Shown here: positions 1 to 64,000 of the stretch, piece after piece
Layout of the letters: each line of letters opens with the position of its first letter
Position numbering within the stretch: the first letter of the stretch is position 1
From: Ophelia neglecta
Lineage: Eukaryota
Direction of reading: 5' to 3'
Length of the DNA stretch: 64,000 nucleotides
Assembly: GCA_965285935.1 (NCBI GenBank)
Contig: OZ260665.1
Location: 41,602,001 to 41,666,000 of the forward strand
Notes under the pieces: model-generated
Told to the model about the DNA's origin: nothing
Seen by the model: the letters and a program-made list of their open reading frames with translations, nothing else
Databases searched by the model: none
Program-made: the position numbers and the translations under genes

Positions 1-1112
1 TGCAGACTCTTGAACATCGCTATGGTGCAGCACTTCATCAGGGGAGGAGTAGTGCCTTTGCCTCTGTTCATCCTGAGGCTCCCCATGCTCATGCACGCCC
101 TCACTGTCATATGACTGGGAGCGTTCTAGCTGATCTTTGTCATGCTCCACAATATCCACAGGAAACTGGTTCTCTTGGCCGATCTGATCAAGACCCGACT
201 CAAACGTCATGTCTATGACTTTTTGTCTGGTTGGGGACCTAGCACTACTAGAGGGTACCTGGGCTTCAGTGTCTAACTCACCGGGCCTCTCCACTCCTGC
301 TTTACCTAGGTCTATGTCTATTGGTTTATCTTTGGTTATAGTGAATGACTTGACTTCATCTACACCAGATGCTTCTTTATACGTTATGAGGCCATCATCT
401 TTCATGTCCTCCCCTTCCCCCTTTTCAGGCCTATCTACGTCTAAGTCATCGTCTTTCTCTCTTTCGTCTATATCTTTCTCCTCAATGCTCACTGCTTCCT
501 TACCCCCGCTGTGTACATACAAATTCTCATAGCTTGAAGATTTGCCATCGGGCATCTGAGAAAGATGACTGTCAACATGTTTTGTATCAAACCGATCTCC
601 AATAGTCTCTGCAGTGATCTCAATTTCATCTGGCTCGTCGCTGGTAAATTGTGTTTCACGGTATATGTCTTCATAGCTTGACGATGACAGCCTATTCTTT
701 TCTTCCAGAGTGGCTTCATGCCCCCCTAACTCTATTGCATCATCAGCAATGACTTCTCCTTGTCTGACATCCAATTGAATTTCATGTTGGAAGTTGTCAG
801 TTTCTATGGACTGTGAGTATGTGTCATGTATCTGTGATTCGGAATATAAATCTTGCTCTGGGGCTTTGCCTTGCAGAGTGATCTTGGGTGGAACCACTGT
901 CAGGTCAGTAAATTGGGAGTCATAGTGATCAGTTAGAACATGCAATGCAGGCTCATCAAAAGAAGGCGGACTAGTTGCTAGTGTGATAGTTGCAGAGGTG
1001 GTAGTAATAGTATGGCATTCAGTTTGGGAAGTAGTAGTATCATCACTGGACAGGCGGGGTGAAGTTAGTGTAGCTGTTGCTGTTTCCACAAAATCACTCT
1101 CAGTGAATCTTT
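1..1112 (-). CDS. ANK: Further large ankyrin exon, truncated by the window edge
   Basis: Acceptor TTTCTACACTAACAG|AA with a CTAAC branch-like motif; phase-1 entry gives ERFTESDFVETATATLTSPRLSSDD... and an acidic frame that appears open to the window edge (no stop, so absent from the ORF track). Confidence 0.82.
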
Positions 1113-1567
1113 CTGTTAGTGTAGAAATTGAATAAAATAGATTAGGACACATGATTGGCATGGTTACTAGAGAACAGGAAGGTAATAGCAAGGTAGAGAA
1201 CTAGATAGAAGGCACAGATGTGGTTAGAACATACTAACAACACTTCAATGTCAAAAGCATTGGATTCTTTCAATAATTCCTGCGTTAACCTCGAAAGTAG
1301 TAACTCAAGATAAATTCTGAATAACTATTTTACAGTTTTGCACATTAAGTAGGATATTATTATTTTTTTGATTATAGTCATCATTCTTTCAGTATATGTA
1401 CACATTTAATTTGCAACTGCAAGAAAAGTTCACTATGTGTCAAGCTGCGAGATAAAATTGATTTAATAGTGGTTTTCAAATTTTATCAAAAGTAGAAATA
1501 TATGAGTATAAGCAATGTATGCTTGTTAGAAAAAATTAATAGCAAAATCAGTCAGTAGGTTTAGTAC

Positions 1568-4500
1568 CTGTAGTTATTGTGGTGGAAGTGGTAGTAGAAA
1601 TGTCATCACTTTGCAAATGTGCAGGGTGAGTAGCAACTGGCAATTCTGGAGACCGGCTAGTGGAATGCATATTAGTAGATGTATCACTGATTATTTCTCC
1701 CATCTCAGGACATTTGGCCAACAAAAAATCTTCCTTTTCAGCTACAGCTGGGTCAATTGGCTCAGGAACAGAGTACACATCTTCTGGCATAATACCACTT
1801 TGAACATTCTGCAGATCTCTGTCATCATCAGTAACAAGCGTGTAGTCTGAGGGAGAAGGAGGTCGGTCTGAACTTGAAACACTAGTCACACTGGCAGCAA
1901 GGGCAGCAGCTTCAATAGACTGCTCAATGAAAATTTGCTGTGATGTGTCAGTACCGAGCCTGCCCTCAGATTCCTGCTCTAGATCAGCCTCCAGGGTATA
2001 GTCTGTGGGAGAAAGGGGACGTCTTCCACATAAAACTCCTTCATCATCGCCAGTAGGACTTACATCCTGAGAATCAAAGTCACTAGGAGGTTTTGAGCCC
2101 CGCTGTGCCTCCAGAGACAAGGAGGCCTCAAGCTTATATTTACGCTTCACAGGTACTTCATCAAAGTTAAAATCATCCTTATATTCTTGAGTCTCGCTTG
2201 CATTATTTGTGTCACTGATAAAAGTAGTCTGTGGCCCTCTTTGCAACTGTACAATAGCTATTTCCTGAAATTCTGCATCTACCTGTCCTGCTTCAATTTC
2301 TGCGGTCTTTTCACGCACTTTTTCCATATCGACATCTCCAGAGTTTTCACTAAAGTATAGTTCATTATCTGTGGGGCTCTGAATAAGTGGACTTGCCTCA
2401 ACAATTGCAATAGATGGGGCAATAAGCCCAGTACTCTGAGAGCCAGACTGAGATGGGGTTTCCTGTCTGGCATGGTCTGTTTCTTCAGTAACAAGAACAG
2501 ATGCAATGTTTTGTGGTTCAGCAACACATTCCTCAGAATAATCAAAATCTGGACTCTTTGACAGTGCAATATCAGAGGCTGATTGTAGGAAAACCTGCAT
2601 TACTGGCTCTTGGAACTCTTGTCTATCACTACTCTCCTGTCTAATCTCAAATTCTGAAATATCAATAAATTCACCATTTTTGTCAAAATTAGTACCATTC
2701 ATTTTAACACCAGAACCACCACCAACTGCTTCGGTTAAAACTTGGCAAGTGGACTCTGCTGCAACACTACCTTGAACACTGTCTTCAGATACTTTACCTA
2801 TTATTACTTGCGTAATATCAATATTTATAGAATCTACTTCACTACCTTCAAATCCAAATTTATCTTTTTCCATTGATTCTGCAATACCCTTTTCTGGTTG
2901 TTCGTCTATTTCTCTACCTATTAAGTCTTTATCAAACACATATATAACGTCTTCTTTGTCAGGCTTATCTAAGTCTTTAAGTGTGTCATTGTAAGGCAGG
3001 TCTTCAACGTCTTCCTGACTTATGTCACCAGTGTCAGATATATCTTCTATTTCTGCCTTTTCTACCAGATCAGATTCCTGGCTCCTCGCTTCTGCATCTT
3101 CGTCAAGGTCATCACATTGGGGTGCTTTCCCGTCTTCCAGTGGGGCCCCATCATCCAATGGAAGTTCTTCTGGCTCCTCCTGTAATCCTTCTGGAGGAGC
3201 CCCATACTCGGCATCATGAAATTCTTCATCCTCATCTTCAATATACACATCCTCGACAGTCTCTTGGAAGTCCTCTAGGCCTTGCTGCTCAGGGTCTTCA
3301 AGACTGGCAGATACGAAATGCTTTTCATCAAATGCAGCTGGTTCCAACGAAACCTTCATTTTGACCTTCTTCTGAGGAACATTTTCCAGTTGTTGAGTGA
3401 CATACTTCTCGAAATCTCCTTGACTGACTTGCACTGGGGTAACATCTGCACCAGATGTCTGGAATGTTTGCTTGCTTGGTTGAGGCTCAGCCAACAAGTG
3501 ATCCTGGGATGCAACAACATATCCTGATGGCTGTTCAACAAAACCAGGTACATAAGCAGGACTTTCCATTACCGTTCGCTCAGTTTTCCGTGACTGCTGA
3601 TTTGTTTTAGTAACTGTTTTTTTAAGAACACTGCCATCTGGTTGGACCTCTTCCACTTCCTCACTGAAAGTCAACGCATGAGGTTCAGTTAATGATGCAT
3701 CAGCATACACTCTCATTTCTGGAGCAATTGCACCAGCCATGGTAACTGGACTTTCATCTTCTGTTTGCGGGCCTTCCATGACAACTCTTTTGATTATTGT
3801 TTGTCTCTGTCTTCTTTTAATTACTTTCCTGATAATAATTCTTCCATCTGGAAGTGTCTCCTCATATTCCTTAATTTCTGTTTCTACCTGCGGCTCCCCT
3901 TCAATAGTATCACTGTATACTCGAATACTAGCTCTTGATGATACAGAGTCAGCAGGAGATACCAATTCACCAGGAGAGGTGAGGGACTGTGCAGGTGACA
4001 AAATTCCCTGGGAGTCACTGAAGCCAGACCGTAGACTTGAAGTTTCAGACATCTCAGATTCAGGAAGTTCTTCAGTTATCACATCTTCAAAAACTTCACC
4101 ATCAGGCCCAACTTTTCTTACTTTTCTAGTTACCATTCTCTTTACTCTAGCTTTGATGAGCTTCCTTCTAACTACAGTGCCATCAGGAAGAATTTCCTCA
4201 ACTTCCTCAAACCCAGCTGATGGACCAAAACATGGGGTTGAAACTTGTTTTGGAGCAACATCAAAAGAAACAGAATCGGCTGGTTTTTCAAATTCATCTC
4301 GGGATTGAGCTGGTGCATCATGCGATGGTAACTCTTCCTTTAAATCAAATCCTTCATGAATATGTGTTTTCTCCAATTGTATTTCATCAACTGGAAGGGC
4401 ACATACTTTCTCTACCTTTAATACTCCAGCAGATTTTTCTTCTGGTGAAACATCAGATGTAGTCTCTGACAGAAGAGAAATACCAATTGTCTTTGTTTCA

Positions 4501-7500
4501 TCCTGAAAAAGAGCAGGTTCTGCACTAGGAAAGATCACAATAGAAGGTTTATCCACTACATCTGAGTTATCTCTTTGCCCTTCATCAACTGCTGGCATAT
4601 TGGCAGACATATCAGGGGAAGGTGTCACCTGTATATCCTCATTTACTGTAAGTTCTGATATTTTGACCACTGGCTCTTCATCAGTTATAATTGGAGCTTC
4701 CTCAACGGCAGGACAGATAGGAGGAGTTGTGTCAAACTCGGTCTCGAATGTCACTTGTATTTTTTCCTCCCGAGGAGTGGCTCCCGTGTCAACAACTGCT
4801 GGAAAGACTGGCTTTTCAGAATCCATTGATTCCAACAGCTCTTCTGATACTTTCGTCAATTCTTCTGACTCCTCAGTCAATTCAGTTTTGAGCACTTCAG
4901 TTGCAGATGAAATTTCAGTTGAGGAATATTGTTGTTCTTGCCTACACATAACAGACTCTGTTCTTTGTTCGTCCTCTAGAATTAATACTCCAGCAGTGAT
5001 ATCAGAGTCTTTGATGATGGCGACGGGTGACTCTGCTCTCACCCCTATAACTATCCCACCATCTATGATTGCCCTGGCAGGCAGTTGTACTGGTGTCGGT
5101 GGTATATCTGCGGGTCTAGCCTCGCACACTGGATAAACAAAGTCGTCAGCAGGGCAGATGAGAGGAGTAGTCTCATACTCGGTCTCAATTTTCTTTTGTA
5201 TTTCTTCCTCTACAGGAGTGAGTTCGGTGTCCAGAACTGCTGGAATAACTGGCTTTTCAGAAACAATTGTTTCAACCAGCTCTTCTGATACTTCCTTTAC
5301 TTCTTCCGACTCTTCAGTTAGTTCAGTTTTGAACACTTCAGTTGAAGATTTAGTGGAAGAATATTGATATTCTTGCTCAGATATTACAGACTTTACTTTT
5401 TGTGTATCCTCCACAATTATCACGCCAGCAGAGATATCAGAGTCTTTGATGACAGTGACGGGTGATGCTGCTCTCACCCCAATAACTATTCCACCATCTA
5501 TGATTGCCCTGGCAGGTATTTCTGCTGGTGACTGTGGTATATACTCGGTTCTATCTTCACACACTGGATGATCAAAGACGTCTGAAGTTTTATCAACTGG
5601 TGCGGTCAACGCTTCCACCTTTACATCTTCAATTGTTGAAAAATCTGTTTCTTTGACAACAGACTCTTCATCAGGCTTAATTGGAGCTTCCACAGCCGCA
5701 GGTGAGATGGGTGGAGGTGTCTCAAAATCTGTCTCGATTGTCACTCGTATGTCTTCCTCTACAGGAGTGGGTTCGGTGTCCAGAACTGCTGGAATAACTG
5801 GCTTTTCAGAAACAATTGTTTCAACCAACTCTTCTGATACTTCCTTTACTTCATCCGACTCTTCAGTAAATTCAGTTTTGAACACTTCGGTCGAAGTTTC
5901 AGTGGAAGAATATTGATATTCTTGCTCAGATATTACAGACTCTACTTTTCGTGTATCCTCCACAATTATCACGCCAGCAGAGATACCAGAGTCTTTGACG
6001 ATAGTGACGGGTGATGCTGCTCTCACCCCAATAACTATTCCACCATCTATGATTGCCCTGGAAGGTATTTCTGCTGGTGACTGTGGTATATCCTCGGTTA
6101 TATCTTCACACACTGGATGATCAGAGACGTCTGAAGCTTTATCAACTGGTGCGGTTAACGCTTCCACCTTTACATCCTCAATTGTTGAAAGTTCAGTTTC
6201 TTTGTCCACAGACTCTTCATCAGGCTTAATTGGAGCTTCCACAACCGCAGGTGAGATGGGTGGAGCTGTCTCAAAATCTGTCTCTATTGTCACTTGTATG
6301 TCTTCCTCTACAGGAATGGGTTCGGTGTCCAGAACTGCTGGAATAACTGGCTTTTCAGCAACAATTGCTTCAACCAGCTCTTCTGATACTTCCTTTACTT
6401 CTTCCGACTCATCAGTAAATTCAGGTTTGAACCCTTCAGTTGAAGTTTCAGTGGAGGAATATTGATATTCTTGCTCAGATATTACAGACTCTACTTTTCG
6501 TGTATCCTCCACAATTATCACGCCAGCAAAGATATCAGAGTCTTTGATGACAGTGACGGGTGATGCTGCTCTCACTCCAATAACTATTCCACCATCTATG
6601 ATTGCCCTGGTAGGTATTTCTGCTGGTGACTGTGGTGTATCCACGGTTATACCTTCACACACTGGATGATCATAGACTGCTGAAGCTTTATCAACTGGTG
6701 CGGTTAACGCTTCCTCCTTTACATCATCCTCAATTGTTGAAAGTTCAGTTTCTTTGACCACAGACTCCTCATCAGGTTTAAGTGGAGCTTCCACAACCGC
6801 TGGTGAGATGGGTGGAGGTGTTTCAAAATCTGTCTTGATTGTCACTTGTATGTCTTCCTCTACTGGAGTGGGTTCGGTGTCCAGAACTGCTGGAATAACT
6901 GGCTTTTCAGAAACAATTGTTTCAACCAACTCTTCTGATACTTCCTTTACTTCTTCGGACTCTTCAGTAAATTTAGTTTTGAACACTTCAGTCGAAGTTT
7001 CAGTGGAAGAATATTGATATTCTTGCTCAGATATTACAGACTCTACTTTTCGTGTATCCTCTACAATTATCACGCCAGCAGAGATATCAGAGTCTTTGAC
7101 GATAGTGACGGGTGATGCTGCTCTCACCCCAATAACTATTCCACCATCTATGATTGCCCTGGCAGGTATTTCTGTTGGTGACTGTGGTGTATCCTCGGTT
7201 ATACCTTCACACACTGGATGATCATAGACTGCTGAAGCTTTATCAACTGGTGCGGTTAACGCTTCCTGCTTTACATCATCCTCAATTGTTGAAAGTTCAG
7301 TTTCTTTGACCACAGACTCCTCATCAGGTTTAAGTGGAGCTTCCACAACCGCTGGTGAGATGGGTGGAGGTGTCTCAAAATCTGTCTTGATTGTCACTTG
7401 TATGTCTTTCTCTACTGGAGTGGGTTCGGTGTCCAGAACTGCTGGAATAACTGGCTTTTCAGAAACAAATGTTTCAACCAACTCTTCTGACACTTCCTTT

Positions 7501-10500
7501 ACTTCTTCCGACTCTTCAGTAAATTCAGTTTTGAACACTTCAGTCGAAGTTTCAGTGGAAGAATATTGATATTCTTGCTCAGATATTACAGACTCTACTT
7601 TTCGTGTATCCTCCACAATTATCACGCCAGCAGAGATATCAGAGTCTTTGACGATAGTGACGGGTGATGCTGCTCTCACCCCAATAATTATTCCACCATC
7701 TATGATTGCCCTGGCAGGTATTTCTGCTGGTGACTGTGGTATATCCTCGGTTATATCTTCACACACTGGATGGTCAGATTCTTTGACCACAGACTCCTCA
7801 TCAGGTTTAAGTGGATCTTCCACAACCGCTGGTGAGATGGGTAGAGATGTCTCAAAATCTGTCTTGATTGTCACTTGCATGTCTTCCTCTACTGGAGTGG
7901 GTTCGGTGTCCAGAACTGCTGGAATAACTGGCTTTTCAGAAACAATTGTTTCAACCAACTCTTCTGATACTTCCTTTACTTTTTCCGACTCTTCAGTAAA
8001 TTCAGTTTTGAACACTTCAGTCGAAGTTTCAGTGGAAGAATATTGATATTCTTGCTCAGATATTACAGACTCTACTTTTCGTGTTTCCTCCACAATTATC
8101 ACGCCAGCAGAGATATCAGAGTCTTTGACGATAGTGACGGGTGATGCTGCTCTCACCCCAATAACTATTCCACCATCTATGATTGCCCTGGCAGGTATTT
8201 CTGCTGGTGACTGTGGTGTATCCTCGGGTATACCTTCACACACTGGATGATCATAGACTGCTGAAGCTTTATCAACTGGTGCGGTTAACGCTTCCTCCTT
8301 TACATCATCCTCAATTGTTGAAAGTTCAGTTTCTTTGACCACAGACTCCTCATCAGGTTTAAGTGGAGCTTCCACAACCGCTGGTGAGATGGTTGGAGGT
8401 GTCTCAAAATCTGTCTTGATTGTCACTTGTATGTCTTCCTCTACTGGAGTGGGTTCGGTGTCCAGAACTGCTGGAATAACTGGCTTTTCAGAAACAATTG
8501 TTTCAACCAACTCTTCTGATACTTCCTTTACTTCTTCCGACTCTTCAGTAAATTCAGTTTTGAACACTTCAGTCGAAGTTTCAGTGGAAGAATATTGATA
8601 TTCTTGCTCAGATATTACAGACTCTACTTTTCGTGTATCCTCCACAATTATCACGCCAGCAGAGATATCAGAGTCTTTGACGATAGTGACGGGTGATGCT
8701 GCTCTCACCCCAATAACTATTCCACCATCTATGATTGCCCTGGCAGGTATTTCTGCTGGTGACTGTGGTATATCCTCGGTTATATCTTCACACACTGGAT
8801 GATCAGAGACGTCTGAAGCTTTATCAACTGGTGCGGTTAACGCTTCCACCTTTACATCCTCAATTGTTGAAAGTTCAGTTTCTTTGTCCACAGACTCTTC
8901 ATCAGGCTTAATTGGAGCTTCCACAACCGCAGGTGAGATGGGTGGAGGTGTCTCAAAATCTGTTTCGATTGTCACTTGTATGTCTTCCTCTACAGGAATG
9001 GGTTCGGTGTCCAGAACTGCTGGAATAACTGGTTTTTCAGAAACAATTGCTTCAACCAGCTCTTCCGATACTTCCTTTACTTCTTCCGACTCATCAGTAA
9101 ATTCAGTTTTGAACACTTCAGTTGAAGTTTCACTGGAGGAATATTGATATTCTTGCTCAGATATTACAGACTCTACTTTTCGTGTACACTCCACAATTAT
9201 CACGCCAGCAGAGATATCAGAGTCTTTGATGACAGTGACGGGTGATGCTGCTCTCACCCCAATAACTATTCCTCCATCTATGATTGCCCTGGCAGGTATT
9301 TCTGCTGGTGACTGTGGTATATCCTCGGTTATACCTTCACACACTGGATGATCATAGACTGCTGAAGCTTTATCAACTGGTGCGGTTAACGCTTCCTGCT
9401 TTACATCCTCAATTGTTGAAATTTCGGTTTCTTTGACCACAGACTCCTCATCAGGTTTAAGTGGAGCTTCCACAACCGCAGGTGAGATGGTAGGAGGTGT
9501 CTCAATATCTCTCTCGATTGTCACTTGTATGTCTTCCTCTACAGGAGTGGGATCGGTGTCCAGAACTGCTGGAATAATTGGCTTTTCAGAAACAATTGTT
9601 TCAACCAACTCTTCTGATACTTCCTTGACTTCATCCGACTCTTCAGTAAATTCAGTTTTGAACACTTCGGTCGAAGTTTCAGTGGAAGAATATTCATATT
9701 CTTGCTCAGATATTACAGACTCTACTTTTCGTGTGTCCTCCACAATTATCACGCCAGCAGAGATATCAGAGTCTTTGACGATAGTGACGGGTGATGCTGC
9801 TCTCACCCCAATAACTATTCCACCATCTATGATTGCCCTGGCAGGTATTTCTGCTGGTGACTGAGGTATATCCTCGGCTATATCTTCACACACTGGGTGA
9901 TCAGAGACGTCTGAAGCTTTATCAACTGGTGCGGTTAATGCTTCCACCTTTACATCCTCAATTGTTGAAAGTTCAGTTTCTTGGTCCACAGACTCTTCAT
10001 CGGGCTTAATTGGAGCTTCCACAACCGCATGTGAGATGGGTGGAGGTGTCTCAAAATCTGTTTCGATTGTCACTGGTATGTCTTCCTCAACAGGAATGGG
10101 TTCGGTGTCCATAACTGCTGGAATAACTGGCTTTTCAGAAACAATTGCTTCAACCAGCTCTTCCGATACTTCCTTTACTTCTTCCGACTCATCAGTAAAT
10201 TCAGTTTTGAACACTTCAGTTGACGTTTCACTGGAGGAATATTGATATTCTTGCTCAGATATTACAGACTCTACTTTTCGTGTATCCTCCACAATTATCA
10301 CGCCAGCAGAGATATCAGAGTCTTTGATGACAGTGACGGGTGATGCTGCTCTCACCCCAATAACTATTCCTCCCTCTATGATTGCCCTGGCAGGTATTTC
10401 TGCTGGTGACTGTGGTATATCCTCGGTTATACCTTCACCCACTGGATGATCATAGACTGCTGAAGCTATATCAACTGGTGCGGTTAACGCTTCCTGCTTT

Positions 10501-13500
10501 ACATCCTCAACTGTTGAAATTTCAGTTTCTTTGACCACAGACTCCTCACCAGGTTTAAGTGGAGCTTCCACAACCGCAGGTGAGATGGGTGGAGGTGTCT
10601 CAAAATCTGTTTCGATTGTCACTTGTATGTCTTCCTCTACTGGAGTGGGTTCGGTGTCCAGAACTGCTGGAATAACTGGCTTTTCAGAAACAATTGCTTC
10701 AACCAGCTCTTCCGATACTTCCTTGACTTCTTCCGACTCATCAGTAAATTCAGTTTTGAACACTTCAGTTGAAGTTTCACTGGAGGAATATTGATATTCT
10801 TGCTCAGATATTACAGACTCTACTTTTCGTGTATCCTCCACAATTATCACGCCAGCAGAGATATCAGAGTCTTTGATGACAGTGACGGGTGATGCTGCTC
10901 TCACCCCAATAACTATTCTTCCATCTATGATTGCCCTGGCAGGTATTTCTGCTGGTGACTGTGGTATATCCTCGGTTATACCTTCACACACTGGATGATC
11001 ATAGACTGCTAAAGCTTTATCAACTGGTGCGGTTAACGCTTCCTGCTTTACATCCTCAATTATTGAAATTTTGGTTTCTTTGACCACAGACTCCTCATCA
11101 GGTTTAAGTGGAGCTTCCACAACCGCAGGTGAGATGGGTGGAGGTGTCTCAATATATCTCTCGATTGTCACTTGTATGTCTTCCTCTACAGGAGTTGGAT
11201 CGGTGTCCAGAACTGCTGGAATAATTGGCTTTTCAGAAACAATTGTTTCAACCAACTCTTCTGATACTTCCTTTACTTCATCCGACTCTTCAGTAAATTC
11301 AGTTTTGAACACTTCGGTCGAAGTTTCAGTGGAAGAATATTCATATTCTTGCTCAGATATTACAGACTCTACTTTTCGTGTGTCCTCCACAATTATCACG
11401 CCAGCAGAAATATCAGAGTCTTTGACGATAGTGACGGGTGATGCTGCTCTCACCCCAATAACTATTGCACCATCTATGATTGCCCTGGCAGGTATTTCTG
11501 CTGGTGACTGAGGTATATCCTCGGCTATATCTTCACACACTGGGTGATCAGAGACGTCTGAAGCTTTATCAACTGGTGCGGCTAACGCTTCCACCTTTAC
11601 ATCCTCAATTGTTGAAAGTTCAGTTTCTTGGTCCACAGACTCTTCATCAGGCTTAATTGGAGCTTCCACAACCGCATGTGAGATGGGTGGAGGTGTCTCA
11701 AAATCTGTTTCGATTGTCACTGGTATGTCTTCCTCTACAGGAATAGGTTCGGTGTCCAGAACTGCTGGAATAACTGGCTTTTCAGAAACAATTGCTTCAA
11801 CCAGCTCTTCCGATACTTCCTTTACTTCTTCCGACTCATCAGTAAATTCAGTTTTGAACACTTCAGTTGAAGTTTCACTGGAGGAATATTGATATTCTTG
11901 CTCAGATATTACAGACTCTACTTTTCGTGTACACTCCACAATTATCACGCCAGCAGAGATATCAGAGTCTTTGATGATAGTGACGGGCGATGCTGCTCTC
12001 ACCCCAATAACTATTCCTCCATCTATGATTGCCCTGGCAGGTATTTCTGCTGGTGACTGTGGTATATCCTCGGTTATACCTTCACCCACTGGATGATCAT
12101 AGACTGCTGAAGCTTTATCAACTGGTGTGGTTAACGCTTCCTGCTTTACATCCTCAATTGTTGAAATTTCAGTTTCTTTGACCACAGACTCCTCATCAGG
12201 TTTAAGTGGAGCTTCCACAACCGCAGGTGAGATGGTTGGAGGTGTCTCAAAATCTGTTTCGATTGTCACTTGTATGTCTTCCTCTACTGGAGTGGGTTCG
12301 GTGTCCAGAACTGCTGGAATAACTGGCTTTTCAGAAACAATTGTTTCAACCAACTCTTCTGATACTTCCTTTACTTCATCCGACTCTTCAGTAAATTCAG
12401 TTTTGAACACTTCGGTCGAAGTTTCAGTGGAAGAATATTGATATTCTTGCTCAGATATTACAGACTCTACTTTTCGTGTATCCTCCACAATTATCACGCC
12501 AGCAGATATATCAGAGTCTTTGACGATAGTGACGGGTGATGCTGCTCTCACCCCAATAACTATTCCACCATCTATGATTGCCCTGGCAGGTATTTCTGCT
12601 GGTGACTGTGGTATTTCCTCGGTTATACCTTCATCCACTGGATGATCATAGACTGCTGAAGCTTTATCAACTGGTGCGGTTAACGCTTCCTGCTTTACAT
12701 CCTCAATTGTTGAAAGTTCAGTTTCTTTGACCACAGACTCCTCATCAGGTTTAAGTGGAGCTTCCACAACCGCAGGTGAGATGGTTGGAGGTGTCTCAAA
12801 ATCTGTTTCGATTGTCACTTGTATGTCTTCCTCTACTGGAGTGGGTTCGGTGTCCAAAACTGCTGGAATAACTGGCTTTTCAGAAACAATTGTTTCAACC
12901 AACTCTTCTGATACTTCCTTTACTTCATCCGACTCTTCAGTAAATTCAGTTTTGAACACTTCGGTCGAAGTTTCAGTGGAAGAATATTGATATTCTTGCT
13001 CAGATATTACAGACTCTACTTTTCGTGTATCCTCCACAATTATCACGCCAGCAGATATATCAGAGTCTTTGACGATAGTGACGGGTGATGCTGCTCTCAC
13101 CCCAATAACTATTCCACCATCTATGATTGCCCTGGCAGGTATTTCTGCTGGTGACTGTGGTATATCCTCGGTTATATATTCACACACTGGATGATCAGAG
13201 ACGTCTGAAGCTTTATCAACTGGTGCGGTTAACGCTTCCACCTTTACATCCTCAATTGTTGAAAGTTCAGTTTCTTTGTCCACAGACTCTTCATCAGGCT
13301 TAATTGGAGCTTCCACAACCGCAGGTGAGATGGGTGGAGCTGTCTCAAAATCTGTCTCGATTGTCACTTGTATGTCTTCCTCTACAGGAATGGATTCGGT
13401 GTCCAGAACTGCTGGAATAACTGGTTTTTCAGAAACAATTGTTTCAACCAACTCTTCTGATACTTCCTTTACTTCATCCGACTCTTCAGTAAATTCAGTT

Positions 13501-16500
13501 TTGAACACTTCAGTTGAAGTTTCACTGGAAGAATATTGATATTCTTGCTCAGATATTACAGACTCTACTTTTCGTGTATCCTCCACAATTATCACGCCAG
13601 CAGATATATCAGAGTCTTTGACGATAGTGACGGGTGATGCTGCTCTCACCCCAATAACTATTCCACCATCTATGATTGCCCTGGCAGGTATTTCTGCTGG
13701 TGACTGTGGTATATCCTCGGTTATATATTCACACACTGGATGATCAGAGACGTCTGAAGCTTTATCAACTGGTGCGGTTAACGCTTCCACCTTTACATCC
13801 TCAATTGTTGAAAGTTCAGTTTCTTTGTCCACAGACTCTTCATCAGGCTTAATTGGAGCTTCCACAACCGCAGGTGAGATGGGTGGAGCTGTCTCAAAAT
13901 CTGTCTCGATTGTCACTTGTATGTCTTCCTCTACAGGAATGGGTTCGGTGTCCAGAACTGCTGGAATAACTGGCTTTTCAGAGACAATTGCTTCAACCAG
14001 CTCTTCTGATACTTCCTTTACTTCTTCCGACTCATCAGTAAATTCAGGTTTGAACACTTCAGTTGAAATTTCACTGGACGAATATTGATATTCTTGCTCA
14101 GATATTACAGACTCTACTTTTCGTGTATCCTCCACAATTATCACACCAGCAGAGATATCAGAGTCTTTGATGACAGTGACGGGTGATGCTGCTCTCACCC
14201 CAATAACTATTCCTCCATCTATGATTGCCCTGGCAGGTATTTCTGCAGGTGACTGTGGTGTATCCTCGGTTATACCTTCACACACTGGATGATCATAGAC
14301 TGCTGAAGCTTTATCAACTGGTGCGGTTAACGCTTCCACCTTTACATCCTCAATTGTTGAAATTTCAGTTTCTTTGTTCACAGACACCTCATCAGACTTA
14401 ATTCGAGCTTCCACAACCGCAGGTGAGATGGGTGGAGGTGTCTCAAAATCTGTTTCGATTAGCACTTGTATGTCTTCCTCTACTGGAGTGGGTTCGGTGT
14501 CCAGAACTGCTGGAATAACTGGCTTTTCAGAAACAATTGCTTCAACCAGCTCTTCTGATACTTCCTTTACTTCTTCCGACTCATCAGTAAATTCAGTTTT
14601 GAACACTTCAGTTGAAGTTTCAGTGGAGGAATATTGATATTCTTGCTCAGATATTACAGACTCTACTTTTCGTGTATCCTCCACAATTATCACGCCAGCA
14701 GTGATATCAGAGTCTTTGATGACAGTGACGGGTGATGCTGCTCTCACCCCAATAACTATTCCACCATCTATGATTGCCCTGGCAGGTATTTCTGCTGGTG
14801 ACTGTGGTGTATCCTCGGTTATATCTTCACACACTGGATGATCAGAGACGTCTGAAGCTTTATTAACTGGTGTGGTTAACACTTCCTGCTTTACATCCTC
14901 AATTGTTGAAAGTTCAGTTTCTAAGACCACAGACTCCTCATCAGGTTGAAGTGGAGCTTCCACAACCGCAGGTGAGATGGGTGGAGGTGTCCCAAAATCT
15001 GTCTCGCTTGTCACTTGTATGTCTTCCTCTACAGGAGTGGGTTCGGTGTCCAGAACTGCTGGAATAACTGGCTTTTCAGAAACAATTGTTTCAACCAACT
15101 CTTCTGATACTTCCTTGACTTCTTCCGACTCATCAGTAAATTCAGTATTGAACACTTCAGTTGAAGTTTCACTGGAGGAATATTGATATTCTTGCTCAGA
15201 TATTACAGACTCTACTTTTCGTGTATCCTCTACAATTATCACGCCAGCAGAGATATCAGAGTCTTTGACGATGGTGACGGGTGATGCTGCTCTCACCCCA
15301 ATAACTATTCCACCATCTATGATTGCCCTGGCAGGTATTTCTGCTGGTGACTGTGGTATATCCTCGGTTATACCTTCACCCACTGGATGATCATAGACTG
15401 CTGAAGCTTTATCAACTGGTGCGGTTAACGCTTCCTCCTTTACATCCTCAATTGTTGAAAGTTCAGTTTCTTTGACCACAGACTCCTCATCAGGTTTAAG
15501 TGGAGCTTCCACAACCGCTGGTGAGATGGGTGGAGGTGTCTCAAAATCTGTCTCGCTTGTCACTTGTATGTCTTCCTCTACAGGAGTGGGTTCGGTGTCC
15601 AGAACTGCTGGAATAACTGGCTTTTCAGAAACAATTGTTTCAACCAACTCTTCTGATACTTCCTTGACTTCTTCCGTCTCTTCAGTAAATTCAGTTTTGA
15701 ACACTTCAGTTGAAATTTTAGTGGAAGAATATTGATATTCTTGCTCAGATATTACAGACTCTACTTTTCGAGTATCCTCCACAATTATCAAGCCAGCAGA
15801 GATATCAGAGTCTTTGATGTTAGGGACGGGTGATGCTGCTCTCACCCCAATAACTATTCCACCATCTATGATTGCCCTGGCAGGTATTTCTGCTGGTGAC
15901 TGTGGTATATCCTCGGTTATATCTTTACACACTGGATGATCAGAGACTGCTGAAGCTTTATCAACTGGTGCGATTAACGCTTCCACCTTTACATCCTTAA
16001 TTGTTGAAAGTTCAGTTCCTATGTTCACAGACTCTTCATCAGGCTTAATTGGAGCTTCCACAAGCGAAGGAGAGATGGGTGGAGGTGTCTCAAAATCTGT
16101 CTCGATTGTCACTAGTATGTCTTCCTCTACAGGAATGGGTTCGGCGTCCAGAACTGCTGGAATAACTGGCTTTTCAGAATCAATTGCTTCAACCAGCTCT
16201 TCTGATACTTCCTTTACTTCTTCCGACTCATCAGTAAATTCAGTTTTGAACACTTCAGTTGAAGTTTCAGTGGAGGAATATTGATATTCTTGCTCAGATA
16301 TTACAGACTCAACTTTTCGTGTATCCTCCACAATTATCACGCCAGCAGAGATATCAGAGTCTTTGATGACAGTGACGGGTGATGCTGCTCTCACCCCAAT
16401 AACTATTCCACCATCTATGATTGCCCTGGCAGGTATTTTTGCTGGTGACTGTGGTATATCCTCCGTTCTATCTTCACACACTGGATGATCATAGACCGCT

Positions 16501-19500
16501 GAAGCTTTATCAACTGGTGCGGCTAACGCTTCCTGCTTTACATCCTCAATTGTTGAAAGTTCAGTTTCTTTGACCACAGACTCTTCATCAGGTTTAAATT
16601 GAGATTCCACAACCGCAGGAGAGATGGGTGGAGGTGTCTCAAATTCTGTTTCGATTGTCACTTGTATGTCTTCCTCTACTGGAGTGGGTTCAGTGTCCAG
16701 AACTGCTGGAATAACTGGCTTTTCAGAAACAATTGCTTCAACCAGCTCTTCTGGTGCTTCCTTTACTTCTTTCGACTCTTCAGTAAATTCAGATTTGAAC
16801 TCTTCAGTTGATATTTCAGTGGAAGAATATTGATATTCTTGCTCAGATATTACAGACTCTACTTTTCGTGTATCCTCCACAATTATCACGCCAGCAGAGA
16901 TATCAGAGTCTTTGATGACAGTGACGGGTGATGCTGCTCTCACCCCAATAACTATTCCACCATCTATGATTGCCCTGGCAGGTATTTCTGCTGGTGACTG
17001 TGGTATATCCTCCGTTCTATCTTCACACACTGGATGATCATAGACCGCTGAAGCTTTATCAACTGGTGCGGTTAACGCTTCCTGCTTTACATCCTCAATT
17101 GTTGAAAGTTCAGTTTCTTTGACCACAGACTCTTCATCAGGTTTAAGTTGAGCTTCCACAACCGCAGGAGAGATGGGTGGAGGTGTCTCAAAATCTGTTT
17201 CGATTGTCACTTGTATGTCTTCCTCTACTGGAGTGGGTTCAGTGTCCAGAACTGCTGGAATAACTGGCTTTTCAGAAACAATTGCTTCAACCAGCTCTTC
17301 TGATGCTTCCTTTACTTCTTTCGACTCCTCAGTAAATTCAGTTTTGAACTCTTCAGTTGAAATTTCAGTGGAAGAATATTGATATTCTTGCTCAGATATT
17401 ACAGACTCTACTTTTCGTGTGTCCTCCACAATTATCACGCCAGCAGAGTCTTGGATGAAAGCGACAGGCGATCCTGCTTCCACCCCAATAACTATCCCAC
17501 CATCTATAATTGCCCTGGCAGGTAGTTCTTTTGGTGACGTAAGTTTATCCTCACAAACTGGACCATCAACATCTGGGTTTATACCTTGTTTTACTACATC
17601 TTTCTCACCTGGAAATAAAATTGCAACTGTATTATTATCTTGCACATATAGTGCCTGTTTTTCCTCAACAGATTCAAACGTTTGTTCATCAGTATAAATA
17701 TTCTCGCAGCTCGATGTTTTTCCACTTTCTAATTTGCGATAGTGCTCTTCAGTGTATTTACTTTCGAACTCATCACCAATCACACGAGAGGAAACTTTTG
17801 CTTCCTTAATAGTTCCAGTCGCAGGGAAATATTTAACTAATTTATTTATAACAGTTCTGTGTATCGGAGTTCCATCTTCCAAATATTCATCATAATCTTG
17901 TATGGATGTTTCACTTTCTGTATCTTCACTTAATGTTCCTTGAAATCCCAACGGCAGGTGTAATATTTCTTCAACCACCTTTATACTTTGTTGTGTTCTT
18001 TCAATAATTGATTCTATGCCATCTACAATTACATTTTCAGTAACTGGTATAACGGTCTTCGTGGTAGTAACGGTCTTTTGACACTCAGTACCATTTTCCA
18101 ATACATAAGAACATTTATTTACATCTGTGATTATTTCCTCTTGCATTTCCCCAGCCACAATTTCATGCTCACCTAGTAAAGGTGCATCAGGTGGTAGTCG
18201 CTGTACTGTGGTTTTTACTACGTGATGTTTAATCCATGTACCATCCGGTAGAACATCGCTAAACTGTTCCACTGATGTTTCGGTGCATAAATTTTCTCCA
18301 TAATATGGTTCTTCAACCCCAGCAGGTATCTGTAAAATGTCAGTATAAACCTCTTTTCCAACTATGTTCCTTACTCCATTTATCTCATGCATGTAAATTG
18401 TTTTGGTTACAGTGTGTTTAGTAACAGTTCCATCTTCTGCAATATCCTCAGATTCTTCAGCACTCTCTGTAGTCTGAATTATGTTTTTTCCATCATCCTG
18501 CACTGTAGTCTCAGTAACCTGACTTGTTTCGAAGAGGTCCGAAACACTTTCTTCTTCAATATAATTTTCCTCTTCAGACAAATATGATTTTTCATCTGAT
18601 TCATCTACAGATAATCTCACATTACCCATGGTTTTATCTGCTGCTTGGACACTTTCAGGATGGGTAATATCTACAGGTGCTTGGCAAACTTCTTCAGTGA
18701 TCGTTGAGGTGTACTCTTTTGCAATGACTGCTTCTGGTGGACACGCTGGAGATGTTCCTAATGCAGGTTCTGCATATAGAATTTCTTCCTTTTTATGTTT
18801 ATATATAATTGATGTATCAATCTTTTCTTCATAAGTTTCTGGAATATTTTGTTCATTGACTTTTTCATGAGAGTATTCCCCTTGGTTAGAAATCGTGTCT
18901 AGGGACATTCTTTTCTGCTCAGCAACATCATCAATGCGAGTATTTTCCAACTGTTCCTGGACTACATAAATAGGTTGGTCAAATAATGCCTGTTCCGACA
19001 CTAAGCTAGGTGACTCTGTGTGCATAGCACACTCTTCCATTGTCAATCCTGATGATACATCCAGCACTTCTTCAAGTGACTCTCCATCTTGCTCCTGTAT
19101 TTGTTGAACAAACTGCTGAACAATGGGCTCTTCTGTTGGTACAGTGTAGCTCACCTCTTCTTTAAGCGACTGTTCATGGACTAAGTCCTTAACAGGGCTT
19201 CCAAATCCTTCTTTCTGTTCCTCGAAATCTCCTTGTTCTTTGACAAAAGTCAGGGGCTGCTTTAAAATGTGTTGCTTGACCTCTTCTAGGGATGCTTGTT
19301 CTATTCTCCCAGTTACCACTTCTTTGTGGTAAAAAGATTCTTCTACTTCTTTTTTCGATTGTATTTCTTGTACAACAACATGCTGCAATGGGATGCTTTT
19401 TTCAATTTTATCTTCTCTTTCTTCTACTAATCCTTGTGCATATTGTGGAGTTTCAGCAGGGGACTCTACAACAACACCATCTGTTACGGTACCTGACCAC

Positions 19501-20383
19501 TCATCAATGAGTTGGTTTCGCCTGTCAATCGATGCATGCGCACTCGTAATATTATCCTTAATCATTGCTCTGGCACCTTGTTCGTCTAATACTAATACAT
19601 CCGTTGTTTGATTCAAAGCAACCAGTGAACAAAATTCGTCTTCATCAAGATCTAACAATTCGTCCTCCTGTAGCCTCAATGTAGGTGTAATGACCTCTCT
19701 GGAATGAGCTGACTGTTCAATTACTAGCAGGTCAATGTCAGTGGTGCCTGGGCTGGCAAGTTTTGCTGTTTCTGATTTAGTTACATTTGAAACTTCTTCA
19801 TCAATGTGAATTTCACTTATTTCAGGTACTGTCATGTCATTTGGTTTTTGTACAAAAGACACCTGGGGTGGTTGGAACACAAAAGAAGGGTCAGATACTG
19901 ATGTTTCTGTAATGGGTGACTCTTTTTCCATTACATGAAGTTCAGGACTCCACTTTTGTTGATCATTAACCCCCGCTTGTGTAGGTAATTCTGTTACCTG
20001 TTCTGGCTTGGCATGAAACAATTCAGCGGAATTGTCAAATTCCTCAGCACGACCGTGTTCAAGTTCCATTCTAGGTTCAGATTTCATTTCAACAATGCTT
20101 TTTTCAACTAAAGCTAAAAATTCATCTTCAGACATTTTACTCACATCTTCCTCAACCACTGGGGCATATTCTGTGCTTTCTACAGGAGGCTCATGATCCT
20201 GACTCTCAAACCTCAATATCAATTTGGTAGCATTTTTGTCTTCCACTAACCTAACCTGGTCCTGTCTAATAATTTCTTTATCTGGGGTTAAAAAAATCCT
20301 ATCTGGGCTTTCACTGTGTGCTCTTTCTTCAAAATGTGTCACTAGAGCAGAAACTGGAATTTGGATATCTTCAGCAGGTTTAC
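1568..20383 (-). CDS. ANK: Giant exon C (18,816 bp, about 6,272 aa); alternative in-frame acceptor at 20593 possible
   Basis: Lies inside ORF 1548..20555; acceptor TTTGTATACAG|GT, donor ACAG|GTACTA; phase 1-1. Confidence 0.87.
4650..17560 (-). repeat. Coding tandem array, about 24 x 549 bp (183 aa), acidic and Pro/Ser/Thr-rich
   Basis: The anchor ARAIIDGGIVIGVRAASPV recurs 24 times; spacing is mostly 549 bp, with 552, 540, 477 and 435 bp variants, all multiples of 3. Confidence 0.95.
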
Positions 20384-21208
20384 CTGTATACAAATAGACA
20401 TGTTTTTTTCCATCCCAATGGTCAATTCCCAATGGAGATTGCATGAAAGAAAAGCAGAACAGAATACACATTAGGAAAGTGTCAGATATTAAAAAGATCC
20501 CGAAGAACAAACCAAAGGCACAAACCAAAGCAAACTCAAGCATCTGAGGAAGCAAAGCTAAGAAGGCAAGGGAATCACAGCAAAAAAAAAATACTGGGAA
20601 GAAGAAAGTGTAAAAGAGAAGATAGGAAGTAGATGGATCTCACAATTTATTTATATGGTATTTACCAATGAAAATTCACGTACAATACATATGTCTTTTA
20701 TTTATTTCAGACAAAACAATCTGGCATCTAACGAAGAGCCTGAGGGAAATTGGTCATATCAGAAATCAGTGTTCAAGTGTTGCAGCAATATATAAATGAA
20801 GGATAAAACACCCATTAGTATGGTAGGCTAATAGTTGGATGGCTCTTTGTTAGTTCTGCAGGGGAAGCAGCACAGCTGCATCTGCACATAAACACATGCA
20901 TAAGTTCAATTGGAAATTGGTTACTATGGTGGTGGCCTGAAACATTTGGTGGCTTCTTCTGTTTACAACAATGATTGCACCTCATGTTCTTTTCAAATAG
21001 GTCTCAAAAGCAGCAAACACGGATCACTATGGGAGGCTGACCTTGCAAATAAGTGCCCTTAAGAGATATTCAACATGCATCTAGAAGTCACTGGATAACA
21101 ATGAAAGTCAACATTTGTAATTCGGATTAGTGTAAACAATGGAAATTCGTCATTATGTAAAAGAAACATTAGTTGTATTTCCATGCTGTAGAATATATAG
21201 GAGTCTAC

Positions 21209-21277
21209 CTTCGTCTGTGTCCACAGTTTCCTTGGTGACATCAATATCTGTTGGTGTAGATGCACTAGCTAGCACAT
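21209..21277 (-). CDS. ANK: Small cassette exon
   Basis: Acceptor AAATTTTAG|, donor GAAG|GTAGAC; 69 bp, phase 1-1; DVLASASTPTDIDVTKETVDTDE. Confidence 0.75.
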
Positions 21278-21797
21278 CTAAAATTTAAGAAACCATTTGT
21301 TTTTAAGCGCAATACCATAAATATTAAATTAAAAGTTCCTTTTACAGCTTTTCACATTGCTTATCCATCATTAGCATTGCGACCAGCATCCGGCAATATG
21401 GATAAAAACCTGGAACTTTAAACGAGTCAAATACAATATTGTCAATATCTAAGTTATGTCCAGGAAATTAGACCTGGCTAAATAAATGTTGTCTCTGCAA
21501 AGAAAATGTTCATATTTTCATTAGGGGGTATGATGTATATTACAAAAGGTATGTGTAAGCAACTCATCTGGATGATCCTAAAGTGGAACGCTAGAAGTGG
21601 CCTAAACACTCTACAGTATGGTAACTGTGCACTACACACCACTGCAGAAAATACTGTGATGGAATCTAGAGATATCCATAAAACACTGGATCAACAAAAT
21701 AAAACATACACTCATAACACAGGGACATTCAATGCTATTGGACTATGATTTTCAATTATTGAAATAAACAGTGACATTCATCTTGTCATCAGGCTAC

Positions 21798-21908
21798 CTT
21801 CAGTATGAGCCTCAAGTCCATAGTATCTCACATAATCATCTTCATCAACAGGGGTACTAAGGTCTTCAGTAATTGTAATAGTTGGTGTCCCATCATCACC
21901 AAAGTCAA
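21798..21908 (-). CDS. ANK: Small cassette exon
   Basis: Acceptor ATTTCCAG|, donor GAAG|GTAGCC; 111 bp, phase 1-1; VDFGDDGTPTITITEDLSTPVDEDDYVRYYGLEAHTE. Confidence 0.8.
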
Positions 21909-22722
21909 CTGGAAATCACAGAGCAAACATAAAAGTCAGCATTCATACCAATATGGTAACAGAAGTGAAAATTACATCTGCAGTAGTGCAACTAAAATCC
22001 ATTAATGGAACAGAATTGTAATTGACAGCAGGGTAAAAGCAGTACATGAATCAGTAAAGAACACACATTCTTCACTAATCATTACTAGACAGTAGGTCTG
22101 ATGACTGTCCATTATTCACCGCTTTGTCCTAAATATTTGAAAGCTGCCAGCTATTCAATTTCCTCACTCAAAACAATATGTATTTTTATAAGAAAATCAC
22201 CACTTTCATCCACATTTCCATATATATATTTATAACTAGCATCTTTTATTAAGGGTATCATGCCGCTTCCATAAATATTTCCCTACAAATACGATCTGTG
22301 TTGAACAAAACCTGCCAAGCTATATCAGACGAATCTACATAAAAATGAAAACCTAGATATAAAAAGGACATGGGTTCATGGGTTCAAAGGGCAACAGGCT
22401 CTGAAATAAACGCAATGTAAATTCTGAACTAGAGTGTAACATATTATAAAATTCTATTACATTCAATAAGAGAGTATGGTACATTTTCTAATGTTCTATA
22501 TCACAATAAGACCATGCATAGTTGGCTACTTATAACTTAGTATGATGACCTTGGCACAAACCCGAAAGTCTTGATATTTCCAGTATACTCAGAAGCCAAA
22601 ATATGAAGTAATGAAGATGAATTTATTATAAATAAACTGATTTCTATTGGTTTGAACTGCATGAAGTTTTTATACATGCCAGTAATATTAAAAGAAAACA
22701 TGTATATAAATGCAACATTTAC

Positions 22723-22785
22723 CTTGTTGTTCTCTTTCTAGGCCCAGATCATCGTCAAATGGTTGGTCATCTCCATACCGAGGTG
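22723..22785 (-). CDS. ANK: Small cassette exon
   Basis: Acceptor TAAACAG|, donor AAG|GTAAAT; 63 bp, phase 1-1; APRYGDDQPFDDDLGLEREQQ. Confidence 0.78.
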
Positions 22786-24494
22786 CTGTTTATACAGGAT
22801 TAAAAACAAATGTTGTAATGAAAAACAATAAAAAAAGTTATTTGCTCTTTCAACACTAAATATTTCAATTTAAAAAAAGAAGGGAAGATATAGAGACACT
22901 GTTGTGATATTGGCAGAATATTAGTTAAATGTTAGCCATACCCAGCTAAAAGACTACCATTAAGCACCAAGTCTATCTTTATAGCCACTATAACTAATGC
23001 ACCAGCAATAAATTTTATTAGTGGCATCTATTATACAATAGACAGAACTATTTACGATTACTAAGAGTGTAACTTAGACAGAGAATTGGTTCACACTACA
23101 GAAGCATAATGACCTCTTCAGTATTTGTCACACCTTTTTATTTCATTTTGATTGGGGTATGTGAATTTGGATTAAATGAAATATCCGCATTTCAGGTAAC
23201 ATTTCCTAATCTTTGTGCTGCCCTATTTTTATCTTACTTTTTTCTAGCTACCAAATAAAATAAAATCCAAGCCGCCACTAGCCAGATGAATCAAGTGAGT
23301 GAAACTAAATTTTAACTACTTGCACATGGCACCTCTTGCTTCTGCCATGACATGGCACCCTATTCCATTTACATTCACCCATACTAGTTTGCCGATAACA
23401 TTTAGTGGTAACTCTGATACACAAGTAGTCCTATAACCCAAAGCTGACGAGTAGACAACAAATTAGATATGTAGTGAGAGGTAATATATATTAATATATA
23501 TATATTCCTACCTACCTACCCTCTTTTCTTGGAAGCGGTTATATATTTTTAGGGCTAACCCTACATGAGAACATGATGCATAATTATGCTTATATCCTGC
23601 CTAAACCTCATCCTGGCACTATACTTTCGACCCCATAAGTTAAGGCTAAATATCAGAAACTATCATTATAACTATCATTATAAACTATTTAGGAATTGAA
23701 TGACACAATAATACAACATGTAAGATACAAATACTTAAAAGAGGTCAGAATACAACTTTAATAACCATCATTGTAACCTGCATACAAAAGCATTGAACAA
23801 ATGAAGCAAAAGAGTTGCATTCTGGAATTATGATGGGAAGTCTCAATGCTTTTGCAGGCAATATAATTAGTGATATTAATAAAGTGCTTTGGTTATAATT
23901 CTTAACCATAAGGCAATGAATGATTACACCTTGATTATTCATAGCTTGTATTTAAGTGCATCATATTGCTTAATCTGTGCATAGATAGTGATGTAGTCCA
24001 TAATGCAATGTACAGAGCTGAAATGTTTTACAGCATAGCTTTTTGCAAGTAGAAATGCAACCCTTGGACCTATTTAAAACATGATTCATATATCTATGAT
24101 CAACCTATATCATTAGGATTCTTATTAAATAAGCAGGGGTTTTCAATCATTATAATAAAAGTTTAAAATTATGTTCTGTCTAAAAGAATGAGCTAGTCAT
24201 ACCGTTTATAACTATCAGATGTTTCTTTCCCTTTCAAAGTTTGTGTGATATTTGTACATATTTCTACTTAACTGACAGTGGGGGAATTACATCAGATCTG
24301 CACATGTACAGCTTGAACCGTCATTAGTATTATTTTTCTACAACCAAAACCCTTTGCTAATAAGCCTCTTATAGAATTATATCTACAAAAAGCGGGGTAT
24401 TGCTTGATTAGAGGAAGGGAAGGGTAAGGAGAGCAGCAAGTGGCAATTCAAATCCAAAGCACAGTCTGCTCATGCATATACCACTGTTCCTAAC

Positions 24495-27400
24495 CTGTCT
24501 TTGGCTGATCCTGCAGTACTGGCATTATTTCAGGTTCATCTATAACTGAATGTTGTTGGCTATCTGGCTCATTTTCTATCTCACCCACCGAAACCTGAAT
24601 AATTTCTTCATCAGACTCTATAAATGGATCGTTTTGAGGAACCATATTGCTTCTTGGTCGTGACTCATCAGCAATCAAGGATTCATTAATGATTTCACTA
24701 TACAACCCGTTCTCACCTGCGAAGCCATGCCTTTCCAATTCAGGGGCTACATCACCTTCTAAAATAGTACGTTCAGTCTTGAGCTGTTGCTCTGTTGTAG
24801 TGACAATCTTACGTTTCACCACTGTGCCATCTTCAAGTGTTTCTTCATACTCTTGCACGTCAGTTGCAGTTTCAGGTTCCCCATCTTGTCTATCGGTGTA
24901 TTTAGAATACTCAGGTTCCATTAAATCTGCTCGACTGAGAATATCCTGGGCTTGTTCCTCATTTGAAGGCAATTCTGTCTCAGGTCCTTCCAGCACAACC
25001 CGTTTGATAATTGTCTGCTTTTGCTTCGTTTTGATGACTTTTCGTTTTACCACAGTTCCATCAGGCAGCGTTTCCTCAAACTCTTGAACATCAGTTTCTA
25101 CTTGTGGTTCACCTTCAATAGTGTCTGTGTACATGCGAACACTTCCTCCTTCATTGTCAGACTCATAGGGAGAATGAATGGCTGCAGGAGACATGGAAGG
25201 AATAGGTGAGGAAAGTTCACGGGCATCACTGATACTTGAACGAATACTTGAAGTATCTGAAAAAATTTCAGACTCTGGAACCTCCTCAGTAATAACATCC
25301 TCAACAACATCCCCATCAGGACCCACCCTACGGATCTTTTTTGTCACCACTTTCTTTACTTTTGCTTTCATTACTCTACGTTTTACTATGCTACCATCTA
25401 AAAGCACTTCCTCAATTTCTTCAAAGTCATCAGATATTTCCCCAGATGGATACACTCCTTGTTGGAAAGGAGCATGAGGGTCAGCATGAATTTCCTCTTC
25501 ACTGACAGGCTTCTTCACCGCTTCGACAGGTTTAACAAGGTCAGGAGAAATTGTATATTCATCTACAGCTGAAGACGACATTATTGATGTTCTTGTCCGG
25601 GTAACGACACTCTTTATCCAGGATCCATCAGGTAATGACTCTTCACTTTCTTGGACTGAGGGTTTGGTGGCTAGGTTAGGACCTGTTATGTCCGTGACTC
25701 CAGCTGGCACTTCACTGATATCGGTCTTGATGTCCTTGCCAACAACGAAGACTGTTTCATTTTCTATCTCTCCCTCTTCTGGGTGGAGGATCTTTTCCTT
25801 TACCGGTTGAGAGTGGCTGACAGTTGTGACCTTGGTTGTTACTACAGTGCCATCTTCAAGTGTCTCCACATTTTCCTGCACATCTTCACTGGTGGTCACT
25901 GGACCGGTTTCTTTCTCTATCACTACTGGACCGGTTAACGTAGAAGTAGATTTAGTTGTGGTTTTCTTTATCCAAGAACCATCTGGCAAGCCTTGTTCTG
26001 ACTCAGATGTGCTGATTTTTGTTGATATATTTGGGATATTGGTATCTGTGACACCTACAGGAATTTCGGTTATCTCTTCTTCTATTTCCTTTCCGACCAA
26101 TGATTCCTTCTCTTGGATTGTTTCTGTGCCATCTTTATCCACTATCTCGGTAACTGGCTGAATATGAGATATTGTGGTCACTCTAGTCTTAATATAAGTT
26201 TTATGAACTCCGGTTTCTACAATATTTTCACTCTCCTGAACATCAGTCTTGGTTATGACATCTCCTTTTGTCACTTGCAAAAGTTTCTCAGAATCTACAG
26301 GAATCGACAATGGTTCTTGTGGAAGGAATTCTGCCTCAATACCTTCAACAGTCACCTTCTGTTCAGATTCAACAGGAGGTGCCTGTGCTCCAACCACCTT
26401 GACTGTTGTGGATTTGACTTGCTTTTTGACCCACGTACCATCTGGTAGGGTTTCTTCCAAGTCCTTTATAGCAACCTCTGTGGCCAGATCGTCCCCCTCA
26501 ACACTACTCACACCTGCTGGTAAGGAAGTGATCTCTTCAAGGATTTCGGCTCCCAATGTTTGCTCTACAACATTGCTGGTTGGTTGTCCATCCACTACCA
26601 GGTGCTCAGTAACTTCCTGGACATGTGTTGTAGTAGTGATTCTGGTGTTGACAGTTGTTCCATCATCCAATGACTCGGTTTTCTCCTGAACATCAGTTTT
26701 AGTGGTCACTGGGCCCAGTTCTCTTTCTACTGGCTGAACCTGTTCCACTGGTTGAGGGCCCACTATGGATGTGCTTGTCCGGGTAACTACACTCTTTATC
26801 CAGGATCCATCCGGCAATGACTCCTCACTTTCTTGGACTGAGGTTTTGTTGGCTAGGTTAGGACCTGTTATGTCCGTGACTCCAGCTGGTACTTCACTGA
26901 TATCAGTCTTGATGTCCTTGCCAACTACAAAGACTGTTTCATTTTCTATCTCTCCCTCTTCTGGGTGGAGGATCTTTTCCTTTACCGGTTGAGAGTGGCT
27001 GACAGTTGTGACCTTGGTTGTTACTACAGTGCCATCTTCAAGTGTCTCCACATTGTCCTGCACATCTTCACTGGTGGTCACTGGACCGGTTTCTTTCTCT
27101 ATCACTACTGGACCGGTTAACGTAGAAGTAGATGTAGTTGTGGTTTTCTTTATCCAAGTACCATCTGGCAAGCCTTGTTCTGACTCAGATGTGCTGATTT
27201 TTGTTGATATATTTGGGATATTGGTATCTGTGATACCTACAGGAATTTCAGTTATCTCTTCTTCTATTTCCTTTCCAACCAATGATTCCTTCTCTTGGAT
27301 TGCATCTTTGCCCTCTTTATCCACTATCTCGGTAACTGGCTGAATATGAGAGATTGTGGTCACTTTAGTCTTGATATGAGTTTTAAGAACGCCGGCTTCA

Positions 27401-30400
27401 ACAATATCTTCACTCTCCTGAACATCAGTCTTGGTTATGACATCTCCTTTTGTCACTTGCAAAAGTTTCTTAGAATCTACAGGAATCGACAATGGTTCTT
27501 GTGGAAGGAATTCTGCCTCAACACCTTCCACAGTCACCTTCTGTTCAGATTCTACAGGAGGTGCCTGTGCTCCAACCACCTTGACTGTTGTGGATTTGAC
27601 TTGCTTTTTGACCCACGTACCATCGGGTAGGGTTTCTTCCAAGTCCTTTATAGCAACCTCTGTGGCCAGATCGTCCCCCTCAACACTACTCACACCTGCT
27701 GGTAAGGAAGTGATCTCTTCAAGGATTTCGGCTCCCAATGTTTGCTCTACAACATTGCTGGTTGGTTGTCCATCCACTACCAGGTGCTCAGTAACTTCTT
27801 GGACATGTGTTGTAGTAGTGATTCTGGTGTTGACAGTTGCTCCATCATCCAATGACTCGGTTTTCTCCTGAACATCAGTTTTAGTGGTCACTGGGCCCAG
27901 TTCTCTTTCTACTGGCTGAACCTGTTCCACTGGTTGAGGGCCCACTATGGATGTGCTTGTCCGGGTAACGACACTCTTTATCCAGGATCCATCCGGCAAT
28001 GACTCCTCACTTTCTTGGACTGAGGTTTTGGTGGCTAGGTTAGGACCTGTTATGTCCGTGACTCCAGCTGGTACTTCACTGATATCAGTCTTGATGTCCT
28101 TGCCAACTACAATGACTGTTTCATTTTCTATCTCTCCCTCTTCTGGGTGGAGGATCTTTTCCTTTACCGGTTGAGAGTGGCTGACAGTTGTGACCTTGGT
28201 TGTTACTACAGTGCCATCTTCAAGTGTCTCCACATTGTCCTGCACATCTTCACTGGTGGTTACTGGACCGGTTTCTTTCTCTATCACTACTGGACCGGTT
28301 AACGTAGAAGTAGATGTAGTTTTGGTTTTCTTTATCCACGTTCCATCTGGCAAGCCTTGTTCTGACTCAGATGTGCTGATTTTTGTTGATATATTTGGGA
28401 TATTGGTATCTGTGATACCTACAGGAATTTCAGTTATCTCTTCTTCTATTTCCTTTCCAACCAATGATTCCTTCTCTTGGATTGTATCTTTGCCATCTTT
28501 ATCCACTATCTCGGTAACTGGCTGAATATGAGAGGTTGTGGTCACTTTAGTCTTGATATGAGTTTTAAGAACGCCGGCTTCAACAATATCTTCACTCTCC
28601 TGAACATCAGTCTTGGTTATGACATCTCCTTTTGTCACTTGCAAAAGTTTCTTAGAATCTACAGGAATCGACAATGGTTCTTGTGGAAGGAATTCTGCCT
28701 CAACACCTTCCACAGTCACCTTCTGTTCAGATTCAACAGGAGGTGCCTGTGCTCCAACCACCTTGACTGTTGTGGATTTGACTTGCTTTTTGACCCACGT
28801 ACCATCGGGTAGGGTTTCTTCCAAGTCCTTTATAGCAACCTCTGTGGCCAGATCGTCCCCCTCAACACTACTCACATCTGCTGGTAAGGAAGTGATCTCT
28901 TCAAGGATTTCGGCTCCCAATGTTTGCTCTACAACATTGCTGGTTGGTTGTCCATCCACTACCAGGTGCTCAGTAACTTCTTGGACATGTGTTGTAGTAG
29001 TGATTCTGGTGTTGACAGTTGCTCCATCATCCAATGACTCGGTTTTCTCCTGAACATCAGTTTTAGTGGTCACTGGGCCCAGTTCTCTTTCTACTGGCTG
29101 AACCTGTTCCACTGGTTGAGGGCCCACTATGGATATGCTTGTCCGGGTAACGACACTCTTTATCCAGGATCCATCCGGCAATGACTCCTCACTTTCTTGG
29201 ACTGAGGTTTTGGTGGCTAGGTTAGGACCTGTTATGTCCGTGACTCCAGCTGGTACTTCACTGATATCAGTCTTGATGTCCTTGCCAACTACAAAGACTG
29301 TTTCATTTTCTATCTCTCCCTCTTCTGGGTGGAGGATCTTTTCCTTTACCGGTTGAGAGTGGCTGACAGTTGTGACCTTGGTTGTTACTACAGTGCCATC
29401 TTCAAGTGTCTCCACATTGTCCTGCACATCTTCACTGGTGGTTACTGGACCGGTTTCTTTCTCTATCACTACTGGACCGGTTAACGTAGAAGTAGATGTA
29501 GTTTTGGTTTTCTTTATCCACGTTCCATCTGGCAAGCCTTGTTCTGACTCAGATGTGCTGATTTTTGTTGATATATTTGGGATATTGGTATCTGTGATAC
29601 CTACAGGAATTTCAGTTATCTCTTCTTCTATTTCCTTTCCAACCAATGATTCCTTCTCTTGGATTGTATCTTTGCCATCTTTATCCACTATCTCGGTAAC
29701 TGGCTGAATATGAGAGATTGTGGTCACTTTAGTCTTGATATGAGTTTTAAGAACGCCGGCTTCAACAATATCTTCACTCTCCTGAACATCAGTCTTGGTT
29801 ATGACATCTCCTTTTGTCACTTGCAAAAGTTTCTCAGAATCTACAGGAATCGACAATGGTTCTTGTGGAAGGAATTCTGCCTCAATACCTTCAACAGTCA
29901 CCTTCTGTTCAGATTCAACAGGAGGTGCCTGTGCTCCAACCACCTTGACTGTTGTGGATTTGACTTGCTTTTTGACCCACGTACCATCGGGTAGGGTTTC
30001 TTCCAAGTCCTTTATAGCAACCTCTGTGGCCAGATCGTCCCCCTCAACACTACTCACACCTGCTGGTAAGGAAGTGATCTCTTCAAGGATTTCGGCTCCC
30101 AATGTTTGCTCTACAACATTGCTGGTTGGTTGTCCATCCACTACCAGGTGCTCAGTAACTTCTTGGACATGTGTTGTAGTAGTGATTCTGGTGTTGACAG
30201 TTGCTCCATCATCCAATGACTCGGTTTTCTCCTGAACATCAGTTTTAGTGGTCACTGGGCCCAGTTCTCTTTCTACTGGCTGAACCTGTTCCACTGGTTG
30301 AGGGCCCACTATGGATGTGCTTGTCCGGGTAACGACACTCTTTATCCAGTATCCATCCGGCAATGACTCCTCACTTTCTTGGACTGAAGTTTTGGTGGCT

Positions 30401-33400
30401 AGGTTAGGACCTGTTATGTCCGTGACTCCAGCTGGTACTTCACTGATATCAGTCTTGATGTCCTTGCCAACTACAAAGACTGTTTCATTTTCTATCTCTC
30501 CCTCTTCTGGGTGGAGGATCTTTGCCTTTACCGGTTGAGAGTGGCTGACAGTTGTGACCTTGGTTGTTACTACAGTGCCATCTTCAAGTGTCTCCACATT
30601 GTCCTGCACATCTTCACTGGTGGTCACTGGACCGGTTTCTTTCTCTATCACTACTGGACCGGTTAACGTAGAAGTAGATGTAGTTGTGGTTTTCTTTATC
30701 CACGTTCCATCTGGCAAGCCTTGTTCTGACTCAGATGTGCTGATTTTTGTTGATATATTTGGGATATTGGTATCTGTGATACCTACAGGAATTTCAGTTA
30801 TCTCTTCTTCTATTTCCTTTCCAACCAATGATTCCTTCTCTTGGATTGTATCTTTGCCATCTTTATCCACTATCTCGGTAACTGGCTGAATATGAGAGAT
30901 TGTGGTCACTTTAGTCTTGATATGAGTTTTAAGAACGCCGGCTTCAACAATATCTTCACTCTCCTGAACATCAGTCTTGGTTATGACATCTCCTTTTGTC
31001 ACTTGCAAAAGTTTCTCAGAATCTACAGGAATCGACAATGGTTCTTGTGGAAGGAATTCTGCCTCAATACCTTCAACAGTCACCTTCTGTTCAGATTCAA
31101 CAGGAGGAGCCTGTGCTCCAACCACCTTGACTGTTGTGGATTTGACTTGCTTTTTGACCCACGTACCATCGGGTAGGGTTTCTTCCAAGTCCTTTATAGC
31201 AACCTCTGTGGCCAGATCGTCCCCCTCAACACTACTCACACCTGCTGGTAAGGAAGTGATCTCTTCAAGGATTTCGGCTCCCAATGTTTGCTCTACAACA
31301 TTGCTGGTTGGTTGTCCATCCACTACCAAGTGCTCAGTAACTTCTTGGACATGTGTTGTAGTAGTGATTCTGGTGTTGACAGTTGTTCCATCATCCAATG
31401 ACTCGGTTTTCTCCTGAACATCAGTTTTAGTGGTCACTGGGCCCAGTTCTCTTTCTACTGGCTGAACCTGTTCCACTGGTTGAGGGCCCACTATGGATGT
31501 GCTTGTCCGGGTAACGACACTCTTTATCCAGGATCCATCCGGCAATGACTCCTCACTTTCTTGGACTGAGGTTTTGGTGGCTAGGTTAGGACCTGTTATG
31601 TCCGTGACTCCAGCTGGTACTTCACTGATATCAGTCTTGATGTCCTTGCCAACTACAAAGACTGTTTCATTTTCTATCTCTCCCTCTTCTGGGTGGAGGA
31701 TCTTTTCCCTTACCGGTTGAGAGTGGCTGACAGTTGTGACCTTGGTTGTTACTACAGTGCCATCTTCAAGTGTCTCCACATTGTCCTGCACATCTTCACT
31801 GGTGGTCACTGGACCGGTTTCTTTCTCTATCACTACTGGACCGGTTAACGTAGAAGTAGATACAGTTGTGGTTTTCTTTATCCACGTTCCATCTGGCAAG
31901 CCTTGTTCTGACTCAGATGTGCTGATTTTTGTTGATATATTTGGGATATTGGTATCTGTGATACCTACAGGAATTTCAGTTATCTCTTCTTCTATTTCCT
32001 TTCCAACCAATGATTCCTTCTCTTGGATTGTATCTTTGCCATCTTTATCCACTATCTCGGTAACTGGCTGAATATGAGAGATTGTGGTCACTTTAGTCTT
32101 GATATGAGTTTTAAGAACGCCGGCTTCAACAATATCTTCACTCTCCTGAACATCAGTCTTGGTTATGACATCTCCTTTTGTCACTTGCAAAGGTTTCTCA
32201 GAATCTACAGGAATCGACAATGGTTCTTGTGGAAGGAATTCTGCCTCAATACCTTCAACAGTCACCTTCTGTTCAGATTCAACAGGAGGTGCCTGTGTTC
32301 CAACCACCTTGACTGTTGTGGATTTGACTTGCTTTTTGACCCACGTACCATCGGGTAGGGTTTCTTCCAAGTCCTTTATAGCAACCTCTGTGGCCAGATC
32401 GTCCCCCTCAACACTACTCACACCTGCTGGTAAGGAAGTGATCTCTTCAAGGATTTCGGCTCCCAATGTTTGCTTTACAACATTGCTGGTTGGTTGTCCA
32501 TCCACTAACAGGTGCTCAGTAACTTCTTGGACATGTGTTGTAGTAGTGATTCTGGTGTTGACAGTTGTTCCATCATCCAATGACTCGGTTTTCTCCTGAA
32601 CATCAGTTTTAGTGGTCACTGGGCCCAGTTCTCTTTCTACTGGCTGAACCTGTTCCACTGGTTGAGGGCCCACTATGGATGTGCTTGTCCGGGTAACGAC
32701 ACTCTTTATCCAGGATCCATCCGGCAATGACTCCTCACTTTCTTGGACTGAGGTTTTGGTGGCTAGGTTAGGACCTGTTATGTCCGTGACTCCAGCTGGT
32801 ACTTCACTGATATCAGTCTTGATGTCCTTGCCAACTACAAAGACTGTTTCATTTTCTATCTCTCCCTCTTCTGGGTGGAGGATATTTTCCTTTACCGGTT
32901 GAGAGTGGCTGACAGTTGTGACCTTGGTTGTTACTACAGTGCCATCTTCAAGTGTCTCCACATTGTCCTGCACATCTTCACTGGTGGTCACTGGACCGGT
33001 TTCTTTCTCTATCACTACTGGACCGGTTAACGTAGAAGTAGATGTAGTTGTGGTTTTCTTTATCCAAGTACCATCTGGCAAGCCTTGTTCTGACTCAGAT
33101 GTGCTGATTTTTGTTGATATATTTGGGATATTGGTATCTGTGATACCTACAGGAATTTCAGTTATCTCTTCTTCTATTTCCTTTCCAACCAATGATTCCT
33201 TCTCTTGGATCGTATCTTTGCCATCTTTATCCACTATCTCGGTAACTGGCTGAATATGAGAGATTGTGGTCACTTTAGTCTTGATATGAGTTTTAAGAAC
33301 GCCGGCTTCAACAATATCTTCACTCTCCTGAACATCAGTCTTGGTTATGACATCTCCTTTTGTCACTTGCAAAAGTTTCTCAGAATCTACAGGAATCGAC

Positions 33401-36400
33401 AATGGTTCTTGTGGAAGGAATTCTGCCTCAATACCTTCAACAGTCACCTTCTGTTCAGATTCAACAGGAGGTGCCTGTGCTCCAACCACCTTGACTGTTG
33501 TGGATTTGACTTGCTTTTTGACCCACGTACCATCGGGTAGGGTTTCTTCCAAGTCCTTTATAGCAACCTCTGTGGCCAGATCGTCCCCCTCAACACTACT
33601 CACACCTGCTGGTAAGGAAGTGATCTCTTCAAGGATTTCGGCTCCCAATGTTTGCTCTACAACATTGCTGGTTGGTTGTCCATCCACTACCAAGTGCTCA
33701 GTAACTTCTTGGACATGTGTTGTAGTAGTGATTCTGGTGTTGACAGTTGTTCCATCATCCAATGACTCGGTTTTCTCCTGAACATCAGTTTTAGTGGTCA
33801 CTGGGCCCAGTTCTCTTTCTACTGGCTGAACCTGTTCCACTGGTTGAGGGCCCACTATGGATGTGCTTGTCCGGGTAACGACACTCTTTATCCAGGATCC
33901 ATCCGGCAATGACTCTTCACTTTCTTGGACTGAGGTTTTGGTGGCTAGGTTAGGACCAGTTATGTCCGTGACTCCAGCTGGTACTTCACTGATATCAGTC
34001 TTGATGTCCTTGCCAACTACAAAGACTGTTTCATTTTCTATCTCTCCCTCTTCTGGGTGGAGGATCTTTTCCTTTACCGGTTGAGAGTGGCTGACAGTTG
34101 TGACCTTGGTTGTTACTACATCGCCATCTTCAAGTGTCTCCACATTGTCCTGCACATCTTCACTGGTGGTCACTGGACCGGTTTCTTTCTCTATCACTAC
34201 TGGACCGGTTAACGTAGAAGTAGATGTAGTTGTGGTTTTCTTTATCCAAGTACCATCTGGCAAGCCTTGTTCTGACTCAGATGTGCTGATTTTTGTTGAT
34301 ATATTTGGGATATTGGTATCTGTGATACCTACAGGAATTTCAGTTATCTCTTCTTCTATTTCCTTTCCAACCAATGATTCCTTCTCTTGGATCGTATCTT
34401 TGCCATCTTTATCCACTATCTCGGTAACTGGCTGAATATGAGAGATTGTGGTCACTTTAGTCTTGATATGAGTTTTAAGAACGCCGGCTTCAACAATATC
34501 TTCACTCTCCTGAACATCAGTCTTGGTTATGACATCTCCTTTTGTCACTTGCAAAAGTTTCTCAGAATCTACAGGAATCGACAATGGTTCTTGTGGAAGA
34601 AATTCTGCCTCAATACCTTCAACAGTCACCTTCTGTTCAGATTCAACAGGAGGTGCCTGTGCTCCAACCACCTTGACTGTTGTAGATTTGACTTGCTTTT
34701 TGACCCACGTACCATCGGGTAGGGTTTCTTCCAAGTCCTTTATAGCAACCTCTGTGGCCAGATCGTCCCCCTCAACACTACTCACACCTGCTGGTAAGGA
34801 AGTGATCTCTTCAAGGATTTCGGCTCCCAATGTTTGCTCTACAACATTGCTGGTTGGTTGTCCATCCACTACCAGGTGCTCAGTAACTTCTTGGACATGT
34901 GTTGTAGTAGTGATTCTGGTGTTGACAGTTGTTCCATCATCCAATGACTCGGTTTTCTCCTGAACATCAGTTTTAGTGGTCACTGGGCCCAGTTCTCTTT
35001 CTACTGGCTGAACCCGTTCCACTGGTTGAGGGCCCACTATGGATGTCCTTGTCCGGGTAACGACACTCTTTATCCAGGATCCATCCGGCAATGACTCCTC
35101 ACTTTCTTGGACTGAGGTTTTGGTGGCTAGGTTAGGACCTGTTATGTCCGTGACTCCAGCTGGTACTTCACTGATATCAGTCTTGATGTCCTTGCCAACT
35201 ACAAAGACTGTTTCATTTTCTATCTCTCCCTCTTCTGGGTGGAGGATCTTTTCCTTTACCGGTTGAGAGTGGCTGACAGTTGTGACCTTGGTTGTTACTA
35301 CAGTGCCATCTTCAAGTGTCTCCACATTGTCCTTCACATCTTCACTGGTGGTCACTGGACCCGTTTGTTTCTCTATCACTACAGGACCGGTTAACGTAGA
35401 AGTAGATATAGTTGTGGTTTTCTTTATCCAAGTACCATCTGGCAAGCCTTGTTCTGACTCAGATGTGCTGATTTTTGTTGATATATTTGGGATATTGGTA
35501 TCTGTGATACCTACAGGAATTTCAGTTATCTCTTCTTCTATTTCCTTTCCAACAAATGATTCCTTCTCTTGGATTGTATCTTTGCCATCTTTATCCACTA
35601 TCTCGGTAACTGGCTGAATATGAGAGATTGTGGTCACTTTAGTCTTGATATGAGTTTTAAGAACGCCGGCTTCAACAATATCTTCACTCTCCTGAACATC
35701 AGTCTTGGTTATGACATCTCCTTTTGTCACTTGCAAAAGTTTCTCAGAATCTACAGGAATCGACAATGGTTCTTGTGGAAGGAATTCTGCCTCAATACCT
35801 TCAACAGTCACCTTCTGTTCAGATTCAACAGGAGGTGCCTGTGCTCCAACCACCTTGACTGTTGTGGATTTGACTTGCTTTTTGACCCACGTACCATCGG
35901 GTAGGGTTTCTTCCAAGTCCTTTATAGCAACCTCTGTGGCCAGATCGTCCCCCTCAACACTACTCACACCTGCTGGTAAGGAAGTGATCTCTTCAAGGAT
36001 TTCGGCTCCCAATGTTTGCTCTACAACATTGCTGGTTGGTTGTCCATCCACTACCAGGTGCTCAGTAACTTCTTGGACATGTGTTGTAGTAGTGATTCTG
36101 GTGTTGACAGTTGTTCCATCATCCAATGACTCGGTTTTCTCCTGAACATCAGTTTTAGTGGTCACTGGGCCCAGTTCTCTTTCTACTGGCTGAACCTGTT
36201 CCACTGGTTGAGGGCCCACTATGGATGTGCTTGTCCGGGTAACGACACTCTTTATCCAGGATCCATCCGGCAATGACTCCTCACTTTCTTGGACTGAGGT
36301 TTTGATGGCTAGGTTAGGACCTGTTATGTCCGTGACTCCAGCTGGTACTTCACTGATATCAGTCTTGATGTCCTTGCCAACTACAAAGACTGTTTCATTT

Positions 36401-39400
36401 TCTATCTCTCCCTCTTCTGGGTGGAGGATCTTATCCTTTACCGGTTGAGAGTGGCTGACAGTTGTGACCTTGGTTGTTACTACAGTGCCATCTTCAAGTG
36501 TCTCCACATTGTCCTGCACATCTTCACTGGTGGTCACTGGACCGGTTTCTTTCTCTATCACTACTGGACCGGTTAACATAGAAGTAGATGTAGTTGTGGT
36601 TTTCTTTATCCACGTTCCATCTGGCAAGCCTTGTTCTGACTCAGATGTGCTGATTTTTGTTGATATATTTGGGATATTGGTATCTGTGATACCTACAGGA
36701 ATTTCAGTTATCTCTTCTTCTATTTCCTTTCCAACCAATGATTCCTTCTCTTGGATTGTATCTTTGCCATCTTTATCCACTATCTCAGTAACTGGCTGAA
36801 TATGAGAGATTGTGGTCACTTTAGTCTTGATATGAGTTTTAAGAACGCCGGCTTCAACAATATCTTCACTCTCCTGAACATCAGTCTTGGTTATGACATC
36901 TCCTTTTGTCACTTGCAAAAGTTTCTCAGAATCTACAGGAATCGACAATGGTTCTTGTGGAAGGAATTCTGCCTCAATACCTTCAACAGTCACCTTCTGT
37001 TCAGATTCAACAGGAGGTGCCTGTGCTCCAACCACCTTGACTGTTGTGGATTTGACTTGCTTTTTGACCCACGTACCATCGGGTAGGGTTTCTTCCAAGT
37101 CCTTTATAGCAACCTCTGTGGCCAGATCGTCCCCCTCAACACTACTCACACCTGCTGGTAAGGAAGTGATCTCTTCAAGGATTTCGGCTCCCAATGTTTG
37201 CTCTACAACATTGCTGGTTGGTTGTCCATCCACTACCAGGTGCTCAGTAACTTCTTGGACATGTGTTGTGGTAGTGATTCTGGTGTTGACAGTTGTTCCA
37301 TCATCCAATGACTCGGTTTTCTCCTGAACATCAGTTTTAGTGGTCACTGGGCCCATTTCTCTTTCTACTGGCTGAACCTGTTCCACTGGTTGAGGGCCCA
37401 CTATGGATGTGCTTGTCCGGGTAACGACACTCTTTATCCAGGATCCATCCGGCAATGACTCCTCACTTTCTTGGACTGAGGTTTTGGTGGCTAGGTTAGG
37501 ACCTGTTATGTCCGTGACTCCAGCTGGTACTTCACTGATATCAGTCTTGATGTCCTTGCCAACTACAAAGACTGTTTCATTTTCTATCTCTCCCTCTTCT
37601 GGGTGGAGGATCTTTTCCTTTACCGGTTGAGAGTGGCTGACAGTTGTGACCTTGGTTGTTACTACAGTGCCATCTTCAAGTGTCTCCACATTGTCCTGCA
37701 CATCTTCACTGGTGGTCACTGGACCCGTTTGTTTCTCTATCACTACAGGACCGGTTAACGTAGAAGTAGATATAGTTGTGGTTTTCTTTATCCAAGTACC
37801 ATCTGGCAAGCCTTGTTCTGACTCAGATGTGCTGATTTTTGTTGATATATTTGGGATATTGGTATCTGTGATACCTACAGGAATTTCAGTTATCTCTTCT
37901 TCTATTTCCTTTCCAACCAATGATTCCTTCTCTTGGATTGTATCTTTGCCATCTTTATCCACTATCTCGGTAACTGGCTGAATATGAGAGATTGTGGTCA
38001 CTTTAGTCTTGATATGAGTTTTAAGAACGCCGGCTTCAACAATATCTTCACTCTCCTGAACATCAGTCTTGGTTATGACATCTCCTTTTGTCACTTGCAA
38101 AAGTTTCTCAGAATCTACAGGAATCGACAATGGTTCTTGTGGAAGGAATTCTGCCTCAATACCTTCAACAGTCACCTTCTGTTCAGATTCAACAGGAGGT
38201 GCCTGTGCTCCAACCACCTTGACTGTTGTGGATTTGACTTGCTTTTTGACCCACGTACCATCGGGTAGGGTTTCTTCCAAGTCCTTTATAGCAACCTCTG
38301 TGGCCAGATCGTCCCCCTCAACACTACTCACACCTGCTGGTAAGGAAGTGATCTCTTCAAGGATTTCGGCTCCCAATGTTTGCTCTACAACATTGCTGGT
38401 TGGTTGTCCATCCACTACCAGGTGCTCAGTAACTTCTTGGACATGTGTTGTAGTAGTGATTCTGGTGTTGACAGTTGTTCCATCATCCAATGACTCGGTT
38501 TTCTCCTGAACATCAGTTTTAGTGGTCACTGGTCCTAATTCCTTTTCAGGTTGTAAATTATCTACCAATGTCTTTACTGTTTTAGTTGTTGTTTTCTTCA
38601 GCCATGTTTCGTCAGGAAGGATTTCTTCTGATTCCTGTACTGACATTTTTGAAGACAAATTTGCATCGACAGTATCAACAAGTTCAGCTGGAAGCTCTGT
38701 TATGTCCTCCATGATTTCCTGGCCAAGCACCTCTTCATGTTCTACGAACGTTTGCTCGCCTGCTACAATAATTGATTCAGTAACTGGTTGTATATGAGTG
38801 ATGGTTGTTAATTTTCTCTTAACTAACGTGCCATCAGACAAAACTCGCTCACTCTCTTCAACAGCTGTCCTTGTTAATATATCTCCTTTGGTAAGTTTTA
38901 ACTCCTTACAAGGCTCTGGAAGCGTAGCCAGCTGGTGTTCAGGGAAGTCAGAAGAAATGGATTCTACACCACAAACTTGCTGTACCAATTCATCAGGTGG
39001 TGAAGTTGTTCCAATCGTACGAACTACAACTTTACTTACATGTCGTTTTTCCCACGTCCCATCAGAAAGAGTTTGTTCCGAATCATGCTCGGATTGCTCT
39101 GTTTCTAAATTAGCACCAAATGGGCCGCTCACACCTTGAGGAAGGACCAATATATCTTCTTTTACTTCAGTGCCAAGAATCTTCTTAGACTCGCGAATAG
39201 ATTCTTCCTTTCCTTGCATAGTTCGCTCAGACAGCGGAATGAAATGAGTGGTTGTTGTTATGGTCACCTTAACTGTTGTCCCGTCAGGTAAAACTTCTTC
39301 TTTATCCTTAACTGTGGTCATTGTCGTCGGCTCTCCTTCTACAATTTCAGTTTTTGCCGGCGGTATTAGACTTTTTTCATCTCGATCAATAAGCATTTGA

Positions 39401-39491
39401 TCCTGTTTCATCATCTCTTCTTGAATCACTTCTTCCAGCGTCGGGGTTTTTTCCCTGTAATCTTCTTCGCCGGGAGTAGTTTGCCCAAAAC
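24495..39491 (-). CDS. ANK: Giant exon B (14,997 bp, about 4,999 aa)
   Basis: Contains ORF 24490..39429; acceptor TATTTCAG|GT is in frame, donor ACAG|GTTAGG; phase 1-1. Confidence 0.88.
25580..38540 (-). repeat. Coding tandem array, 11 x 1,182 bp (394 aa), near-identical copies; each unit contains 3 sub-modules
   Basis: Antisense shadow ORFs recur at exactly 1,182-bp spacing (26249, 27431 ... 38069); only a few substitutions per copy. Confidence 0.96.
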
Positions 39492-40193
39492 CTGAAATAC
39501 CTTCCTTAATTATGCTTTTGTTTTCAACGATTCGGATATTCAGTTAAATCTGGTTTAGTAAGTGAACTGTCATTACCACAAATAACAAACAAATATACAG
39601 CGTCAACAGCATAATGGCCTATCGAACATCTACCTGTTGTATTCAAACAGACATTCATAATTCAGTAGTCAGTAGGGGGATTATAGGGCGTTATATTCTA
39701 CACTACTAACGTTCTGTACATTTGCTTTCAGGTTCTATGTAAATCAGTTAACCCCAGGCTGCCTCTTGTAAAATGTTAATACCTCGTTAAATATGTGTTC
39801 AATGTTAACTTCTTTAACCTCTTCTTAGATGTGTGTAAATATTTCATTTGATTCACGTACTTGGTCTCCCTAATCTTCTCCATCACAAGCTTTCTATCGA
39901 CTATCATTCAAAGAAGAGTAAGAAACCATAGATGCATTTCAATACTACCTATACTAAGTGCTCTTGGTCTATTAAAGATACGTGCGTTTTTCCAATTTAT
40001 TTGCTGTACTAATCTGTGACTACAATACTGGAGCATAACTGATCATGTCTTCAAATCCTTCCCTAGCTCCTAAATTCATGGATGCATACTTATAGGGCCA
40101 AATTCTTGACCCAACATCATGTCTTATTCCTTAATACAATATATTTTGCCATACTGTTTGCACGTTGCACAATATATGTGTTCGAGTTCCTAC

Positions 40194-43100
40194 CTTGGCA
40201 ACCTTCATCTGGTGCAGCATGAACTGCTGAGTCTTCCTGCCTAAGAAGACGTTCCACTGCAGACACAACAGTTGTTGTCATAGTTTTCTTTTCCCATGTT
40301 CCATCAGGGCGCGTTTGTTCAGATTCTTGAACGGACACTTTTACATCAAGATTATCTCCTTCGGGCGAGTGTAAACCCTCTGGTAATTGCGTCACCTCTT
40401 CCAGAACTTCAGTGCCTAATATCTGTTCTGACTCATTAACAGTTTCAATACCATCACTTATCGTTTTTTCTATGATTGGTTTGTAATGGGTGACAGTAGT
40501 AGTTTTAGTTTTAACGGTGGTTCCATCATCCAGTGCCTCCTCACTTTCCTTCGTGTCTGTCCTTGTAGTCACTTCACCTTCTATCACTTCTGTTTTTGCC
40601 TCGGGTTCTTTCAATGTTAGTTCCTGTTCAATTTCTCTCGGTGCACCTATGTCATCTGCCATTAGTTGAATAGGTACTTCTTCGACGTTCGCTACTTTTT
40701 GATTAAGTTCCACGTGCGGTTCATCTGTTTGCACCTTTTTAACAGATGTTGTTTTAACTGTTTTCTTTGCCCATGTTCCATCAGGGAGAGTTTGCTCAGA
40801 ATCTTGAACGGACACTTTTACTTCCAAATTGTCTCCTTCCGAGGAATGGACGCCCTCGGGCAATTCTGTGACTTCCTCCAGTATGTCAGTGCCTACAATG
40901 TGGTCAACTTTATTGATTGTTTCAATACCATCTATACTGGTAATTTCAATAACTGGCTTATAGTAGGTCAGAGTAGTGGTCTTGGTCTTAAGAGTGGTAC
41001 CATCATCGAGTACCTCCTCGCTGTCTTTAGTGTCAGTCTTAGTGGTCACCTCTCCTTCTATCACTTCTGTCTTGGTCTCGGGTTCTTTCAAAGTCAGATC
41101 CTGTTCAATTTCTTTGGGTGTACTAATTTCATTAGCCGTAAGTTGACTAGGTTCTTCTTCGATTTGTGATATTTTTTGATCAAGTTTCACTGCCGGTTCA
41201 ACTGACTGCACCTTTTTAACAGTGGTTGTTTTCACCGTTTTCCTTATCCATATTCCATCAGAAAGAGTTTGTTCCGAGTCTTGAACAGACACTTTTACAT
41301 CCAGATTATCTCCTTCTGGAGAGAGTACATCCTCCGGTAATTCAGTTACTTCTTCCACGACCTCTGTGCCTAATACTTGTTCTGATTCATTAACAGTTTC
41401 TATTCCGTCACTAGTCGTTTTTTCTATAATTGGTTTGTAATGGGTGACAATAGTAGTTTTAGTTTTGACAGTGGTTCCATCATCAAGTACCTCCTCACTT
41501 TCCTTCGTGTCAGTCCTTGTGGTCACTTCTCCTTTTATCACTTCTGTCTTGGCCTCGGGTTCTTTAAAAGTAAGTTCTTGTTCAATTTCTCTCGGTGCAC
41601 TTATGTCGTCTTTCGTTAGTTGAATAGGTTCTTCCTTAACTTGTATTTTCTGCTCAAGTTCATCTGGCGGTTCACCTGTTTGCACCTTTTCACAAGTGGT
41701 TGTTTTTACTGTTTTTCTTATCCATGTTCCATCAGGGAGAGTTTGTTCCGAGTCTTGCACGGACACTTTAACATCCAAATTATCTACATCTTGAGAGAGT
41801 ACACCCTCCGGCAATTCAGCCACCTCTTCCAGAACTTCGGTGCCTACAACTTGTTCTGACTCATTGACAGTTTCAATACCATAACTAGTCGTTTTTTCCA
41901 CGATTGGTTTGTAATGGGTGACAGTAGTAGTTTTGGTTTTGACAGTGGTTCCATCATCCAGTAAGTCGTCACTTTCTTTAATATCAGTCCTTGTGGTCAC
42001 TTCTCCTTTTATCACTTCTGTTTTGATTTCAGGTTCTTTCAAAGATATTTCCTGTTCAATTTCTCTGGGTGCATTAATTTCATCTGCCGTTAGTTGAATG
42101 GGTAGTTCTTCGACCTGTGCTACATTTTGACCAAGATCCACTACGGGTTCCACTTCGTGCACCTTTTCAACAGTGGTTGTTTTAACAGTTTTTCTTGTCC
42201 ATGTTCCATCAGGCAGAGTTTGTTCCGAGTCTTGAACGGACACTTTTACATCCAGATTATCTCCTTCGGGGGAGTGGGTACCCTCCGGTAATTTAGTCAC
42301 CTCTTCTAGAACCTCTGTGCCTAAAATTTGCTCTGATTCATTCTCAGTTTCAATGCCGTCACTAGTCGTTTTTTCTATGATTGGTTTGTAATGGGTGACA
42401 ATAGTAGATTTAGTTTTGACGGTGGTTCCATCATCCAGTACCTCGTCACTTTCCTTCGTGTCAGTCCTTGTTGTAACATCTCCCTCTATCACTTCAGTCT
42501 TGATCTCCGGTTCTTTCAAAGATATTTCCTGTTCAATTTCTTTGGGTGAACTAATTTCATCCGCTATTCGTTGACTAGGTACTTCTTCGCCTTGAGCTAC
42601 TTTTTGATCAGGTTCCGCTGATGGTTCAAATATTTGCCCCTTTTTAACAGTGGTTGTTTTAACCGTTTTCCTTGTCCATGTTCCATCAGGGAGAGTCTGT
42701 TCAGAATCTTGAACTGACACTTTTACATCAAGATTATCTCCTTCGGGCGAGTGTAAACCCTCTGGTAAATATGTCACCTCTTCCAGAACTTCAGTGCCTA
42801 ATACTTGTTCTGATTCATTAACAGTTTCAATACCATCACTAATCGTTTTTTCTAAGACTGGTTTGTAATGGGTGATAGTGGTAGTTTTGGTTTTGACAGT
42901 GGTTCCATCAGCCAGTAAATCCTCACTTTCTTTAGTATCAGTCCTTGTGGTCACTTCTCCTTCTATCACTTCTGTCTTGACCTTGGGTTCTTTCAAAGTA
43001 TGTTCCTGTTCAGTTTCTCTAGGTGAACTTATGTCATCTGCCATTAATTGAATAGGTACTTCTTCGATCTGTGCTACTTGTTGATCAAGTTCACCTTGCG

Positions 43101-46100
43101 GTTCATCTATTTGCACCTTTTTAACAGTGCTTGTTTTAACTGTTTTCCTTGACCATGTTCCATCAGGGAGAGTTTGTTCCGAGTCTTGCACGGACACCTT
43201 TACTTGCACATTATCAACATCTGGAGAGAGTATGCCCTCCGGTAATTCGGTCACCTCTTCTAGAATCTCTGTGCCCACTACTTTTTCTGATTCATTGGCA
43301 GTTTCAATACCACCACTAATGGTCTTTTCTATAATTGGTTTGTAATGGGTGACAGTAGTAGTTTTGGTTTTGACAGTGGTTCCATCATCCAGTAAGTCCT
43401 CTCTTTCTTTAGTATCAGTCCTTGTGGTCACGTCTCCCTCCATCACATCAGTCTTGGTCTCGGATTCTTTCAAAGATATTTCCTGTTCGATTTCTTTGGG
43501 TGCACAGATTTCTTCTGCCTTTAGTTGAATGGGTACTTCATCGACTTGTGCTACTTTCTGCTCCAGTTCCACTGGTGGTTCTACTGCCTGCACCTTTTTA
43601 ACAGTGGATGTTTTCACTGTTTTCCTTGACCATGTACCATCCGGGAGAGTTTGGTCAGACTCTTGCACGGACACTTTTACATCAAGATTATCTCCTTCGG
43701 TGGAGTGGATACCCTCTGATAATTCAATCACATCTTCCAGAACTTCTGTGCCTAATACTTGTTCTGATTCATTAACAGTTTCAATACCATCACTAATCGT
43801 TTTTTCATTGATTGGTTTGTAATGTGTGACAATAGTAGTTTTAGTTTTAACGGTGGTTCCATCATCTAGTACCTCCTCACTTTCCTTCGTGTCTGTCCTT
43901 GTGGTCACTTCTCCTTCTATCACTTCTGTCTTGGCCTCTGGTTCTTTCAAAGTGAGTTCCTGTTCAATTTCTCTTGGTGCACCTATGTCTTCTGCCATTA
44001 GTTGAATAGCTTCTTCTTCGATGTGTGCTACTTTTTGATCAAGTTCCACATGCGGTTCATCTGTTTGCACCTTTTTAACAATGGTTGTTTTAACCGTTCT
44101 TCTCGACCATGTTCCATCAGGGAGAGTTTGTTCTGAGTCTTGCACAGACACTTTCACTTCCACATTATCCATATCTGGAGAGTGTATACCCTCCGGTAAT
44201 TCAGTCACCTCTTCCAGAACTTCGGTGCCTACAACTTGTTCAGATTCATTCTCAGTTTCAATACCATCACTAATCTTTTTTTCTATAATTGGTTTGTAAT
44301 GGGTGACAGTAGTAGTTTTGGTTTTGACAGTGGTTCCATCATCCAGTAAGTCCTCTCTTTCTTTAGTATCAGTCCTTGTGGTAACATCTCCCTCTACCAC
44401 TTCTGTCTTGGCCTCGGGTTCTTTCAAAGATATTCCCAGTTCAATTTCTTTGGGTGCACCCATTTCTTCTGCCGTTAGTTGAATGGGTATTTCTTCGACT
44501 TGTGCTACTTTCTGTTCAAATTCCACTGGTGGTTCAACTGTGTGCATTTTTTTAACAGTGGTTGTTTTCACTGTTTTCTTTGACCATGTACCATCAGGGA
44601 GAGTTTGTTCAGACTCTTGTACGGACACCTTTACATCCAGCTTTTCTCCTTCGGGGGATTGGATACCCTCTGGTAATTCAGTCACCTCTTCCAGAACTTC
44701 GCTGCCTAATACTTGTTCAGATTCATTGACAGTTTCAATACCATCACTAATCTTTTTTTCTATGATTGGTTTGTAATGGGTGACAGTAGTAGTTTTGGTT
44801 TTGACAGTGGTTCCATCAGCCAGTAAATTCTCACTTTCTTTAATATCAGTCCTTGTGGTCACTTCTCCAATCACTTCTGTCTTGACCTCGGGTTCTTTAA
44901 AATATATTTCCTGTTCGATTTCTTTGGGTGCACTTGTGTCATCTGCAATTAGTTGTATAGTTTCTTCTTCGATGTGTGCTACTTTTTTATCTAGTTCCAC
45001 AGGCGGTTCAACTCTTTGCACCTTTTTAACAGTGGTTGTTTTGACCGTTTTCCTTGTCCATGTTTCATCAGGGAGAGTTTGTTCAGACTCTTGCACGGAC
45101 ACTTTCACTTCAACATTATCAACGTCTGGAGAGTGTATGCCCTCCGGTAATTCAGTCACCTCTTCTAGAATCTCTGTGCCTAATACTTGTTCTGATTCAT
45201 TGGCAGTTTCAATGCCTTCACTAGTTGTTTTTTCTACAATTGGTTTGTAATGGGTGACAGTAGTAGTTTTGGTTTTGACAGTGGTTCCATCATTCAGTAA
45301 ATCTTCACTTTCTTTAGTATCAGTTCTTGTGGTCACATCTCCTTCTATCACTTCTGTCTTGGCCTTGGGTTCTTTTACAAATATTTCCTTTTTAATTTCT
45401 CTAGGTGCACTTATTTCGTCTGCCACTAGTTGAATGGGTACTTCTTCGACCTGTGCTTCTTTCTGCTCAAGTTCATCTGGCGGTTCAACTGTGTGCATTT
45501 TTTTAACAGTGGTTGTTTTCACTTTTTTCCTTGTCCATGTTCCATCAGGAAGAGCTTGTTCTGAGTCTACAACGGACATTTTTACATCCAGATTATCTCC
45601 TTCCGGGGAGTGTATACCTACAGGTAATTCAGTCACCTCTTCAAGAATCTCTTGGCCTAAAACTTTGTCTGATTCATTGAGAGTTTCAATACCATCACTT
45701 ATCGTTTTTTCTACGATTGATTTATAATGGGTGACAGTGGTAGTTTTAGTTTTGACAGTAGTGCCATCATCCAGTACCTCCTCACTTTCTTTAGTATCAG
45801 TCTTTGTGGTCACCACTCCTTCTATTACTTCTGTCTTTGCCTCAGTTTGGGGTTTCATCGTTACAGCGGTAGTTCTTACAGCCTTTTTTACCCATGTTCC
45901 ATTTGCAAGTGTCTCCTCTGTTTCTTGAACAGTGGATTTTACTTCAAGATTGTCCCCGGTGGTGTCTGTAACTCCTTCTGGTAACTCCACTCTTTCTTCT
46001 AGTATTTCTTTTCCAAGGAATAATTCCTCTGTCTTTTCCGTTTCTTGTCCATCTAATGTGGTCGATGTTGTAATTGGTTGAAAGTAGTTAATTATTGTAC

Positions 46101-46820
46101 ATTTTGACTTTACTTTCGTTCCATTATCAAGGATATTTTCGGTTTCTTTTATCTCTGATTTTGTAACTATTTCGCCTTGGGAAACTTTACTCGTAGTTAC
46201 AGGACTTTGAAGCAAAGTTTCTTTCTTCAGTGTAGCGTAAATTGTTTTGACTGTTCTTCTTAGGTAAGACCCATTGCTTTGTACAGTTTCAGACGTTTCT
46301 GCCTCACATTCGTCTCTTTCAAGTTCTTCCAGATTTTCAAAAGAGACCCCAGCCGGCACATAAGTAATCTCTTCCTGGATGTCTGTGCCTATTAGTACTT
46401 CTTCAATGATATTGGAACTTTCTTCTATCCCATCAATGAATACTTTCTCAATATGTGGTTCAATGTGTGAAATAGTAGTCACTTTGGTTATAACGGTAGT
46501 GCCATCTTGTTGGGTTTGTTTATTTTCAGTTACACTACATTTATCTTGGATTGGTGCTTTTATAATATCCTTAGTCACTGCTGGTGGTTTTGTAGGAGGG
46601 ACAATTTCAGTTATGTCAGATTCTAGGATATGATCTGGAACAGTTTCAGAGTACACCATTTCAACAGGTTCTGCGGTTTGGGGGACACTAATCTTGTCAA
46701 CTAGTTCTTGTTCTATTCCAGTTGGGCTAACAGTGTCATAGCTTTCCTGAAATGTTCCCCTGTCTGGGTGTTCAGGGGTTGGAGTAAGTTCCCTGTCTTC
46801 TTCTGACGGAGAACCTCTTT
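40194..46820 (-). CDS. ANK: Giant exon A (6,627 bp, about 2,209 aa), E/T/V/K-rich repeats
   Basis: Lies inside ORF 40117..46911; acceptor ATTTCCAG|AA, donor CAAG|GTAGGA; phase 1-1. Confidence 0.88.
40260..45845 (-). repeat. Coding tandem array, 12 x 477 bp (159 aa), moderately diverged
   Basis: The THYKP anchor recurs every 474-477 bp from about 40483 to 45724; two further diverged modules extend to about 46550. Confidence 0.92.
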
Positions 46821-47864
46821 CTGGAAATTGTACACAGATAACATTCTTTGATGTCAGAAGACAATTTGCAAGCATTCGATCATTAGTAGGAGCATATGAA
46901 CAAATGGCCATGCCCGTTATTTTCTATGTGTAATCAAACACCTCTGTTAATCACTTTGTATGATGATTTGAACTATAATCATTCATGCCCGCTTCCTCAG
47001 GCTTGAAAATTGCAATTAAACTAGATCACCACTACAAGGCGGTGTTTTAAGGCAAAGTGACAGGTGATGATGGTGTATGATCAAGTGAAGTGTATGGGGG
47101 CGTCAGGAACGATATAGCTTCAAATAGCCAACTTAAACATAAACAACACAATTCACCACCAGGATACACTGATGGACTTCGAAACAAAATGTTGAACAAA
47201 CAAAGAGACACTGACACAAATGTTTATAATATCATGCCAGTTTTTTCATGAAAAAACATAAATATATATATTTCAAACTCGAAGAAAGGCATCCATCGAC
47301 TTCATTGTGCTTTGCCATTCTGATCAGAAGCTAAAGCATTGTATACGGACTACATCTTTTATAGCTTTCCAAAATTAAACAGCTTTACTGGCCCGCAACA
47401 CAGCTGTTTTATGGCATGCTGCATACCATGCTTGCAAGTGTCTTCTTGCAAGTTTGAACAATTGTTTATGGATTTGTTTGTATGCAAAAAATCCATCATA
47501 TAAAACAAATTGTTATCCCAAAACATCACATGCAGATGGAATCCATCTTCTCGAAAGCTTGGTGACAGCAACAAATTCAGCAAAATATCCAATATGCTTC
47601 AAACATATTGAACCTTGATTACAAATTTTGGCCACCTTAATGTCTATATTGGCAGTAGGTGATCAGGTAAATTCTATATGGTTATAGTTTTACATTGGGT
47701 TCAAAACTAATAGAGAAAGAAATGTAAAGCAGTAGTTATTTCCAACCTTTATTTTGAATTAAAAGAACACATAAAGCCTGTCATGCAAAAAGGGAACATA
47801 CAGACATAGAAAGCATTAAGCAATGAACAACTGTCAGACAGGAACACAGTAGGTCCATTCATTT

Positions 47865-47877
47865 TTTATTATTTATT
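47865..47877 (-). terminator. Candidate polyadenylation signals (AATAAA x2)
   Basis: Plus-strand tttatt at 47865-47870 and 47872-47877, followed on the minus strand by the GU-rich stretch TGTGTTCCTGTCTG. Confidence 0.35.
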
Positions 47878-48128
47878 AATATTCCCTCATTTACATATGC
47901 TATAAACTATCTATAAAAATACTGCCATTATGTAGAAGTGGTGACAAAAATGATCCGCTATTAATCAAGAACCCTCCCCATGAAAGCTGTACATGAAATG
48001 TTCATCACCAGAAGACATTACATGTGATAGGGATTATACCTCCAACTACATCTATATCTACACACTATGTTCCCGCTTGAAACCACTGGTTCTGCATTCC
48101 TGTCCTGTATGCTGTGGATCAGTTGAAA

Positions 48129-48175
48129 TCAAGCCATGCTGTGGATGGTTGCCACAAATTCCATTTCAATCGGTG
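48129..48175 (-). CDS. ANK: Candidate alternative terminal coding exon (short ankyrin isoform)
   Basis: Acceptor TCATATTCCTCTATACCTGTCAACTTCTAG|; phase-1 entry gives APIEMEFVATIHSMA-stop; tandem AATAAA about 250 bp downstream. Confidence 0.45.
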
Positions 48176-49573
48176 CTAGAAGTTGACAGGTATAGAGGAA
48201 TATGATTTCTACCTATTTGTGATTAAGTCTACAGAAATAGAAAATTATTTTTTTTGAAGGGAGTTGGACTATGGAGGGTCTATGTTTACATTTCTATAAC
48301 AAATTTGCCATGTACTTTCATCCTTGGCATGTCAGTCCAATGTGATTTGTATGATCTTTGTGAGACACATATGTACAACATAAAGACTTCAACACCACAA
48401 GATAATTTAGGTATGTACATGAATGGTTTGAAATAGCCAAATGTACTGATGCTGGGAGTCTACAGCAAATTAGATTATATTTAACAATACCATTAGACTT
48501 GGGTGTTAAATACCACAGGTCAATTGGCAGTGCTGTTTCCACAATGGACTGACCAATATTAAACAATATACCCATCATATCTCACACATAAATCTGTAGG
48601 ACCATGCACAACAACTACTCATTTAAGTGTGAGCATATTCAACTGCCTTGGAACTGCACATGACACTACCTTCACTAAACACATACAAAGCATTCCAAAC
48701 AAACTTTCACACACATGGAACCCAATAGGCAAAAGGGACACATTTCATATAAAAAGAACACATTTCATGTATGCTGGGAGACAAATACGGGAGACAAATA
48801 TTGCAAGTTGGATGGTTGTGATGACAAGTGATGGGAGAGTTGCTAGGATGTTATTGAGGATGCCCAGCTTTTGATTCATGCACCGATTGCCCCAGCAGCC
48901 TGTTGAATTAGGTGATTAGCTTTGGCTGGCTAAGTTAGACTATTTTCTGTCAATTTTGCTACTGTTGTGCTATAAGTAGTTAATAAATAAATTAACTGAA
49001 TATCCCGTTAAAAACATAGGCTTCTATTATAAAAATAATAATTGAGTGCAATGGTAATTATCCCAAAGCATTATTTGTTTGCTATAACTTTAACATGAAT
49101 GATGTGGAACAAAAACTTTGTTAAAATCAATAGTACAAGAAATAATTATAAAATAATACATACATACATGTAGAACAAAATGTTGTTTTATTACATACAA
49201 AATAAATATAAAATAAAAGTGACATAAAAGCATTCAAGGAATTTTCATTGCCAAAATTGCCATTGTTCGAAACATTCTAAATTCAAGCCTCATTTTTGTA
49301 TGCTAGTAATAGTGGTGCAGTTCTTTTTCAAAATGAGAGGGTAAGCAAGATTTTCTAATACAATTACAGGTGATACACAAAATTTGTCATAGAAAACTGT
49401 CAATGAGAAAGGTTGAAAAGTCATCGGTATGCTGTGAGACATTTGACGTGAGAAAAGAACCACTATTCATACATAGAGAACCCATTTTGCACAAGAGTCC
49501 TGAATATAACTGACAATCTATACATGTTTACCAATTAAACAGTTAGTTTATAAAAATAATTATTTTTATATAC

Positions 49574-49642
49574 CTTGTTGAGGTGCAGTCTGCTGTTGAT
49601 CAGCAAGCTTGGCTGAAACTTGCTCTTCAGTTACTTCTTTAT
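49574..49642 (-). CDS. ANK: Ankyrin tail cassette exon
   Basis: Acceptor TTTTTTCCTCCCTATCATGTAG|, donor AAG|GTATAT; 69 bp, phase 1-1; DKEVTEEQVSAKLADQQQTAPQQ. Confidence 0.78.
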
Positions 49643-52016
49643 CTACATGATAGGGAGGAAAAAAAGATTCAATCACCAACCCATTACCGTAAAATAAATA
49701 AGCTATTTTATAATACCAAAATAAAGCGACCTTGTTCGAAGGTGATATGCCTGATGGAAGAGATTAACATGTATATCACCACTGAACAGTTCAATCCTAT
49801 AAAATGTAAACTGTAATAATAAATAAAGTAAATGATAATTTACAATGGAACATGATATTACTTAGTAGTTATGATCTTATAATAGTCAATACCATGGAAA
49901 TCCAATAAATAGGACTGCATTTATAGTGTGACCTTTAGGTTTATAATTCATGGCATAGCTATGACCAAACAGCCAAATAGGTAAGTAAGTTATGGTGTAA
50001 GACCACATGAGAAGATCATTGAAATGAAATTTAAGATGTTTAATAGCACAAAAGTTACATTCAAACATAGCACAGTCAAGGAGGATAAGTGCACATAAAT
50101 CATATATGAAATGCACTGGACCTTGACATAACTTTTGCCTCGATATCCTATTGACACTTAATTATACATGTGTACTTTTGTGCACCCATTTTGTACATGG
50201 AATGGCAAGAGTTTTTCAAGTCCATTGGAGGTGGAGGGGAGGGCGGGGATCAATTGGAGGGGCAGGGCAGAGGGAAAAATAATCTTAGGTATCTGGAACA
50301 TCAACAAAATAACATAACTATGTAACATAGAATTTATTTTTGCCAGCAAGTCAAAGGATTCAGATTTGAAGGTTTAACCACTTTGTCAATCTACAAGGTC
50401 AATGAAGGTCATCAAATAACAGAATGCTAGTATTAGCTTGTTCAATACTGGTGAAATGATGTTTGTAACAGCCATATTTCTTATAGTCACCTTGAAGGCC
50501 GAAGATTTGGTCAACAAGGTAGCCACATATACATGTATATCAGGTCTACATTGCACACTTAGGTCTACACATTTGTGCAAAAGTAAGAATATTGTTTCAA
50601 TAAGGTAGCCTTTTAGTAGATAAGCTATAGGCCAAAACTGTACCAATAAATTAATGCTCTCATCAGGCATTTAGTGATGAAACCTAATTCCAACAAATCC
50701 TTAGTTTTATTTTTTTTTAACCTGGAAAATTGTGGGGGAGGGGGGGGGGGCACCAATCTTTTGATTCAGCCAATTCTAGTTATCATATACATTTGATTTA
50801 TAATATGTAGGATAGGTGTCAATAAAGGCAATTTAAGTAAATGAACAATTCTAACACATTCAAATATGTTTGATAACAACAATAGTGTTATAGATGTCTA
50901 AGATTATGATTTAAATTTACAGGAGTTTATCTGTAAGATATTGCAGAGTATTCAAATTGGGGCAAGTTTAATAACAAATCCCTGTCATATGCAAAAAACA
51001 TAAAAAATGAAAACTTTGTATTCATTTGGTTATATAAAGCTTAAAATAACAAAACATCAGTCATAATGTAACAAAATGCAAAGAAACACAAAATGACACA
51101 CATTGTACACATACATTTACATATTATACACATACAGTAGTTCAAGTGTATGCACAATCCATTCAAAACATTTTGTTCTTTCACACACACAAGTACACAA
51201 TATACCTGTAGGTAGGAGTTGAAGACTGCTGAGCTTTGTATCTAATGCCTTTTCACCCTTTATTATATTACTTAATGTTTTTGAATAACCTCAGCATAAA
51301 ACATGTGAAGGCTCAAAGAAACTATTAGTTATGTTTTCACCTTTTCCAACTGTTTTGGTCCACACAAAATAACATCCATTAAGCTCTTATTTGGCATTTT
51401 CCCCATGGAAGGAAGGTTTTGATTTAGACCAGGAATACTCTGGCACCATCTTTTCAATGTTTTAACAATTCATAATATTTATTCAGTTATTTTGCTCTCA
51501 GGTACTTATTCTTAGTTCCTAATACGAAGAGAAGCAGTTTTCTATTTATGATTGATTTTTTGAATATTAATTGTATAAAGCCATTTTGGGAGTAATTGTT
51601 ACATTTAATAGAATGAATTCTTTACCACAGTTCTTAGAAATCAGTTTGTTTTATTAGAGTGGCTGAGGCAGTGCCTGTTAAACCTTTTTAAATTTTGTAT
51701 GGCATTCCTAATGAAAAGTATTACTTCATTACCAAATTTCTGTACTTAGCTAAAACAACTTCAGCCCAGCAGCAGCAATCAACACCCAATTCAGAGAAGT
51801 TTAATGAGTATTGCAACACTAAAACTAAAACTAAACTACACTGTGCTAAATGCCCAAACAAATCTAATTAAAAGCAAGATAAAAATAATTACCAAACTGG
51901 AAAAAGTTCAGGGTGAGATTTAATACTTTTATAGGTAAATATTACAGTGTGTCAGGTGCAAACTGAGGGGAAACTGAGAGAATCCATCCAAACCATTCAA
52001 ATTGAAGGTTTTATAC

Positions 52017-52109
52017 CTTGCTTGGGTGCCTTGTTAACAGTCTTTTTTATAACATGCCACTGTTGGCCGTCCCATACCTCCTCCACTTCATACTCTGGTG
52101 ACTCCAGGA
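52017..52109 (-). CDS. ANK: Ankyrin tail cassette exon, single hairpin-like motif
   Basis: Pyrimidine-rich acceptor ...CTCTGCAG|, donor AAG|GTATAA; 93 bp, phase 1-1; VLESPEYEVEEVWDGQQWHVIKKTVNKAPKQ. Confidence 0.8.
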
Positions 52110-53089
52110 CTGCAGAGTGGCACAGGAGAGAAAGGAGATTGTTGAGAAAGATCAGAGAAGGGTACTGTGCTGACAAGCTGGACAGCACAGCCGTACATCA
52201 GAGCGCTGATGATTCAAGCAGAACGCAAAATGCATCAAACACGGTAAACTACTGTAACACTATAGCGAGTCATTCTTCTTCACCTCCATGCCGAAAATCT
52301 GATGGCTTTTCTTTAGGCAAAATTGATTATGTAGTTTAATAGTATTAATAAACGTGGAAGGTCATTCATATTTTATATTGACTTTATGACCACTAATCAA
52401 TAATATAAATTTGCAGATACAATGTATATATGTACATGTATCAAGTGTATCACACCACACTCATTTTACATGCAACTGAATTTCCCATGCAGCGTGCACG
52501 CACACCATAATCTACATTTAAACCATACTTGGCTTCTTTTCTAACACTTCTATTATCTTCTACAACTGATACTCATTTCCCTCATAGATTTGGAATGAAA
52601 TTGTTTCTAAGACCCTTGGTGAATTATATGTGGGTTTGCTCTTTATTCAAATTAAAAATGAAAAAGTTGAGCCTCAGAAACTATTAAGGCATTTTTTGAA
52701 AATTTAACAAATACACTTCTAGATCTTCAAGCAAGGGTTACTTGTGAATGAAAACTTTCCATTAAAGGCATATGCATTAAACTTTAACTTTGGTAAACTT
52801 TTCACTTTCAAAATTTTCTCAGAAGTAATCTTTTTATTTATATGATTAACTAGAGAGTTATAAATACTTGTCCATATTAGGTCATTTACCAGTGCTCAGA
52901 TTGGTCATTTTAACTGTAATCTTAAATAAATGTATGTCATTTACTATGATCTACTGCTGTAGAAAGTTCTAAATTTTGGTTTGTGCCTACTGTATACATA
53001 TTTAATCTGGTTATTTTGTGTCATTATCCCAAAGCAGCACAGTTCTCATTGGTCAACTTGGTTTTAATACTTCCAGCTAGAGGACTACA

Positions 53090-54090
53090 ATTATGTGTTT
53101 TTACCTGACCAAAGTCACAAGCTGTTTATTTGGCTGATTACCCCTAAAATTTGTTTACTGGGTGATTAGATTCACAAGATGTTTACTCAGCTGACTACAG
53201 TAACATGAGTTTACTCTACCTCACTGAATTCACAAGATGTTTACTCAGCTGACTACAGTTACAAGGAGATTACTCTACCTCACTGAATTCACAAGATGTT
53301 TACTCAGCTGACTACAGTTACAAGGAGATTACTCTACCTCACTGAATTCACAAGATGTTTACTCAGCTGACTACAGTTACAAGGAGTTTACTTGGTGGAC
53401 TACAGTCACAAGATGTTTACTCTACCTGACTACAGTCACAAGGAGTTTACTTTACCTGACTATAGTCACAAGGAGTTTACTCTACCTGACTATAATCCTA
53501 AGGTGTTTACTCTACCTGACTACAGTCACAAGGAGTTTACTCTACCTGACTATAGTCTTAAGGTGTTTACTCTACCTGACTACAGTCACAAGGAGTTTAC
53601 TCTACATGACTATAGTCTTAAGGTGTTTACTCTATCTGACTACAGTCACAAGGAGTTTACTCTACCTGACTATAGTCTTAAGGTGTTTACTCTACCTGAC
53701 TACAGTCACAAGGAGTTTACTCTACATGACTATAGTCTTAAGGTGTTTACTCTATCTGACTACAGTCACAAGGAGTTTACTCTACCTGACTATAGTCACA
53801 AGGAGTTTACTCTACCTGACTATAGTCTTAAGGTGTTTACTCTACCTGACTACAGTCACAAGGAGTTTACTCTACCTGACTATAGTCTTAAGGTGTTTAC
53901 TCTACCTGACTACAGTCACAAGAATTTTACTCTACCTGACTATAATCCTAAGGTGTTTACTCTATCTGACTACAGTCACAAGGAGTTTACTCTACCTGAC
54001 TATAGTCTTAAGGTCTTTACTCTATCTGACTACAGTCACAAGGAGTTTACTCTACCTGACTATAGTCTTAAGGTGTTTACTCAGATGACT
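53090..54090. repeat. Intronic minisatellite, 30-bp unit with 60-bp dimeric structure
   Basis: TCTACCTGACTACAGTCACAAGGAGTTTAC alternates with TCTACCTGACTATAGTCTTAAGGTGTTTAC (about 23 units, 53410-54085); diverged 59-bp dimers lie at 53160-53390. Confidence 0.95.
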
Positions 54091-54700
54091 ATGATTTAGT
54101 AGCTGATAACTTTTGAAGACAAAACCAGGCAGAACACAGTTAATTCAGAATAACTTGGTTAAAAGGGATTCACTTGGCATTCTTTCAAACTTTATAATGT
54201 TAAATAATGCGTTTATGAGTCAATCTTTAACAAAAACAACTGCTAGTGTTTATCAATAAACATTTAGTTAAATAGATAATATTAAACTGTTGTAGCATGT
54301 TAAATAACATGGAAAGTTACACATGACCATACATTTGTACAACAATGTGGACGAAAGGTAAATACTGGCAAATTTAATACACTAAAAGCTTGGTATTAAA
54401 TGCTTCCTCTTTACTAGCTTTCTAATCAAATAGTCTAGCAGTAAATGACTACTTTTACCGCAGCTACACTGGAGGAAGAACTTACAGATATATCTCATTC
54501 TAACATTGAGGGTAATGATTAAAACTGTTTAATGTATTTAATGAAGAACTTGTCAAGCAACCAGGGACAACATACTAAACAAGGCAATCATGTCCTCAAA
54601 AAACCATTAATTAGGCAGGAAGTATGCTTTTCCCAAATTCGACAGTTAGTAGACAAGGTGGGCGTACATTCTCATGCTTAAACAAAGAATCAACCACCAC

Positions 54701-54817
54701 CTCCGGGAGTGTAATCATCCTCAAACTCAGGGGGAGTCTGGGGGAACTCGGCTGGTGACTTTGAACCATCCATGTACTTAAATTTCTCTCCCACTTTTGC
54801 ATCAGCATATAGGTGTT
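54701..54817 (-). CDS. ANK: Ankyrin tail cassette exon (donor position uncertain)
   Basis: Acceptor TTTTACTTAAG|; 117 bp, phase 1-1; EHLYADAKVGEKFKYMDGSKSPAEFPQTPPEFEDDYTPG; weak tandem donors GAG|GTGGTGGTTGA. Confidence 0.68.
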
Positions 54818-55577
54818 CTTAAGTAAAAATACAGAGCATAGTTTGGTGAAATTTCCAAAAGCTATTACACAGTTATAGGTTTGTCAAAGCTTCATGTTGT
54901 ATGCCAGGTATCGAATAGGATAGTTTTTCTACTTCCTAACCTGAATACCTACCCCTTCAACAGTATTTTAGTGTGAGTGTGCCTAGCAAAGCCTTATGAT
55001 ATCCATGTACTCAATTCATAACCATTCATATCCATCATTCATACTCATACAACAGTGATCACCTACAGTAATCACAAAACATGTGAACACGTACAACACA
55101 CATGAAAAGAAAAAAAGGGAAGAAAGGGTGGGATATACAAGAAAATTTAACATCATTTCAAACAATACACGTCTGAAGTCCTGAAATATGTTAACCATAG
55201 TTACATACTGCTGAAAGCCAAAAGAAACTATGTATAAAAGCATTGCATTAATTCCTTGGTGGCAGGGTATATATTTTCAGCATGAGCACTATAACGGCCA
55301 TGACCAGTGATTTTTAGGACTGGTGTAGTTTGCCCAATTTGAGTAATAACTGATGAGTGATTTGGATACATCTACACCAAATGTATTGCAGAGACTTACA
55401 CTATCTAGGATGTATATATTTAGGCACTATGGTTAGGCAAGGTGACAAACAAGAAGTCCACTACTAGAATCTACAACATGAGCATTGGTACTTGTCACAA
55501 TATATACACATGTACAACGGAGAAGCAATACAGGAAGACAATACATCTATTTGGTGAACCACAGACTAAGGTTGTAC

Positions 55578-55685
55578 CTGTTTTAGTAGTAGTTTTGGTA
55601 GTAGTCACATTGATTGTCAGGTCGGCAGGCGATGGGGGTGGTGTTTTTGTCTTTTTTTTGAGTCGGTGCTTGTCATGAATACCAT
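55578..55685 (-). CDS. ANK: Ankyrin tail cassette exon (basic, Thr-rich)
   Basis: Acceptor TTCTAG|, donor CAG|GTACAA; 108 bp, phase 1-1; DGIHDKHRLKKKTKTPPPSPADLTINVTTTKTTTKT. Confidence 0.72.
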
Positions 55686-56794
55686 CTAGAATTCAACAAG
55701 CTAGTTTAGACCAGACACATGTGGAGAGTAGAAGACTGACTTTATTTAGAAGAGAACCATACAAAGTAGACAACCTGAGAGAAGCAGACAGGTTTATATG
55801 TTATTTGTTGGGTTTAAAGACCCATGAGTATAGTCTAGTCCAATGTACTGCGATCACTAGTACAGATTAGGGAACAACAATACACAGGACTATATATAAA
55901 TAACACATAAACAAATTGGGCAATGAACCTTACATTTACTACACATCTGAAAATATATAGCCTGTTAATTTTAGGCCAAAACAATATCTTCCAGCTACTA
56001 GGCATTGATGCAACTTCCAAAACTGTACATTAAAACATTGAGGCTACAAATGTTATGAAAACTTTTACATATGATAAAAAAGAACCAATACTAAATAAAA
56101 TATATTCTTACATGCACTAGTATAACATAAAAAGACTATAGTTAAATATACCATAAATAGTTTTAGGTGTGTTAATACCTAAAACTATGAGTTGTAAGCA
56201 AGGGAAGAGCCTTGACTAATATAACATACAGGTATAAAGCTTAACCAATACCTGTTTTTTAAACTGATTTTCCTAACTTAATAAGTCCATAAGAAGTTAA
56301 TAAAGAGGATATCAGGTTCTTTTCATGATAAGGGGCAGTTTTTTGTTAATTTTTAAATCTGTAAAATCTTTAAAAGTATAAGAGGCAATTTTTTCTTTCT
56401 CTTAAAATCTTTAAAATAAGTTTTCGGGTAGCTCTTCTTCCAAAATGGTGAGAGATGTTTAACAAATCTGTTCCCTCGTTATCAAATTGGGCAGTAGTAC
56501 AGTAGGTCCTTCTAATTTCTTGTACTAATAATATATTGTGGTTACAGATTTACATGAAATACAATACATGTAGTTGAATGTGATCAAAATTGTAAACAGG
56601 GAAGTAGCTAAGTTCTAACAAACTGGATAAAACTTACAGCAGACTACCATTAAATAATTATAAAAATGGCAGAAAATATGTACAAGTAAATATTGCTATG
56701 AAAAAACACAACATCTAAGAAGCATAAAATTACAAAGCCACAATTAAGTCAAGAGTTAGTCAAGGCACAACATCCAGGTTAACTAGCCAGGTAC

Positions 56795-56962
56795 CTTTAG
56801 GCTCCTCTTTAACAATCAATGAGTCTTCACTAGAGTCAGAGAGGCGGTCGTCCATCCCCGACACCTGAGAGGATTCCATGCGATCGATGAGGTCCTCAAT
56901 CGGAGTGCCTTCATGATCTTGCTTAGTTTCTGTTAGTATGTCCTCTCTTACAGTGACACCAC
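56795..56962 (-). CDS. ANK: Ankyrin tail cassette exon
   Basis: Acceptor GTTCACAG|, donor AAAG|GTACCT; 168 bp, phase 1-1; GGVTVREDILTETKQDHEGTPIEDLIDRMESS...KEEPK. Confidence 0.8.
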
Positions 56963-59852
56963 CTGTGAACGAGTTAGTAAACCAAACCTTCAACACTAAA
57001 ACCATATGGTAGCTGCAATAGCTCCAGTTGCATCTATAAGTTGATGTGCCCTGGTACATTATCAGGCCAAAATATAAACTTGACAATTATTTCACTCGGC
57101 ACATCAACATAAAGATCAAACTGTTATTTCATATCCATACCTTGGGTGATTCTTGTAAGCACATCAATTTACTCCTTAAAACCAGTCATTTCCCTTAAAT
57201 CTTCCCTTCTTTGGCAAAAACGTCACTTAAGTTTATGCATGGAGGATTTATTGGAAAAAAATGTTAAATTCACTATTATACAGCCTAAACAAGTCCTAAG
57301 CAATACCCATGTTTAATTCAGAACACAATAAAGATAGTTATTGACAGTGCTGACACCTGGCTTATATTAAAAATGGGTTTGCTTAAGCCATATATTTTAA
57401 AGCAAAATCACTACCAGTTAAACAGCATGCAAGACTTAATTAAAAAAAAATGTTAGTACACATGACAGTAAATCCAAAGTACACTTGTTTCAATTAATTA
57501 AAAAGCAATGTAAACTTGCAAGTTTTGCTTTTTTCTCTCTATAAACTTGCAATGGCGTTTGTTCATACAGGAGAATAATTAAAGGAATGTTGGTACAATC
57601 TGAGATTTTCCATTCTTTTGAATTAAGTGCACAAGACACACATAAAATGTATTAATGCAAAGCATATCATGGAAAATAAGCATTACTATATGATTTTATA
57701 CACTGAAGTTGAACATTCTGTTTTTCTGTAATATCACCCAGCACACTTCATAACTTAATCTGATACAAAATATGGATCAACTATAGAAGGTCAGGCACCC
57801 ATAAAATTTTAATTTAGGCACTTTAGAAAGCAAATGAGGTCCCAAAATGTTGTCAAGGTTGAAGAGAGATAATCTTTCTGTTGAAATGTTTTTAACCATA
57901 ACAAGCGTTAGGGTAGGGGTGTGTTTTTTTGGTCAGGACATGGTTTTCACGGCGCATCGCCGCCTATAGGGGCCACCCCCACTGTCCCTCTTCCCACACA
58001 TGCCAAACATCATCATCGTACTGATAGATATATGACAGCCGACACATGGATTATTGTACATTTGGGGCCACATTCAAAGACTTATTTGGGCATAACAAAC
58101 GGTTGTTTAGTGTTATTTATATACCAGAACACATAGATCAACTATTATTTTCAACCGCTTTCTCATTTTAGGGCCACAATTGCCTCTTGTAATGCAGATT
58201 TCTGGTGAAAGCAATCTTAATACCACCCTATCCCGAACGAGTGAATTGCTTACCAAGGGCAGACTTCACACAGATTTTTCTAAAACAGGGCCACCTTCCA
58301 GGCCCTGCGGGAGGCCTAATAAAGGTTCCCTGAGCATTTTTTCATCTTTATACTAAAGGCAAATTAATTTTATTCTACCAGGGCCACATTTTGGGAACAC
58401 ATTTGCCCTCTAAGGCCCCTGCTGGAGCATTTCCTTGTTGCCTGCCCTGTTAGACTTATTCCCAATGATCTTTTTCATCAGTGGCCACATCCATTCTGGT
58501 GCAGGAAACTACTGTGAAGGCAGGTGTTTTTCAATAAGAAATTTGACAGAAATACCCATATTTGGACAGACAAACAGGAGGTGGGTCTGTATGACTATAT
58601 TGGTGCTTATTACAGCGAAAATAATAGTATCTAATTTATTTATTTAACAAAATTAAGAGATTTTAGTATTTGTGATGACTAAAAAAGTAACCTGTTACAC
58701 ATATCTAGTAGCATTACAAATATATAGCAACAAGTTTAGTGGTCAGCTTTTGAAAATATTGATTGGTTTGCTGTTGTGACAGTCACTTAACAAATTTCAA
58801 TGTAATTCCTTACAGTGTATATCAGGTCAACTGTTTTAGATACATAGATCTAATAGAGAAAACGAAGAATGCTCAACTGGTGACCCACTCTGTTAAAAAA
58901 TGACAAATTTCAGTAACAATATATAAAATCTGCCAAAAATCAAGTATTAGGGATGCTGTTGACCCTCATTGGGGGTCTACACATCTATAGGACTGTTAAC
59001 AGGGTGGACACAGACCTAGTAAAGTAGAGTTTGGAATAATGGGACATATTTTATCTTGATACCCTGTGCTGGTGAGAAAAGTTCACAGTCATATATTCCA
59101 AGCATGTCAGTCTACTGGTGGTCAAAGTTTAAACAGGCAGGCCTTGAATTTTTTATTGCCATGCCACGACAACACAACGAAAATACAATTCAAAAACAAG
59201 TTTAAGACCACCCAATTTTGTCAATCTAAGAATTTAAACTAAGTAGAATTTAGATAGGCCACAGTGACCTGATGTGTGTAAACCCCAGTGACCTTTAACC
59301 TGGTAAATCAATCAGACTATATATCTAAGGGTGAACATTTATGTTCAAGAAAACTGCAAAATGGATGGACCATTGATGGACACGCAAAAACCCTAATAAG
59401 GTCATCACACAAGAGTGAACTCATCCTTCTATACAATAGGTGTGTCTGGGAAAGGTGCTCCTTGCCAATTTAAACTATTTGCAATCTTAACAATATAATT
59501 GTTTTGGTGCATAAGGAATAAGAGGTGAATATACCTTACATCAAACACCCAAAACAAAATCATATCTGAGAACACAATATCTAGAGATGAAAGGTGCATC
59601 AATAAAAACAACAAAAATTTGATTTGGAATTTCAGTTTATAAAAGAAGAGATAAAACCAAACACAATAATCTGCCTGCTGTGCTGGAGAGACTCATCTGA
59701 GTATTTTGTAAGTTTTTATATGTAGATATTGTGATATGATTAAGCAACCATGCATACACTAATTATTTATCAAGCAGAGACCTTATCAACATGTGTGTAT
59801 TTAAAAGATAGCCATAAAGTAATCCATACAAGTTTGACACTAGCCAAAATAC

Positions 59853-60068
59853 CTTCAAAATCATCAGTGGGTGTTTTTAACACCACGTCATCCATGCCTA
59901 TCTGCTCAGCAAAAACCGCAAGCGCCTCAGTTTTCTCTTTCGAAAGGTCCCTCTCTTCGTCACTTGTGGGTGACATGACCACCCCATGTCGTGGGTCGAC
60001 TTGGGGGGTGATCACATCAGAGTCATCAGAGAGGGCAAAGGGGCGTTGGGGCTGGGTCGGCGTCAGGT
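59853..60068 (-). CDS. ANK: Ankyrin tail cassette exon
   Basis: Acceptor CTCTGCTAG|, donor GAAG|GTATTT; 216 bp, phase 1-1; DLTPTQPQRPFALSDDSD...KTPTDDFE. Confidence 0.8.
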
Positions 60069-60613
60069 CTAGCAGAGCAAGCATGAGTGGAATAGGCGAA
60101 ACCATGGAATATGCATGACAAAGTCTGATTCAGAAGGACACAAATTGAGGGGGGGAGGGGTAAAAAAAGGGCTGGCACTGTTACAGAGAGGACTGGAGGG
60201 GTGGGGCTAGGTGGAAAGAGACTACATTAAAAAGTACACTCACAAACCTTCACTCAAGCTCAACATCCACGCCAACACTCTACTCATACATATCATTTAG
60301 ATAAACATTTGACTTCTATCACAAGTACTGCTGACCAAATTAGTTAAGGCACACCACACTTTGTTGCACTTCTCTCATTTAGTTATAGCAAGATTATTCC
60401 TATCACTGTAATAGTTTACAACATCCTGTCACATTTTAACAATACAAAGAAAATTACTCTGTTCAAAACTTTCATGACTTCATAAACCTTACTGTCATAA
60501 TCTAATGAATTAGCCTTCACTAGGAGTTATTTCTAGGTCCACATTATTCAACAAATTTAAATCACAGTTAACAAAATTGATTCTTTTTCTGATATATATA
60601 TTTCACTACTCAC

Positions 60614-60686
60614 CAACTCTAGCAGGTTCCATCTCAACAACGGAGCCAGTCTCACTTCCGGAATCCTCATTGATTGATTCAGAGTC
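60614..60686 (-). CDS. ANK: Ankyrin exon, acidic linker
   Basis: Acceptor TTTGTATACAG|, donor G|GTGAGT; 73 bp, phase 0 to 1; DSESINEDSGSETGSVVEMEPARV. Confidence 0.87.
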
Positions 60687-60893
60687 CTGTATACAAACAA
60701 GCATAAGACTTTATTGTCAATTATTTATTTACCATGAAACACTATCTTGCTGTCATTATCCAAGTAAAGATGGCCGAGGAACAGGAGTAATATGTATATT
60801 TGAGTATTAGCTCCAGTAAAATGTCATTTCAAGCTATGAACAATACAGTAAAGTGCAAGGAATACAGGACGCATTCTTGGTCTGGTGATTTAC

Positions 60894-61030
60894 CTTAATG
60901 AGGTCTTGTTCATCGTAAGAAACATCTAGCGAGAGACCGCGCTGCATGGAAGAGTCACGCGACGCATCACGGGAGTGTTCCCGTGAAGGGTCAGCTGAGG
61001 GGCCCAACTCGTCCTTCAGCTCGTCAAAAC
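60894..61030 (-). CDS. ANK: Ankyrin exon after the death domain
   Basis: Acceptor TGTGTAG|, donor AAG|GTAAAT; 137 bp, phase 1 to 0; GFDELKDELGPSADPSREHSRDASRDSSMQRGLSLDVSYDEQDLIK; not in the ORF track. Confidence 0.88.
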
Positions 61031-61324
61031 CTACACATTCACATTGTATCTTTAATAATAGTCTAATATTCAGGAAACTGTATGAAATATCTGATTTCCT
61101 TGGTACTTAATAGCAAGGAGGGATGGAGTGTGGCTTATTTACATAACAATACTCTTCCACTTTAAGGCCTTAAAATACACCACCTATGCCAGAGTCAACC
61201 ATTTAAATACTCTGAAACTATAAAAAATGGTTCAATAAACCAGTATTCAATAAACCAGAATGACTAAACAGTACATATCAAACTTGACATGTGTTAGACT
61301 GATGTATAGTGACAAGACACTGAC

Positions 61325-61453
61325 CAGCTTGGTCAAGATGGACCTTGGCTACTGCTCTTTCCACGGCGTCAGTCACTTCCTCTATGTTGTACATACATTT
61401 TCTGATGACATCCTCACGTCCTATTTTTTGAAGGGCACGTTCCAGTTCATTGC
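61325..61453 (-). CDS. ANK: Ankyrin exon: death domain, C-terminal part
   Basis: Acceptor TTTTAAAG|, donor G|GTCAGT; 129 bp; GNELERALQKIGREDVIRKCMYN (the L.KIGR.D(I/V) motif). Confidence 0.92.
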
Positions 61454-61888
61454 CTTTAAAAAATATTAAATACAAATCACCTAATGAGTACATGTGTTTT
61501 ATCAAGGACTTATCTGCTACCAATTTCAATGCATGTTTATTCATATACTATCATTTAAACATCACATAAATTAATGTATATTCAGCAATGTACCATATTC
61601 TCTGAAATAAGCGTCTAGGTCACTTATTCAACCCAAGTAGAAATAAAACAAATCCCCCTGTCTACTTTTATGCATGACACCCCAAAAACCTTGTGAAAAT
61701 TGTCAAAATGGATAGATTTTGACAAAAAAGAAGGGTGGGCACTTATTAGGGCATGGTGGCTTATTACAAAAAATACTGTAAGAATTGTGTCAATTGTGCT
61801 CTGCATGATGGAAATTCTGATGCAGTGTTTGATTAAATTAATTTGAATTATTAGGGACTTTTCATTGTTAGATACTATGGGTGCTTAC

Positions 61889-62095
61889 CTGTGGCATTTT
61901 CTCCATTCTTCTGTACCCATAGATGGAGCATGACAAGTGCTTGCTCACTGACATATGTGTATTCATTTTGTATTTTTAGAATTTCATCTTCGGTGATGTT
62001 GAGCTGGCGTGCTAACACCACCCAGTCTCCTTGTAATGTGTCGGCAATGTCGGTTAAACGTAACTCGGCCTTGGATATGTTATCATCAACAGGTG
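61889..62095 (-). CDS. ANK: Ankyrin exon: death domain, N-terminal part
   Basis: Acceptor TTTCTTGTAG|, donor G|GTAAGC; 207 bp, phase 1-1; LRLTDIADTLQGDWVVLARQL...EQALVMLHLWVQKNGENAT, a typical ankyrin death-domain pattern. Confidence 0.93.
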
Positions 62096-62300
62096 CTACA
62101 AGAAAAGGAAAAAAGAAAGTGGTCACTATGAAACATTTTCCTGCAGGATTGCATTACATAATAGACATATTAGAATAAAATAATACCTTTTGCTATAAAG
62201 CCTTCAGAAAATAAATAGTTTTCAACCTATTATAGTTAGAAGTTCACTAGAAAGAATAAATATTAAATAATGTTGCCATGAGTATTTGCTGTCTGCTTAC

Positions 62301-62625
62301 CTACTCCACCTGTTTGCATGATATCATAGTGGTGTTTCAACTCTTCAGCGTCTAAGCCTAGATGATGTTCACCTTGGATGGTAGCAGGTAGGTTAATATT
62401 GAGGTTACATATTGGTTGTTGAGGTGCTTCACCTCGGGCAACCTTTGGTTCTCTCATAAACGCTAAACGGCCCACACCATCCTGGTTTGAATCACGTATT
62501 CGGACGAGCATGGGCAGTCTATTTTCCCGGAAGGCGTGGAAGTTGACATAAAGTTGTTCTCCGGACTTGGTCACAGGTACAAGGTTACCTCCCATTTCTA
62601 CATAGTGGGGTTTACCTTCAAGTAC
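62301..62625 (-). CDS. ANK: Ankyrin exon: UPA domain and linker
   Basis: Acceptor TTTCAG|GTA, donor G|GTAAGC; 325 bp, phase 0 to 1; [24 protein letters not shown]...ENRLP...CNLNINLP. Confidence 0.95.
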
Positions 62626-62899
62626 CTGAAAGAGTACATAACCATTGGATCAATACACTGATTGGTTTCAGGTGCAATTACTTGTGCATATTGTAAGATC
62701 CTACGATCAATAAATATCAACCTAAACTAACATAAAACACATTTATTTCCCATCATTTATCCAAACACTGTATGTGGACTAGTTGTAGGATTATTTTTAA
62801 GATTCAAAGTACACTGATCGAGCTTTTTTTTTTCGTTTCCTAGAAAGAATTCCATTTAAAAAGTATAATACTACTTATGCAACAAGGAGAGCCACCTAC

Positions 62900-63128
62900 C
62901 TCGACGTCTCTGCTTCTGGCCACTTCTGAGAAGTGTTCTTGGTTCTCCAGTGTCTTGTCCATTTTGTCATCTGTCATACAGAATACTCTCAACCTGGCTT
63001 CTTCAACTGCATGGCGTTTGGCAAACACCACAAATTTGGACATGAACGGAACAGCGATAGCCTCACGGTAAAGTTCAGTGGCCATTTTTGCTGCTTCATT
63101 AACATTTTGACAATCCATTAGCCAAAAC
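62900..63128 (-). CDS. ANK: Ankyrin exon: end of ZU5-B and start of UPA domain
   Basis: Acceptor TTGCAG|G, donor GAG|GTAGGT; 229 bp, phase 2 to 0; [39 protein letters not shown]...EVARSRDVE. Confidence 0.95.
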
Positions 63129-63289
63129 CTGCAATGTACAATAACACCATTGCAATTTTGAACAAGGCGATTTGAATTGCATGTACCCTGAGGGAGAAAC
63201 AAGTATGGCTGTCTGCCTGTTGAAGGGAAAGCACTACATAATGTAAACACAAGGGAAACGGTTAAAAGAGGACTTTCATGGCAACATGT

Positions 63290-63960
63290 GAGGAGCATCT
63301 ACACAACTTTGGCCAAAATTTGCACTCACAAGGGAGCATCTTCAAAGATTAGCAAACTGAAGTAGTATACGATAGGGTCTTCACTGTTGTGTTGAAATTC
63401 CCCAGACTGAATATGCAGTTCTTTTGAAAATGGTTTAAGTACACACCACTGACCCAAAATCATCCCCAAATAAATTGAATATTAATAATATTTTTGATTT
63501 AACCTTGAGAAAAGGTCAATGCCAAATCTGATTTGGAAGCACAGGGTACATGGTGTATTGAGTCATTAATGTTGGCCATACATTTTGAAAGCCTACCTTT
63601 TAAAACAAAGAAATTACAGGTTGTTAACAATAACAACGGTGCAACTTTTCAACAGAAAGCCATGTAAACAAATACTTTTTTTCTGAAAAACACTGAACAT
63701 CATTTAAAATTCTGAGAAAATAAAATTCTGTTTTCTTTTGGTGATAATTTGTCAAGTTTGACCTTTGACAAAATGTTGAAAACACATTTGGAACTACACT
63801 GTATGGCAATATACTATATTTTGAGACCCTAGCTGTTAAAAGGATAAGGTCACATAATTTTCTTTTGCACTGTTATGGTAAATAAATATGGTCTGATATC
63901 CACCAAAAAAAAAATCACCAACCTTTGCTATACTACTTTAGACACAACCCCTGTAGGCCT
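63290..63960. mobile_element. Possible degenerate interspersed-repeat fragment (TGACC/AAGGTCA-rich)
   Basis: Clustered AAGGTCA/TGACCT motifs, with similar clusters at about 50340-50670 and 59250-59420; resembles non-autonomous repeats common in mollusc genomes, but no termini or target-site duplication were identified. Confidence 0.25.
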
Positions 63961-64000
63961 TGCAGTTGCCAAATTACAGCTATTTCAAATGACAGAAGCA

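What the first reader, a model, noticed from the sequence alone, without database searches (positions are those of the whole stretch)
1..46820. Titin-scale giant ankyrin with three separate giant exons after the death domain
Seen: three open exons of 6.6, 15.0 and 18.8 kb (40,440 bp, 13,480 codons) plus a fourth large exon leaving the window, all in frame with the ZU5/UPA/DD exons. Total in-window CDS is about 43.7 kb (about 14,550 aa), before adding the upstream ANK repeats and ZU5 domains. Known: vertebrate giant AnkG/AnkB use a single long exon before the DD, whereas Drosophila Ank2-L/XL and C. elegans UNC-44L use long exons after the DD and organise axons and microtubules. Inference: a lineage-specific giant ankyrin of more than 15,000 aa (over 1.6 MDa) if all exons are co-included, probably larger than the characterised giant ankyrins.
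Basis: partly seen in the sequence, partly recalled or inferred. Interest (0 to 1): 0.9.

Follow-up and report, generated by a model that had tools for sequence, protein, structure and literature searches.

The report
Multi-giant-exon ankyrin gene, splicing untested
An invertebrate (annelid- or mollusc-type) ankyrin gene carries five very long, frame-compatible coding exons after its death domain. Joined together they would make an ankyrin of about 2 MDa, larger than any described, but no RNA data exist to show which exons are actually joined.

Summary
On the minus strand, behind ANK, ZU5, UPA and death-domain exons, lie stop-free exons of 6,627 nt (A), 14,997 nt (B) and 18,816 nt (C). A fifth long exon (E, 10,404 nt) lies just outside the window.

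With four micro-exons, these nine exons all have AG/GT borders and are all phase 1-1. They sum to 17,434 codons (1.91 MDa).

They are real coding sequence. Repeat units are multiples of three with dN/dS 0.30-0.64. A related species keeps the order B-C-D-E, with amino-acid change far below saturated synonymous change and with conserved splice borders.

A, B and C hold 52 copies of a ~115-residue module that AlphaFold2 predicts confidently as all-beta, with no known fold match. The 183-residue unit of C is predicted disordered.

Co-inclusion could not be tested, because no RNA run exists for this organism. A strongly conserved intron in front of exon C, and the fly precedent of alternative L and XL isoforms, suggest regulated rather than obligatory inclusion.

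Verdict: a new variant of the known protostome giant ankyrin. Its "titin scale" remains potential only. Other agents of this scan noted other giant exons elsewhere in this genome.

The parts
62386..63052 (-). UPA domain, split over two exons (Pfam-matched parts 62897-63052 and 62386-62628)
   Evidence: Pfam UPA_2, E 1e-22 and 6.9e-27
61889..62095 (-). Death-domain exon 1 (207 nt, phase 1-1)
   Evidence: Pfam Death, E 5.4e-11; AG/GT borders
61325..61453 (-). Death-domain exon 2 (129 nt, phase 1-1)
   Evidence: Borders read. The translation continues the death domain, but Pfam gave no hit on this half alone.
49574..60068 (-). Zone of small post-death-domain exons leading to exon A. Most are phase 1-1: x2 60068..59853, x3 56962..56795, x4 about 55686..55578, x5 from 54817, x6 52109..52017, x7 49642..49574.
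   Evidence: Canonical sites and phases. Peptides at x4, x5 and x6 are conserved in a distant relative, L015. These borders are sequence-only models.
40194..46820 (-). Long exon A, 6,627 nt, phase 1-1. It holds 14 DGT beta-modules; the 159-aa unit array spans about 40283-45843.
   Evidence: dN/dS among units is 0.30.
24495..39491 (-). Long exon B, 14,997 nt, phase 1-1. It holds 35 DGT modules arranged as about 11 super-units of 394 aa (array about 25581-38553, 98.8% DNA identity), then a conserved ankyrin-type end block.
   Evidence: The tail is conserved in L014 at 49% aa identity, ending ...PKTG in both species.
22723..22785 (-). Micro-exon s0 (63 nt, phase 1-1)
   Evidence: weak counterpart in L014
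21798..21908 (-). Micro-exon s1 (111 nt, phase 1-1)
   Evidence: 78% DNA identity with L014
21209..21277 (-). Micro-exon s2 (69 nt, phase 1-1)
20384..21208 (-). Conserved intron in front of exon C (825 nt). Candidate splicing-control region, or the 3' UTR of an isoform that ends before exon C.
   Evidence: Identity with L014 is 63% overall and 79% in the last 176 nt, with exact runs of 16-22 nt and two conserved TGCATG. The C-D intron aligned the same way gives 43%.
1568..20383 (-). Long exon C, 18,816 nt, phase 1-1. It comprises a unique head with 2 DGT modules, 22 units of 183 aa (array about 5150-17399, 94.5% DNA identity), and a unique tail holding a second end block.
   Evidence: The head and tail are conserved in L014 at 53-58% aa identity, but the array is not.
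1..1112 (-). Exon D. Its in-window part is shown here; the whole exon runs 1112..-18 (1,131 nt, phase 1-1). Outside the window follow micro-exon s3 (-491..-574) and long exon E (-1236..-11639, 10,404 nt, non-repetitive).
   Evidence: D and E are conserved in L014 (47% and 43-61% aa identity). Homologues of E occur in many assemblies.

Best explanation
This is the canonical (ANK - ZU5 - UPA - death domain) ankyrin gene of a lophotrochozoan, probably an annelid. Its region after the death domain has grown into a train of phase-1 cassette exons. Five of them are long: A 6.6 kb, B 15.0 kb, C 18.8 kb, D 1.1 kb and E 10.4 kb.

Shown here:
- The exons are genuine, selected coding sequence.
- Their donors and acceptors are conserved, so they are spliced onward as internal exons.
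- Any combination of them keeps the reading frame.

Inferred:
- The gene makes a family of giant, very acidic (pI about 4) isoforms by regulated inclusion. A decision point lies at the B/C boundary.
- The N-terminal core anchors the protein to membrane proteins and spectrin.
- The C-terminal giant part projects into the cytoplasm as a spacer and linker to microtubules, as in fly Ank2-L/XL and worm UNC-44L.
- In A and B this part is a chain of about 50 folded beta-modules. In C and E it is disordered acidic sequence.

An all-inclusive isoform of about 19,000-20,000 aa (about 2.1 MDa) is possible but unproven.
For: Gene identity:
- UPA and Death domains by Pfam.
- ANK exons upstream and the best ZU5 hit of the genome, 7-9 kb upstream on the same strand.
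- In a distant relative one genomic ORF runs from the UPA domain straight into about 12 DGT modules and the end block (P0067).
- A Helobdella 'Ankyrin UPA domain-containing protein' carries the end block.

Coding:
- ORFs of 2,268-6,363 codons in one frame only.
- Repeat units are multiples of 3, with dN/dS of 0.30 (A), 0.41 (B) and 0.64 (C).
- Against the L014 orthologues, pN is 0.22-0.25 while pS is saturated at 0.65-0.77.
- Genomic contigs from public runs of a single sample, possibly the assembly's own source, match 19600-25500 without indels.

Internal exons, any combination in frame:
- All nine exons have AG/GT borders and are phase 1-1.
- Borders are conserved in L014 and L017 (PKTG, DKGSY, RG|STN). 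The C donor and D acceptor are conserved within an otherwise unalignable intron.
- The order B-s1-s2-C-D-E is kept in L014.

Regulated use:
- The intron before C is conserved at 63% overall and 79% near the acceptor, against 43% for the control intron. It holds two conserved TGCATG.
- Fly Ank2-L and Ank2-XL are alternative isoforms (PMC6703079).

Modules:
- 52 near-full DGT modules.
- The AlphaFold2 model has pLDDT above 90 over residues 1-116.
- The C unit has pLDDT 45.

Known frame of reference: long exons after the death domain in protostomes (PMC5135030).
Against: - There is no transcript evidence of any kind for this organism or a close relative. Every junction is a sequence-based model.
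- The function (spacer, microtubule linker, neuronal expression) is carried over from fly, worm and vertebrate work and is not tested here.
- The intron conservation could equally reflect a 3' UTR of a shorter isoform or an unrelated element.
- The array copy numbers of B (98.8% identical units) and C rest on one assembly.
- The fold prediction uses an alignment of paralogous repeats from three species only.
Confidence: 0.6

Rival explanations
1. One reading: all long exons are co-included as a rule. The main neuronal product would then be one titin-scale ankyrin of about 19,000-20,000 aa (about 2.1 MDa), larger than fly Ank2-XL.
For: - All nine exons share phase 1 and have conserved canonical sites.
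- Introns between them are short: 455-825 nt, and 2.6 kb after B.
- No conserved poly(A) hexamer follows the C donor.
- The same exon order is kept in a relative.
Against: - No RNA data.
- Phase symmetry also makes every exon skippable.
- The constrained intron before exon C is typical of regulated exons.
- The two fly long exons mark alternative isoforms.
- Read-through of each donor meets a stop within 1-25 codons for A, B, C, D and the micro-exons, so terminal use is also possible.
Confidence: 0.27
2. The long frames belong to one or more separate genes downstream of ankyrin on the same strand and are not spliced to it.
For: No RNA links them to the death-domain exons. Exon E has no ankyrin-specific motif (one search gave no Pfam hits in the long exons).
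Against: - Each frame begins at an acceptor, not at a start codon with upstream stops cleared by a promoter-like region.
- Their phase matches the post-death-domain exons.
- DGT modules and the end block are in one ORF with UPA in P0067, and in a Helobdella ankyrin model.
- C shares modules and the end block with B.
Confidence: 0.04
3. The repeat arrays are non-coding tandem repeats (or assembly-inflated copies) that are open only because one open unit was copied.
For: Units of B are 98.8% and units of C 94.5% identical at DNA level. At that identity, openness of the arrays alone says little. The C unit has no homologue in relatives and no predicted fold.
Against: - Unit lengths are 477, 1,182 and 549 nt, all multiples of 3.
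- dN/dS is below 1 in all three arrays, and third-position excess is clear in A.
- The non-repetitive heads, tails and exon E are themselves 1,000-3,468 codons long and conserved.
- The DGT module is conserved across distant species.
Confidence: 0.03

Closest known systems
Drosophila Ank2 (Ank2-L 450 kDa, Ank2-XL 1,200 kDa)
   Same: - Canonical ankyrin core followed by long exons downstream of the death domain.
- More than one long exon.
- One exon built of a long array of tandem repeats, thought to act as a spacer and microtubule organiser in axons (PMC5135030 S4 table; PMC6703079).
   Different: - Fly has two long exons (27,804 and 5,132 bp). Here there are five, summing to 52 kb.
- Fly repeats are 76 aa. 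Here the units are 159, 394 and 183 aa.
- There is no sequence similarity.
- The fly isoforms are documented by RNA and protein and are alternative. Here nothing is known about usage.
C. elegans UNC-44 large isoform
   Same: A long exon (14,974 bp) after the death domain, with acidic, Thr/Val/Glu-rich tandem repeats.
   Different: Worm has a single long exon with short repeats (27 and 60 aa). Here there are several long exons and a much larger predicted folded module.
Aplysia and Lottia ankyrins (Jegla et al. 2016)
   Same: Lophotrochozoan ankyrins with one or two long exons (7,569 + 6,560 bp; 6,818 bp) downstream of the death domain. Exon E here, which is non-repetitive and widely conserved with a named Nucella lapillus homologue, may correspond to that ancestral long exon. 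That link is an inference.
   Different: Those genes have at most two long exons with repeats of 24-32 aa. The DGT-module exons and the 183-aa array are not described there.
Vertebrate giant ankyrin-G (480 kDa) and ankyrin-B (440 kDa)
   Same: The same gene family and the same principle: a neuron-specific long exon adds an extended tail to the ankyrin core.
   Different: The vertebrate long exon lies upstream of the death domain, is single (6-8 kb), and has few or no repeats.
Titin, twitchin and obscurin-type modular giants (analogy only)
   Same: Exons A and B would give a long chain of about 50 small beta-rich modules, as in modular elastic or ruler proteins.
   Different: The module is not an Ig or FN3 domain. 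No Pfam, PDB sequence or fold match was found. There is no evidence of muscle expression.

Membership tests
Canonical ankyrin (ANK1/2/3, Ank2, UNC-44 family) | N-terminal array of ANK repeats | tested here: met
   ANK repeat exons on the same strand at window-equivalent 83549-83989 and 85378-85779, Pfam Ank E 4.6e-41 and 1.2e-27. The full count of 24 repeats was not checked.
Canonical ankyrin (ANK1/2/3, Ank2, UNC-44 family) | ZU5-ZU5-UPA spectrin-binding cassette | tested here: met
   UPA_2 in two exons. ZU5 at window-equivalent 71090-71317, E 9.8e-20, the best ZU5 hit in the genome. The second ZU5 was not looked for separately.
Canonical ankyrin (ANK1/2/3, Ank2, UNC-44 family) | Death domain after UPA | tested here: met
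   Pfam Death, E 5.4e-11, in the exon 62095..61889
Giant ankyrin, protostome type (long exon downstream of the death domain) | One or more exons of several kb, downstream of the death domain, in frame through canonical splice sites | tested here: met
   Exons A, B, C and E (6.6-18.8 kb), all AG/GT and phase 1-1, compatible with the post-death-domain exons
Giant ankyrin, protostome type (long exon downstream of the death domain) | Long-exon polypeptide enriched in Glu and Ser, acidic, low complexity (Jegla et al. 2016) | tested here: met
   Glu is 13-16% in all long exons. Ser is 9-13% in C and E. A and B are instead Thr/Val/Glu-rich. pI is 4.1-4.4.
Giant ankyrin, protostome type (long exon downstream of the death domain) | Transcripts that join the long exon(s) to the ankyrin core | not testable with these tools
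   No RNA run for the organism. The runs found are genomic DNA. No spliced model appeared among the returned protein hits. Indirect support: UPA and DGT modules lie in one ORF in P0067.
Giant ankyrin, protostome type (long exon downstream of the death domain) | Neuronal or axonal expression and microtubule or membrane-skeleton organising function | not testable with these tools
   Carried over from fly, worm and vertebrate literature. No data for this organism.
Titin-like modular giant (Ig/FN3 chain) | Tandem Ig or FN3 domains | tested here: not met
   No Pfam domain in the long exons. The module model has no Ig/FN3 match. The best PDB Z is 4.9, below background.

The most novel reading that the evidence does not exclude
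One transcript joins all nine phase-1 exons (A, B, s0-s2, C, D, s3, E) to the ankyrin core. The product would be an ankyrin of about 19,000-20,000 aa and about 2.1 MDa, roughly twice fly Ank2-XL. Its first 7,200 residues after the core would form a rod or spring of about 50 tandem beta-modules of a fold not yet seen in solved structures, followed by some 10,000 residues of acidic disordered spacer. It would be the largest membrane-skeleton adaptor known, and a molecular ruler between the plasma membrane and deep axonal or muscle cytoskeleton.
Probability: 0.25. Interest if true: 0.72.

Novelty: new variant of a known kind. Interest (0 to 1): 0.5.

Why it matters
Giant ankyrins organise axons (initial segment, calibre, microtubule spacing). 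Their long exons are thought to be fast-evolving, mostly disordered inserts, at most two per gene and up to 33 kb in total (PMC5135030).

This locus, and the related loci found here in other unannotated assemblies, goes further:
- Single ORFs in relatives reach 6,954, 7,263 and 10,191 aa.
- In lophotrochozoans the tail has grown to at least five long exons and 52 kb.
- Part of it is built from a conserved module that is predicted to fold, not from disordered sequence.

If the exons are co-expressed, this sets a new size class for membrane-skeleton adaptors and offers a natural series of 'ruler lengths' across species. If they are alternative, it is an unusually rich system of isoform choice with clearly conserved intronic control regions.

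Either way, such genes are likely to be badly mis-annotated, as separate 'hypothetical proteins', in new invertebrate genomes.

Tried and rejected
- RNA evidence. The look-up of sequencing runs (kind rna) found no RNA run. The three runs listed are genomic contigs covering exons and introns alike, with no joints. They show that other contigs of the same species, from one sample that may be the assembly's own source, agree over 19600-25500. They say nothing about splicing.
- Spliced models. The representative search and three word-index searches returned almost only single-ORF gene calls on unannotated ENA, Logan and JGI contigs. Those I tested by Pfam lacked ANK, ZU5 and Death domains, apart from two with a UPA domain. 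Logan contigs that might have been transcripts (L017, L019, L020) are genomic, with ORFs separated by short introns.
- P0014 (6,954 aa) could not be placed on its contig because of the 5,000-residue limit.
- Taxon. The ESM Atlas gave no usable hit for the UPA exon. The organism stays coded. Only Helobdella (annelid) and Nucella (mollusc) names appear among distant homologues.
- Fold of the DGT module. Foldseek PDB (best E 0.01, TM about 0.2), VIA-align wide (best Z 4.9, below the usual background of 7-8; G5 domains only Z 3.0-3.1), Atlas (TM 0.50 to an unnamed cluster) and a PDB sequence profile (no hit). No known fold can be assigned. This does not prove the fold is new.
- The 183-aa unit of exon C. 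No homologue in relatives by BLAST or HMM and no confident structure.
- Poly(A) hexamers after donors. Present in several introns, and not conserved in the one intron I checked against L014, the C-D intron. Uninformative.
- Fused long exons in relatives, which would prove co-translation. None was found among 163 fetched proteins.
All searches were exon by exon, by reference.


Full report
**1. The observation**

The window holds three enormous stop-free frames on the minus strand: 40120-46923 (2,268 codons), 24493-39543 (5,017) and 1551-20639 (6,363). A fourth frame of 400 codons leaves the window at base 1. Nothing else in six frames exceeds 258 codons. At 42% G+C I estimate that chance would give about 150 codons.

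I read the borders directly. A is 46820..40194, B is 39491..24495, C is 20383..1568 and D starts at 1112. Each has an AG acceptor behind a pyrimidine tract and a GT donor of the form AG|GT(A/T)(A/G). Each exon starts at codon position 2 and ends at codon position 1 (phase 1-1).

**2. The gene**

- Pfam finds UPA_2 in two exons at 62.4-63.1 kb and Death at 61.9-62.1 kb.
- I located the window in its assembly (C8:41602001-41666000) and fetched the flanks.
- Upstream on the same strand lie ANK-repeat exons and the genome's best ZU5 match. This is therefore a canonical ankyrin.
- The exons after the death domain that I could model (DD1, DD2, x2, x3, x4, x6, x7) are also phase 1-1. The alternative pair x1 (1-0) plus a short form of x2 (0-1) restores the phase. 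A frame-consistent path from the death domain into exon A therefore exists.

**3. Beyond the window**

- Exon D is short (1112..-18, 1,131 nt).
- It is followed by an 84-nt micro-exon (s3).
- Then comes a fifth long exon, E (-1236..-11639, 10,404 nt). E is non-repetitive and rich in Glu, Ser and Asp, and it too has a phase-1 donor.
- Between B and C lie three micro-exons: s0 63 nt, s1 111 nt and s2 69 nt.
- All nine exons from A to E are phase 1-1 and free of stops. They sum to 52,302 nt = 17,434 codons = 1.91 MDa, with pI 4.1-4.4.

**4. Are the exons coding?**

Repeat structure:

| Exon | Unit | Copies | DNA identity between units |
|---|---|---|---|
| A | 159 aa | about 12 | not calculated |
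| B | 394-aa super-unit | about 11 | 98.8% |
| C | 183 aa | 22 | 94.5% |

- All unit lengths are multiples of three.
- Among copies, dN/dS is 0.30 (A, pS 0.34), 0.41 (B) and 0.64 (C).
- A contig of a related species (L014, ENA assembly) carries the tail of B, then s1, s2, a 4,124-codon C, D and E in the same order. Amino-acid identity is 43-61%.
- In alignable blocks pN is 0.22-0.25, while synonymous sites are saturated at pS 0.65-0.77.
- Exon ends coincide in the two species...PKTG...DKGSY, and in L017 ...RG|STN.
- In the otherwise unalignable C-D intron (43% identity) only the donor and the branch/acceptor region are conserved. The long exons therefore behave as internal exons that are spliced onward.
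- Genomic contigs from three public runs of one sample, possibly the assembly's own source, cover 19600-25500 colinearly with a few SNPs and no indels.

**5. What the exons encode**

- An HMM of the A unit finds 52 near-full copies of a ~115-residue module: 14 in A, 35 in B and 3 in C.
- Its consensus is two half-motifs of the type E-x-L-(P/D)-D-G-T-x-V-K-x-x-T-T-T.
- The same module fills long ORFs in other assemblies. These include single ORFs of 6,954 and 7,263 aa and, next to a 3,493-aa module exon, an ORF of 10,191 aa.
- In one distant relative a single genomic ORF runs from the second half of the UPA domain through about 12 modules to the end block (P0067).
- A Helobdella robusta protein named 'Ankyrin UPA domain-containing protein' carries the end block. 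This ties the modules to ankyrin without needing RNA.
- AlphaFold2, on 45 units from three species, gives pLDDT above 90 for residues 1-116: five long beta-strands forming hairpins. The 45-residue linker of the A unit is disordered.
- No PDB or Atlas match rises above background.
- The 183-aa unit of C has no homologue in relatives and no confident model.
- The heads and tails of C are conserved, and the tail contains a paralogue of B's end block.
- Exon E has homologues with matching start and end in many assemblies. One is named from the mollusc Nucella lapillus.

**6. Are the exons joined?**

No RNA run exists, the runs found are DNA, and the protein searches returned no spliced model of this gene or a close relative.

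Sequence features cut both ways.

For co-inclusion:
- Uniform phase.
- Conserved canonical sites.
- Short introns (455-825 nt, and 2.6 kb after B).

For regulated or partial use:
- Every exon is skippable.
- Donor read-through reaches a stop within 1-25 codons for all but E.
- Above all, the 825-nt intron before exon C is 63% identical to L014, and 79% over the last 176 nt. That is more than the flanking exons, in a species pair whose synonymous sites are saturated. It has exact runs of 16-22 nt and two conserved TGCATG.
- Read-through of the s2 donor gives a short peptide with a shared ILQHG core and an early stop in both species. An isoform ending before C, with this stretch as its 3' UTR, is also conceivable.
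- In Drosophila, the only characterised ankyrin with two long exons, Ank2-L (450 kDa) and Ank2-XL (1,200 kDa) are alternative isoforms (PMC6703079).

**7. Comparison with what is known**

Jegla et al. 2016 (PMC5135030) showed the following:
- Giant ankyrins occur in all bilaterian phyla.
- Long exons lie after the death domain in protostomes.
- There are at most two long exons per gene.
- Mean long-exon length is 8.1 kb.
- The largest case is fly, at 27,804 + 5,132 bp.
- Repeats are 12-76 aa.

The present gene fits the family on every feature I could test. It differs in the number of long exons (five), total length (52 kb), unit size (159-394 aa) and the presence of a module predicted to fold.

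The largest single exon here (18.8 kb) is smaller than the fly XL exon. A record-size protein therefore requires at least B and C together.

**8. Verdict**

- Observation confirmed.
- Interpretation partly supported.
- It is a new variant of the protostome giant ankyrin, and the layout is clade-wide rather than unique to this genome.
- My estimates are about 0.25-0.3 for an all-inclusive titin-scale isoform and about 0.5 for some isoform above 10,000 aa.

Notes by other agents of this scan (untested by me) report other 19-kb exons in a kinesin and beside TDRKH in the same genome, and also found no RNA. Long acidic exons seem to be a habit of this genome.

Noticed in passing
window 20384-21208 (minus strand): The intron between micro-exon s2 and exon C is conserved with a species whose synonymous sites are saturated. 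Identity is 63% overall and 79% in the last 176 nt, with exact runs of 16-22 nt. It holds two conserved TGCATG (Rbfox-type) motifs at 21079 and 20900. It could be a splicing-control region for the 18.8-kb exon, or the 3' UTR of an isoform ending after s2.
   Followed up: partly
window 40249-46569 and 24800-39354 (minus strand); L014:248-3052; L015:10235-19465: The ~115-residue 'DGT' module (52 copies here) is predicted with pLDDT above 90 as a long-hairpin all-beta unit. It has no Pfam family and no convincing PDB or Atlas fold match. It is shared by unannotated annelid- and mollusc-type assemblies and would merit its own family definition.
   Followed up: partly
L015:24904-30482 (ENA ERZ21939214 contig): In a more distant relative, a 3,493-aa module exon is followed 4.4 kb downstream by a single called ORF of 10,191 aa (about 30.6 kb). 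That is longer than the fly XL exon. Its first 1,873 residues show a 26-aa periodicity and no similarity to exon C here.
   Followed up: partly
window-equivalent -992 to -1064 (outside window, upstream of exon E acceptor): A 73-nt block conserved with L014 (76%) lies 170-250 nt before the acceptor of exon E. It has stops in the phase-1 frame, so it is more likely an intronic element or a poison exon than a coding exon.
   Followed up: no
window 53172-54082: A 30-bp tandem repeat (about 30 copies, 79% matches) sits in an intron of the post-death-domain region. It creates the longest plus-strand ORFs of the window (242-258 codons). It is probably a plain minisatellite.
   Followed up: no
window 24429-24494 (minus strand): About 65 nt of intron directly after the donor of exon B are conserved with L014 (part of a 90-nt block at 76%). 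This is again typical of a regulated exon border.
   Followed up: no

What the first reader, a model, noticed from the sequence alone, without database searches (positions are those of the whole stretch)
3560..4215. Exon C carries a paralogous copy of the exon B end block: giant exons arose by duplication and then acquired different repeats
Seen: the roughly 220-aa block FEEVEEILPDGTVVRRKLIKARVKRMVTRKVRKVGPDGEVFEDVITEELPESE...SETSSLRS...RVYSDTIEGEPQVETEIKEYEETLPDG...QTIIKRVVMEGP...KTERTVME is colinear with 24755-25430, with many synonymous and conservative differences. In both exons it follows the repeat array. Inference: an old exon duplication with a conserved functional cap, so B and C may be alternative, interchangeable arms.
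Basis: partly seen in the sequence, partly recalled or inferred. Interest (0 to 1): 0.7.

Follow-up and report, generated by a model that had tools for sequence, protein, structure and literature searches.

The report
Twin blocks in worm giant ankyrin
Two giant exons of one ankyrin gene, likely from an annelid worm, carry the same 220-residue block from an old, conserved exon duplication; the exons are likely spliced as alternatives, and the exon B copy likely also serves the short ankyrin through a splice site inside the exon.

Summary
Blocks at 4211-3564 (exon C) and 25425-24757 (exon B) are 115/215 identical (score 580, shuffles at most 156), with synonymous sites near saturation (pS 0.72, pN 0.29). 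They lie in the genome's only detected ankyrin gene, after the death domain; the only named relative is the leech Helobdella. B-type and C-type blocks of relatives form two groups (SH-aLRT 97), and a species-specific duplication is rejected (AU p 7e-5).

(2) B's repeats are an amplified ancestral ~115-aa module, predicted all-beta (pLDDT 94.6), which C retains twice and from which the block derives; only C gained a new repeat. (3) The copies have diverged in type-specific ways, so they are probably not interchangeable.

New: an acceptor inside B (25181, best of 1,478 AGs) matches a relative's short-isoform junction. In relatives, spliced B-type ends join the terminal exons, never C. Alternative use of B and C is likely but untested in this species. 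New variant of giant ankyrin.

The parts
3564..4211 (-). C copy of the block: three hairpin half-modules (m1, m2, m3), Ser/Pro linker between m1 and m2
   Evidence: groups with C-type blocks of relatives
24757..25425 (-). B copy of the block (m1, Ser/Pro linker, m2, predicted helix, m3)
25181..25201 (-). Predicted internal phase-1 acceptor in exon B (AG at 25183-25182, first exon base 25181); would give a 687-nt short exon B' with m2 and m3 only
   Evidence: rank 1 of 1,478 AGs in exon B; same offset as the short-isoform junction of relative L014 against P0014
24495..39491 (-). Giant exon B, 14,997 nt by predicted sites, phase 1-1; upstream acceptor weak (score 0.4)
25591..39357 (-). 35 copies of the ~115-aa module in B: 2 leading copies plus 11 units of 394 aa (3 modules each; units 98.8% identical in DNA)
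24471..24494 (-). Predicted B donor followed by a TGCATG element (RBFOX-type; label recalled)
   Evidence: GCATG also downstream of the B donor in L009 and L010
1568..20383 (-). Giant exon C, 18,816 nt by predicted sites, phase 1-1; donor context reads G-T-N at the ORF end in 4 relatives
17832..18479 (-). Two decayed copies of the ~115-aa module at the head of C
   Evidence: HMM E 1.3e-10 and 5.1e-12
4720..17520 (-). C-specific array, 24 units of about 183 aa, unrelated to the A/B module (bounds approximate)
   Evidence: score 64 against shuffle mean 66
3342..3368 (-). Short basic motif after the C block, matching a K-F-K-I-S-M-E-like motif found after C-type blocks of relatives
40194..46820 (-). 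Giant exon A, 6,627 nt, 14 modules, 159-aa period
1..1112 (-). Exon D (1,131 nt, runs 18 nt past the window edge); exon E (10,404 nt), the penultimate exon and the terminal exon lie beyond the window
61887..63139 (-). UPA exons and death-domain exon of the ankyrin core
   Evidence: Pfam UPA_2 E 7e-27 and 1e-22, Death E 5e-11

Best explanation
Exons B and C of this ankyrin gene share a block that arose by an old duplication inside the gene and is under purifying selection in both; transcripts likely carry one copy at a time, B (giant, or short through a predicted internal splice site) or C, and the block likely serves as a protein-docking site near the C-terminal end of the tail. Shown: homology, selection, two groups across relatives, and a shared ancestral ~115-aa module that B amplified and C kept twice before gaining an unrelated 183-aa array and a 670-aa tail. 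Inferred from relatives: the B donor splices to the penultimate exon and skips C, D and E, and the short ankyrin enters B at 25181 and keeps m2-m3. Predicted: the module is a folded all-beta domain, and m1-m3 are copies of its N-terminal half, which would leave open strand edges for a partner. The partner is likely cytoskeletal; this last step is the weakest (about 0.3).
For: Homology and selection: (orthologues are closer than paralogues: B vs L009 74%, C vs L011 67%, B vs C 53%; pS 0.66-1.00 in all 21 pairs). Age: a 30-row tree splits 18 B from 12 C rows, SH-aLRT 97; holding the two window copies together is rejected, p-AU 7e-5. Order: B then a C-head motif on one contig in L010; C, D, E in L011. 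Ancestry: a module HMM finds 14 copies in A, 35 in B, 2 in the C head, and the block itself (E 2e-11 in B, 1.7e-6 in C); m2 matches the module's N-half better than all 1,000 shuffles in both copies; AF2 of the module gives pLDDT 94.6, pTM 0.77. Internal acceptor: best of 1,478 AGs in B, score 5.9 against -4.3 to 8.1 for 16 other acceptors of the gene; the same site ranks 1 of 137 in L010. L014 (short) and P0014 (full block) become near-identical at the same offset, at a phase-1 junction. No separate small exon for m2-m3 was found in this genome. Splicing in relatives: of 793 sequences scanned, 14 hold the terminal exon; 8 have a non-C m2 in the same ORF, 3 more are B-like products missed by the cut-off or split by a frameshift (P0046, P0142, L012), 1 is D-to-terminal (P0183) and 2 are unspliced; 0 of 28 C-type sequences hold it. 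P0183 and P0014 share 84 identical last residues but arrive from D and from B respectively. L015 runs core, modules, C head, C block with no B block.
Against: Splicing in this species is untested; every splice site is predicted. Most relatives' sequences are single genomic ORFs that cannot show co-inclusion, and transcripts holding both arrays would be over 30 kb and hard to assemble, so 0 of 210 with both types is weak. It is not known that the genes behind the B-to-terminal transcripts contain C (P0014's gene does contain D). L015 has a divergent core (UPA 41% identical) and may be a paralogue that lost B. Nothing forces exclusion: B and C are both multiples of 3, all phase 1-1, with a 4.1-kb intron. 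The internal acceptor is not universal: rank 18 of 238 in L009, absent at that place in L013, and L016, L017 and L029 have m2-m3 as separate small exons. The acceptor matrix rests on 16 sites, and Ser/Pro codons are pyrimidine-rich anyway. The tree is unrooted, quick mode, LG+G4. The block's own model is weak (pLDDT 63.9, pTM 0.34). No binding partner was tested.
Confidence: 0.6

Rival explanations
1. B and C are independent cassettes that are often included together, giving one tail with two docking blocks separated by about 5,500 aa; the longest isoform would add up to 17,325 aa from exons A-E.
For: All five exons are phase 1-1 and multiples of 3, and the B-C intron is 4.1 kb, so frame and spacing allow it. 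Assemblies under-sample very long repetitive transcripts.
Against: All 11 spliced relatives with a B-like 3' end and a visible next exon go to the penultimate or terminal exons. A B-to-C junction lies in unique sequence on both sides and should assemble if common.
Confidence: 0.25
2. One reading: B and C are strictly mutually exclusive, functionally interchangeable arms with equivalent caps.
For: Tandem paralogous exons of the same phase; no sequence with both types; in the Helobdella-containing group the C-type ORF ends soon after the block, as B does.
Against: Type-specific conserved differences: m3 is 20/51 identical between copies against 34-37/51 among B orthologues; linker 2 differs; C has its own downstream motif and a 670-aa tail. 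Only B has the internal acceptor. B's array is predicted folded and C's is unrelated.
Confidence: 0.1
3. The two blocks are not a duplicated unit but independent assemblies of a common hairpin module, or were kept alike by gene conversion.
For: The module is abundant in the gene (51 copies outside the blocks) and m1-m3 resemble each other.
Against: Colinearity includes the non-module Ser/Pro linker (18/42 identical). Block-to-block score is 580 against 129-148 for block-to-repeat. Synonymous saturation excludes recent conversion.
Confidence: 0.05

Closest known systems
Bilaterian giant ankyrins (Jegla et al. 2016, PMC5135030)
   Same: ANK-ZU5-UPA-DD core with long exons after the death domain, as in protostomes; Glu/Ser/Thr/Asp/Lys/Pro-rich; repeat arrays.
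   Different: Four exons over 3 kb plus D, 51,975 nt in all, against at most two long exons (largest sum about 33 kb, Drosophila) in their S4 table. They report that long-exon homology is rapidly lost, whereas this block stays 51-74% identical across species with saturated synonymous sites. Annelids were represented there only by earthworm transcripts.
Branchiostoma floridae ankyrin, two homologous long exons (PMC5135030)
   Same: Tandem long exons made by exon duplication.
   Different: That one is described as recent; this one is old, homology survives only in the block and two modules, and the arrays differ.
Drosophila Ank2-L and Ank2-XL (PMC6703079, PMC5135030)
   Same: One gene with alternative giant isoforms with distinct tails; XL has a spacer array of 93 repeats.
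   Different: L and XL exons are reported as non-homologous; here the alternative exons share a paralogous block, and one is predicted to hold a short-isoform acceptor.
Obscurin-binding domains of vertebrate muscle ankyrins (PMC3575540)
   Same: Two tandem short domains in the C-terminal regulatory region, alternatively included; the likeness of the strand pattern with basic residues is recalled, not from a call.
   Different: Sequence homology is not established here; no binding or tissue data.
Giant ankyrin-B insert (PMC7401806)
   Same: Repeat-containing giant exon product.
   Different: That insert is predicted and partly shown to be disordered; the A/B module here is predicted to be a folded all-beta domain.

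Membership tests
Bilaterian giant ankyrin | ANK-ZU5-ZU5-UPA-DD core | tested here: met
   UPA_2 and Death above Pfam cut-offs; ZU5-region exons 74-87% identical to P0026 and ankyrin-repeat-like ORFs upstream; repeat number not counted
Bilaterian giant ankyrin | Long exon over 3 kb downstream of the death domain | tested here: met
   A 6.6, B 15.0, C 18.8, E 10.4 kb, boundaries predicted
Bilaterian giant ankyrin | Ser+Glu+Thr+Asp+Lys+Pro over 55% | tested here: inconclusive
   A 55.7, B 54.1, C 52.7%: at or just under the published average
Bilaterian giant ankyrin | Giant isoform expressed, neuronal | not testable with these tools
   giant-type spliced products seen only in relatives (L012, L013, L015, P0014, P0071); no tissue data
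Mutually exclusive duplicated exon pair | Tandem paralogous exons of the same phase | tested here: met
Mutually exclusive duplicated exon pair | Frame or spacing constraint that forces exclusion | tested here: not met
   both lengths are multiples of 3; intron 4.1 kb
Mutually exclusive duplicated exon pair | Never included together, one always included | tested here: inconclusive
   relatives only; the sequence upstream of D in P0183 did not match C
Vertebrate ankyrin obscurin-binding domain | Position in the C-terminal regulatory region of short isoforms | tested here: met
   P0026, L014 and L018 carry m2-m3 between the death-domain side and the terminal exon
Vertebrate ankyrin obscurin-binding domain | Sequence homology | tested here: inconclusive
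   see Tried and rejected
Vertebrate ankyrin obscurin-binding domain | Binds obscurin, muscle-specific | not testable with these tools
   no binding or tissue data
G5/E or other solved beta-repeat folds (for the ~115-aa module) | Structural match over most of the domain | tested here: inconclusive
   see Tried and rejected

The most novel reading that the evidence does not exclude
Annelid giant ankyrin is a splice-selected spacer kit. One docking unit, built from half-copies of a folded all-beta domain, is shown at three distances from the membrane: close in (short B'), at the end of a rod of up to 49 folded beta domains (A+B), or inside a disordered arm (C-D-E). This would be a giant ankyrin tail made of folded domains, titin-like in design, and the unit could be the invertebrate counterpart of the muscle obscurin-binding domains.
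Probability: 0.3. Interest if true: 0.7.

Novelty: new variant of a known kind. Interest (0 to 1): 0.45.

Why it matters
The origin of giant ankyrin exons is debated because their sequences lose homology quickly. Here a conserved block lets the history be traced: a piece of the short ankyrin tail was likely extended into a giant exon by an upstream acceptor, then duplicated and refilled with different repeats. It gives specific junctions to test (entry at 25181; 24495 to 20383 or to the penultimate exon) and a predicted folded repeat domain in a protein class usually treated as disordered. The finding as first stated, an old exon duplication, has precedent and is of moderate interest.

Tried and rejected
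RNA: no RNA holder listed; runs X1-X3 are contigs of one sample that span introns without joints, so they are DNA.

Family and structure searches for the block: Pfam gave nothing above cut-off. PDB sequence searches with the block, its profile, m2, the terminal exon and the module profile gave only chance-level rows (best E 0.3). Human ankyrin-1 (1,881 aa) is in that library and was hit by the death domain but not by the block; that isoform may lack part of the muscle insert, so this does not exclude remote homology. Fold searches gave no Foldseek match at E 0.001 for either model; best VIA Z was 4.9 (rmsd 3.2, 59 aligned) for the block and 5.0 (rmsd 4.2, 89 aligned) for the module, which shows neither a new fold nor a known one. 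The ESM Atlas returned no usable hit for either, which shows neither novelty nor absence.

Taxonomic reach: the profile search found 179 proteins at E 0.001 among 1.84 billion, 150 listed, unnamed. Look-ups of 20 proteins gave no organism. Helobdella robusta (P0047) is the only named hit, so restriction to annelids is not shown. The S2 table of PMC5135030 is cut at 400 characters per cell, so mollusc and earthworm tails could not be read; they bear on the block's range.

Other: a third small-exon copy and a second ankyrin gene were not found in this genome. A head motif common in relatives' B exons was not found in the window. ACTAAY-type motifs near splice sites were no clearer than background (about 1 per kb) and were dropped. 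The first full IQ-TREE run timed out and was replaced by FastTree on 47 rows and a quick IQ-TREE on 30 hand-picked full-length blocks; half-blocks and most near-duplicates were left out. Earlier findings: none returned. Literature searches listed no paper on this block or on annelid ankyrin exon structure beyond PMC5135030; the library lacks most subscription papers.

Full report
Setting. The window holds the 3' part of an ankyrin gene on the minus strand. UPA_2 and Death domains are at 63139-61887, and it is the only UPA-bearing gene found in the 762-Mb genome. After several small exons come five large open frames: A, B, C and D, and beyond the window E, a penultimate exon and a terminal exon. 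Predicted splice sites make all five phase 1-1 and multiples of three: 6,627, 14,997, 18,816, 1,131 and 10,404 nt (the C donor was first set one base off and corrected from the printed sequence). The only named homologue is from the leech Helobdella robusta, so the animal is inferred to be an annelid.

Observation. The C block (4211-3564) and B block (25425-24757) align colinearly at 115/215 identity, score 580 against shuffle maxima of 86 and 156. pS is 0.72 and pN 0.29, so dN/dS is roughly 0.15 with dS near saturation. Only two full copies were found in the genome, and DNA contigs confirm both regions. The block is 88 aa from the end of B but 671 aa from the end of C.

Age. Searches gave 49 proteins, 43 loci and 179 profile hits, 150 listed. 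In a tree of 30 chosen full blocks, 12 rows (labelled C from an earlier tree, a block motif and downstream flanks) separate from 18 B rows with SH-aLRT 97; the C side includes Helobdella. Forcing the window's two copies together is rejected (p-AU 7e-5), as is the pair from another sample. Orthologues are closer than paralogues (B to L009 74%, C to L011 67%, B to C 53%), with synonymous sites saturated throughout. L010 has B followed 6.5 kb later by a C-head motif, and L011 has C, D, E in the same order. The tree is unrooted, so 'older than the split from leeches' is likely but not shown.

What was duplicated. An HMM from exon A's repeat finds a ~115-aa module 14 times in A, 35 times in B and twice, decayed, at the head of C, and it also matches the block. 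B's array is 11 near-identical units of three modules; C's 24 units of 183 aa are unrelated. The ancestral exon was therefore likely modules plus block. B amplified the modules, and C gained a new array between its modules and block, plus a long tail. AlphaFold2 predicts the module as an all-beta domain with long strands (pLDDT 94.6). The block's parts match the module's N-terminal half best (m2 clearly, m1 and C's m3 weakly) and are modelled as hairpins at low confidence (pLDDT 63.9). Docking by strand addition is my inference from that.

Splicing. A spliced short ankyrin from a relative (P0026) carries only m2-m3 of a B-type block before the terminal exon, yet no small exon for it was found in this genome. 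An AG inside B at 25183-25182 is the best-scoring of 1,478 AGs in the exon. The same site ranks 1 of 137 in L010 but 18 of 238 in L009, and the C copy has no AG there. A short-isoform transcript (L014) and a full-block transcript of a close relative (P0014) become near-identical at the same offset, at a phase-1 junction. I put use of this site in this species at about 0.75. Some relatives instead have m2-m3 as separate small exons (L016, L017, L029), so the arrangement varies. Of 793 related sequences, 14 hold the terminal exon: 11 arrive from a B-like end, one from D, and two are unspliced; none of 28 C-type sequences holds it, and none of 210 has both types. P0014 and P0183 share 84 identical last residues but come from B and from D, so downstream large exons are really skipped in that gene. 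L015 reaches a C block without a B block but is a divergent ankyrin. This favours alternative use (about 0.55-0.6). Most hits, however, are single genomic ORFs, frame does not force exclusion, and this species' own transcripts are untested.

Not interchangeable. m3 is 20/51 identical between the copies but 34-37/51 among five B orthologues, and the linkers differ by type. C-type blocks are followed by their own short basic motif. In the Helobdella-containing group the C-type ORF ends about 160-230 aa after the start of m2, against 570-790 aa in four relatives with the long tail, which end in the same donor context as the window.

Known systems. Jegla et al. 2016 (PMC5135030; I read the abstract, the first 4 of 10 parts of the text, the S4 table whole, search passages, and four S2 rows cut at 400 characters) report long exons after the death domain in protostomes, two tandem long exons in 8 of 23 loci, a recently copied long exon in Branchiostoma, and rapid loss of long-exon homology. 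Drosophila Ank2-L and XL are alternative giant isoforms (PMC6703079, passages). Vertebrate muscle ankyrins carry two obscurin-binding domains in a 76-aa insert (PMC3575540, passages); the likeness to m2-m3 is recalled and not established. The giant ankyrin-B insert is largely disordered (PMC7401806, passages). Other papers were seen only as search listings.

Verdict. A real, old exon duplication in a giant ankyrin: a new variant of a known kind. The likely short-isoform acceptor and the predicted folded module add interest. Interest 0.45; most novel reading probability 0.3, interest 0.7.

Noticed in passing
window 46575-40255 and 39357-25591 (-): 49 copies of a ~115-aa module, predicted as a confident all-beta domain (pLDDT 94.6); relatives carry up to about 42 per ORF.
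   Followed up: partly
window 46820 to 11.6 kb left of the window (G000:C8): Five large exons total 51,975 nt (17,325 aa), more than any locus in the S4 table of PMC5135030.
   Followed up: partly
window 40193-39492: A and B are separated by only 702 nt and B's acceptor is weak; some relatives have head, modules and block in one ORF (P0050), so A+B may be one exon split by an intron.
   Followed up: no
window 38600-25600: B units are 98.8% identical in DNA, C units 94%, A units 82%: arrays homogenised at different times; the B copy number could be mis-assembled.
   Followed up: no
window 24476-24471; L009 and L010 after the B donor: TGCATG or GCATG shortly after the B donor in three species, a possible RBFOX-type enhancer (label recalled).
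   Followed up: partly
window 20385-20378: The predicted C acceptor is immediately followed by a donor-like sequence (AG/GTAAAC), as in recursive splice sites.
   Followed up: no
P0017, P0019, P0032, P0034, P0035, P0037: ORFs in which a UPA half runs straight into module arrays and a block with no death domain detected: a possible ankyrin paralogue with the giant part fused to UPA.
   Followed up: no
L036, L040, L041, L045: Two tandem giant ORFs, each ending in a strongly diverged block, followed in related loci by an E-like exon (L042, L043): a tandem pair in another lineage, not placed in the tree.
   Followed up: partly
P0001: An array of about 96-aa repeats made of the block's m2-like half-modules rather than full modules.
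   Followed up: no
window 53312-54099: Intronic tandem repeat with a 21-nt unit that leaves open frames on the + strand.
   Followed up: no
window 54818-54708, 52109-52018, 49637-49578 (-): Small exons between the death domain and exon A that match relatives' transcripts.
   Followed up: partly
L004, about 36.5-37.1 kb left of the window start: A 180-aa ORF resembling the endonuclease part of a LINE-type element (resemblance recalled).
   Followed up: no

What the first reader, a model, noticed from the sequence alone, without database searches (positions are those of the whole stretch)
1568..60068. Twelve consecutive phase 1-1 exons form a combinatorial cassette system for tail length
Seen: every exon from 60068 down to 1568 (216, 168, 108, 117, 93, 69, 6627, 14997, 63, 111, 69 and 18816 bp) has a length divisible by 3 and starts and ends in phase 1, so any subset can be skipped without a frameshift. 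Inference: splicing could tune the tail from a few hundred to over 13,000 aa, acting as an adjustable spacer or ruler (up to 2^12 theoretical combinations).
Basis: partly seen in the sequence, partly recalled or inferred. Interest (0 to 1): 0.75.

Follow-up and report, generated by a model that had tools for sequence, protein, structure and literature searches.

The report
In-frame exon modules in giant ankyrin tail
The tail of this invertebrate's only detected ankyrin gene is built from a long run of exons, four of them giant, that can each be left out without breaking the reading frame; this fits the known way ankyrins make short and giant forms, but no RNA data exist to show which mixtures this animal makes.

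Summary
Observation confirmed. All 12 intervals sit at the stated coordinates on the minus strand. Each has AG before it and GT after it, a length divisible by 3, and is open in phase 1.

The gene is an ankyrin, with ZU5, UPA and death domains. It is the only UPA_2 locus found in the genome.

The phase-1 run extends past the window. A 1,131-nt exon and a fourth giant exon of 10,071 nt follow, and the run ends at a conserved next-to-last exon about 18.7 kb beyond the left edge.

Blind ranking of all 2,827 candidate intervals puts six small exons on top. The 216-nt exon scores highest of all. The 108-nt exon has only a short cross-species match, and the 93-nt exon has no support.

Intronless, mRNA-like contigs from relatives join several small exons directly to the conserved end block of giant exon B and then to the terminal exons.

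Interpretation partly supported. In-frame skipping is real and probably used, as in Drosophila Ank2 and vertebrate ANK2/ANK3. The 2^12 combinations and the ruler role are untested, because no RNA run exists. Parallel note s1-743185 covers the same gene.

The parts
62840..63298 (-). Open frame holding the first UPA exon of the ankyrin gene
   Evidence: Pfam UPA_2, E 1e-22. Six-frame genome scan.
62373..62625 (-). Second UPA exon (acceptor phase 0, donor phase 1)
   Evidence: Pfam UPA_2, E 2e-22. Splice sites.
61889..62095 (-). Death-domain exon 1, 207 nt, phase 1-1
   Evidence: Pfam Death, E 4e-11. Acceptor score 12, donor CCACAG|gtaagc.
61325..61453 (-). Death-domain exon 2, 129 nt, phase 1-1 (donor choice tentative)
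60894..61030 (-). Exon e1, phase 1 to 0 (acceptor at 61030 or 60994).
   Evidence: Score 21.5. 67% identical over 21 aa to the start of the L011 ORF, shuffle p 0.0005.
60614..60686 (-). Exon e2, 73 nt, phase 0 to 1. It restores phase 1 before the run.
   Evidence: Score 18.6. Collinear match in L011, p 0.018.
59853..60068 (-).
   Evidence: Score 33.3. No counterpart in L011, L016 or L012.
56795..56962 (-). Exon 2, 168 nt, phase 1-1
   Evidence: Top-ranked of 2,827 candidates. 47% identical to L011 residues 43-95, p 0.0005.
55578..55685 (-). Exon 3, 108 nt, phase 1-1 (weakly supported)
   Evidence: Score 8.1, within the null range. Match to L011 residues 115-136, p 0.0025.
54701..54817 (-). Exon 4, 117 nt, phase 1-1
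   Evidence: The 54817-54698 variant, 3 nt longer, ranks 5th with score 15.1. Weak L011 match, p 0.087, overlapping the exon 3 match.
52017..52109 (-). Exon 5, 93 nt, phase 1-1 (unsupported prediction)
   Evidence: Only a shorter variant scores 10.6, within the null range. No collinear match. Motif profile search negative.
49574..49642 (-). Exon 6, 69 nt, phase 1-1
   Evidence: Score 17.1. L011 residues 149-168, p 0.002. Similar peptide in P0034.
40194..46820 (-). Giant exon A, 6,627 nt, phase 1-1, about 12 copies of a 159-aa repeat
   Evidence: Homologous to B.
24495..39491 (-). Giant exon B, 14,997 nt, phase 1-1. It holds 394-aa repeats followed by the conserved ankyrin C-terminal block.
   Evidence: Donor CAG|gttagg is shared with relative L010.
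25181..25198 (-). Acceptor-like site inside exon B, phase 1. The exon would start at 25181, at the start of the conserved block.
   Evidence: The same position is the phase-1 acceptor of a stand-alone exon in L014, L015 and L017, and is kept inside the long ORFs of L010 and L013. The L011 match to B starts at 25179.
22723..22785 (-). Exon 9, 63 nt, phase 1-1
   Evidence: Score 15.1. Collinear PQYGDE match in L016, p 0.026.
21798..21908 (-). Exon 10, 111 nt, phase 1-1
   Evidence: Score 20.9, second of all candidates. No significant match in relatives.
21209..21277 (-). Exon 11, 69 nt, phase 1-1
   Evidence: Score 15.9. No significant match in relatives.
1568..20383 (-). Giant exon C, 18,816 nt, phase 1-1. 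It holds 183-aa repeats, a second copy of the C-terminal block, and a unique end.
   Evidence: Block 52% identical to that of B. The end matches P0024.
1..1112 (-). Exon 13 (1,131 nt in all, phase 1-1). It runs 18 bases past the window's left edge.

Best explanation
The window holds the tail-coding part of the only UPA-type ankyrin gene found in this genome.

After the death domain comes one asymmetric exon pair: e1 (phase 1 to 0) and e2 (phase 0 to 1). From there, every intron is in phase 1 for about 79 kb. The run ends at a conserved next-to-last exon that lies about 18.7 kb beyond the window's left edge. The 14 exons in between are therefore self-contained in-frame modules.

I read the uniform phase mainly as a footprint of how the tail grew. 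Modules were duplicated or inserted inside one ancestral phase-1 intron. A composition in which over 40% of codons start with G places AG|G sites in the phase-1 register.

Functionally, the arrangement lets one gene make both kinds of ankyrin. The short, ordinary form skips the giant modules. It probably enters the conserved C-terminal block through a phase-1 acceptor inside exon B at 25181, then goes on to the terminal exons. A small number of giant forms include A/B, C and/or D, as in other giant ankyrins.

Shown:
- the exon geometry
- the paralogy of the giant exons
- conservation of several small exons and of the block's boundaries
- the existence of short intronless forms in relatives

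Inferred:
- that this animal skips these exons
- which combinations it makes
- use of the internal acceptor
For: Gene identity: UPA_2 and Death domains. ZU5 lies 7 kb upstream on the same strand. There is a single UPA_2 locus in the 762-Mb genome.

Geometry.

Reality of the small exons: the six best loci among 2,827 candidates are reader exons, all phase 1-1, and they exceed the antisense and shuffle controls.

Growth by duplication: A and B align over about 2,200 aa at 35% identity. The end block of B and a block in C are 52% identical (E 3e-60). These are the only two copies in the genome.

Composition: 41-45% of codons start with G. AG dinucleotides are 2-6 times commoner in the phase-1 register.

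Short forms in relatives: the 550-aa ORF of L011 reads e1, e2, exon 2, exon 3/4, exon 6, the block (window 25179-24652, 63% identity), then terminal exons that map to L003 (78% identity). L016 reads an exon-2-like piece, the block, an exon-9-like piece, then the last exon.

Conserved boundaries: phase-1 acceptors in L014, L015 and L017. A phase-1 donor is the top-scoring one in 18 of 58 loci and is present in 9 more. L010 has the same CAG|gttagg as here.

Precedent: Drosophila Ank2-S, -L and -XL arise from isoform-specific giant exons (passages of PMC6703079). Long exons after the death domain are found across protostomes (passages of PMC5135030). Symmetric exons are typical of disordered proteins and often arise by tandem duplication (abstract of PMC3632108).
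Against: - No RNA exists for this organism. The three runs that hold the stretch are DNA: their contigs span the introns and show no joints.
- L011, L012 and L016 come from other species, and none has a same-species genomic partner among the 58 loci. They therefore show that short forms exist in relatives, not alternative splicing of giant exons within one species. They could also be retrocopies.
- The acceptor-like site at 25181 is encoded by a conserved peptide (PSMSP), so its conservation may reflect the protein rather than splicing. In L011, about 12 residues separate the exon 6 match from the block.
- Exons 1, 5, 10 and 11 have no counterpart in the relatives' contigs.
- Twenty-one of the 58 loci end the block in a stop with no phase-1 donor nearby, so a terminal-exon use of such blocks exists in relatives.
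- My splice score is a crude count against a recalled generic consensus.
Confidence: 0.6

Rival explanations
1. The 12 or more modules are mixed freely and in a regulated way, so tail length is tuned over a wide range and acts as an adjustable spacer or ruler.
For: Every module is phase 1-1, so all subsets are in frame. Relatives' contigs differ in which small exons they carry: L011 has e1, e2, 2, 3/4 and 6, while L016 has exon-2-like and exon-9-like pieces. L012 carries repeat modules joined to the block and the next-to-last exon.
Against: No junction data exist for this species. The relatives' differences are between species. Known giant ankyrins use a few isoform classes, not free mixing (passages of PMC6703079). 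Phase symmetry is accounted for by duplication and composition. Nothing tested here bears on a ruler function.
Confidence: 0.12
2. The giant exons are mainly alternative last exons. B (and C) end the protein at the stop that follows their donor-like GT by 2 (and 6) codons. Each giant form then has its own tail with one copy of the C-terminal block, as with Drosophila Ank2-L versus Ank2-XL.
For: A stop follows the donor by 2 codons in B and by 6 in C. B and C each carry one copy of the block. Twenty-one of 58 relatives' loci end the block region in a stop, many reading ...HRPT*, with no phase-1 donor nearby. Drosophila L and XL have unique C-terminal tails.
Against: The donor CAG|gttagg after B is conserved in L010. 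Phase-1 donors follow the block in 27 of 58 loci. L011, L016 and L012 continue from the block into the conserved terminal exons. Downstream exons 13 and D, and the next-to-last exon, all accept phase 1. Poly(A)-like hexamers after the stops occur at about the rate I estimate for AT-rich introns.
Confidence: 0.2
3. All tail exons are constitutive. The gene makes one protein with a tail of about 17,550 aa.
For: All frames are open and all junctions are compatible.
Against: This is the only UPA-type ankyrin locus found, so every cell would depend on a titin-sized ankyrin. Relatives have short forms. Giant exons are optional in all studied ankyrins.
Confidence: 0.03

Closest known systems
Drosophila Ank2 (isoforms S, L, XL)
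   Same: Giant exons lie downstream of the death domain. Short and giant forms come from one gene. The giant exons are repeat-rich (passages of PMC6703079, and of PMC5135030).
   Different: Here there are four giant exons (6.6, 15.0, 18.8 and 10.1 kb) instead of two. Two of them carry a copy of the conserved C-terminal block. Conserved terminal exons lie beyond all of them. I did not check the intron phases of the fly gene.
Protostome and echinoderm giant ankyrins surveyed by Jegla et al. 2016 (PMC5135030)
   Same: The long exon lies after the death domain. The composition is acidic and rich in Ser/Thr/Lys/Pro: S+E+T+D+K+P is about 53-56% here, against more than 55% in the paper. Repeat arrays are present. 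Annelids and molluscs are included in that survey.
   Different: The paper's text reports one long exon in most loci and two in 8 of 23, with a mean of 8,103 +/- 4,850 bp. The word 'phase' does not occur in its main text.
Vertebrate ANK2/ANK3 giant exon (440- and 480-kDa ankyrin-B and -G)
   Same: A single optional giant exon switches between short and giant forms (abstract listings).
   Different: The vertebrate exon lies between the UPA and death domains (abstract of PMC12798937). There is one exon rather than an array, and Jegla et al. report no sequence homology between distant long exons.
Arrays of symmetric exons in disordered, modular proteins (such as the titin PEVK region; recalled)
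   Same: A long run of in-frame modules encodes disordered repeats. The modules arose by tandem duplication and are prone to alternative splicing (abstract of PMC3632108).
   Different: The modules here range from 63 nt to 18.8 kb, and differential use has not been observed. The titin comparison is recalled and was not tested.

Membership tests
Canonical ankyrin (ANK repeats, ZU5-ZU5-UPA, death domain) | UPA domain of the ankyrin type | tested here: met
   Pfam UPA_2 on two exons, E 1e-22 and 2e-22. Confirmed by the genome scan.
Canonical ankyrin (ANK repeats, ZU5-ZU5-UPA, death domain) | Death domain after UPA | tested here: met
   Pfam Death, E 4e-11, at 61875-62126.
Canonical ankyrin (ANK repeats, ZU5-ZU5-UPA, death domain) | ZU5 domain upstream on the same strand | tested here: met
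   PF00791 at G000:C8:41673090-41673317 (minus strand), E 9.8e-20, about 7 kb beyond the window's right end. Only one ZU5 match was seen there.
Canonical ankyrin (ANK repeats, ZU5-ZU5-UPA, death domain) | 24 N-terminal ankyrin repeats | not tested
   The upstream loci L005-L009 were fetched but not scanned for ankyrin repeats.
Giant ankyrin (sense of Jegla et al. 2016) | Unusually long exon inside the gene, after the death domain in protostomes | tested here: met
   Three long exons in the window and one beyond it. All lie between the death domain and the conserved terminal exons.
Giant ankyrin (sense of Jegla et al. 2016) | Composition bias towards S, E, T, D, K and P | tested here: met
   The sum of the six residues is about 56% (A), 54% (B) and 53% (C). 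The paper states more than 55%, so this is a borderline pass. V is also high here.
Giant ankyrin (sense of Jegla et al. 2016) | Long exon optional, so that short and giant isoforms coexist | not testable with these tools
   No RNA run exists, and the DNA contigs show no joints. Indirect support only: short intronless contigs in other species.
Cassette-exon array (symmetric in-frame modules) | Each exon has a length divisible by 3 and the same phase at both ends | tested here: met
   12 of 12 in the window, plus exon 13 and exon D.
Cassette-exon array (symmetric in-frame modules) | Observed differential inclusion | not testable with these tools
   Same reason as above. Cross-species contigs differ in content, but they are not from one species.

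The most novel reading that the evidence does not exclude
One ankyrin gene carries at least 14 interchangeable in-frame modules. The animal really mixes them, with tails from a few hundred to about 17,550 residues. Full inclusion would then give the largest ankyrin known, a titin-scale protein. Internal phase-1 acceptors inside the giant exons would add further steps. The membrane skeleton would in effect have a programmable spacer.
Probability: 0.12. Interest if true: 0.7.

Novelty: new member of a known kind. Interest (0 to 1): 0.42.

Why it matters
Giant ankyrins organise axons, and their giant exons are known to be optional. This locus shows the principle in an extreme form. It has four giant exons and about 52.7 kb of tail coding sequence, all held in a single intron phase between conserved flanking exons. 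The conserved C-terminal block is embedded in a giant exon behind what looks like a retained acceptor. If confirmed by cDNA, it would be a clean natural system for asking how tail length and repeat type affect ankyrin function. It would also show how giant exons arise by duplication inside one intron. As it stands, it is a well-documented gene structure, not a new mechanism.

Tried and rejected
Checks that led nowhere:
- Pfam on pieces of A, B, C, D and exon 13 gave no credible domain.
- The run search found 3 holders, none of them RNA. Laying them showed DNA contigs only: no joints, no indels, and 9 single-letter differences in the single-copy part, none inside the three small exons. About 0.4 would be expected there, so this is uninformative.
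- I looked for same-species transcripts in the protein collections. The best identity was about 72-75%, so none were found.
- tblastn of the 150 best homologues on the window gave 2,076 matches. Only one lies upstream of exon A (P0034 on UPA), and none lies on a small exon. A short-word blastp of the small exons against those proteins gave nothing convincing except exon 6 against P0034 (E 0.003).
- I thought exon 5 might carry the E-x-L-x-D-G-T motif. A profile built from 48 distinct motif copies does not find it, so I dropped the idea.
- By eye, the starts of A and B looked alike. BLASTP finds nothing, so I dropped this too.
- I tested whether relatives' ORFs end in Gly because of a G|GT donor. 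Among the 82 of 103 matching ORFs that end soon after the block, only 6 end in G, about what I would expect from Gly frequency. The protein-level test is inconclusive. The DNA-level test replaced it.
- Poly(A)-like hexamers after the read-through stops occur at about the rate I estimate for AT-rich introns. Uninformative.
- There is no same-species genomic partner for L011, L016 or L012 among the 58 loci.
- For most of the 58 loci, the acceptor of the block exon could not be placed, because the best-scoring AG lies in coding-like sequence. I count only the three clear cases.
- Literature: 'phase' occurs 0 times in the main text of PMC5135030. A search for ankyrin with 'intron phase', 'symmetric exons' or '1-1 exons' listed nothing on ankyrin tails among the 12 of 57 papers shown. 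These two look-ups are the only basis for saying that I found no description of the phase pattern.

Full report
**What is in the window.**
The minus strand carries three very long open frames: 1548-20555, 24490-39429 and 40117-46911. They stand out in G+C, at 0.41-0.45 against 0.33-0.38 between them. Open frames at 61.3-63.3 kb match Pfam UPA_2 (E 1e-22 and 2e-22) and Death (E 4e-11).

The window is G000:C8:41602001-41666000, in a 762-Mb assembly. A ZU5 match lies 7 kb further upstream on the same strand. UPA_2 matches nowhere else in the genome. This is therefore the 3' half of the only UPA-type ankyrin gene that the six-frame scan finds. The 'tail' is everything after the death domain. Earlier notes of the scan call the genome probably annelid. 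I did not test that.

**Checking the observation.**
I searched the minus strand for intervals of the stated lengths that have AG before them and GT after them, and that are open when the first two bases complete a codon (phase 1 at both ends). The eight small ones do too: 56962-56795, 55685-55578, 54817-54701, 52109-52017, 49642-49574, 22785-22723, 21908-21798 and 21277-21209.

I listed all 2,827 such intervals, in any phase combination, in the 17 kb between the large exons. Each was scored with a codon log-odds trained only on sequence outside the window (exon D and exon 13) plus a crude splice-consensus count.
All are phase 1-1, with scores 15.1-30.9. The next loci score 10.6, 8.8 and 8.1.
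- The antisense strand reaches at most 13.0. The maxima of 20 block shuffles range from 8.1 to 15.1.
- The 216-nt exon scores 33.3.
- The 93-nt and 108-nt exons fall within the null range.

Upstream:
- The two death-domain exons are also phase 1-1: 207 and 129 nt.
They are e1 (61030 or 60994 to 60894, phase 1 to 0) and e2 (60686-60614, phase 0 to 1). Together they return the frame to phase 1.

Downstream:
- An exon of 1,131 nt runs from 1112 to 18 bases past the window edge. It is phase 1-1.
- There is a possible 84-nt phase 1-1 exon, with a borderline score of 14.1.
- A fourth giant exon, D, is non-repetitive and rich in S, E and D. With its phase-1 acceptor and the phase-1 donor CTGGTTTAG|gtaatttt it measures 10,071 nt.
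- The run ends at a 76-nt exon whose acceptor is in phase 1 and whose donor is in phase 2. A last exon with a stop follows. These lie about 18.7-19.2 kb beyond the left edge.

From e2 to that acceptor, every intron is phase 1 over about 79 kb. The 12 in-window exons sum to 41,454 nt (13,818 codons). With exon 13 and D the total is 52,656 nt (17,552 codons).

**What the giant exons are.**
- A holds about 12 copies of a 159-aa unit. B holds a 394-aa unit whose copies are about 85% identical. C holds a 183-aa unit.
- No Pfam domain is found in any of them.
- A and B are homologous along their length, at 35% identity over about 2,200 aa. C contains one stretch of that module type. D is unrelated.
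- The last roughly 320 aa of B form a block conserved in 166 proteins of the 1.84-billion-protein library. C carries a second copy, 52% identical (E 3e-60). These are the only two copies in the genome.
- So A, B and C are related by duplication, and duplication preserves phase.
- In these exons 41-45% of codons start with G. AG dinucleotides fall 2-6 times more often in the phase-1 register than in the other two. New AG|G boundaries would therefore tend to be phase 1.

**Evidence on use.**
No RNA run holds the stretch. The three holders are DNA, with contigs that cross the introns and show no joints. The protein collections hold nothing closer than about 75% identity.

A scan of metagenome contigs with the conserved block gave 58 loci from relatives, at 43-70% identity. 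Three of them carry no introns.

L011 has a 550-aa open frame followed by about 1.5 kb that is closed in that frame. Its frame reads, in order:
- e1, residues 1-21, 67% identity, shuffle p 0.0005;
- e2, residues 22-43, p 0.018;
- exon 2, residues 43-95, 47% identity, p 0.0005;
- a stretch at residues 107-136 that matches exon 3 (p 0.0025) or exon 4 (p 0.087);
- exon 6, residues 149-168, p 0.002;
- the block, which matches window 25179-24652 at 63% identity;
- the two terminal exons, which match my locus L003 at 78% identity.

L011 has no counterpart of the 216-nt exon, exon 5, either repeat array, exons 10-11, C, exon 13 or D.

L016 reads an exon-2-like piece (p 0.064), the block, an exon-9-like piece (PQYGDE..., p 0.026), then the last exon. 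L012 carries repeat modules joined to the block and to the next-to-last exon.

These contigs are most simply assembled transcripts, although retrocopies cannot be excluded. They come from different species, and none has a genomic partner among the 58 loci. They show that relatives make short forms that run from small tail exons into the block and on to the terminal exons. They do not show alternative splicing within one species.

**Boundaries of the block.**
Inside exon B, at 25181, there is an acceptor-like site in phase 1: cttccatgtctcctgcag|CC. The L011 match to B begins two bases away.
- In three relatives the frame upstream of the block is closed and reads as non-coding (L014, L015, L017). 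A phase-1 acceptor sits at the same place in all three.
- In two relatives with long open frames upstream (L010, L013), a comparable site is kept inside the frame.
- In the remaining loci the acceptor cannot be placed.

Downstream of the block, the 58 loci divide as follows:
- 18 have a phase-1 donor as the best-scoring one near the frame's end. In L010 it is CAG|gttagg, the same as here.
- 9 more have a phase-1 CAGCAG|gta that is outscored by a GT overlapping the stop.
- 6 show some other pattern.
- 3 are the intronless contigs.
- 1 runs off its contig.
- 21 end in a stop, many reading ...HRPT*, with no phase-1 donor nearby.

Many of these loci are near-duplicates, so they are loci, not species. 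The picture fits a block that is a stand-alone phase 1-1 exon in some lineages. In others, including this one, it is fused to a giant exon with its old acceptor possibly still usable. The caveat is that the site at 25181 is encoded by a conserved peptide (PSMSP), so the protein rather than splicing may be what is conserved.

**Interpretation.**
The functional reading is partly supported. In-frame skipping is possible for every module. This single ankyrin gene must also make ordinary ankyrin. Relatives have short forms.

What remains open is whether many combinations are used and whether length is tuned as a ruler. Known giant ankyrins use a few isoform classes. Drosophila ank2 encodes Ank2-S, Ank2-L (450 kDa) and Ank2-XL (1,200 kDa) from isoform-specific giant exons (passages of PMC6703079). 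Long exons after the death domain are found across protostomes and echinoderms, with two tandem long exons in 8 of 23 loci and a mean of 8,103 +/- 4,850 bp (passages of PMC5135030). Symmetric exons are typical of disordered proteins, often arise by tandem duplication, and are often alternative (abstract of PMC3632108).

I therefore read the uniform phase 1 mainly as a footprint of growth inside one phase-1 intron. It permits the familiar switch between short and giant forms, probably with a small number of isoforms (confidence 0.6).

The main rival is that B and C act as alternative last exons, because a stop follows their donors by 2 and 6 codons. This keeps some weight (0.2). The conserved donor and the relatives' contigs that continue past the block count against it.

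**Novelty.**
This is a new member of a known kind. It is a giant ankyrin of the protostome type with an unusually large and regular tail: four giant exons, all in phase 1. I found no paper describing the phase pattern, based only.

Noticed in passing
window 25181-25198 (-): There is a phase-1 acceptor-like site inside giant exon B, exactly where the conserved C-terminal block begins. It matches the real acceptor of a stand-alone exon in three relatives. It could let a short isoform enter B past its repeats.
   Followed up: partly
window 4390-4524 (-): A cluster of strong acceptor-like sites (scores 10-12, two of them in phase 1) lies at the boundary between the 183-aa repeats and the unique end of exon C. 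Only four sites in 40 kb of exon score 12 or more, and two of them are here. The other two, at 2002 and 1846, are explained by the P-x-S-P-x-D-Y-T-L peptide motif.
   Followed up: no
window 17608-17609 (-): TTCCAG|gtgaga, just upstream of the exon C repeats, scores 8 of 9 as a phase-1 donor. The same spot also scores 10 as an acceptor.
   Followed up: no
window 53172-54082: A 30-bp unit is repeated 30.6 times in tandem inside the intron between exons 4 and 5. It gives a 235-aa open frame on the plus strand. It is probably a minisatellite.
   Followed up: no
L002:8765 down to L003:8694 (minus strand), about 1.2-11.3 kb beyond the window's left edge: The fourth giant exon, D, is 10,071 nt, non-repetitive and rich in S, E and D. 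It has recurring S-S-S-L-x-E-F-E-R-L-E motifs near its end. The frame stays open for about 200 codons past the predicted donor, at first coding-like and then hydrophobic. It has no Pfam match.
   Followed up: partly
L003:750-1254 (minus strand), about 18.7-19.2 kb beyond the window's left edge: These are the conserved terminal exons of the gene: a 76-nt exon (phase 1 to 2) and the last exon with its stop. They are 78% identical to the end of a relative's mRNA-like contig.
   Followed up: yes
window 25582-25700: Contig depth in the DNA runs rises about 6-7 fold where the 394-aa repeats of exon B begin, and the contigs break there. The repeat copy number in B therefore rests on the assembly alone.
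   Followed up: no
loci L010-L067: Relatives carry two kinds of C-terminal-block loci. One kind is followed by a phase-1 donor. The other sits at the end of a long open frame that stops at ...HRPT. Some contig-name prefixes hold both kinds, so the block may be duplicated in relatives as well.
   Followed up: partly
protein P0034 (1,848 aa): A relative's protein runs from the last UPA exon straight into tail sequence with an exon-6-like peptide. Pfam finds no death domain in it. Skipping the two phase 1-1 death-domain exons would give such a form.
   Followed up: no

What the first reader, a model, noticed from the sequence alone, without database searches (positions are those of the whole stretch)
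24755..25430. Obscurin-binding-like motifs clustered at the end of giant exon B
Seen: FEEIEEVLLDGSIVKRRVMKAKVKKVVTKKIRRVGPDG, FEETLPDGTVVKRKVIKTKQKQTIIKRVV and YEETLEDGTVVKRKIVTT, which are basic islands in a very acidic protein. Known: the C-termini of vertebrate sAnk1.5 and AnkB bind obscurin through acidic-D.x.G-V/T-KK(I/V).RK(V/I)-type segments. Inference: these are homologous motifs, and the amplified DGT module may derive from this ancestral hairpin, making the tail a multivalent scaffold.
Basis: partly seen in the sequence, partly recalled or inferred. Interest (0 to 1): 0.7.

Follow-up and report, generated by a model that had tools for sequence, protein, structure and literature searches.

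The report
Folded beta-hairpin repeats in worm ankyrin
These three motifs are a conserved block near the end of a huge coding stretch of a likely annelid ankyrin gene, related to a predicted folded unit repeated about fifty times upstream; their likeness to the vertebrate obscurin-binding site is too weak to show kinship, and obscurin binding is unlikely.

Summary
The three motifs are real and in frame in giant ORF B of a canonical ankyrin (ANK-ZU5-UPA-DD, long exons after DD). They form a ~230-aa block, 63-72% identical in 11 relatives, duplicated in ORF C, and modelled as acidic-strand/DG-turn/basic-strand beta-hairpins. They are homologous to each other and (98.8%) to a 115-aa repeat present 51 times upstream, which AlphaFold2 folds confidently (pLDDT 94) as a five-strand all-beta domain with no Pfam family and no PDB match at Z>=5. 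Short relatives end in hairpins 2+3, and a strong internal splice acceptor here predicts the same isoform. Related hairpins lie after the death domain in Owenia and bivalve ankyrins. The obscurin link fails its stated test: an AnkB obscurin-binding profile finds human ANK1 at 46.5 bits but does not rank the motifs above background; profile-profile probability is 5.5%, and the best sub-score (24.5) is nearly matched by its reversal (21.4). Weak directional similarity remains, strongest between a different AnkB end exon and this gene's last exon. Verdict: a new folded repeat and likely docking block in lophotrochozoan ankyrins; deep kinship with vertebrate modules open; obscurin binding unsupported.

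The parts
25273..25428 (-). Hairpin unit H1: acidic strand, DG turn, long basic strand (+11 in 20 aa), PDG turn, acidic strand (three-strand meander)
   Evidence: H1 vs H2 97.4%, vs H3 96.5%
25141..25272 (-). Ser/Pro-rich low-confidence linker between H1 and H2
   Evidence: pLDDT under 50 at residues 56-99
25181..25211 (-). Predicted internal phase-1 splice acceptor (exon would start at 25181), giving a short exon with H2+H3 only
   Evidence: highest pyrimidine count (20 of 24) of 588 YAG sites in ORF B; phase fits the donor at 56795; short relatives align from 25158; no RNA evidence
24982..25140 (-). Hairpin unit H2 (most conserved; +8 in 20 aa)
24751..24906 (-). Hairpin unit H3, tandem paralog of H2, joined to it by a short helix
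   Evidence: H2 vs H3 99.6%; model
24490..24500 (-). Predicted phase-1 splice donor ending exon B at 24495
   Evidence: sequence; a relative runs from this region on to the last exon (P0016)
25582..39354 (-). 35 copies of the 115-aa repeat domain (R) in ORF B
40255..46572 (-). 14 copies of the R domain in ORF A; the copy at 42640-42978 was folded (pLDDT 94.2, pTM 0.76, five strands)
17832..18479 (-). Two divergent R copies in ORF C
3561..4220 (-). Paralogous H1-H2-H3 block in ORF C
   Evidence: 53% identity, E 3e-62; third codon positions 85 of 212 identical vs 149 and 152 at first and second; groups with other species' C-type copies
61281..63298 (-). [quoted passage not shown]
   Evidence: Pfam UPA_2 E 1e-22 and 7e-27, Death E 5e-11; tblastn

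Best explanation
The three motifs are the most conserved, lysine/arginine-rich members of a hairpin family that also builds the 51 upstream repeats of this ankyrin; they are predicted to fold as thin beta-sheets and likely act as a docking block for an acidic partner, likely held away from the membrane by a repeat spacer whose length splicing would set. Shown: sequence, conservation, duplication, family membership, position. Predicted: each basic strand pairs with the acidic strand before it; the repeat is a folded five-strand domain; an internal acceptor yields a short isoform keeping H2+H3. Inferred: the shift from Thr-rich strands in the repeats (20-27% K/R) to K/R-rich strands in H1 and H2 (40% and 32%) makes an exposed basic face for an acidic ligand such as tubulin tails or an acidic beta-strand added at the sheet edge. 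The partner is not identified and is probably not obscurin.
For: Block 63-72% identical in 11 of 42 hits while the repeats are 22-54% identical between types and species. 84 of 91 full hits end within 120 aa of the block. Full-length short ankyrins end in H2+H3 (P0172, P0024). Two ancient paralogs kept under purifying selection. Repeat vs block 98.8%. Repeat model pLDDT 94.2, five models 83.5-94.2; block model gives the same hairpins at pLDDT 70-85. Strand composition. Related hairpins after the death domain in Owenia (31 bits) and Dreissena (28 bits) against 4 bits for reversed controls.
Against: No ligand was tested. The block model has pTM 0.30, so packing of the units is unknown. Whole units are not net basic, so the basic residues may simply balance neighbouring strands. 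H3 is no more basic than repeat strands (24%). The acceptor lies in Ser/Pro codons that are pyrimidine-rich anyway. AlphaFold2 can be confident on long beta meanders that are not stable alone. Column conservation of H1-H3 (0.55-0.63) is only modestly above the repeat set (0.50), which mixes paralogs.
Confidence: 0.5

Rival explanations
1. One reading: the motifs are homologs of the vertebrate obscurin-binding domain and bind this animal's obscurin/UNC-89, forming a multivalent muscle scaffold.
For: Same place in the protein (after the death domain, near the end of short isoforms). Unguided phmmer put H2 on human ANK1 1777-1833, the obscurin-binding hairpin, though at -6.7 bits. H1 vs AnkB site 2: probability 71%, above 118 of 120 shuffles. 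Repeat N-half vs site 2 is colinear over both turns, 19.5 vs 11.2 reversed, 1 of 150 shuffles as high. Basic residues at the places of sAnk1 K101 and R104 in H1 and H2. sAnk1 is also modelled as a beta-sheet (PMC11927728).
Against: Reversed H1 scores 21.4 vs 24.5, and reversed H2 beats forward (20.7 vs 15.5). Whole-block vs AnkB 5.5%. Block profiles do not retrieve ANK1 from PDB sequences at E<=10 while the AnkB profile does at 46.5 bits and gives 12.6 bits to plastocyanin by chance. The AnkB profile does not place the window motifs in its top six (down to 3.6 bits) on the locus, and scores 3 forward vs 8 reversed hits at 8 bits or more on invertebrate proteins. The place of K105 is mostly Thr in H2 and H3. 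No clear site-1 equivalent (7 columns, 2.7%). UNC-89 and fly obscurin lack the ankyrin-binding region (PMC12812942).
Confidence: 0.1
2. The block is purely structural: degenerate end copies that cap the repeat rod or stabilise the C-terminus, with basic residues serving only as cross-strand counter-charges; the vertebrate likeness is convergence on a common hairpin pattern.
For: Units are net neutral or acidic. The pattern is near-palindromic and generic. H2+H3 aligns end to end with one repeat.
Against: The block is kept in short ankyrins that have no repeat array and in ORF C far from any repeat; it is more conserved than the repeats and twice retained.
Confidence: 0.2
3. Block and repeats are intrinsically disordered, as giant-ankyrin inserts are usually described, and form hairpins only on binding; the confident model is an artefact.
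For: Composition is E/T/V/K-rich; no PDB fold at Z>=5; the AnkB giant insert is labelled disordered (PMC9386378).
Against: Fixed unit length, invariant turn glycines and conserved strand register over 45 aligned copies down to 22% identity; pLDDT of 90 or more at 93 of 113 residues.
Confidence: 0.15

Closest known systems
Vertebrate ankyrin obscurin/titin-binding-related domain (OTBD; OBD1+OBD2 of sAnk1.5, AnkB, AnkG107)
   Same: After the death domain; acidic strand, DxG-type turn, K/R/V/I-rich strand, second turn; repeated modules; beta-sheet model
   Different: No significant profile match; basic strand longer in H1; no clear OBD1; amplified to 51 further copies inside giant exons; the known partner region is reported missing in worm and fly obscurin
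Protostome giant ankyrins (Drosophila Ank2-L/XL, C. elegans giant UNC-44, Aplysia)
   Same: ANK-ZU5-ZU5-UPA-DD core with long exons after DD and repeat arrays
   Different: Five long ORFs (2268, 5017, 6363, 413, 3562 aa); repeat unit of 115 aa predicted to be a folded domain and conserved across many species, whereas Jegla 2016 lists units of 12-76 aa recognisable only between very close species
G5/E repeats of staphylococcal Aap/SasG (single-layer beta rods; description recalled)
   Same: Tandem all-beta units rich in T/E/K/V; weak hits: Aap E 0.5, G5 domains Z 3.4 and 3.0 on the N-terminal three strands
   Different: Below every threshold; five strands, cytoplasmic, animal; at most an analogy for how the array could act as a stiff spacer
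Alternative last exon of vertebrate AnkB (hairpin plus terminal helix; 8 of 119 fetched isoforms)
   Same: Colinear 59-column match to this gene's last exon, 25.9 vs 13.9 reversed, 0 of 150 shuffles; its DGS hairpin is the best vertebrate match to H2, H3 and the repeat
   Different: Probability only 46% and 14-35%; it is not the mapped obscurin-binding site

Membership tests
Ankyrin obscurin-binding domain (OTBD/OBD) | Lies in the ankyrin C-terminal region after the death domain | tested here: met
Ankyrin obscurin-binding domain (OTBD/OBD) | Significant sequence-profile similarity to sAnk1.5/AnkB sites | tested here: not met
   5.5%; reversed control about equal; ANK1 not retrieved; positive control 46.5 bits. 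Vertebrate profile is AnkB only and shallow (Neff 1.5).
Ankyrin obscurin-binding domain (OTBD/OBD) | Two basic sites (R64-K73 and K100-R108 of sAnk1) within about 76 aa | tested here: inconclusive
   only a 7-column match to site 1 at 2.7%; definition from PMC11927728 and PMC3575540
Ankyrin obscurin-binding domain (OTBD/OBD) | Critical residues T99, K101, R104, K105 (PMC2172649) | tested here: inconclusive
   aligned on the turn glycine: K101 and R104 places basic in H1 and H2, K105 place mostly Thr, T99 place basic (Val in AnkB); numbering inferred
Ankyrin obscurin-binding domain (OTBD/OBD) | [quoted passage not shown] | not testable with these tools
   no obscurin tail sequence was obtained; no complex job run
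Ankyrin obscurin-binding domain (OTBD/OBD) | The species' obscurin carries an ankyrin-binding tail | not tested
   38 RhoGEF matches listed, obscurin not picked out; review says UNC-89 and fly obscurin lack it
Ankyrin obscurin-binding domain (OTBD/OBD) | Muscle-specific inclusion | not testable with these tools
   needs tissue RNA
Bilaterian giant ankyrin | ANK repeats, ZU5-ZU5-UPA and death domain | tested here: met
Bilaterian giant ankyrin | Long exon(s) over 3 kb after the death domain (protostome position) | tested here: met
   ORFs of 6.8, 15.1, 19.1 and 10.7 kb; criterion from PMC5135030
Bilaterian giant ankyrin | Giant isoform is transcribed | not testable with these tools
   needs RNA of this species; P0016 shows the exon B end joined to the last exon in a relative
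G5/E-type beta-rod repeat | Pfam G5 match at the gathering score | tested here: not met
   E 0.41, 11.3 vs 23 bits for the block; 0 of 45 repeat copies at E<=0.1
G5/E-type beta-rod repeat | Same fold | tested here: inconclusive
   Z 3.4, rmsd 3.2, 55 aligned; Z 3.0, rmsd 3.9, 61 aligned

The most novel reading that the evidence does not exclude
The last common bilaterian ankyrin already ended in acidic-DG-basic hairpin modules plus a terminal helix. Vertebrates duplicated them into the obscurin/titin-binding modules, long held to be a vertebrate gain, while annelids amplified the same module into a folded beta-domain repeated tens of times, turning part of the giant exon into a tunable rigid ruler instead of a disordered spacer.
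Probability: 0.35. Interest if true: 0.75.

Novelty: new variant of a known kind. Interest (0 to 1): 0.5.

Why it matters
Giant-ankyrin long exons are treated as fast-evolving, unalignable and disordered. Here a 115-aa unit without a Pfam family is predicted with high confidence to fold, recurs 51 times, is shared by many species and is kin to a conserved block that short ankyrins keep at their C-terminus. This gives a crystallisable handle on how a giant ankyrin could measure distance and on where giant-exon sequence came from. If deuterostome bridging sequences confirm the weak vertebrate match, the origin of the obscurin-binding module moves back to the bilaterian ancestor.

Tried and rejected
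Pfam on 10 window segments: nothing above cut-off for block or repeats; 45 repeat copies likewise. PDB sequence searches with the block, two block profiles and the repeat profile: no ANK1; an anchored profile merged into one envelope and was uninformative. Fold searches: block best Z 3.4, repeat best Z 4.9, no Foldseek E<=0.001; absence does not prove a new fold. ESM Atlas: no usable hit twice. No RNA holder listed; three contig sets of one sample cover the block evenly with no variant in it, not independent support. Earlier findings: none. Obscurin was not identified among 38 RhoGEF matches. No complex prediction was run, for lack of a partner sequence. SxIP-like matches are mostly strand ends of the repeats and were not pursued. 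About 70 profile pairs were compared, so isolated scores near 20-25 need caution. The tree is the quick one, and my motif label missed the window's own C copy because the stored fragment lacks its tail. Six paper look-ups were not held, including Hopitzan 2006, Busby 2011, Willis 2012, Cunha 2008 and Subramaniam 2022. Long cells of the Jegla sequence supplement are cut, so it was not searched for the motif.

Full report
Setting. The window holds part of one ankyrin gene on the minus strand. UPA and death-domain exons lie at 63298-61281; ANK-repeat and ZU5 exons map upstream. After the death domain come small exons and long ORFs A (2268 aa), B (5017), C (6363), D (413) and E (3562, outside the window), then a short last exon about 19 kb past the window start. 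This is the protostome giant-ankyrin layout of Jegla 2016 (PMC5135030; passages, S4 Table and S1 Text read). The animal is likely an annelid: the only species-named hit among 42 block homologs is Helobdella; core-domain identities to named species (62-70%) do not decide it.

Observation. The three peptides are present once each at 25425-25312, 25080-24994 and 24849-24796. H1 and H2 are the only two windows of +5 or more per 20 aa in ORF B; H3 is not an island, and all three whole units are neutral or acidic. A second copy of the block, 53% identical, lies in ORF C and is the only other strong match in the genome. Exon B has a predicted donor at 24495, so the block ends an internal exon.

Conservation. 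42 of 2155 candidates of 411-2000 aa match at E<=0.01, 11 of them at 63-72% over at least 86% of the block. A 22-row profile (20 of those 42 plus the two window copies) finds 199 representatives at E<=0.001; the best 150 were listed, unnamed, and 49 were not seen. 84 of 91 full-length hits end within 120 aa of the block. In a quick tree of 108 rows the C copy falls on the side holding all 20 rows with the C-type downstream motif and the B copy on the other (support 96); third codon positions of B vs C are 85 of 212 identical against 149 and 152. The duplication is therefore old and both copies are under selection. Related hairpins lie after the death domain in Owenia, Dreissena and Crassostrea ankyrins, with reversed controls at 4 bits; none stood out in the arthropod tails among 74 distinct tails.

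Short isoforms. P0172 is a full 1960-aa ankyrin ending in H2+H3; P0024 runs death domain, H2+H3, last exon; P0016 runs from the block to the last exon. In the window a phase-1 acceptor at 25181, between H1 and H2, has the best pyrimidine tract of 588 YAG sites in ORF B and fits the donor at 56795. This predicts the same short isoform; it has not been seen in RNA.

Relation to the amplified module. A 115-aa unit occurs 14 times in A, 35 in B and 2 in C, and 493 times in 75 held sequences, a few of the weakest being the block itself. A clean 45-row alignment matches H2+H3 end to end at 98.8% and each hairpin at 94-98%, reversed scores 13-22 against 38-62. H1, H2 and H3 match each other at 96-99.6%. 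AlphaFold2 folds the unit at pLDDT 94.2, pTM 0.76, as five long strands. It has no Pfam family and no PDB match at Z>=5; G5 domains appear weakly. The block model shows the same hairpins at lower confidence (mean 63.7, pTM 0.30). Strands after the turn hold 20-27% K/R in repeats, 40% in H1, 32% in H2, 24% in H3 and 36% in AnkB site 2.

The obscurin test. 119 vertebrate AnkB-type proteins were fetched; 107 carry site 2, 13 site 1 and 8 a further end exon. An 8-row AnkB profile retrieves human ANK1 at 46.5 bits and plastocyanin at 12.6, but does not list the window motifs in its top six on 179,000 translated residues of the locus, and scores reversed invertebrate proteins as well as forward ones. 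The block profile reaches about 3.6 bits on AnkB in the part of the output seen and misses ANK1 in the PDB set. Profile-profile probability is 5.5%. For: phmmer placed H2 on ANK1 1777-1833 unguided, at -6.7 bits; H1 vs site 2 scores 24.5 (71%), but 21.4 reversed and 2 of 120 shuffles reach it; the repeat N-half aligns over both turns, 19.5 vs 11.2 reversed, 1 of 150 shuffles. The better directional match is elsewhere: the AnkB end exon's top hit on the locus is this gene's last exon (9.3 bits), 59 colinear columns, 25.9 vs 13.9 reversed, 0 of 150 shuffles, probability 46%; its hairpin matches H2 at 20.4 vs 11.3 reversed, 0 of 120 shuffles. All are below database significance and come from about 70 pairs. 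I put deep homology with the vertebrate modules at about 0.4 and obscurin binding at about 0.1.

Literature. Passages read: PMC11927728 (two basic sites; beta-sheet model), PMC2172649 (critical residues; also section 6), PMC3575540 (76-aa insert also binds plectin and filamin C), PMC12812942 (UNC-89 and fly obscurin lack the ankyrin-binding region), PMC7072516, PMC9386378 (giant insert labelled disordered), PMC2942773 (reports Hopitzan 2006: modules I-III arose by duplication in vertebrates). Hopitzan 2006 itself was not available. Search listings showed no paper on annelid giant-ankyrin repeats; the library lacks most subscription journals. The description of G5/E rods as stiff single-layer sheets is recalled.

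Mechanism. Most likely the membrane-binding core anchors the protein, a variable number of folded repeats act as a spacer, and the conserved K/R-rich hairpins at the exon end dock an acidic partner, with splicing choosing short, B-type or C-type forms (0.5). Folding and the short isoform are predictions; the spacer and docking roles are inferences; the partner is unknown.

Verdict. Observation partly confirmed, interpretation partly supported. Not filed as an obscurin-binding domain. New variant of a known kind; interest 0.5.

Noticed in passing
G000:C8 about 41582790-41582942 (L010:790-942), minus strand: The gene's last exon encodes a basic strand, DG turn, acidic strand and a terminal helix; the helix is shared with insect ankyrin ends (95%) and the exon aligns weakly but colinearly with an alternative last exon of vertebrate AnkB.
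   Followed up: partly
window 4700-17400, ORF C: A second, unrelated array of roughly 190-aa units, each with a conserved hydrophobic Ile/Val/Gly stretch inside acidic sequence; no Pfam match above cut-off; not folded or searched.
   Followed up: no
window 1-1200 and G000:C8 about 41590095-41600780: Two more acidic ORFs (413 and 3562 aa) follow ORF C; all five together would add about 17,600 aa if spliced into one isoform.
   Followed up: no
window 25582-38535: ORF B repeats form near-identical 394-aa blocks of three domain types, about 11 times, suggesting recent expansion; collapsed high-depth contigs agree.
   Followed up: partly
window 53172-54082: Intronic 30-bp tandem repeat, 30.6 copies, open on both strands for about 250 codons; likely a minisatellite.
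   Followed up: no
P0351, P0295 (vertebrate AnkB tails): Long AnkB tails hold four to five similar turn-plus-basic-strand units in a row, not only the two mapped obscurin sites; pairwise profile scores among them are low.
   Followed up: partly
P0004-P0010: Several relatives carry an extra H1-like three-strand unit 130-400 aa upstream of the block.
   Followed up: no
P0100, P0103, P0104, P0107-P0109, P0114, P0152, P0153: In some unnamed records H2 and H3 appear as separate short ORFs, as if split into small exons in ankyrin paralogs.
   Followed up: no

What the first reader, a model, noticed from the sequence alone, without database searches (positions are those of the whole stretch)
25580..46560. 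A previously unrecognised 130-160 aa module amplified about 50 times across giant exons A and B
Seen: the shared consensus G.V.T.TD..E.E..L.DGT.V.TK.TT..H..P(V/I).E....G.E....E.V.G.E(I/V).EE(I/V)TE(L/I)P.G......N(L/I)....S..ESE..LPDGTW.KK...T. It occurs about 14 times in exon A, 33 times in the exon B array (3 per 394-aa unit) and twice more at 38540-39350. Alternating V/T/I strands around DG turns and a conserved Trp suggest folded beta-hairpin units rather than the purely disordered tails usually assumed for giant ankyrins (inference).
Basis: partly seen in the sequence, partly recalled or inferred. Interest (0 to 1): 0.8.

Follow-up and report, generated by a model that had tools for sequence, protein, structure and literature searches.

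The report
Folded beta module in giant ankyrin
The huge tail of an invertebrate ankyrin gene is built from 51 copies of a roughly 110-residue unit that other species also have, that matches no catalogued domain, and that is confidently predicted to fold into a beta-sheet, so this supposedly disordered tail may be a string of folded beads.

Summary
A profile of the unit finds 14 copies in exon A, 35 in exon B (2 + 33) and 2 more in exon C. All 54 hits in the 762-Mb genome lie in this one locus.

The gene is a canonical ankyrin. Its ZU5 and UPA exons match only ankyrin-1/2/3 in the PDB, and the giant exons lie downstream of the death domain, as in protostomes.

The conserved core is about 105-118 aa. 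The 118-159 aa periods are core plus a variable linker.

- **No known family:** nothing real in Pfam (the CDGP hit is only summed weak matches), PDB sequences or PDB/ESM folds. The unit is absent from the repeat table of the one survey I read.
- **Conserved elsewhere:** 170 unnamed cluster representatives carry it, some with 20-45 copies amplified separately in each lineage. One sits behind UPA and death-domain ORFs in another species.
- **Constraint:** dN/dS is 0.21 in the core against 0.55 in the linker.
- **Fold:** AlphaFold2 gives pLDDT 93-95 and an all-beta model, with the DG motifs at hairpin turns.
- **Origin:** the unit holds two copies of a DGT hairpin that also occurs in the conserved end block of the tail.

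Function is inferred, most likely a modular acidic rod or spacer. No RNA data exist. The scan holds notes on this same window only.

The parts
40194..46820 (-). Giant exon A as inferred from splice signals: 6627 nt, a multiple of 3, phase 1 at both ends
   Evidence: Acceptor TTTCCAG and donor AAG|GTAGGA read from the sequence. ORF. No RNA evidence exists.
45490..46593 (-). Three diverged modules at the start of exon A
   Evidence: HMM hits A115-224, A239-351 and A357-472. They sit on long separate branches in the module tree.
40249..45378 (-). Array of 11 modules in exon A, each 159 aa (about 116 aa core plus about 43 aa linker)
   Evidence: TRF period 477 nt, 11.7 copies, 81% matches. HMM hits of 159-168 bits. 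dN/dS is 0.21 in the core and 0.55 in the linker.
24495..39491 (-). Giant exon B as inferred from splice signals: 14997 nt, a multiple of 3, phase 1 at both ends. Its acceptor phase fits the exon A donor.
   Evidence: Acceptor TATTTCAG at 39492 and donor ACAG|GTTAGG just before the stop codon. No RNA evidence exists.
38557..39372 (-). Two diverged modules at the head of exon B
   Evidence: HMM hits B25-137 and B172-289.
25579..38571 (-). Array of 33 modules in exon B: 11 units of 1182 nt, each with three module subtypes
   Evidence: HMM hits of 149-160 bits. Units are on average 98.2% identical in DNA. The three subtypes form three separate clades.
24715..25467 (-). End block of exon B: three basic DGT-hairpin motifs, homologous to the first half of the module
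   Evidence: Module HMM hits at B4666-4735, B4768-4828 and B4843-4893 (E 7e-4 to 7e-11). It is 50-70% identical to 36 unnamed proteins of other species.
17820..18521 (-). Two further modules near the start of giant exon C
   Evidence: HMM hits C693-785 and C810-906. Whole-genome profile hits with E 8e-24 and 1.6e-23.
3588..4223 (-). Paralogous end block at the end of exon C
   Evidence: HMM hits C5450-5482 and C5550-5653. Sequences compared by eye.
62266..62649 (-). UPA-domain exon of the same gene, upstream of the giant exons in gene order
   Evidence: Matches only ankyrin-3/2/1 chains in the PDB, E 1.5e-26.
61281..62153 (-). Two death-domain exons (61878-62153 and 61281-61547). They follow directly after the UPA exon, with no giant exon between them.
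   Evidence: Pfam Death hit at window 61890-62060, E 5e-8. The second exon is my reading of the ORF translations.

Best explanation
The unit is an autonomously folding, all-beta domain of about 110 residues that belongs to the C-terminal tail of invertebrate giant ankyrins.

**Build of the unit.** It has three hairpins. Two are homologous 'DGT' hairpins: an acidic lead-in, a Leu-x-Asp-Gly-Thr turn, then a Thr/Val/Lys-rich return strand. They flank a longer central hairpin. The DGT hairpin is the same motif that occurs three times, in a basic Lys/Arg-rich form, in the strongly conserved end block of the tail. The module therefore arose by duplication and elaboration of that motif.

**Arrays.** Tandem amplification happened separately in each lineage and gave arrays of 20-45 modules. 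Neighbouring modules either abut directly or are joined by acidic linkers of up to about 46 residues.

**Proposed function (inferred).** The arrays turn the tail into a very long, strongly acidic chain of folded beads. This would act as a spacer or extensible tether between the membrane-bound ankyrin-spectrin lattice and the deeper cytoskeleton. That is the role proposed for the unrelated 76-aa repeat array of Drosophila Ank2-XL.

**Splicing (inferred).** Exons A and B are both multiples of three with the same phase at each end. Inclusion or skipping of either could therefore set tail length without a frame shift.

**What is shown:** copy number, gene identity, conservation, purifying selection and internal duplication.
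**What is predicted:** the fold.
**What is inferred:** the spacer function and the splicing.
For: - **Copies and exclusivity.** 51 full modules, all in this locus.
- **Gene identity.** ZU5, UPA and death-domain exons lie immediately upstream on the same strand.
- **Same layout elsewhere.** Locus L009 has UPA_2 and Death ORFs followed by a module ORF.
- **Conservation.** 170 cluster representatives at E<=1e-3 and 53 at E<=1e-30 among 1.84 billion proteins. Homologues carry 42, 19, 28, 31, 26 and 3 modules at 27-45% identity. None is more than 70% identical to the window, so they come from other species.
- **Selection.** In the exon A copies dN/dS is 0.21 in the core and 0.55 in the linker, with dS about 0.4-0.5.
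- **Fold.** pLDDT is 92.8 and pTM 0.74 for one module, and pLDDT 94.6 for two. All five models of each job are above 88, and the junction between modules is confident.
- **Model fits the alignment.** The DG motifs fall in the predicted turns. The 10-14 residue length differences between species fall at the tip of the long central hairpin.
- **Internal duplication.** Hairpin 1 against hairpin 3 gives hhalign probability 97%, E 3e-11.
- **Link to the end block.** Found in both directions.
- **Lineage-specific amplification.** Modules cluster by source protein in the tree.
- **Splice phases.**
- **Precedent.** Long exons downstream of the death domain, and the spacer idea for Ank2-XL, are described in PMC5135030.
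Against: - No RNA run holds this stretch, so expression, exon joining and tissue are unknown.
- The fold is a prediction. I could not inspect coordinates, so the shape (open ribbon or closed sheet) and the length per module are not known.
- Composition is borderline on a charge-hydropathy plot. Exon A modules fall on the 'disordered' side, and net charge is -7 to -15 per module.
- Only about 20 of 122 columns are clearly hydrophobic.
- Exon B units are 98% identical, so they carry almost no independent information on selection.
- Nothing tested here speaks directly to a spacer role.
Confidence: 0.55

Rival explanations
1. The arrays are a multivalent docking platform. Each module, being derived from the end-block hairpin that resembles the vertebrate obscurin-binding sites, would bind one copy of a partner such as an obscurin/UNC-89-like protein or microtubules. 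About 50 modules would then cluster many partners.
For: The first half of the module is homologous to the end-block motifs. Vertebrate ankyrin C-termini carry a 76-aa sequence with two obscurin-binding domains (PMC3575540). Conserved surface positions (W107 and the LP-x-G loop) could form a binding site.
Against: The Lys/Arg run that marks the end-block motifs is replaced by Thr/Val in the modules, which are net acidic at -7 to -15. The end block is 50-70% identical across species while the modules are only about 30-45% identical and are homogenised within each species. That pattern fits a selected shape or length better than a fixed interface. No partner was tested.
Confidence: 0.2
2. The tail is disordered in the cell, as usually assumed for giant ankyrin inserts. 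On this view the beta structure is an over-confident prediction for Thr/Val/Glu-rich repeats, or forms only on binding or under tension.
For: The composition is S/E/T/D/K/P-rich (54-57%), like other ankyrin long exons (PMC5135030). Charge-hydropathy values are borderline or on the 'disordered' side. No solved fold resembles the model: best Z is 4.8-5.6, below the usual chance level.
Against: pLDDT is 93-95 in all models with only 43-56 sequences. Gly and Trp are invariant at predicted turns and strands, and indels are confined to a hairpin tip. The core is under stronger constraint than the linker. Thr+Val+Ile make up 32-35% of residues, which favours strands.
Confidence: 0.15
3. The giant ORFs are not part of the ankyrin protein. 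They would be a separate downstream gene, or exons that are rarely or never expressed and kept open only by recent amplification.
For: There is no RNA evidence. Splice sites are inferred from sequence alone. Exon B units are very young, at 98% identity.
Against: The ORFs run 2264-6335 codons without a stop. Exon A copies have dS about 0.5 with dN/dS 0.21. The same order of UPA, Death and module ORF occurs in another species. The A donor and B acceptor are phase-compatible. Long exons downstream of the death domain are the rule in protostome ankyrins (PMC5135030).
Confidence: 0.05

Closest known systems
Drosophila Ank2-XL long exon (93 repeats of 76 aa)
   Same: It is a giant ankyrin isoform made by long exons downstream of the death domain. 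It carries a large tandem array in an acidic tail, proposed to act as a molecular spacer (PMC5135030).
   Different: The published 76-aa consensus shows no resemblance to this module. That consensus is Pro/Ser/Lys/Asp-rich. The survey reports that such repeats are recognisable only between very close species, whereas this module is found in many species and is predicted to be folded.
C. elegans UNC-44 giant exon repeats (27-aa and 60-aa units)
   Same: The long exon lies downstream of the death domain. The 27-aa unit has a Thr-run followed by an aromatic residue and an acidic stretch, which faintly recalls the return strand of the DGT hairpin.
   Different: The unit is four times shorter and has no DG turn, no Trp and no central hairpin. 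Homology was not tested and is not claimed.
[quoted passage not shown]
   Same: It lies in the C-terminal regulatory region after the death domain and is made of short duplicated modules (PMC2942773; PMC3575540). From my own memory of ankyrin-1/2 C-termini, these sites have an acidic lead-in, a Gly turn and a Val/Lys/Arg-rich return strand like the end-block motifs here.
   Different: The resemblance is recalled, not tested, because no vertebrate sequence was available to the tools. The modules have lost the basic run, are about 110 aa long and are amplified about 50-fold. The review read (PMC2942773, citing Hopitzan 2006) describes a vertebrate-specific, muscle-expressed module of the OTBD.
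Pfam PF24238 (CDGP domain)
   Same: Whole-protein scores of exon A (38.8 bits) and of two homologues reach the family cut-off of 24.3 bits.
   Different: No single stretch passes. Only about 11-22 of the 68 profile positions are matched, over the LPDGTW-x-K turn. None of 56 single modules hits it. The score is a sum of many weak repeats, so this is not membership.
Staphylococcal SasG/Aap G5-E repeat rods
   Same: As an analogy from my own knowledge, these are tandem, low-hydrophobicity, beta-only repeats that look disordered by composition but form a long rod. Aap and SasG chains appear among the weak Foldseek rows for the two-module model.
   Different: The matches are not significant (E 8e-3 to 9e-2, TM 0.10-0.23). 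They are absent from the top 50 of the VIA re-alignment. No sequence relation exists (the G5 hit, E 0.22, is on the end block only). SasG/Aap are bacterial and extracellular.

Membership tests
Canonical ankyrin (ANK repeats, ZU5-ZU5-UPA, death domain) | ZU5-ZU5-UPA spectrin-binding cassette | tested here: met
   Pfam ZU5 hit at window 71090-71317, same strand, E 1e-19. That exon and the UPA exon match only ankyrin-1/2/3 in the PDB. Further ZU5/UPA exons were read.
Canonical ankyrin (ANK repeats, ZU5-ZU5-UPA, death domain) | Death domain after UPA | tested here: met
   Pfam Death hit at window 61890-62060, E 5e-8, same strand. The second half at 61281-61547 was read from the translation.
Canonical ankyrin (ANK repeats, ZU5-ZU5-UPA, death domain) | 24 N-terminal ANK repeats | tested here: inconclusive
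   The genome-wide Ank_2 search was swamped: 3581 candidates, only 150 scored, none near this locus listed. The upstream DNA beyond window +10 kb was not fetched.
Protostome-type giant ankyrin long exon | Very long exon(s) downstream of the death domain | tested here: met
   ORFs of 2264, 4979 and 6335 codons lie 15-60 kb downstream of the death-domain exons on the same strand. None lies between UPA and the death domain. Definition taken from PMC5135030.
Protostome-type giant ankyrin long exon | Composition bias (Ser+Glu about 25%; S, E, T, D, K, P above 55%) | tested here: met
   S+E is 20-24% and SETDKP 53-57% in A, B and C. Thr and Val are unusually high and Ser low.
Protostome-type giant ankyrin long exon | Inclusion in a transcript joined to the ankyrin core | not testable with these tools
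   No RNA run holds the stretch. The three holders are DNA-like runs of one study.
Pfam PF24238 CDGP | A domain-level match over most of the 68-position profile | tested here: not met
   No stretch passes. The best covers profile positions 22-38. 0 of 56 single modules match.
Vertebrate OTBD / obscurin-binding sites | Sequence homology to the 76-aa OTBD of ankyrin-1/2/3 | not testable with these tools
   No vertebrate ankyrin tail was returned by any search, and none is in the PDB. The resemblance rests on memory only.
Vertebrate OTBD / obscurin-binding sites | Binding to obscurin or titin | not tested
   This needs an experiment.

The most novel reading that the evidence does not exclude
This is a new family of folded protein domains with a beta fold that has no solved relative, specific to the tails of invertebrate giant ankyrins. 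It was built from the same ancestral hairpin that in vertebrates became the obscurin-binding sites. It was amplified independently to 20-50 copies in several lineages. Giant ankyrin tails in these animals would then be titin-like chains of folded, possibly force-bearing beads and not disordered polymers.
Probability: 0.4. Interest if true: 0.75.

Novelty: new variant of a known kind. Interest (0 to 1): 0.6.

Why it matters
Giant ankyrins organise axon initial segments, axonal microtubules and muscle membranes. Their giant inserts are treated as fast-evolving sequence of biased composition, whose repeats are not conserved beyond close relatives (PMC5135030).

A repeat that is conserved across species, under purifying selection and predicted to fold would change how these tails are modelled. 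They would have a defined length per module, possible mechanical unfolding, and defined surfaces.

It would also give a small recombinant unit that can be expressed and studied. The homology between the module and the conserved end block offers a testable route from a short ankyrin tail motif to a full domain. It also bears on whether the obscurin-binding type of motif is older than vertebrates.

Tried and rejected
- **Pfam CDGP (PF24238).** It looked like a hit on whole exons, but it is a sum of weak matches to one turn. Rejected.
- **Other Pfam rows.** All are below cut-off and differ from module to module.
- **PDB sequence searches.** Nothing for the module profile or the end block.
- **Fold searches.** Foldseek PDB, VIA wide and VIA second look for both models, plus the ESM Atlas shape search for the single-module model, gave no match above the usual chance level. 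The ESM Atlas feature search gave no usable hit.
- **SasG/Aap similarity.** Considered as a structural relative and rejected as unsupported. It is kept only as an analogy.
- **Naming the homologues.** 10 cluster look-ups returned no names or organisms, so the taxonomic range is unknown. Other agents' notes call the genome mollusc- or annelid-like. I did not test this.
- **RNA evidence.** No RNA run holds the stretch, so I did not spend the read-laying run. The only holders are DNA-like runs of one study, probably the assembly's own source.
- **Genome-wide Ank_2 search.** Swamped by other ankyrin-repeat genes and uninformative.
- **Hopitzan 2006.** Not held in the library.
- **Technical failures.** A regular expression for end-block motifs found nothing and was replaced by phmmer. 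Locus L006 did not give the expected ORF in my six-frame translation and was left out.
- **Joined models.** Each exon was handled by reference on its own.
Full report
**What is in the window.** The minus strand carries three stop-free ORFs: A (46911-40117, 2264 codons), B (39429-24490, 4979 codons) and C (20555-1548, 6335 codons). The window is contig 8, 41,602,001-41,666,000, of a 762-Mb genome.

**Which gene it is.**
- A Pfam ZU5 exon lies 7 kb beyond the window end on the same strand.
- That exon and the UPA exon at 62266-62649 match only ankyrin-1, -2 and -3 among all PDB sequences (E 3e-33 and 1.5e-26).
- Death-domain exons follow directly, at 61878-62153 (Pfam hit) and 61281-61547 (read from the translation).
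- The gene is therefore a canonical ankyrin, and the giant exons lie downstream of the death domain.
- According to Jegla et al. 2016 (PMC5135030), that position is the protostome and echinoderm arrangement, not the chordate one.
- The ANK-repeat region itself was not located, because the genome-wide search was swamped.

**The observation.** I built an HMM from the units and ran it on the three translations.
- Full-length hits: 14 in A, 35 in B (2 diverged copies, then 33 as 11 units of three subtypes) and 2 near the start of C. That makes 51 in all.
- A six-frame search of the whole genome with the profile finds 54 hits, all inside this locus.
- Periods are 159 aa in A and 118/123/153 aa in B.
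- Alignment of 56 non-redundant modules from this window and four other loci shows a conserved core of about 105-118 aa. Its nearly invariant positions are G31, G67, G80 and W107.
- The remainder of each period is a linker of 0-46 aa, so '130-160 aa' is the period and not the domain.

**Is it a described family?**
- Pfam gives no domain-level match. PF24238 (CDGP) reaches its whole-protein cut-off on exon A and on two homologues only by summing many weak matches to about 11-22 profile positions over one turn. None of 56 single modules hits it.
- The module profile finds nothing in PDB sequences.
- The survey of ankyrin long exons lists repeat units of 12-76 aa. It states that repeats are recognisable only between very close species, and none of its consensus sequences resembles this unit.
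- I could not search InterPro or annotated animal proteomes, so 'previously unrecognised' holds only as far as these sources go.

**Relatives.**
- A word search with exon B found six giant proteins at about 30% identity. They carry 42, 19, 28, 31, 26 and 3 modules.
- Their loci show the same row of giant ORFs on one strand.
- A full HMMER search of 1.84 billion cluster representatives with the profile found 170 proteins at E<=1e-3 and 53 at E<=1e-30. Some have up to 46 matched stretches and many have a single module.
- None has a name or organism.
- None is more than 70% identical to the window over 80 aa or more, so they come from other species.
- In locus L009 a single-module ORF lies 2.5 kb downstream of ORFs with UPA_2 and Death Pfam hits on the same strand. 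That is independent support for the module being an ankyrin tail feature.
- In a tree of 112 modules, copies cluster by source. All 17 from P0002 form one clade, as do all 3 from P0006 and 12 of the 14 from exon A, and each exon B subtype forms its own clade. Only the two closely related sources P0004 and P0005 interleave.
- The arrays were therefore amplified, or homogenised, separately in each lineage.

**Constraint.**
- Among the ten complete 159-aa units of the 11-module exon A array, dS is about 0.4-0.5. dN/dS is 0.21 in the core and 0.55 in the linker.
- The exon B units are 98.2% identical in DNA and say little.
- Between species, the 10-14 residue length differences fall at one place, the tip of the predicted central hairpin.

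**Structure.**
- AlphaFold2 on one exon A module with alignment A1 gave mean pLDDT 92.8 and pTM 0.74. The model has six strands: 7-12, 16-27, 33-53, 56-77, 89-101 and 107-119.
- A two-module stretch of exon B with a 43-row alignment gave pLDDT 94.6 and pTM 0.65. It has twelve strands and a confident junction.
- From the strand lengths I infer a six-stranded meander with a protruding two-stranded arm. I could not inspect coordinates, so shape and length per module remain unknown.
- No solved or Atlas structure resembles it convincingly. Foldseek's best is E 2e-3 with TM below 0.3, VIA's best Z is 4.8 and 5.6 (below the usual chance level of 7-8), and the Atlas best is TM 0.55 to an unnamed cluster.
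- Composition is Thr 15%, Glu 13% and Val 12% in the aligned modules, with net charge -7 to -15 per module. This is borderline on a charge-hydropathy plot.

**Origin.**
- The first hairpin (residues 15-41) and the last (89-115) of the module are homologous (hhalign 97%, E 3e-11, 27 columns). The central hairpin is not related to either.
- The module HMM also hits three motifs in the non-repetitive end block of exon B and in its paralogue at the end of exon C. A single end-block motif used as query finds modules in other species.
- The end block is much better conserved (50-70% identity in 36 proteins). It is basic where the modules are Thr-rich.
- It resembles, from my memory only, the obscurin-binding sites of vertebrate ankyrin C-termini, which the literature describes as a 76-aa sequence with two binding domains (PMC3575540; PMC2942773). 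I could not test that link.

**Gene structure (inferred from sequence only).**
- Exon A runs 46820-40194 (6627 nt) and exon B runs 39491-24495 (14,997 nt).
- Both are multiples of three with phase 1 at both ends, and the A donor fits the B acceptor.
- The B donor lies just before the stop codon, and a phase-1 acceptor precedes ORF C.
- Each giant exon could thus be included or skipped without a frame shift.
- No RNA run holds this stretch, so none of this is confirmed.

**Reading.**
- Most likely (0.55): the module is a folded beta domain, and the arrays make a long, acidic, modular rod or tether. This is functionally comparable to the spacer proposed for the unrelated repeats of Drosophila Ank2-XL.
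- Multivalent binding platform: less likely (0.2), because the modules have lost the basic run of the end-block motif and evolve by within-species homogenisation.
- A tail that is disordered despite the prediction cannot be excluded (0.15).
- The ORFs not being part of the ankyrin protein is unlikely (0.05).

**Verdict.** This is a new kind of repeat for giant ankyrin tails, and its fold and function still need experiments.

Noticed in passing
window 20440-20557, minus strand: The 5' end of ORF C encodes, right after an in-frame ATG that follows a CCTCAG acceptor-like site, about 35 very hydrophobic residues before the acidic sequence starts. This may be only a translated pyrimidine tract. It could also be a membrane anchor of an alternative start, as in vertebrate small ankyrin 1, which has an N-terminal transmembrane segment (PMC3575540).
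   Followed up: partly
window 1565-1575 and 24495, minus strand: Both ORF B and ORF C have a good phase-1 splice donor (ACAG|GT) a few bases before their stop codon. Each may therefore either end the protein or be spliced onward. A further 635-codon ORF lies on the same strand about 18-20 kb downstream (L004 2-1906).
   Followed up: partly
window 52000-52197, minus strand: A small ORF between the death domain and exon A contains a DG-hairpin-like motif: an acidic run, W-D-G, then a V/I/K-rich stretch. It may be a further exon carrying a single hairpin.
   Followed up: no
window 4650-17560, minus strand: Exon C carries a different, much longer array of a repeat with an invariant hydrophobic A-I-I-D-G-G-I-V-I-G core.
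   Followed up: no
window 53172-54082: A tandem repeat of 30 nt, 30.6 copies, 79% matches, lies in the intron region between the death domain and exon A.
   Followed up: no
P0006 / L008 10001-20425: In another species the homologous giant exon has only three full modules. It has instead amplified the single DGT hairpin (E-E-W-E-E-T-L-S-D-G-T-I-I-K-R-K type, paired units of about 90-95 aa) some 30 times, and it ends in the same conserved end block. P0035 likewise has 46 stretches matching only the last hairpin.
   Followed up: partly
L006 (ENA record named dsDNA_phage_704): A 21-kb contig labelled as a phage in its source carries a 4112-aa protein with 28 ankyrin-tail modules, so it is almost certainly animal DNA misfiled as viral. 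My six-frame translation of the locus did not reproduce the ORF.
   Followed up: partly
P0184, P0185 (other species): Two short proteins carry three DGT-hairpin motifs in a different context, with no modules and only weak similarity to the end block (33-36% identity). The hairpin motif may therefore occur outside ankyrin tails.
   Followed up: no
G000 contig 12, about 62.5-64.4 Mb; also contig 9 at 15-24 Mb and contig 2 at 4.0-4.5 Mb: There are very large clusters of ankyrin-repeat ORFs: 3581 Ank_2 candidates genome-wide, and most of the 150 scored lie in these regions.
   Followed up: no
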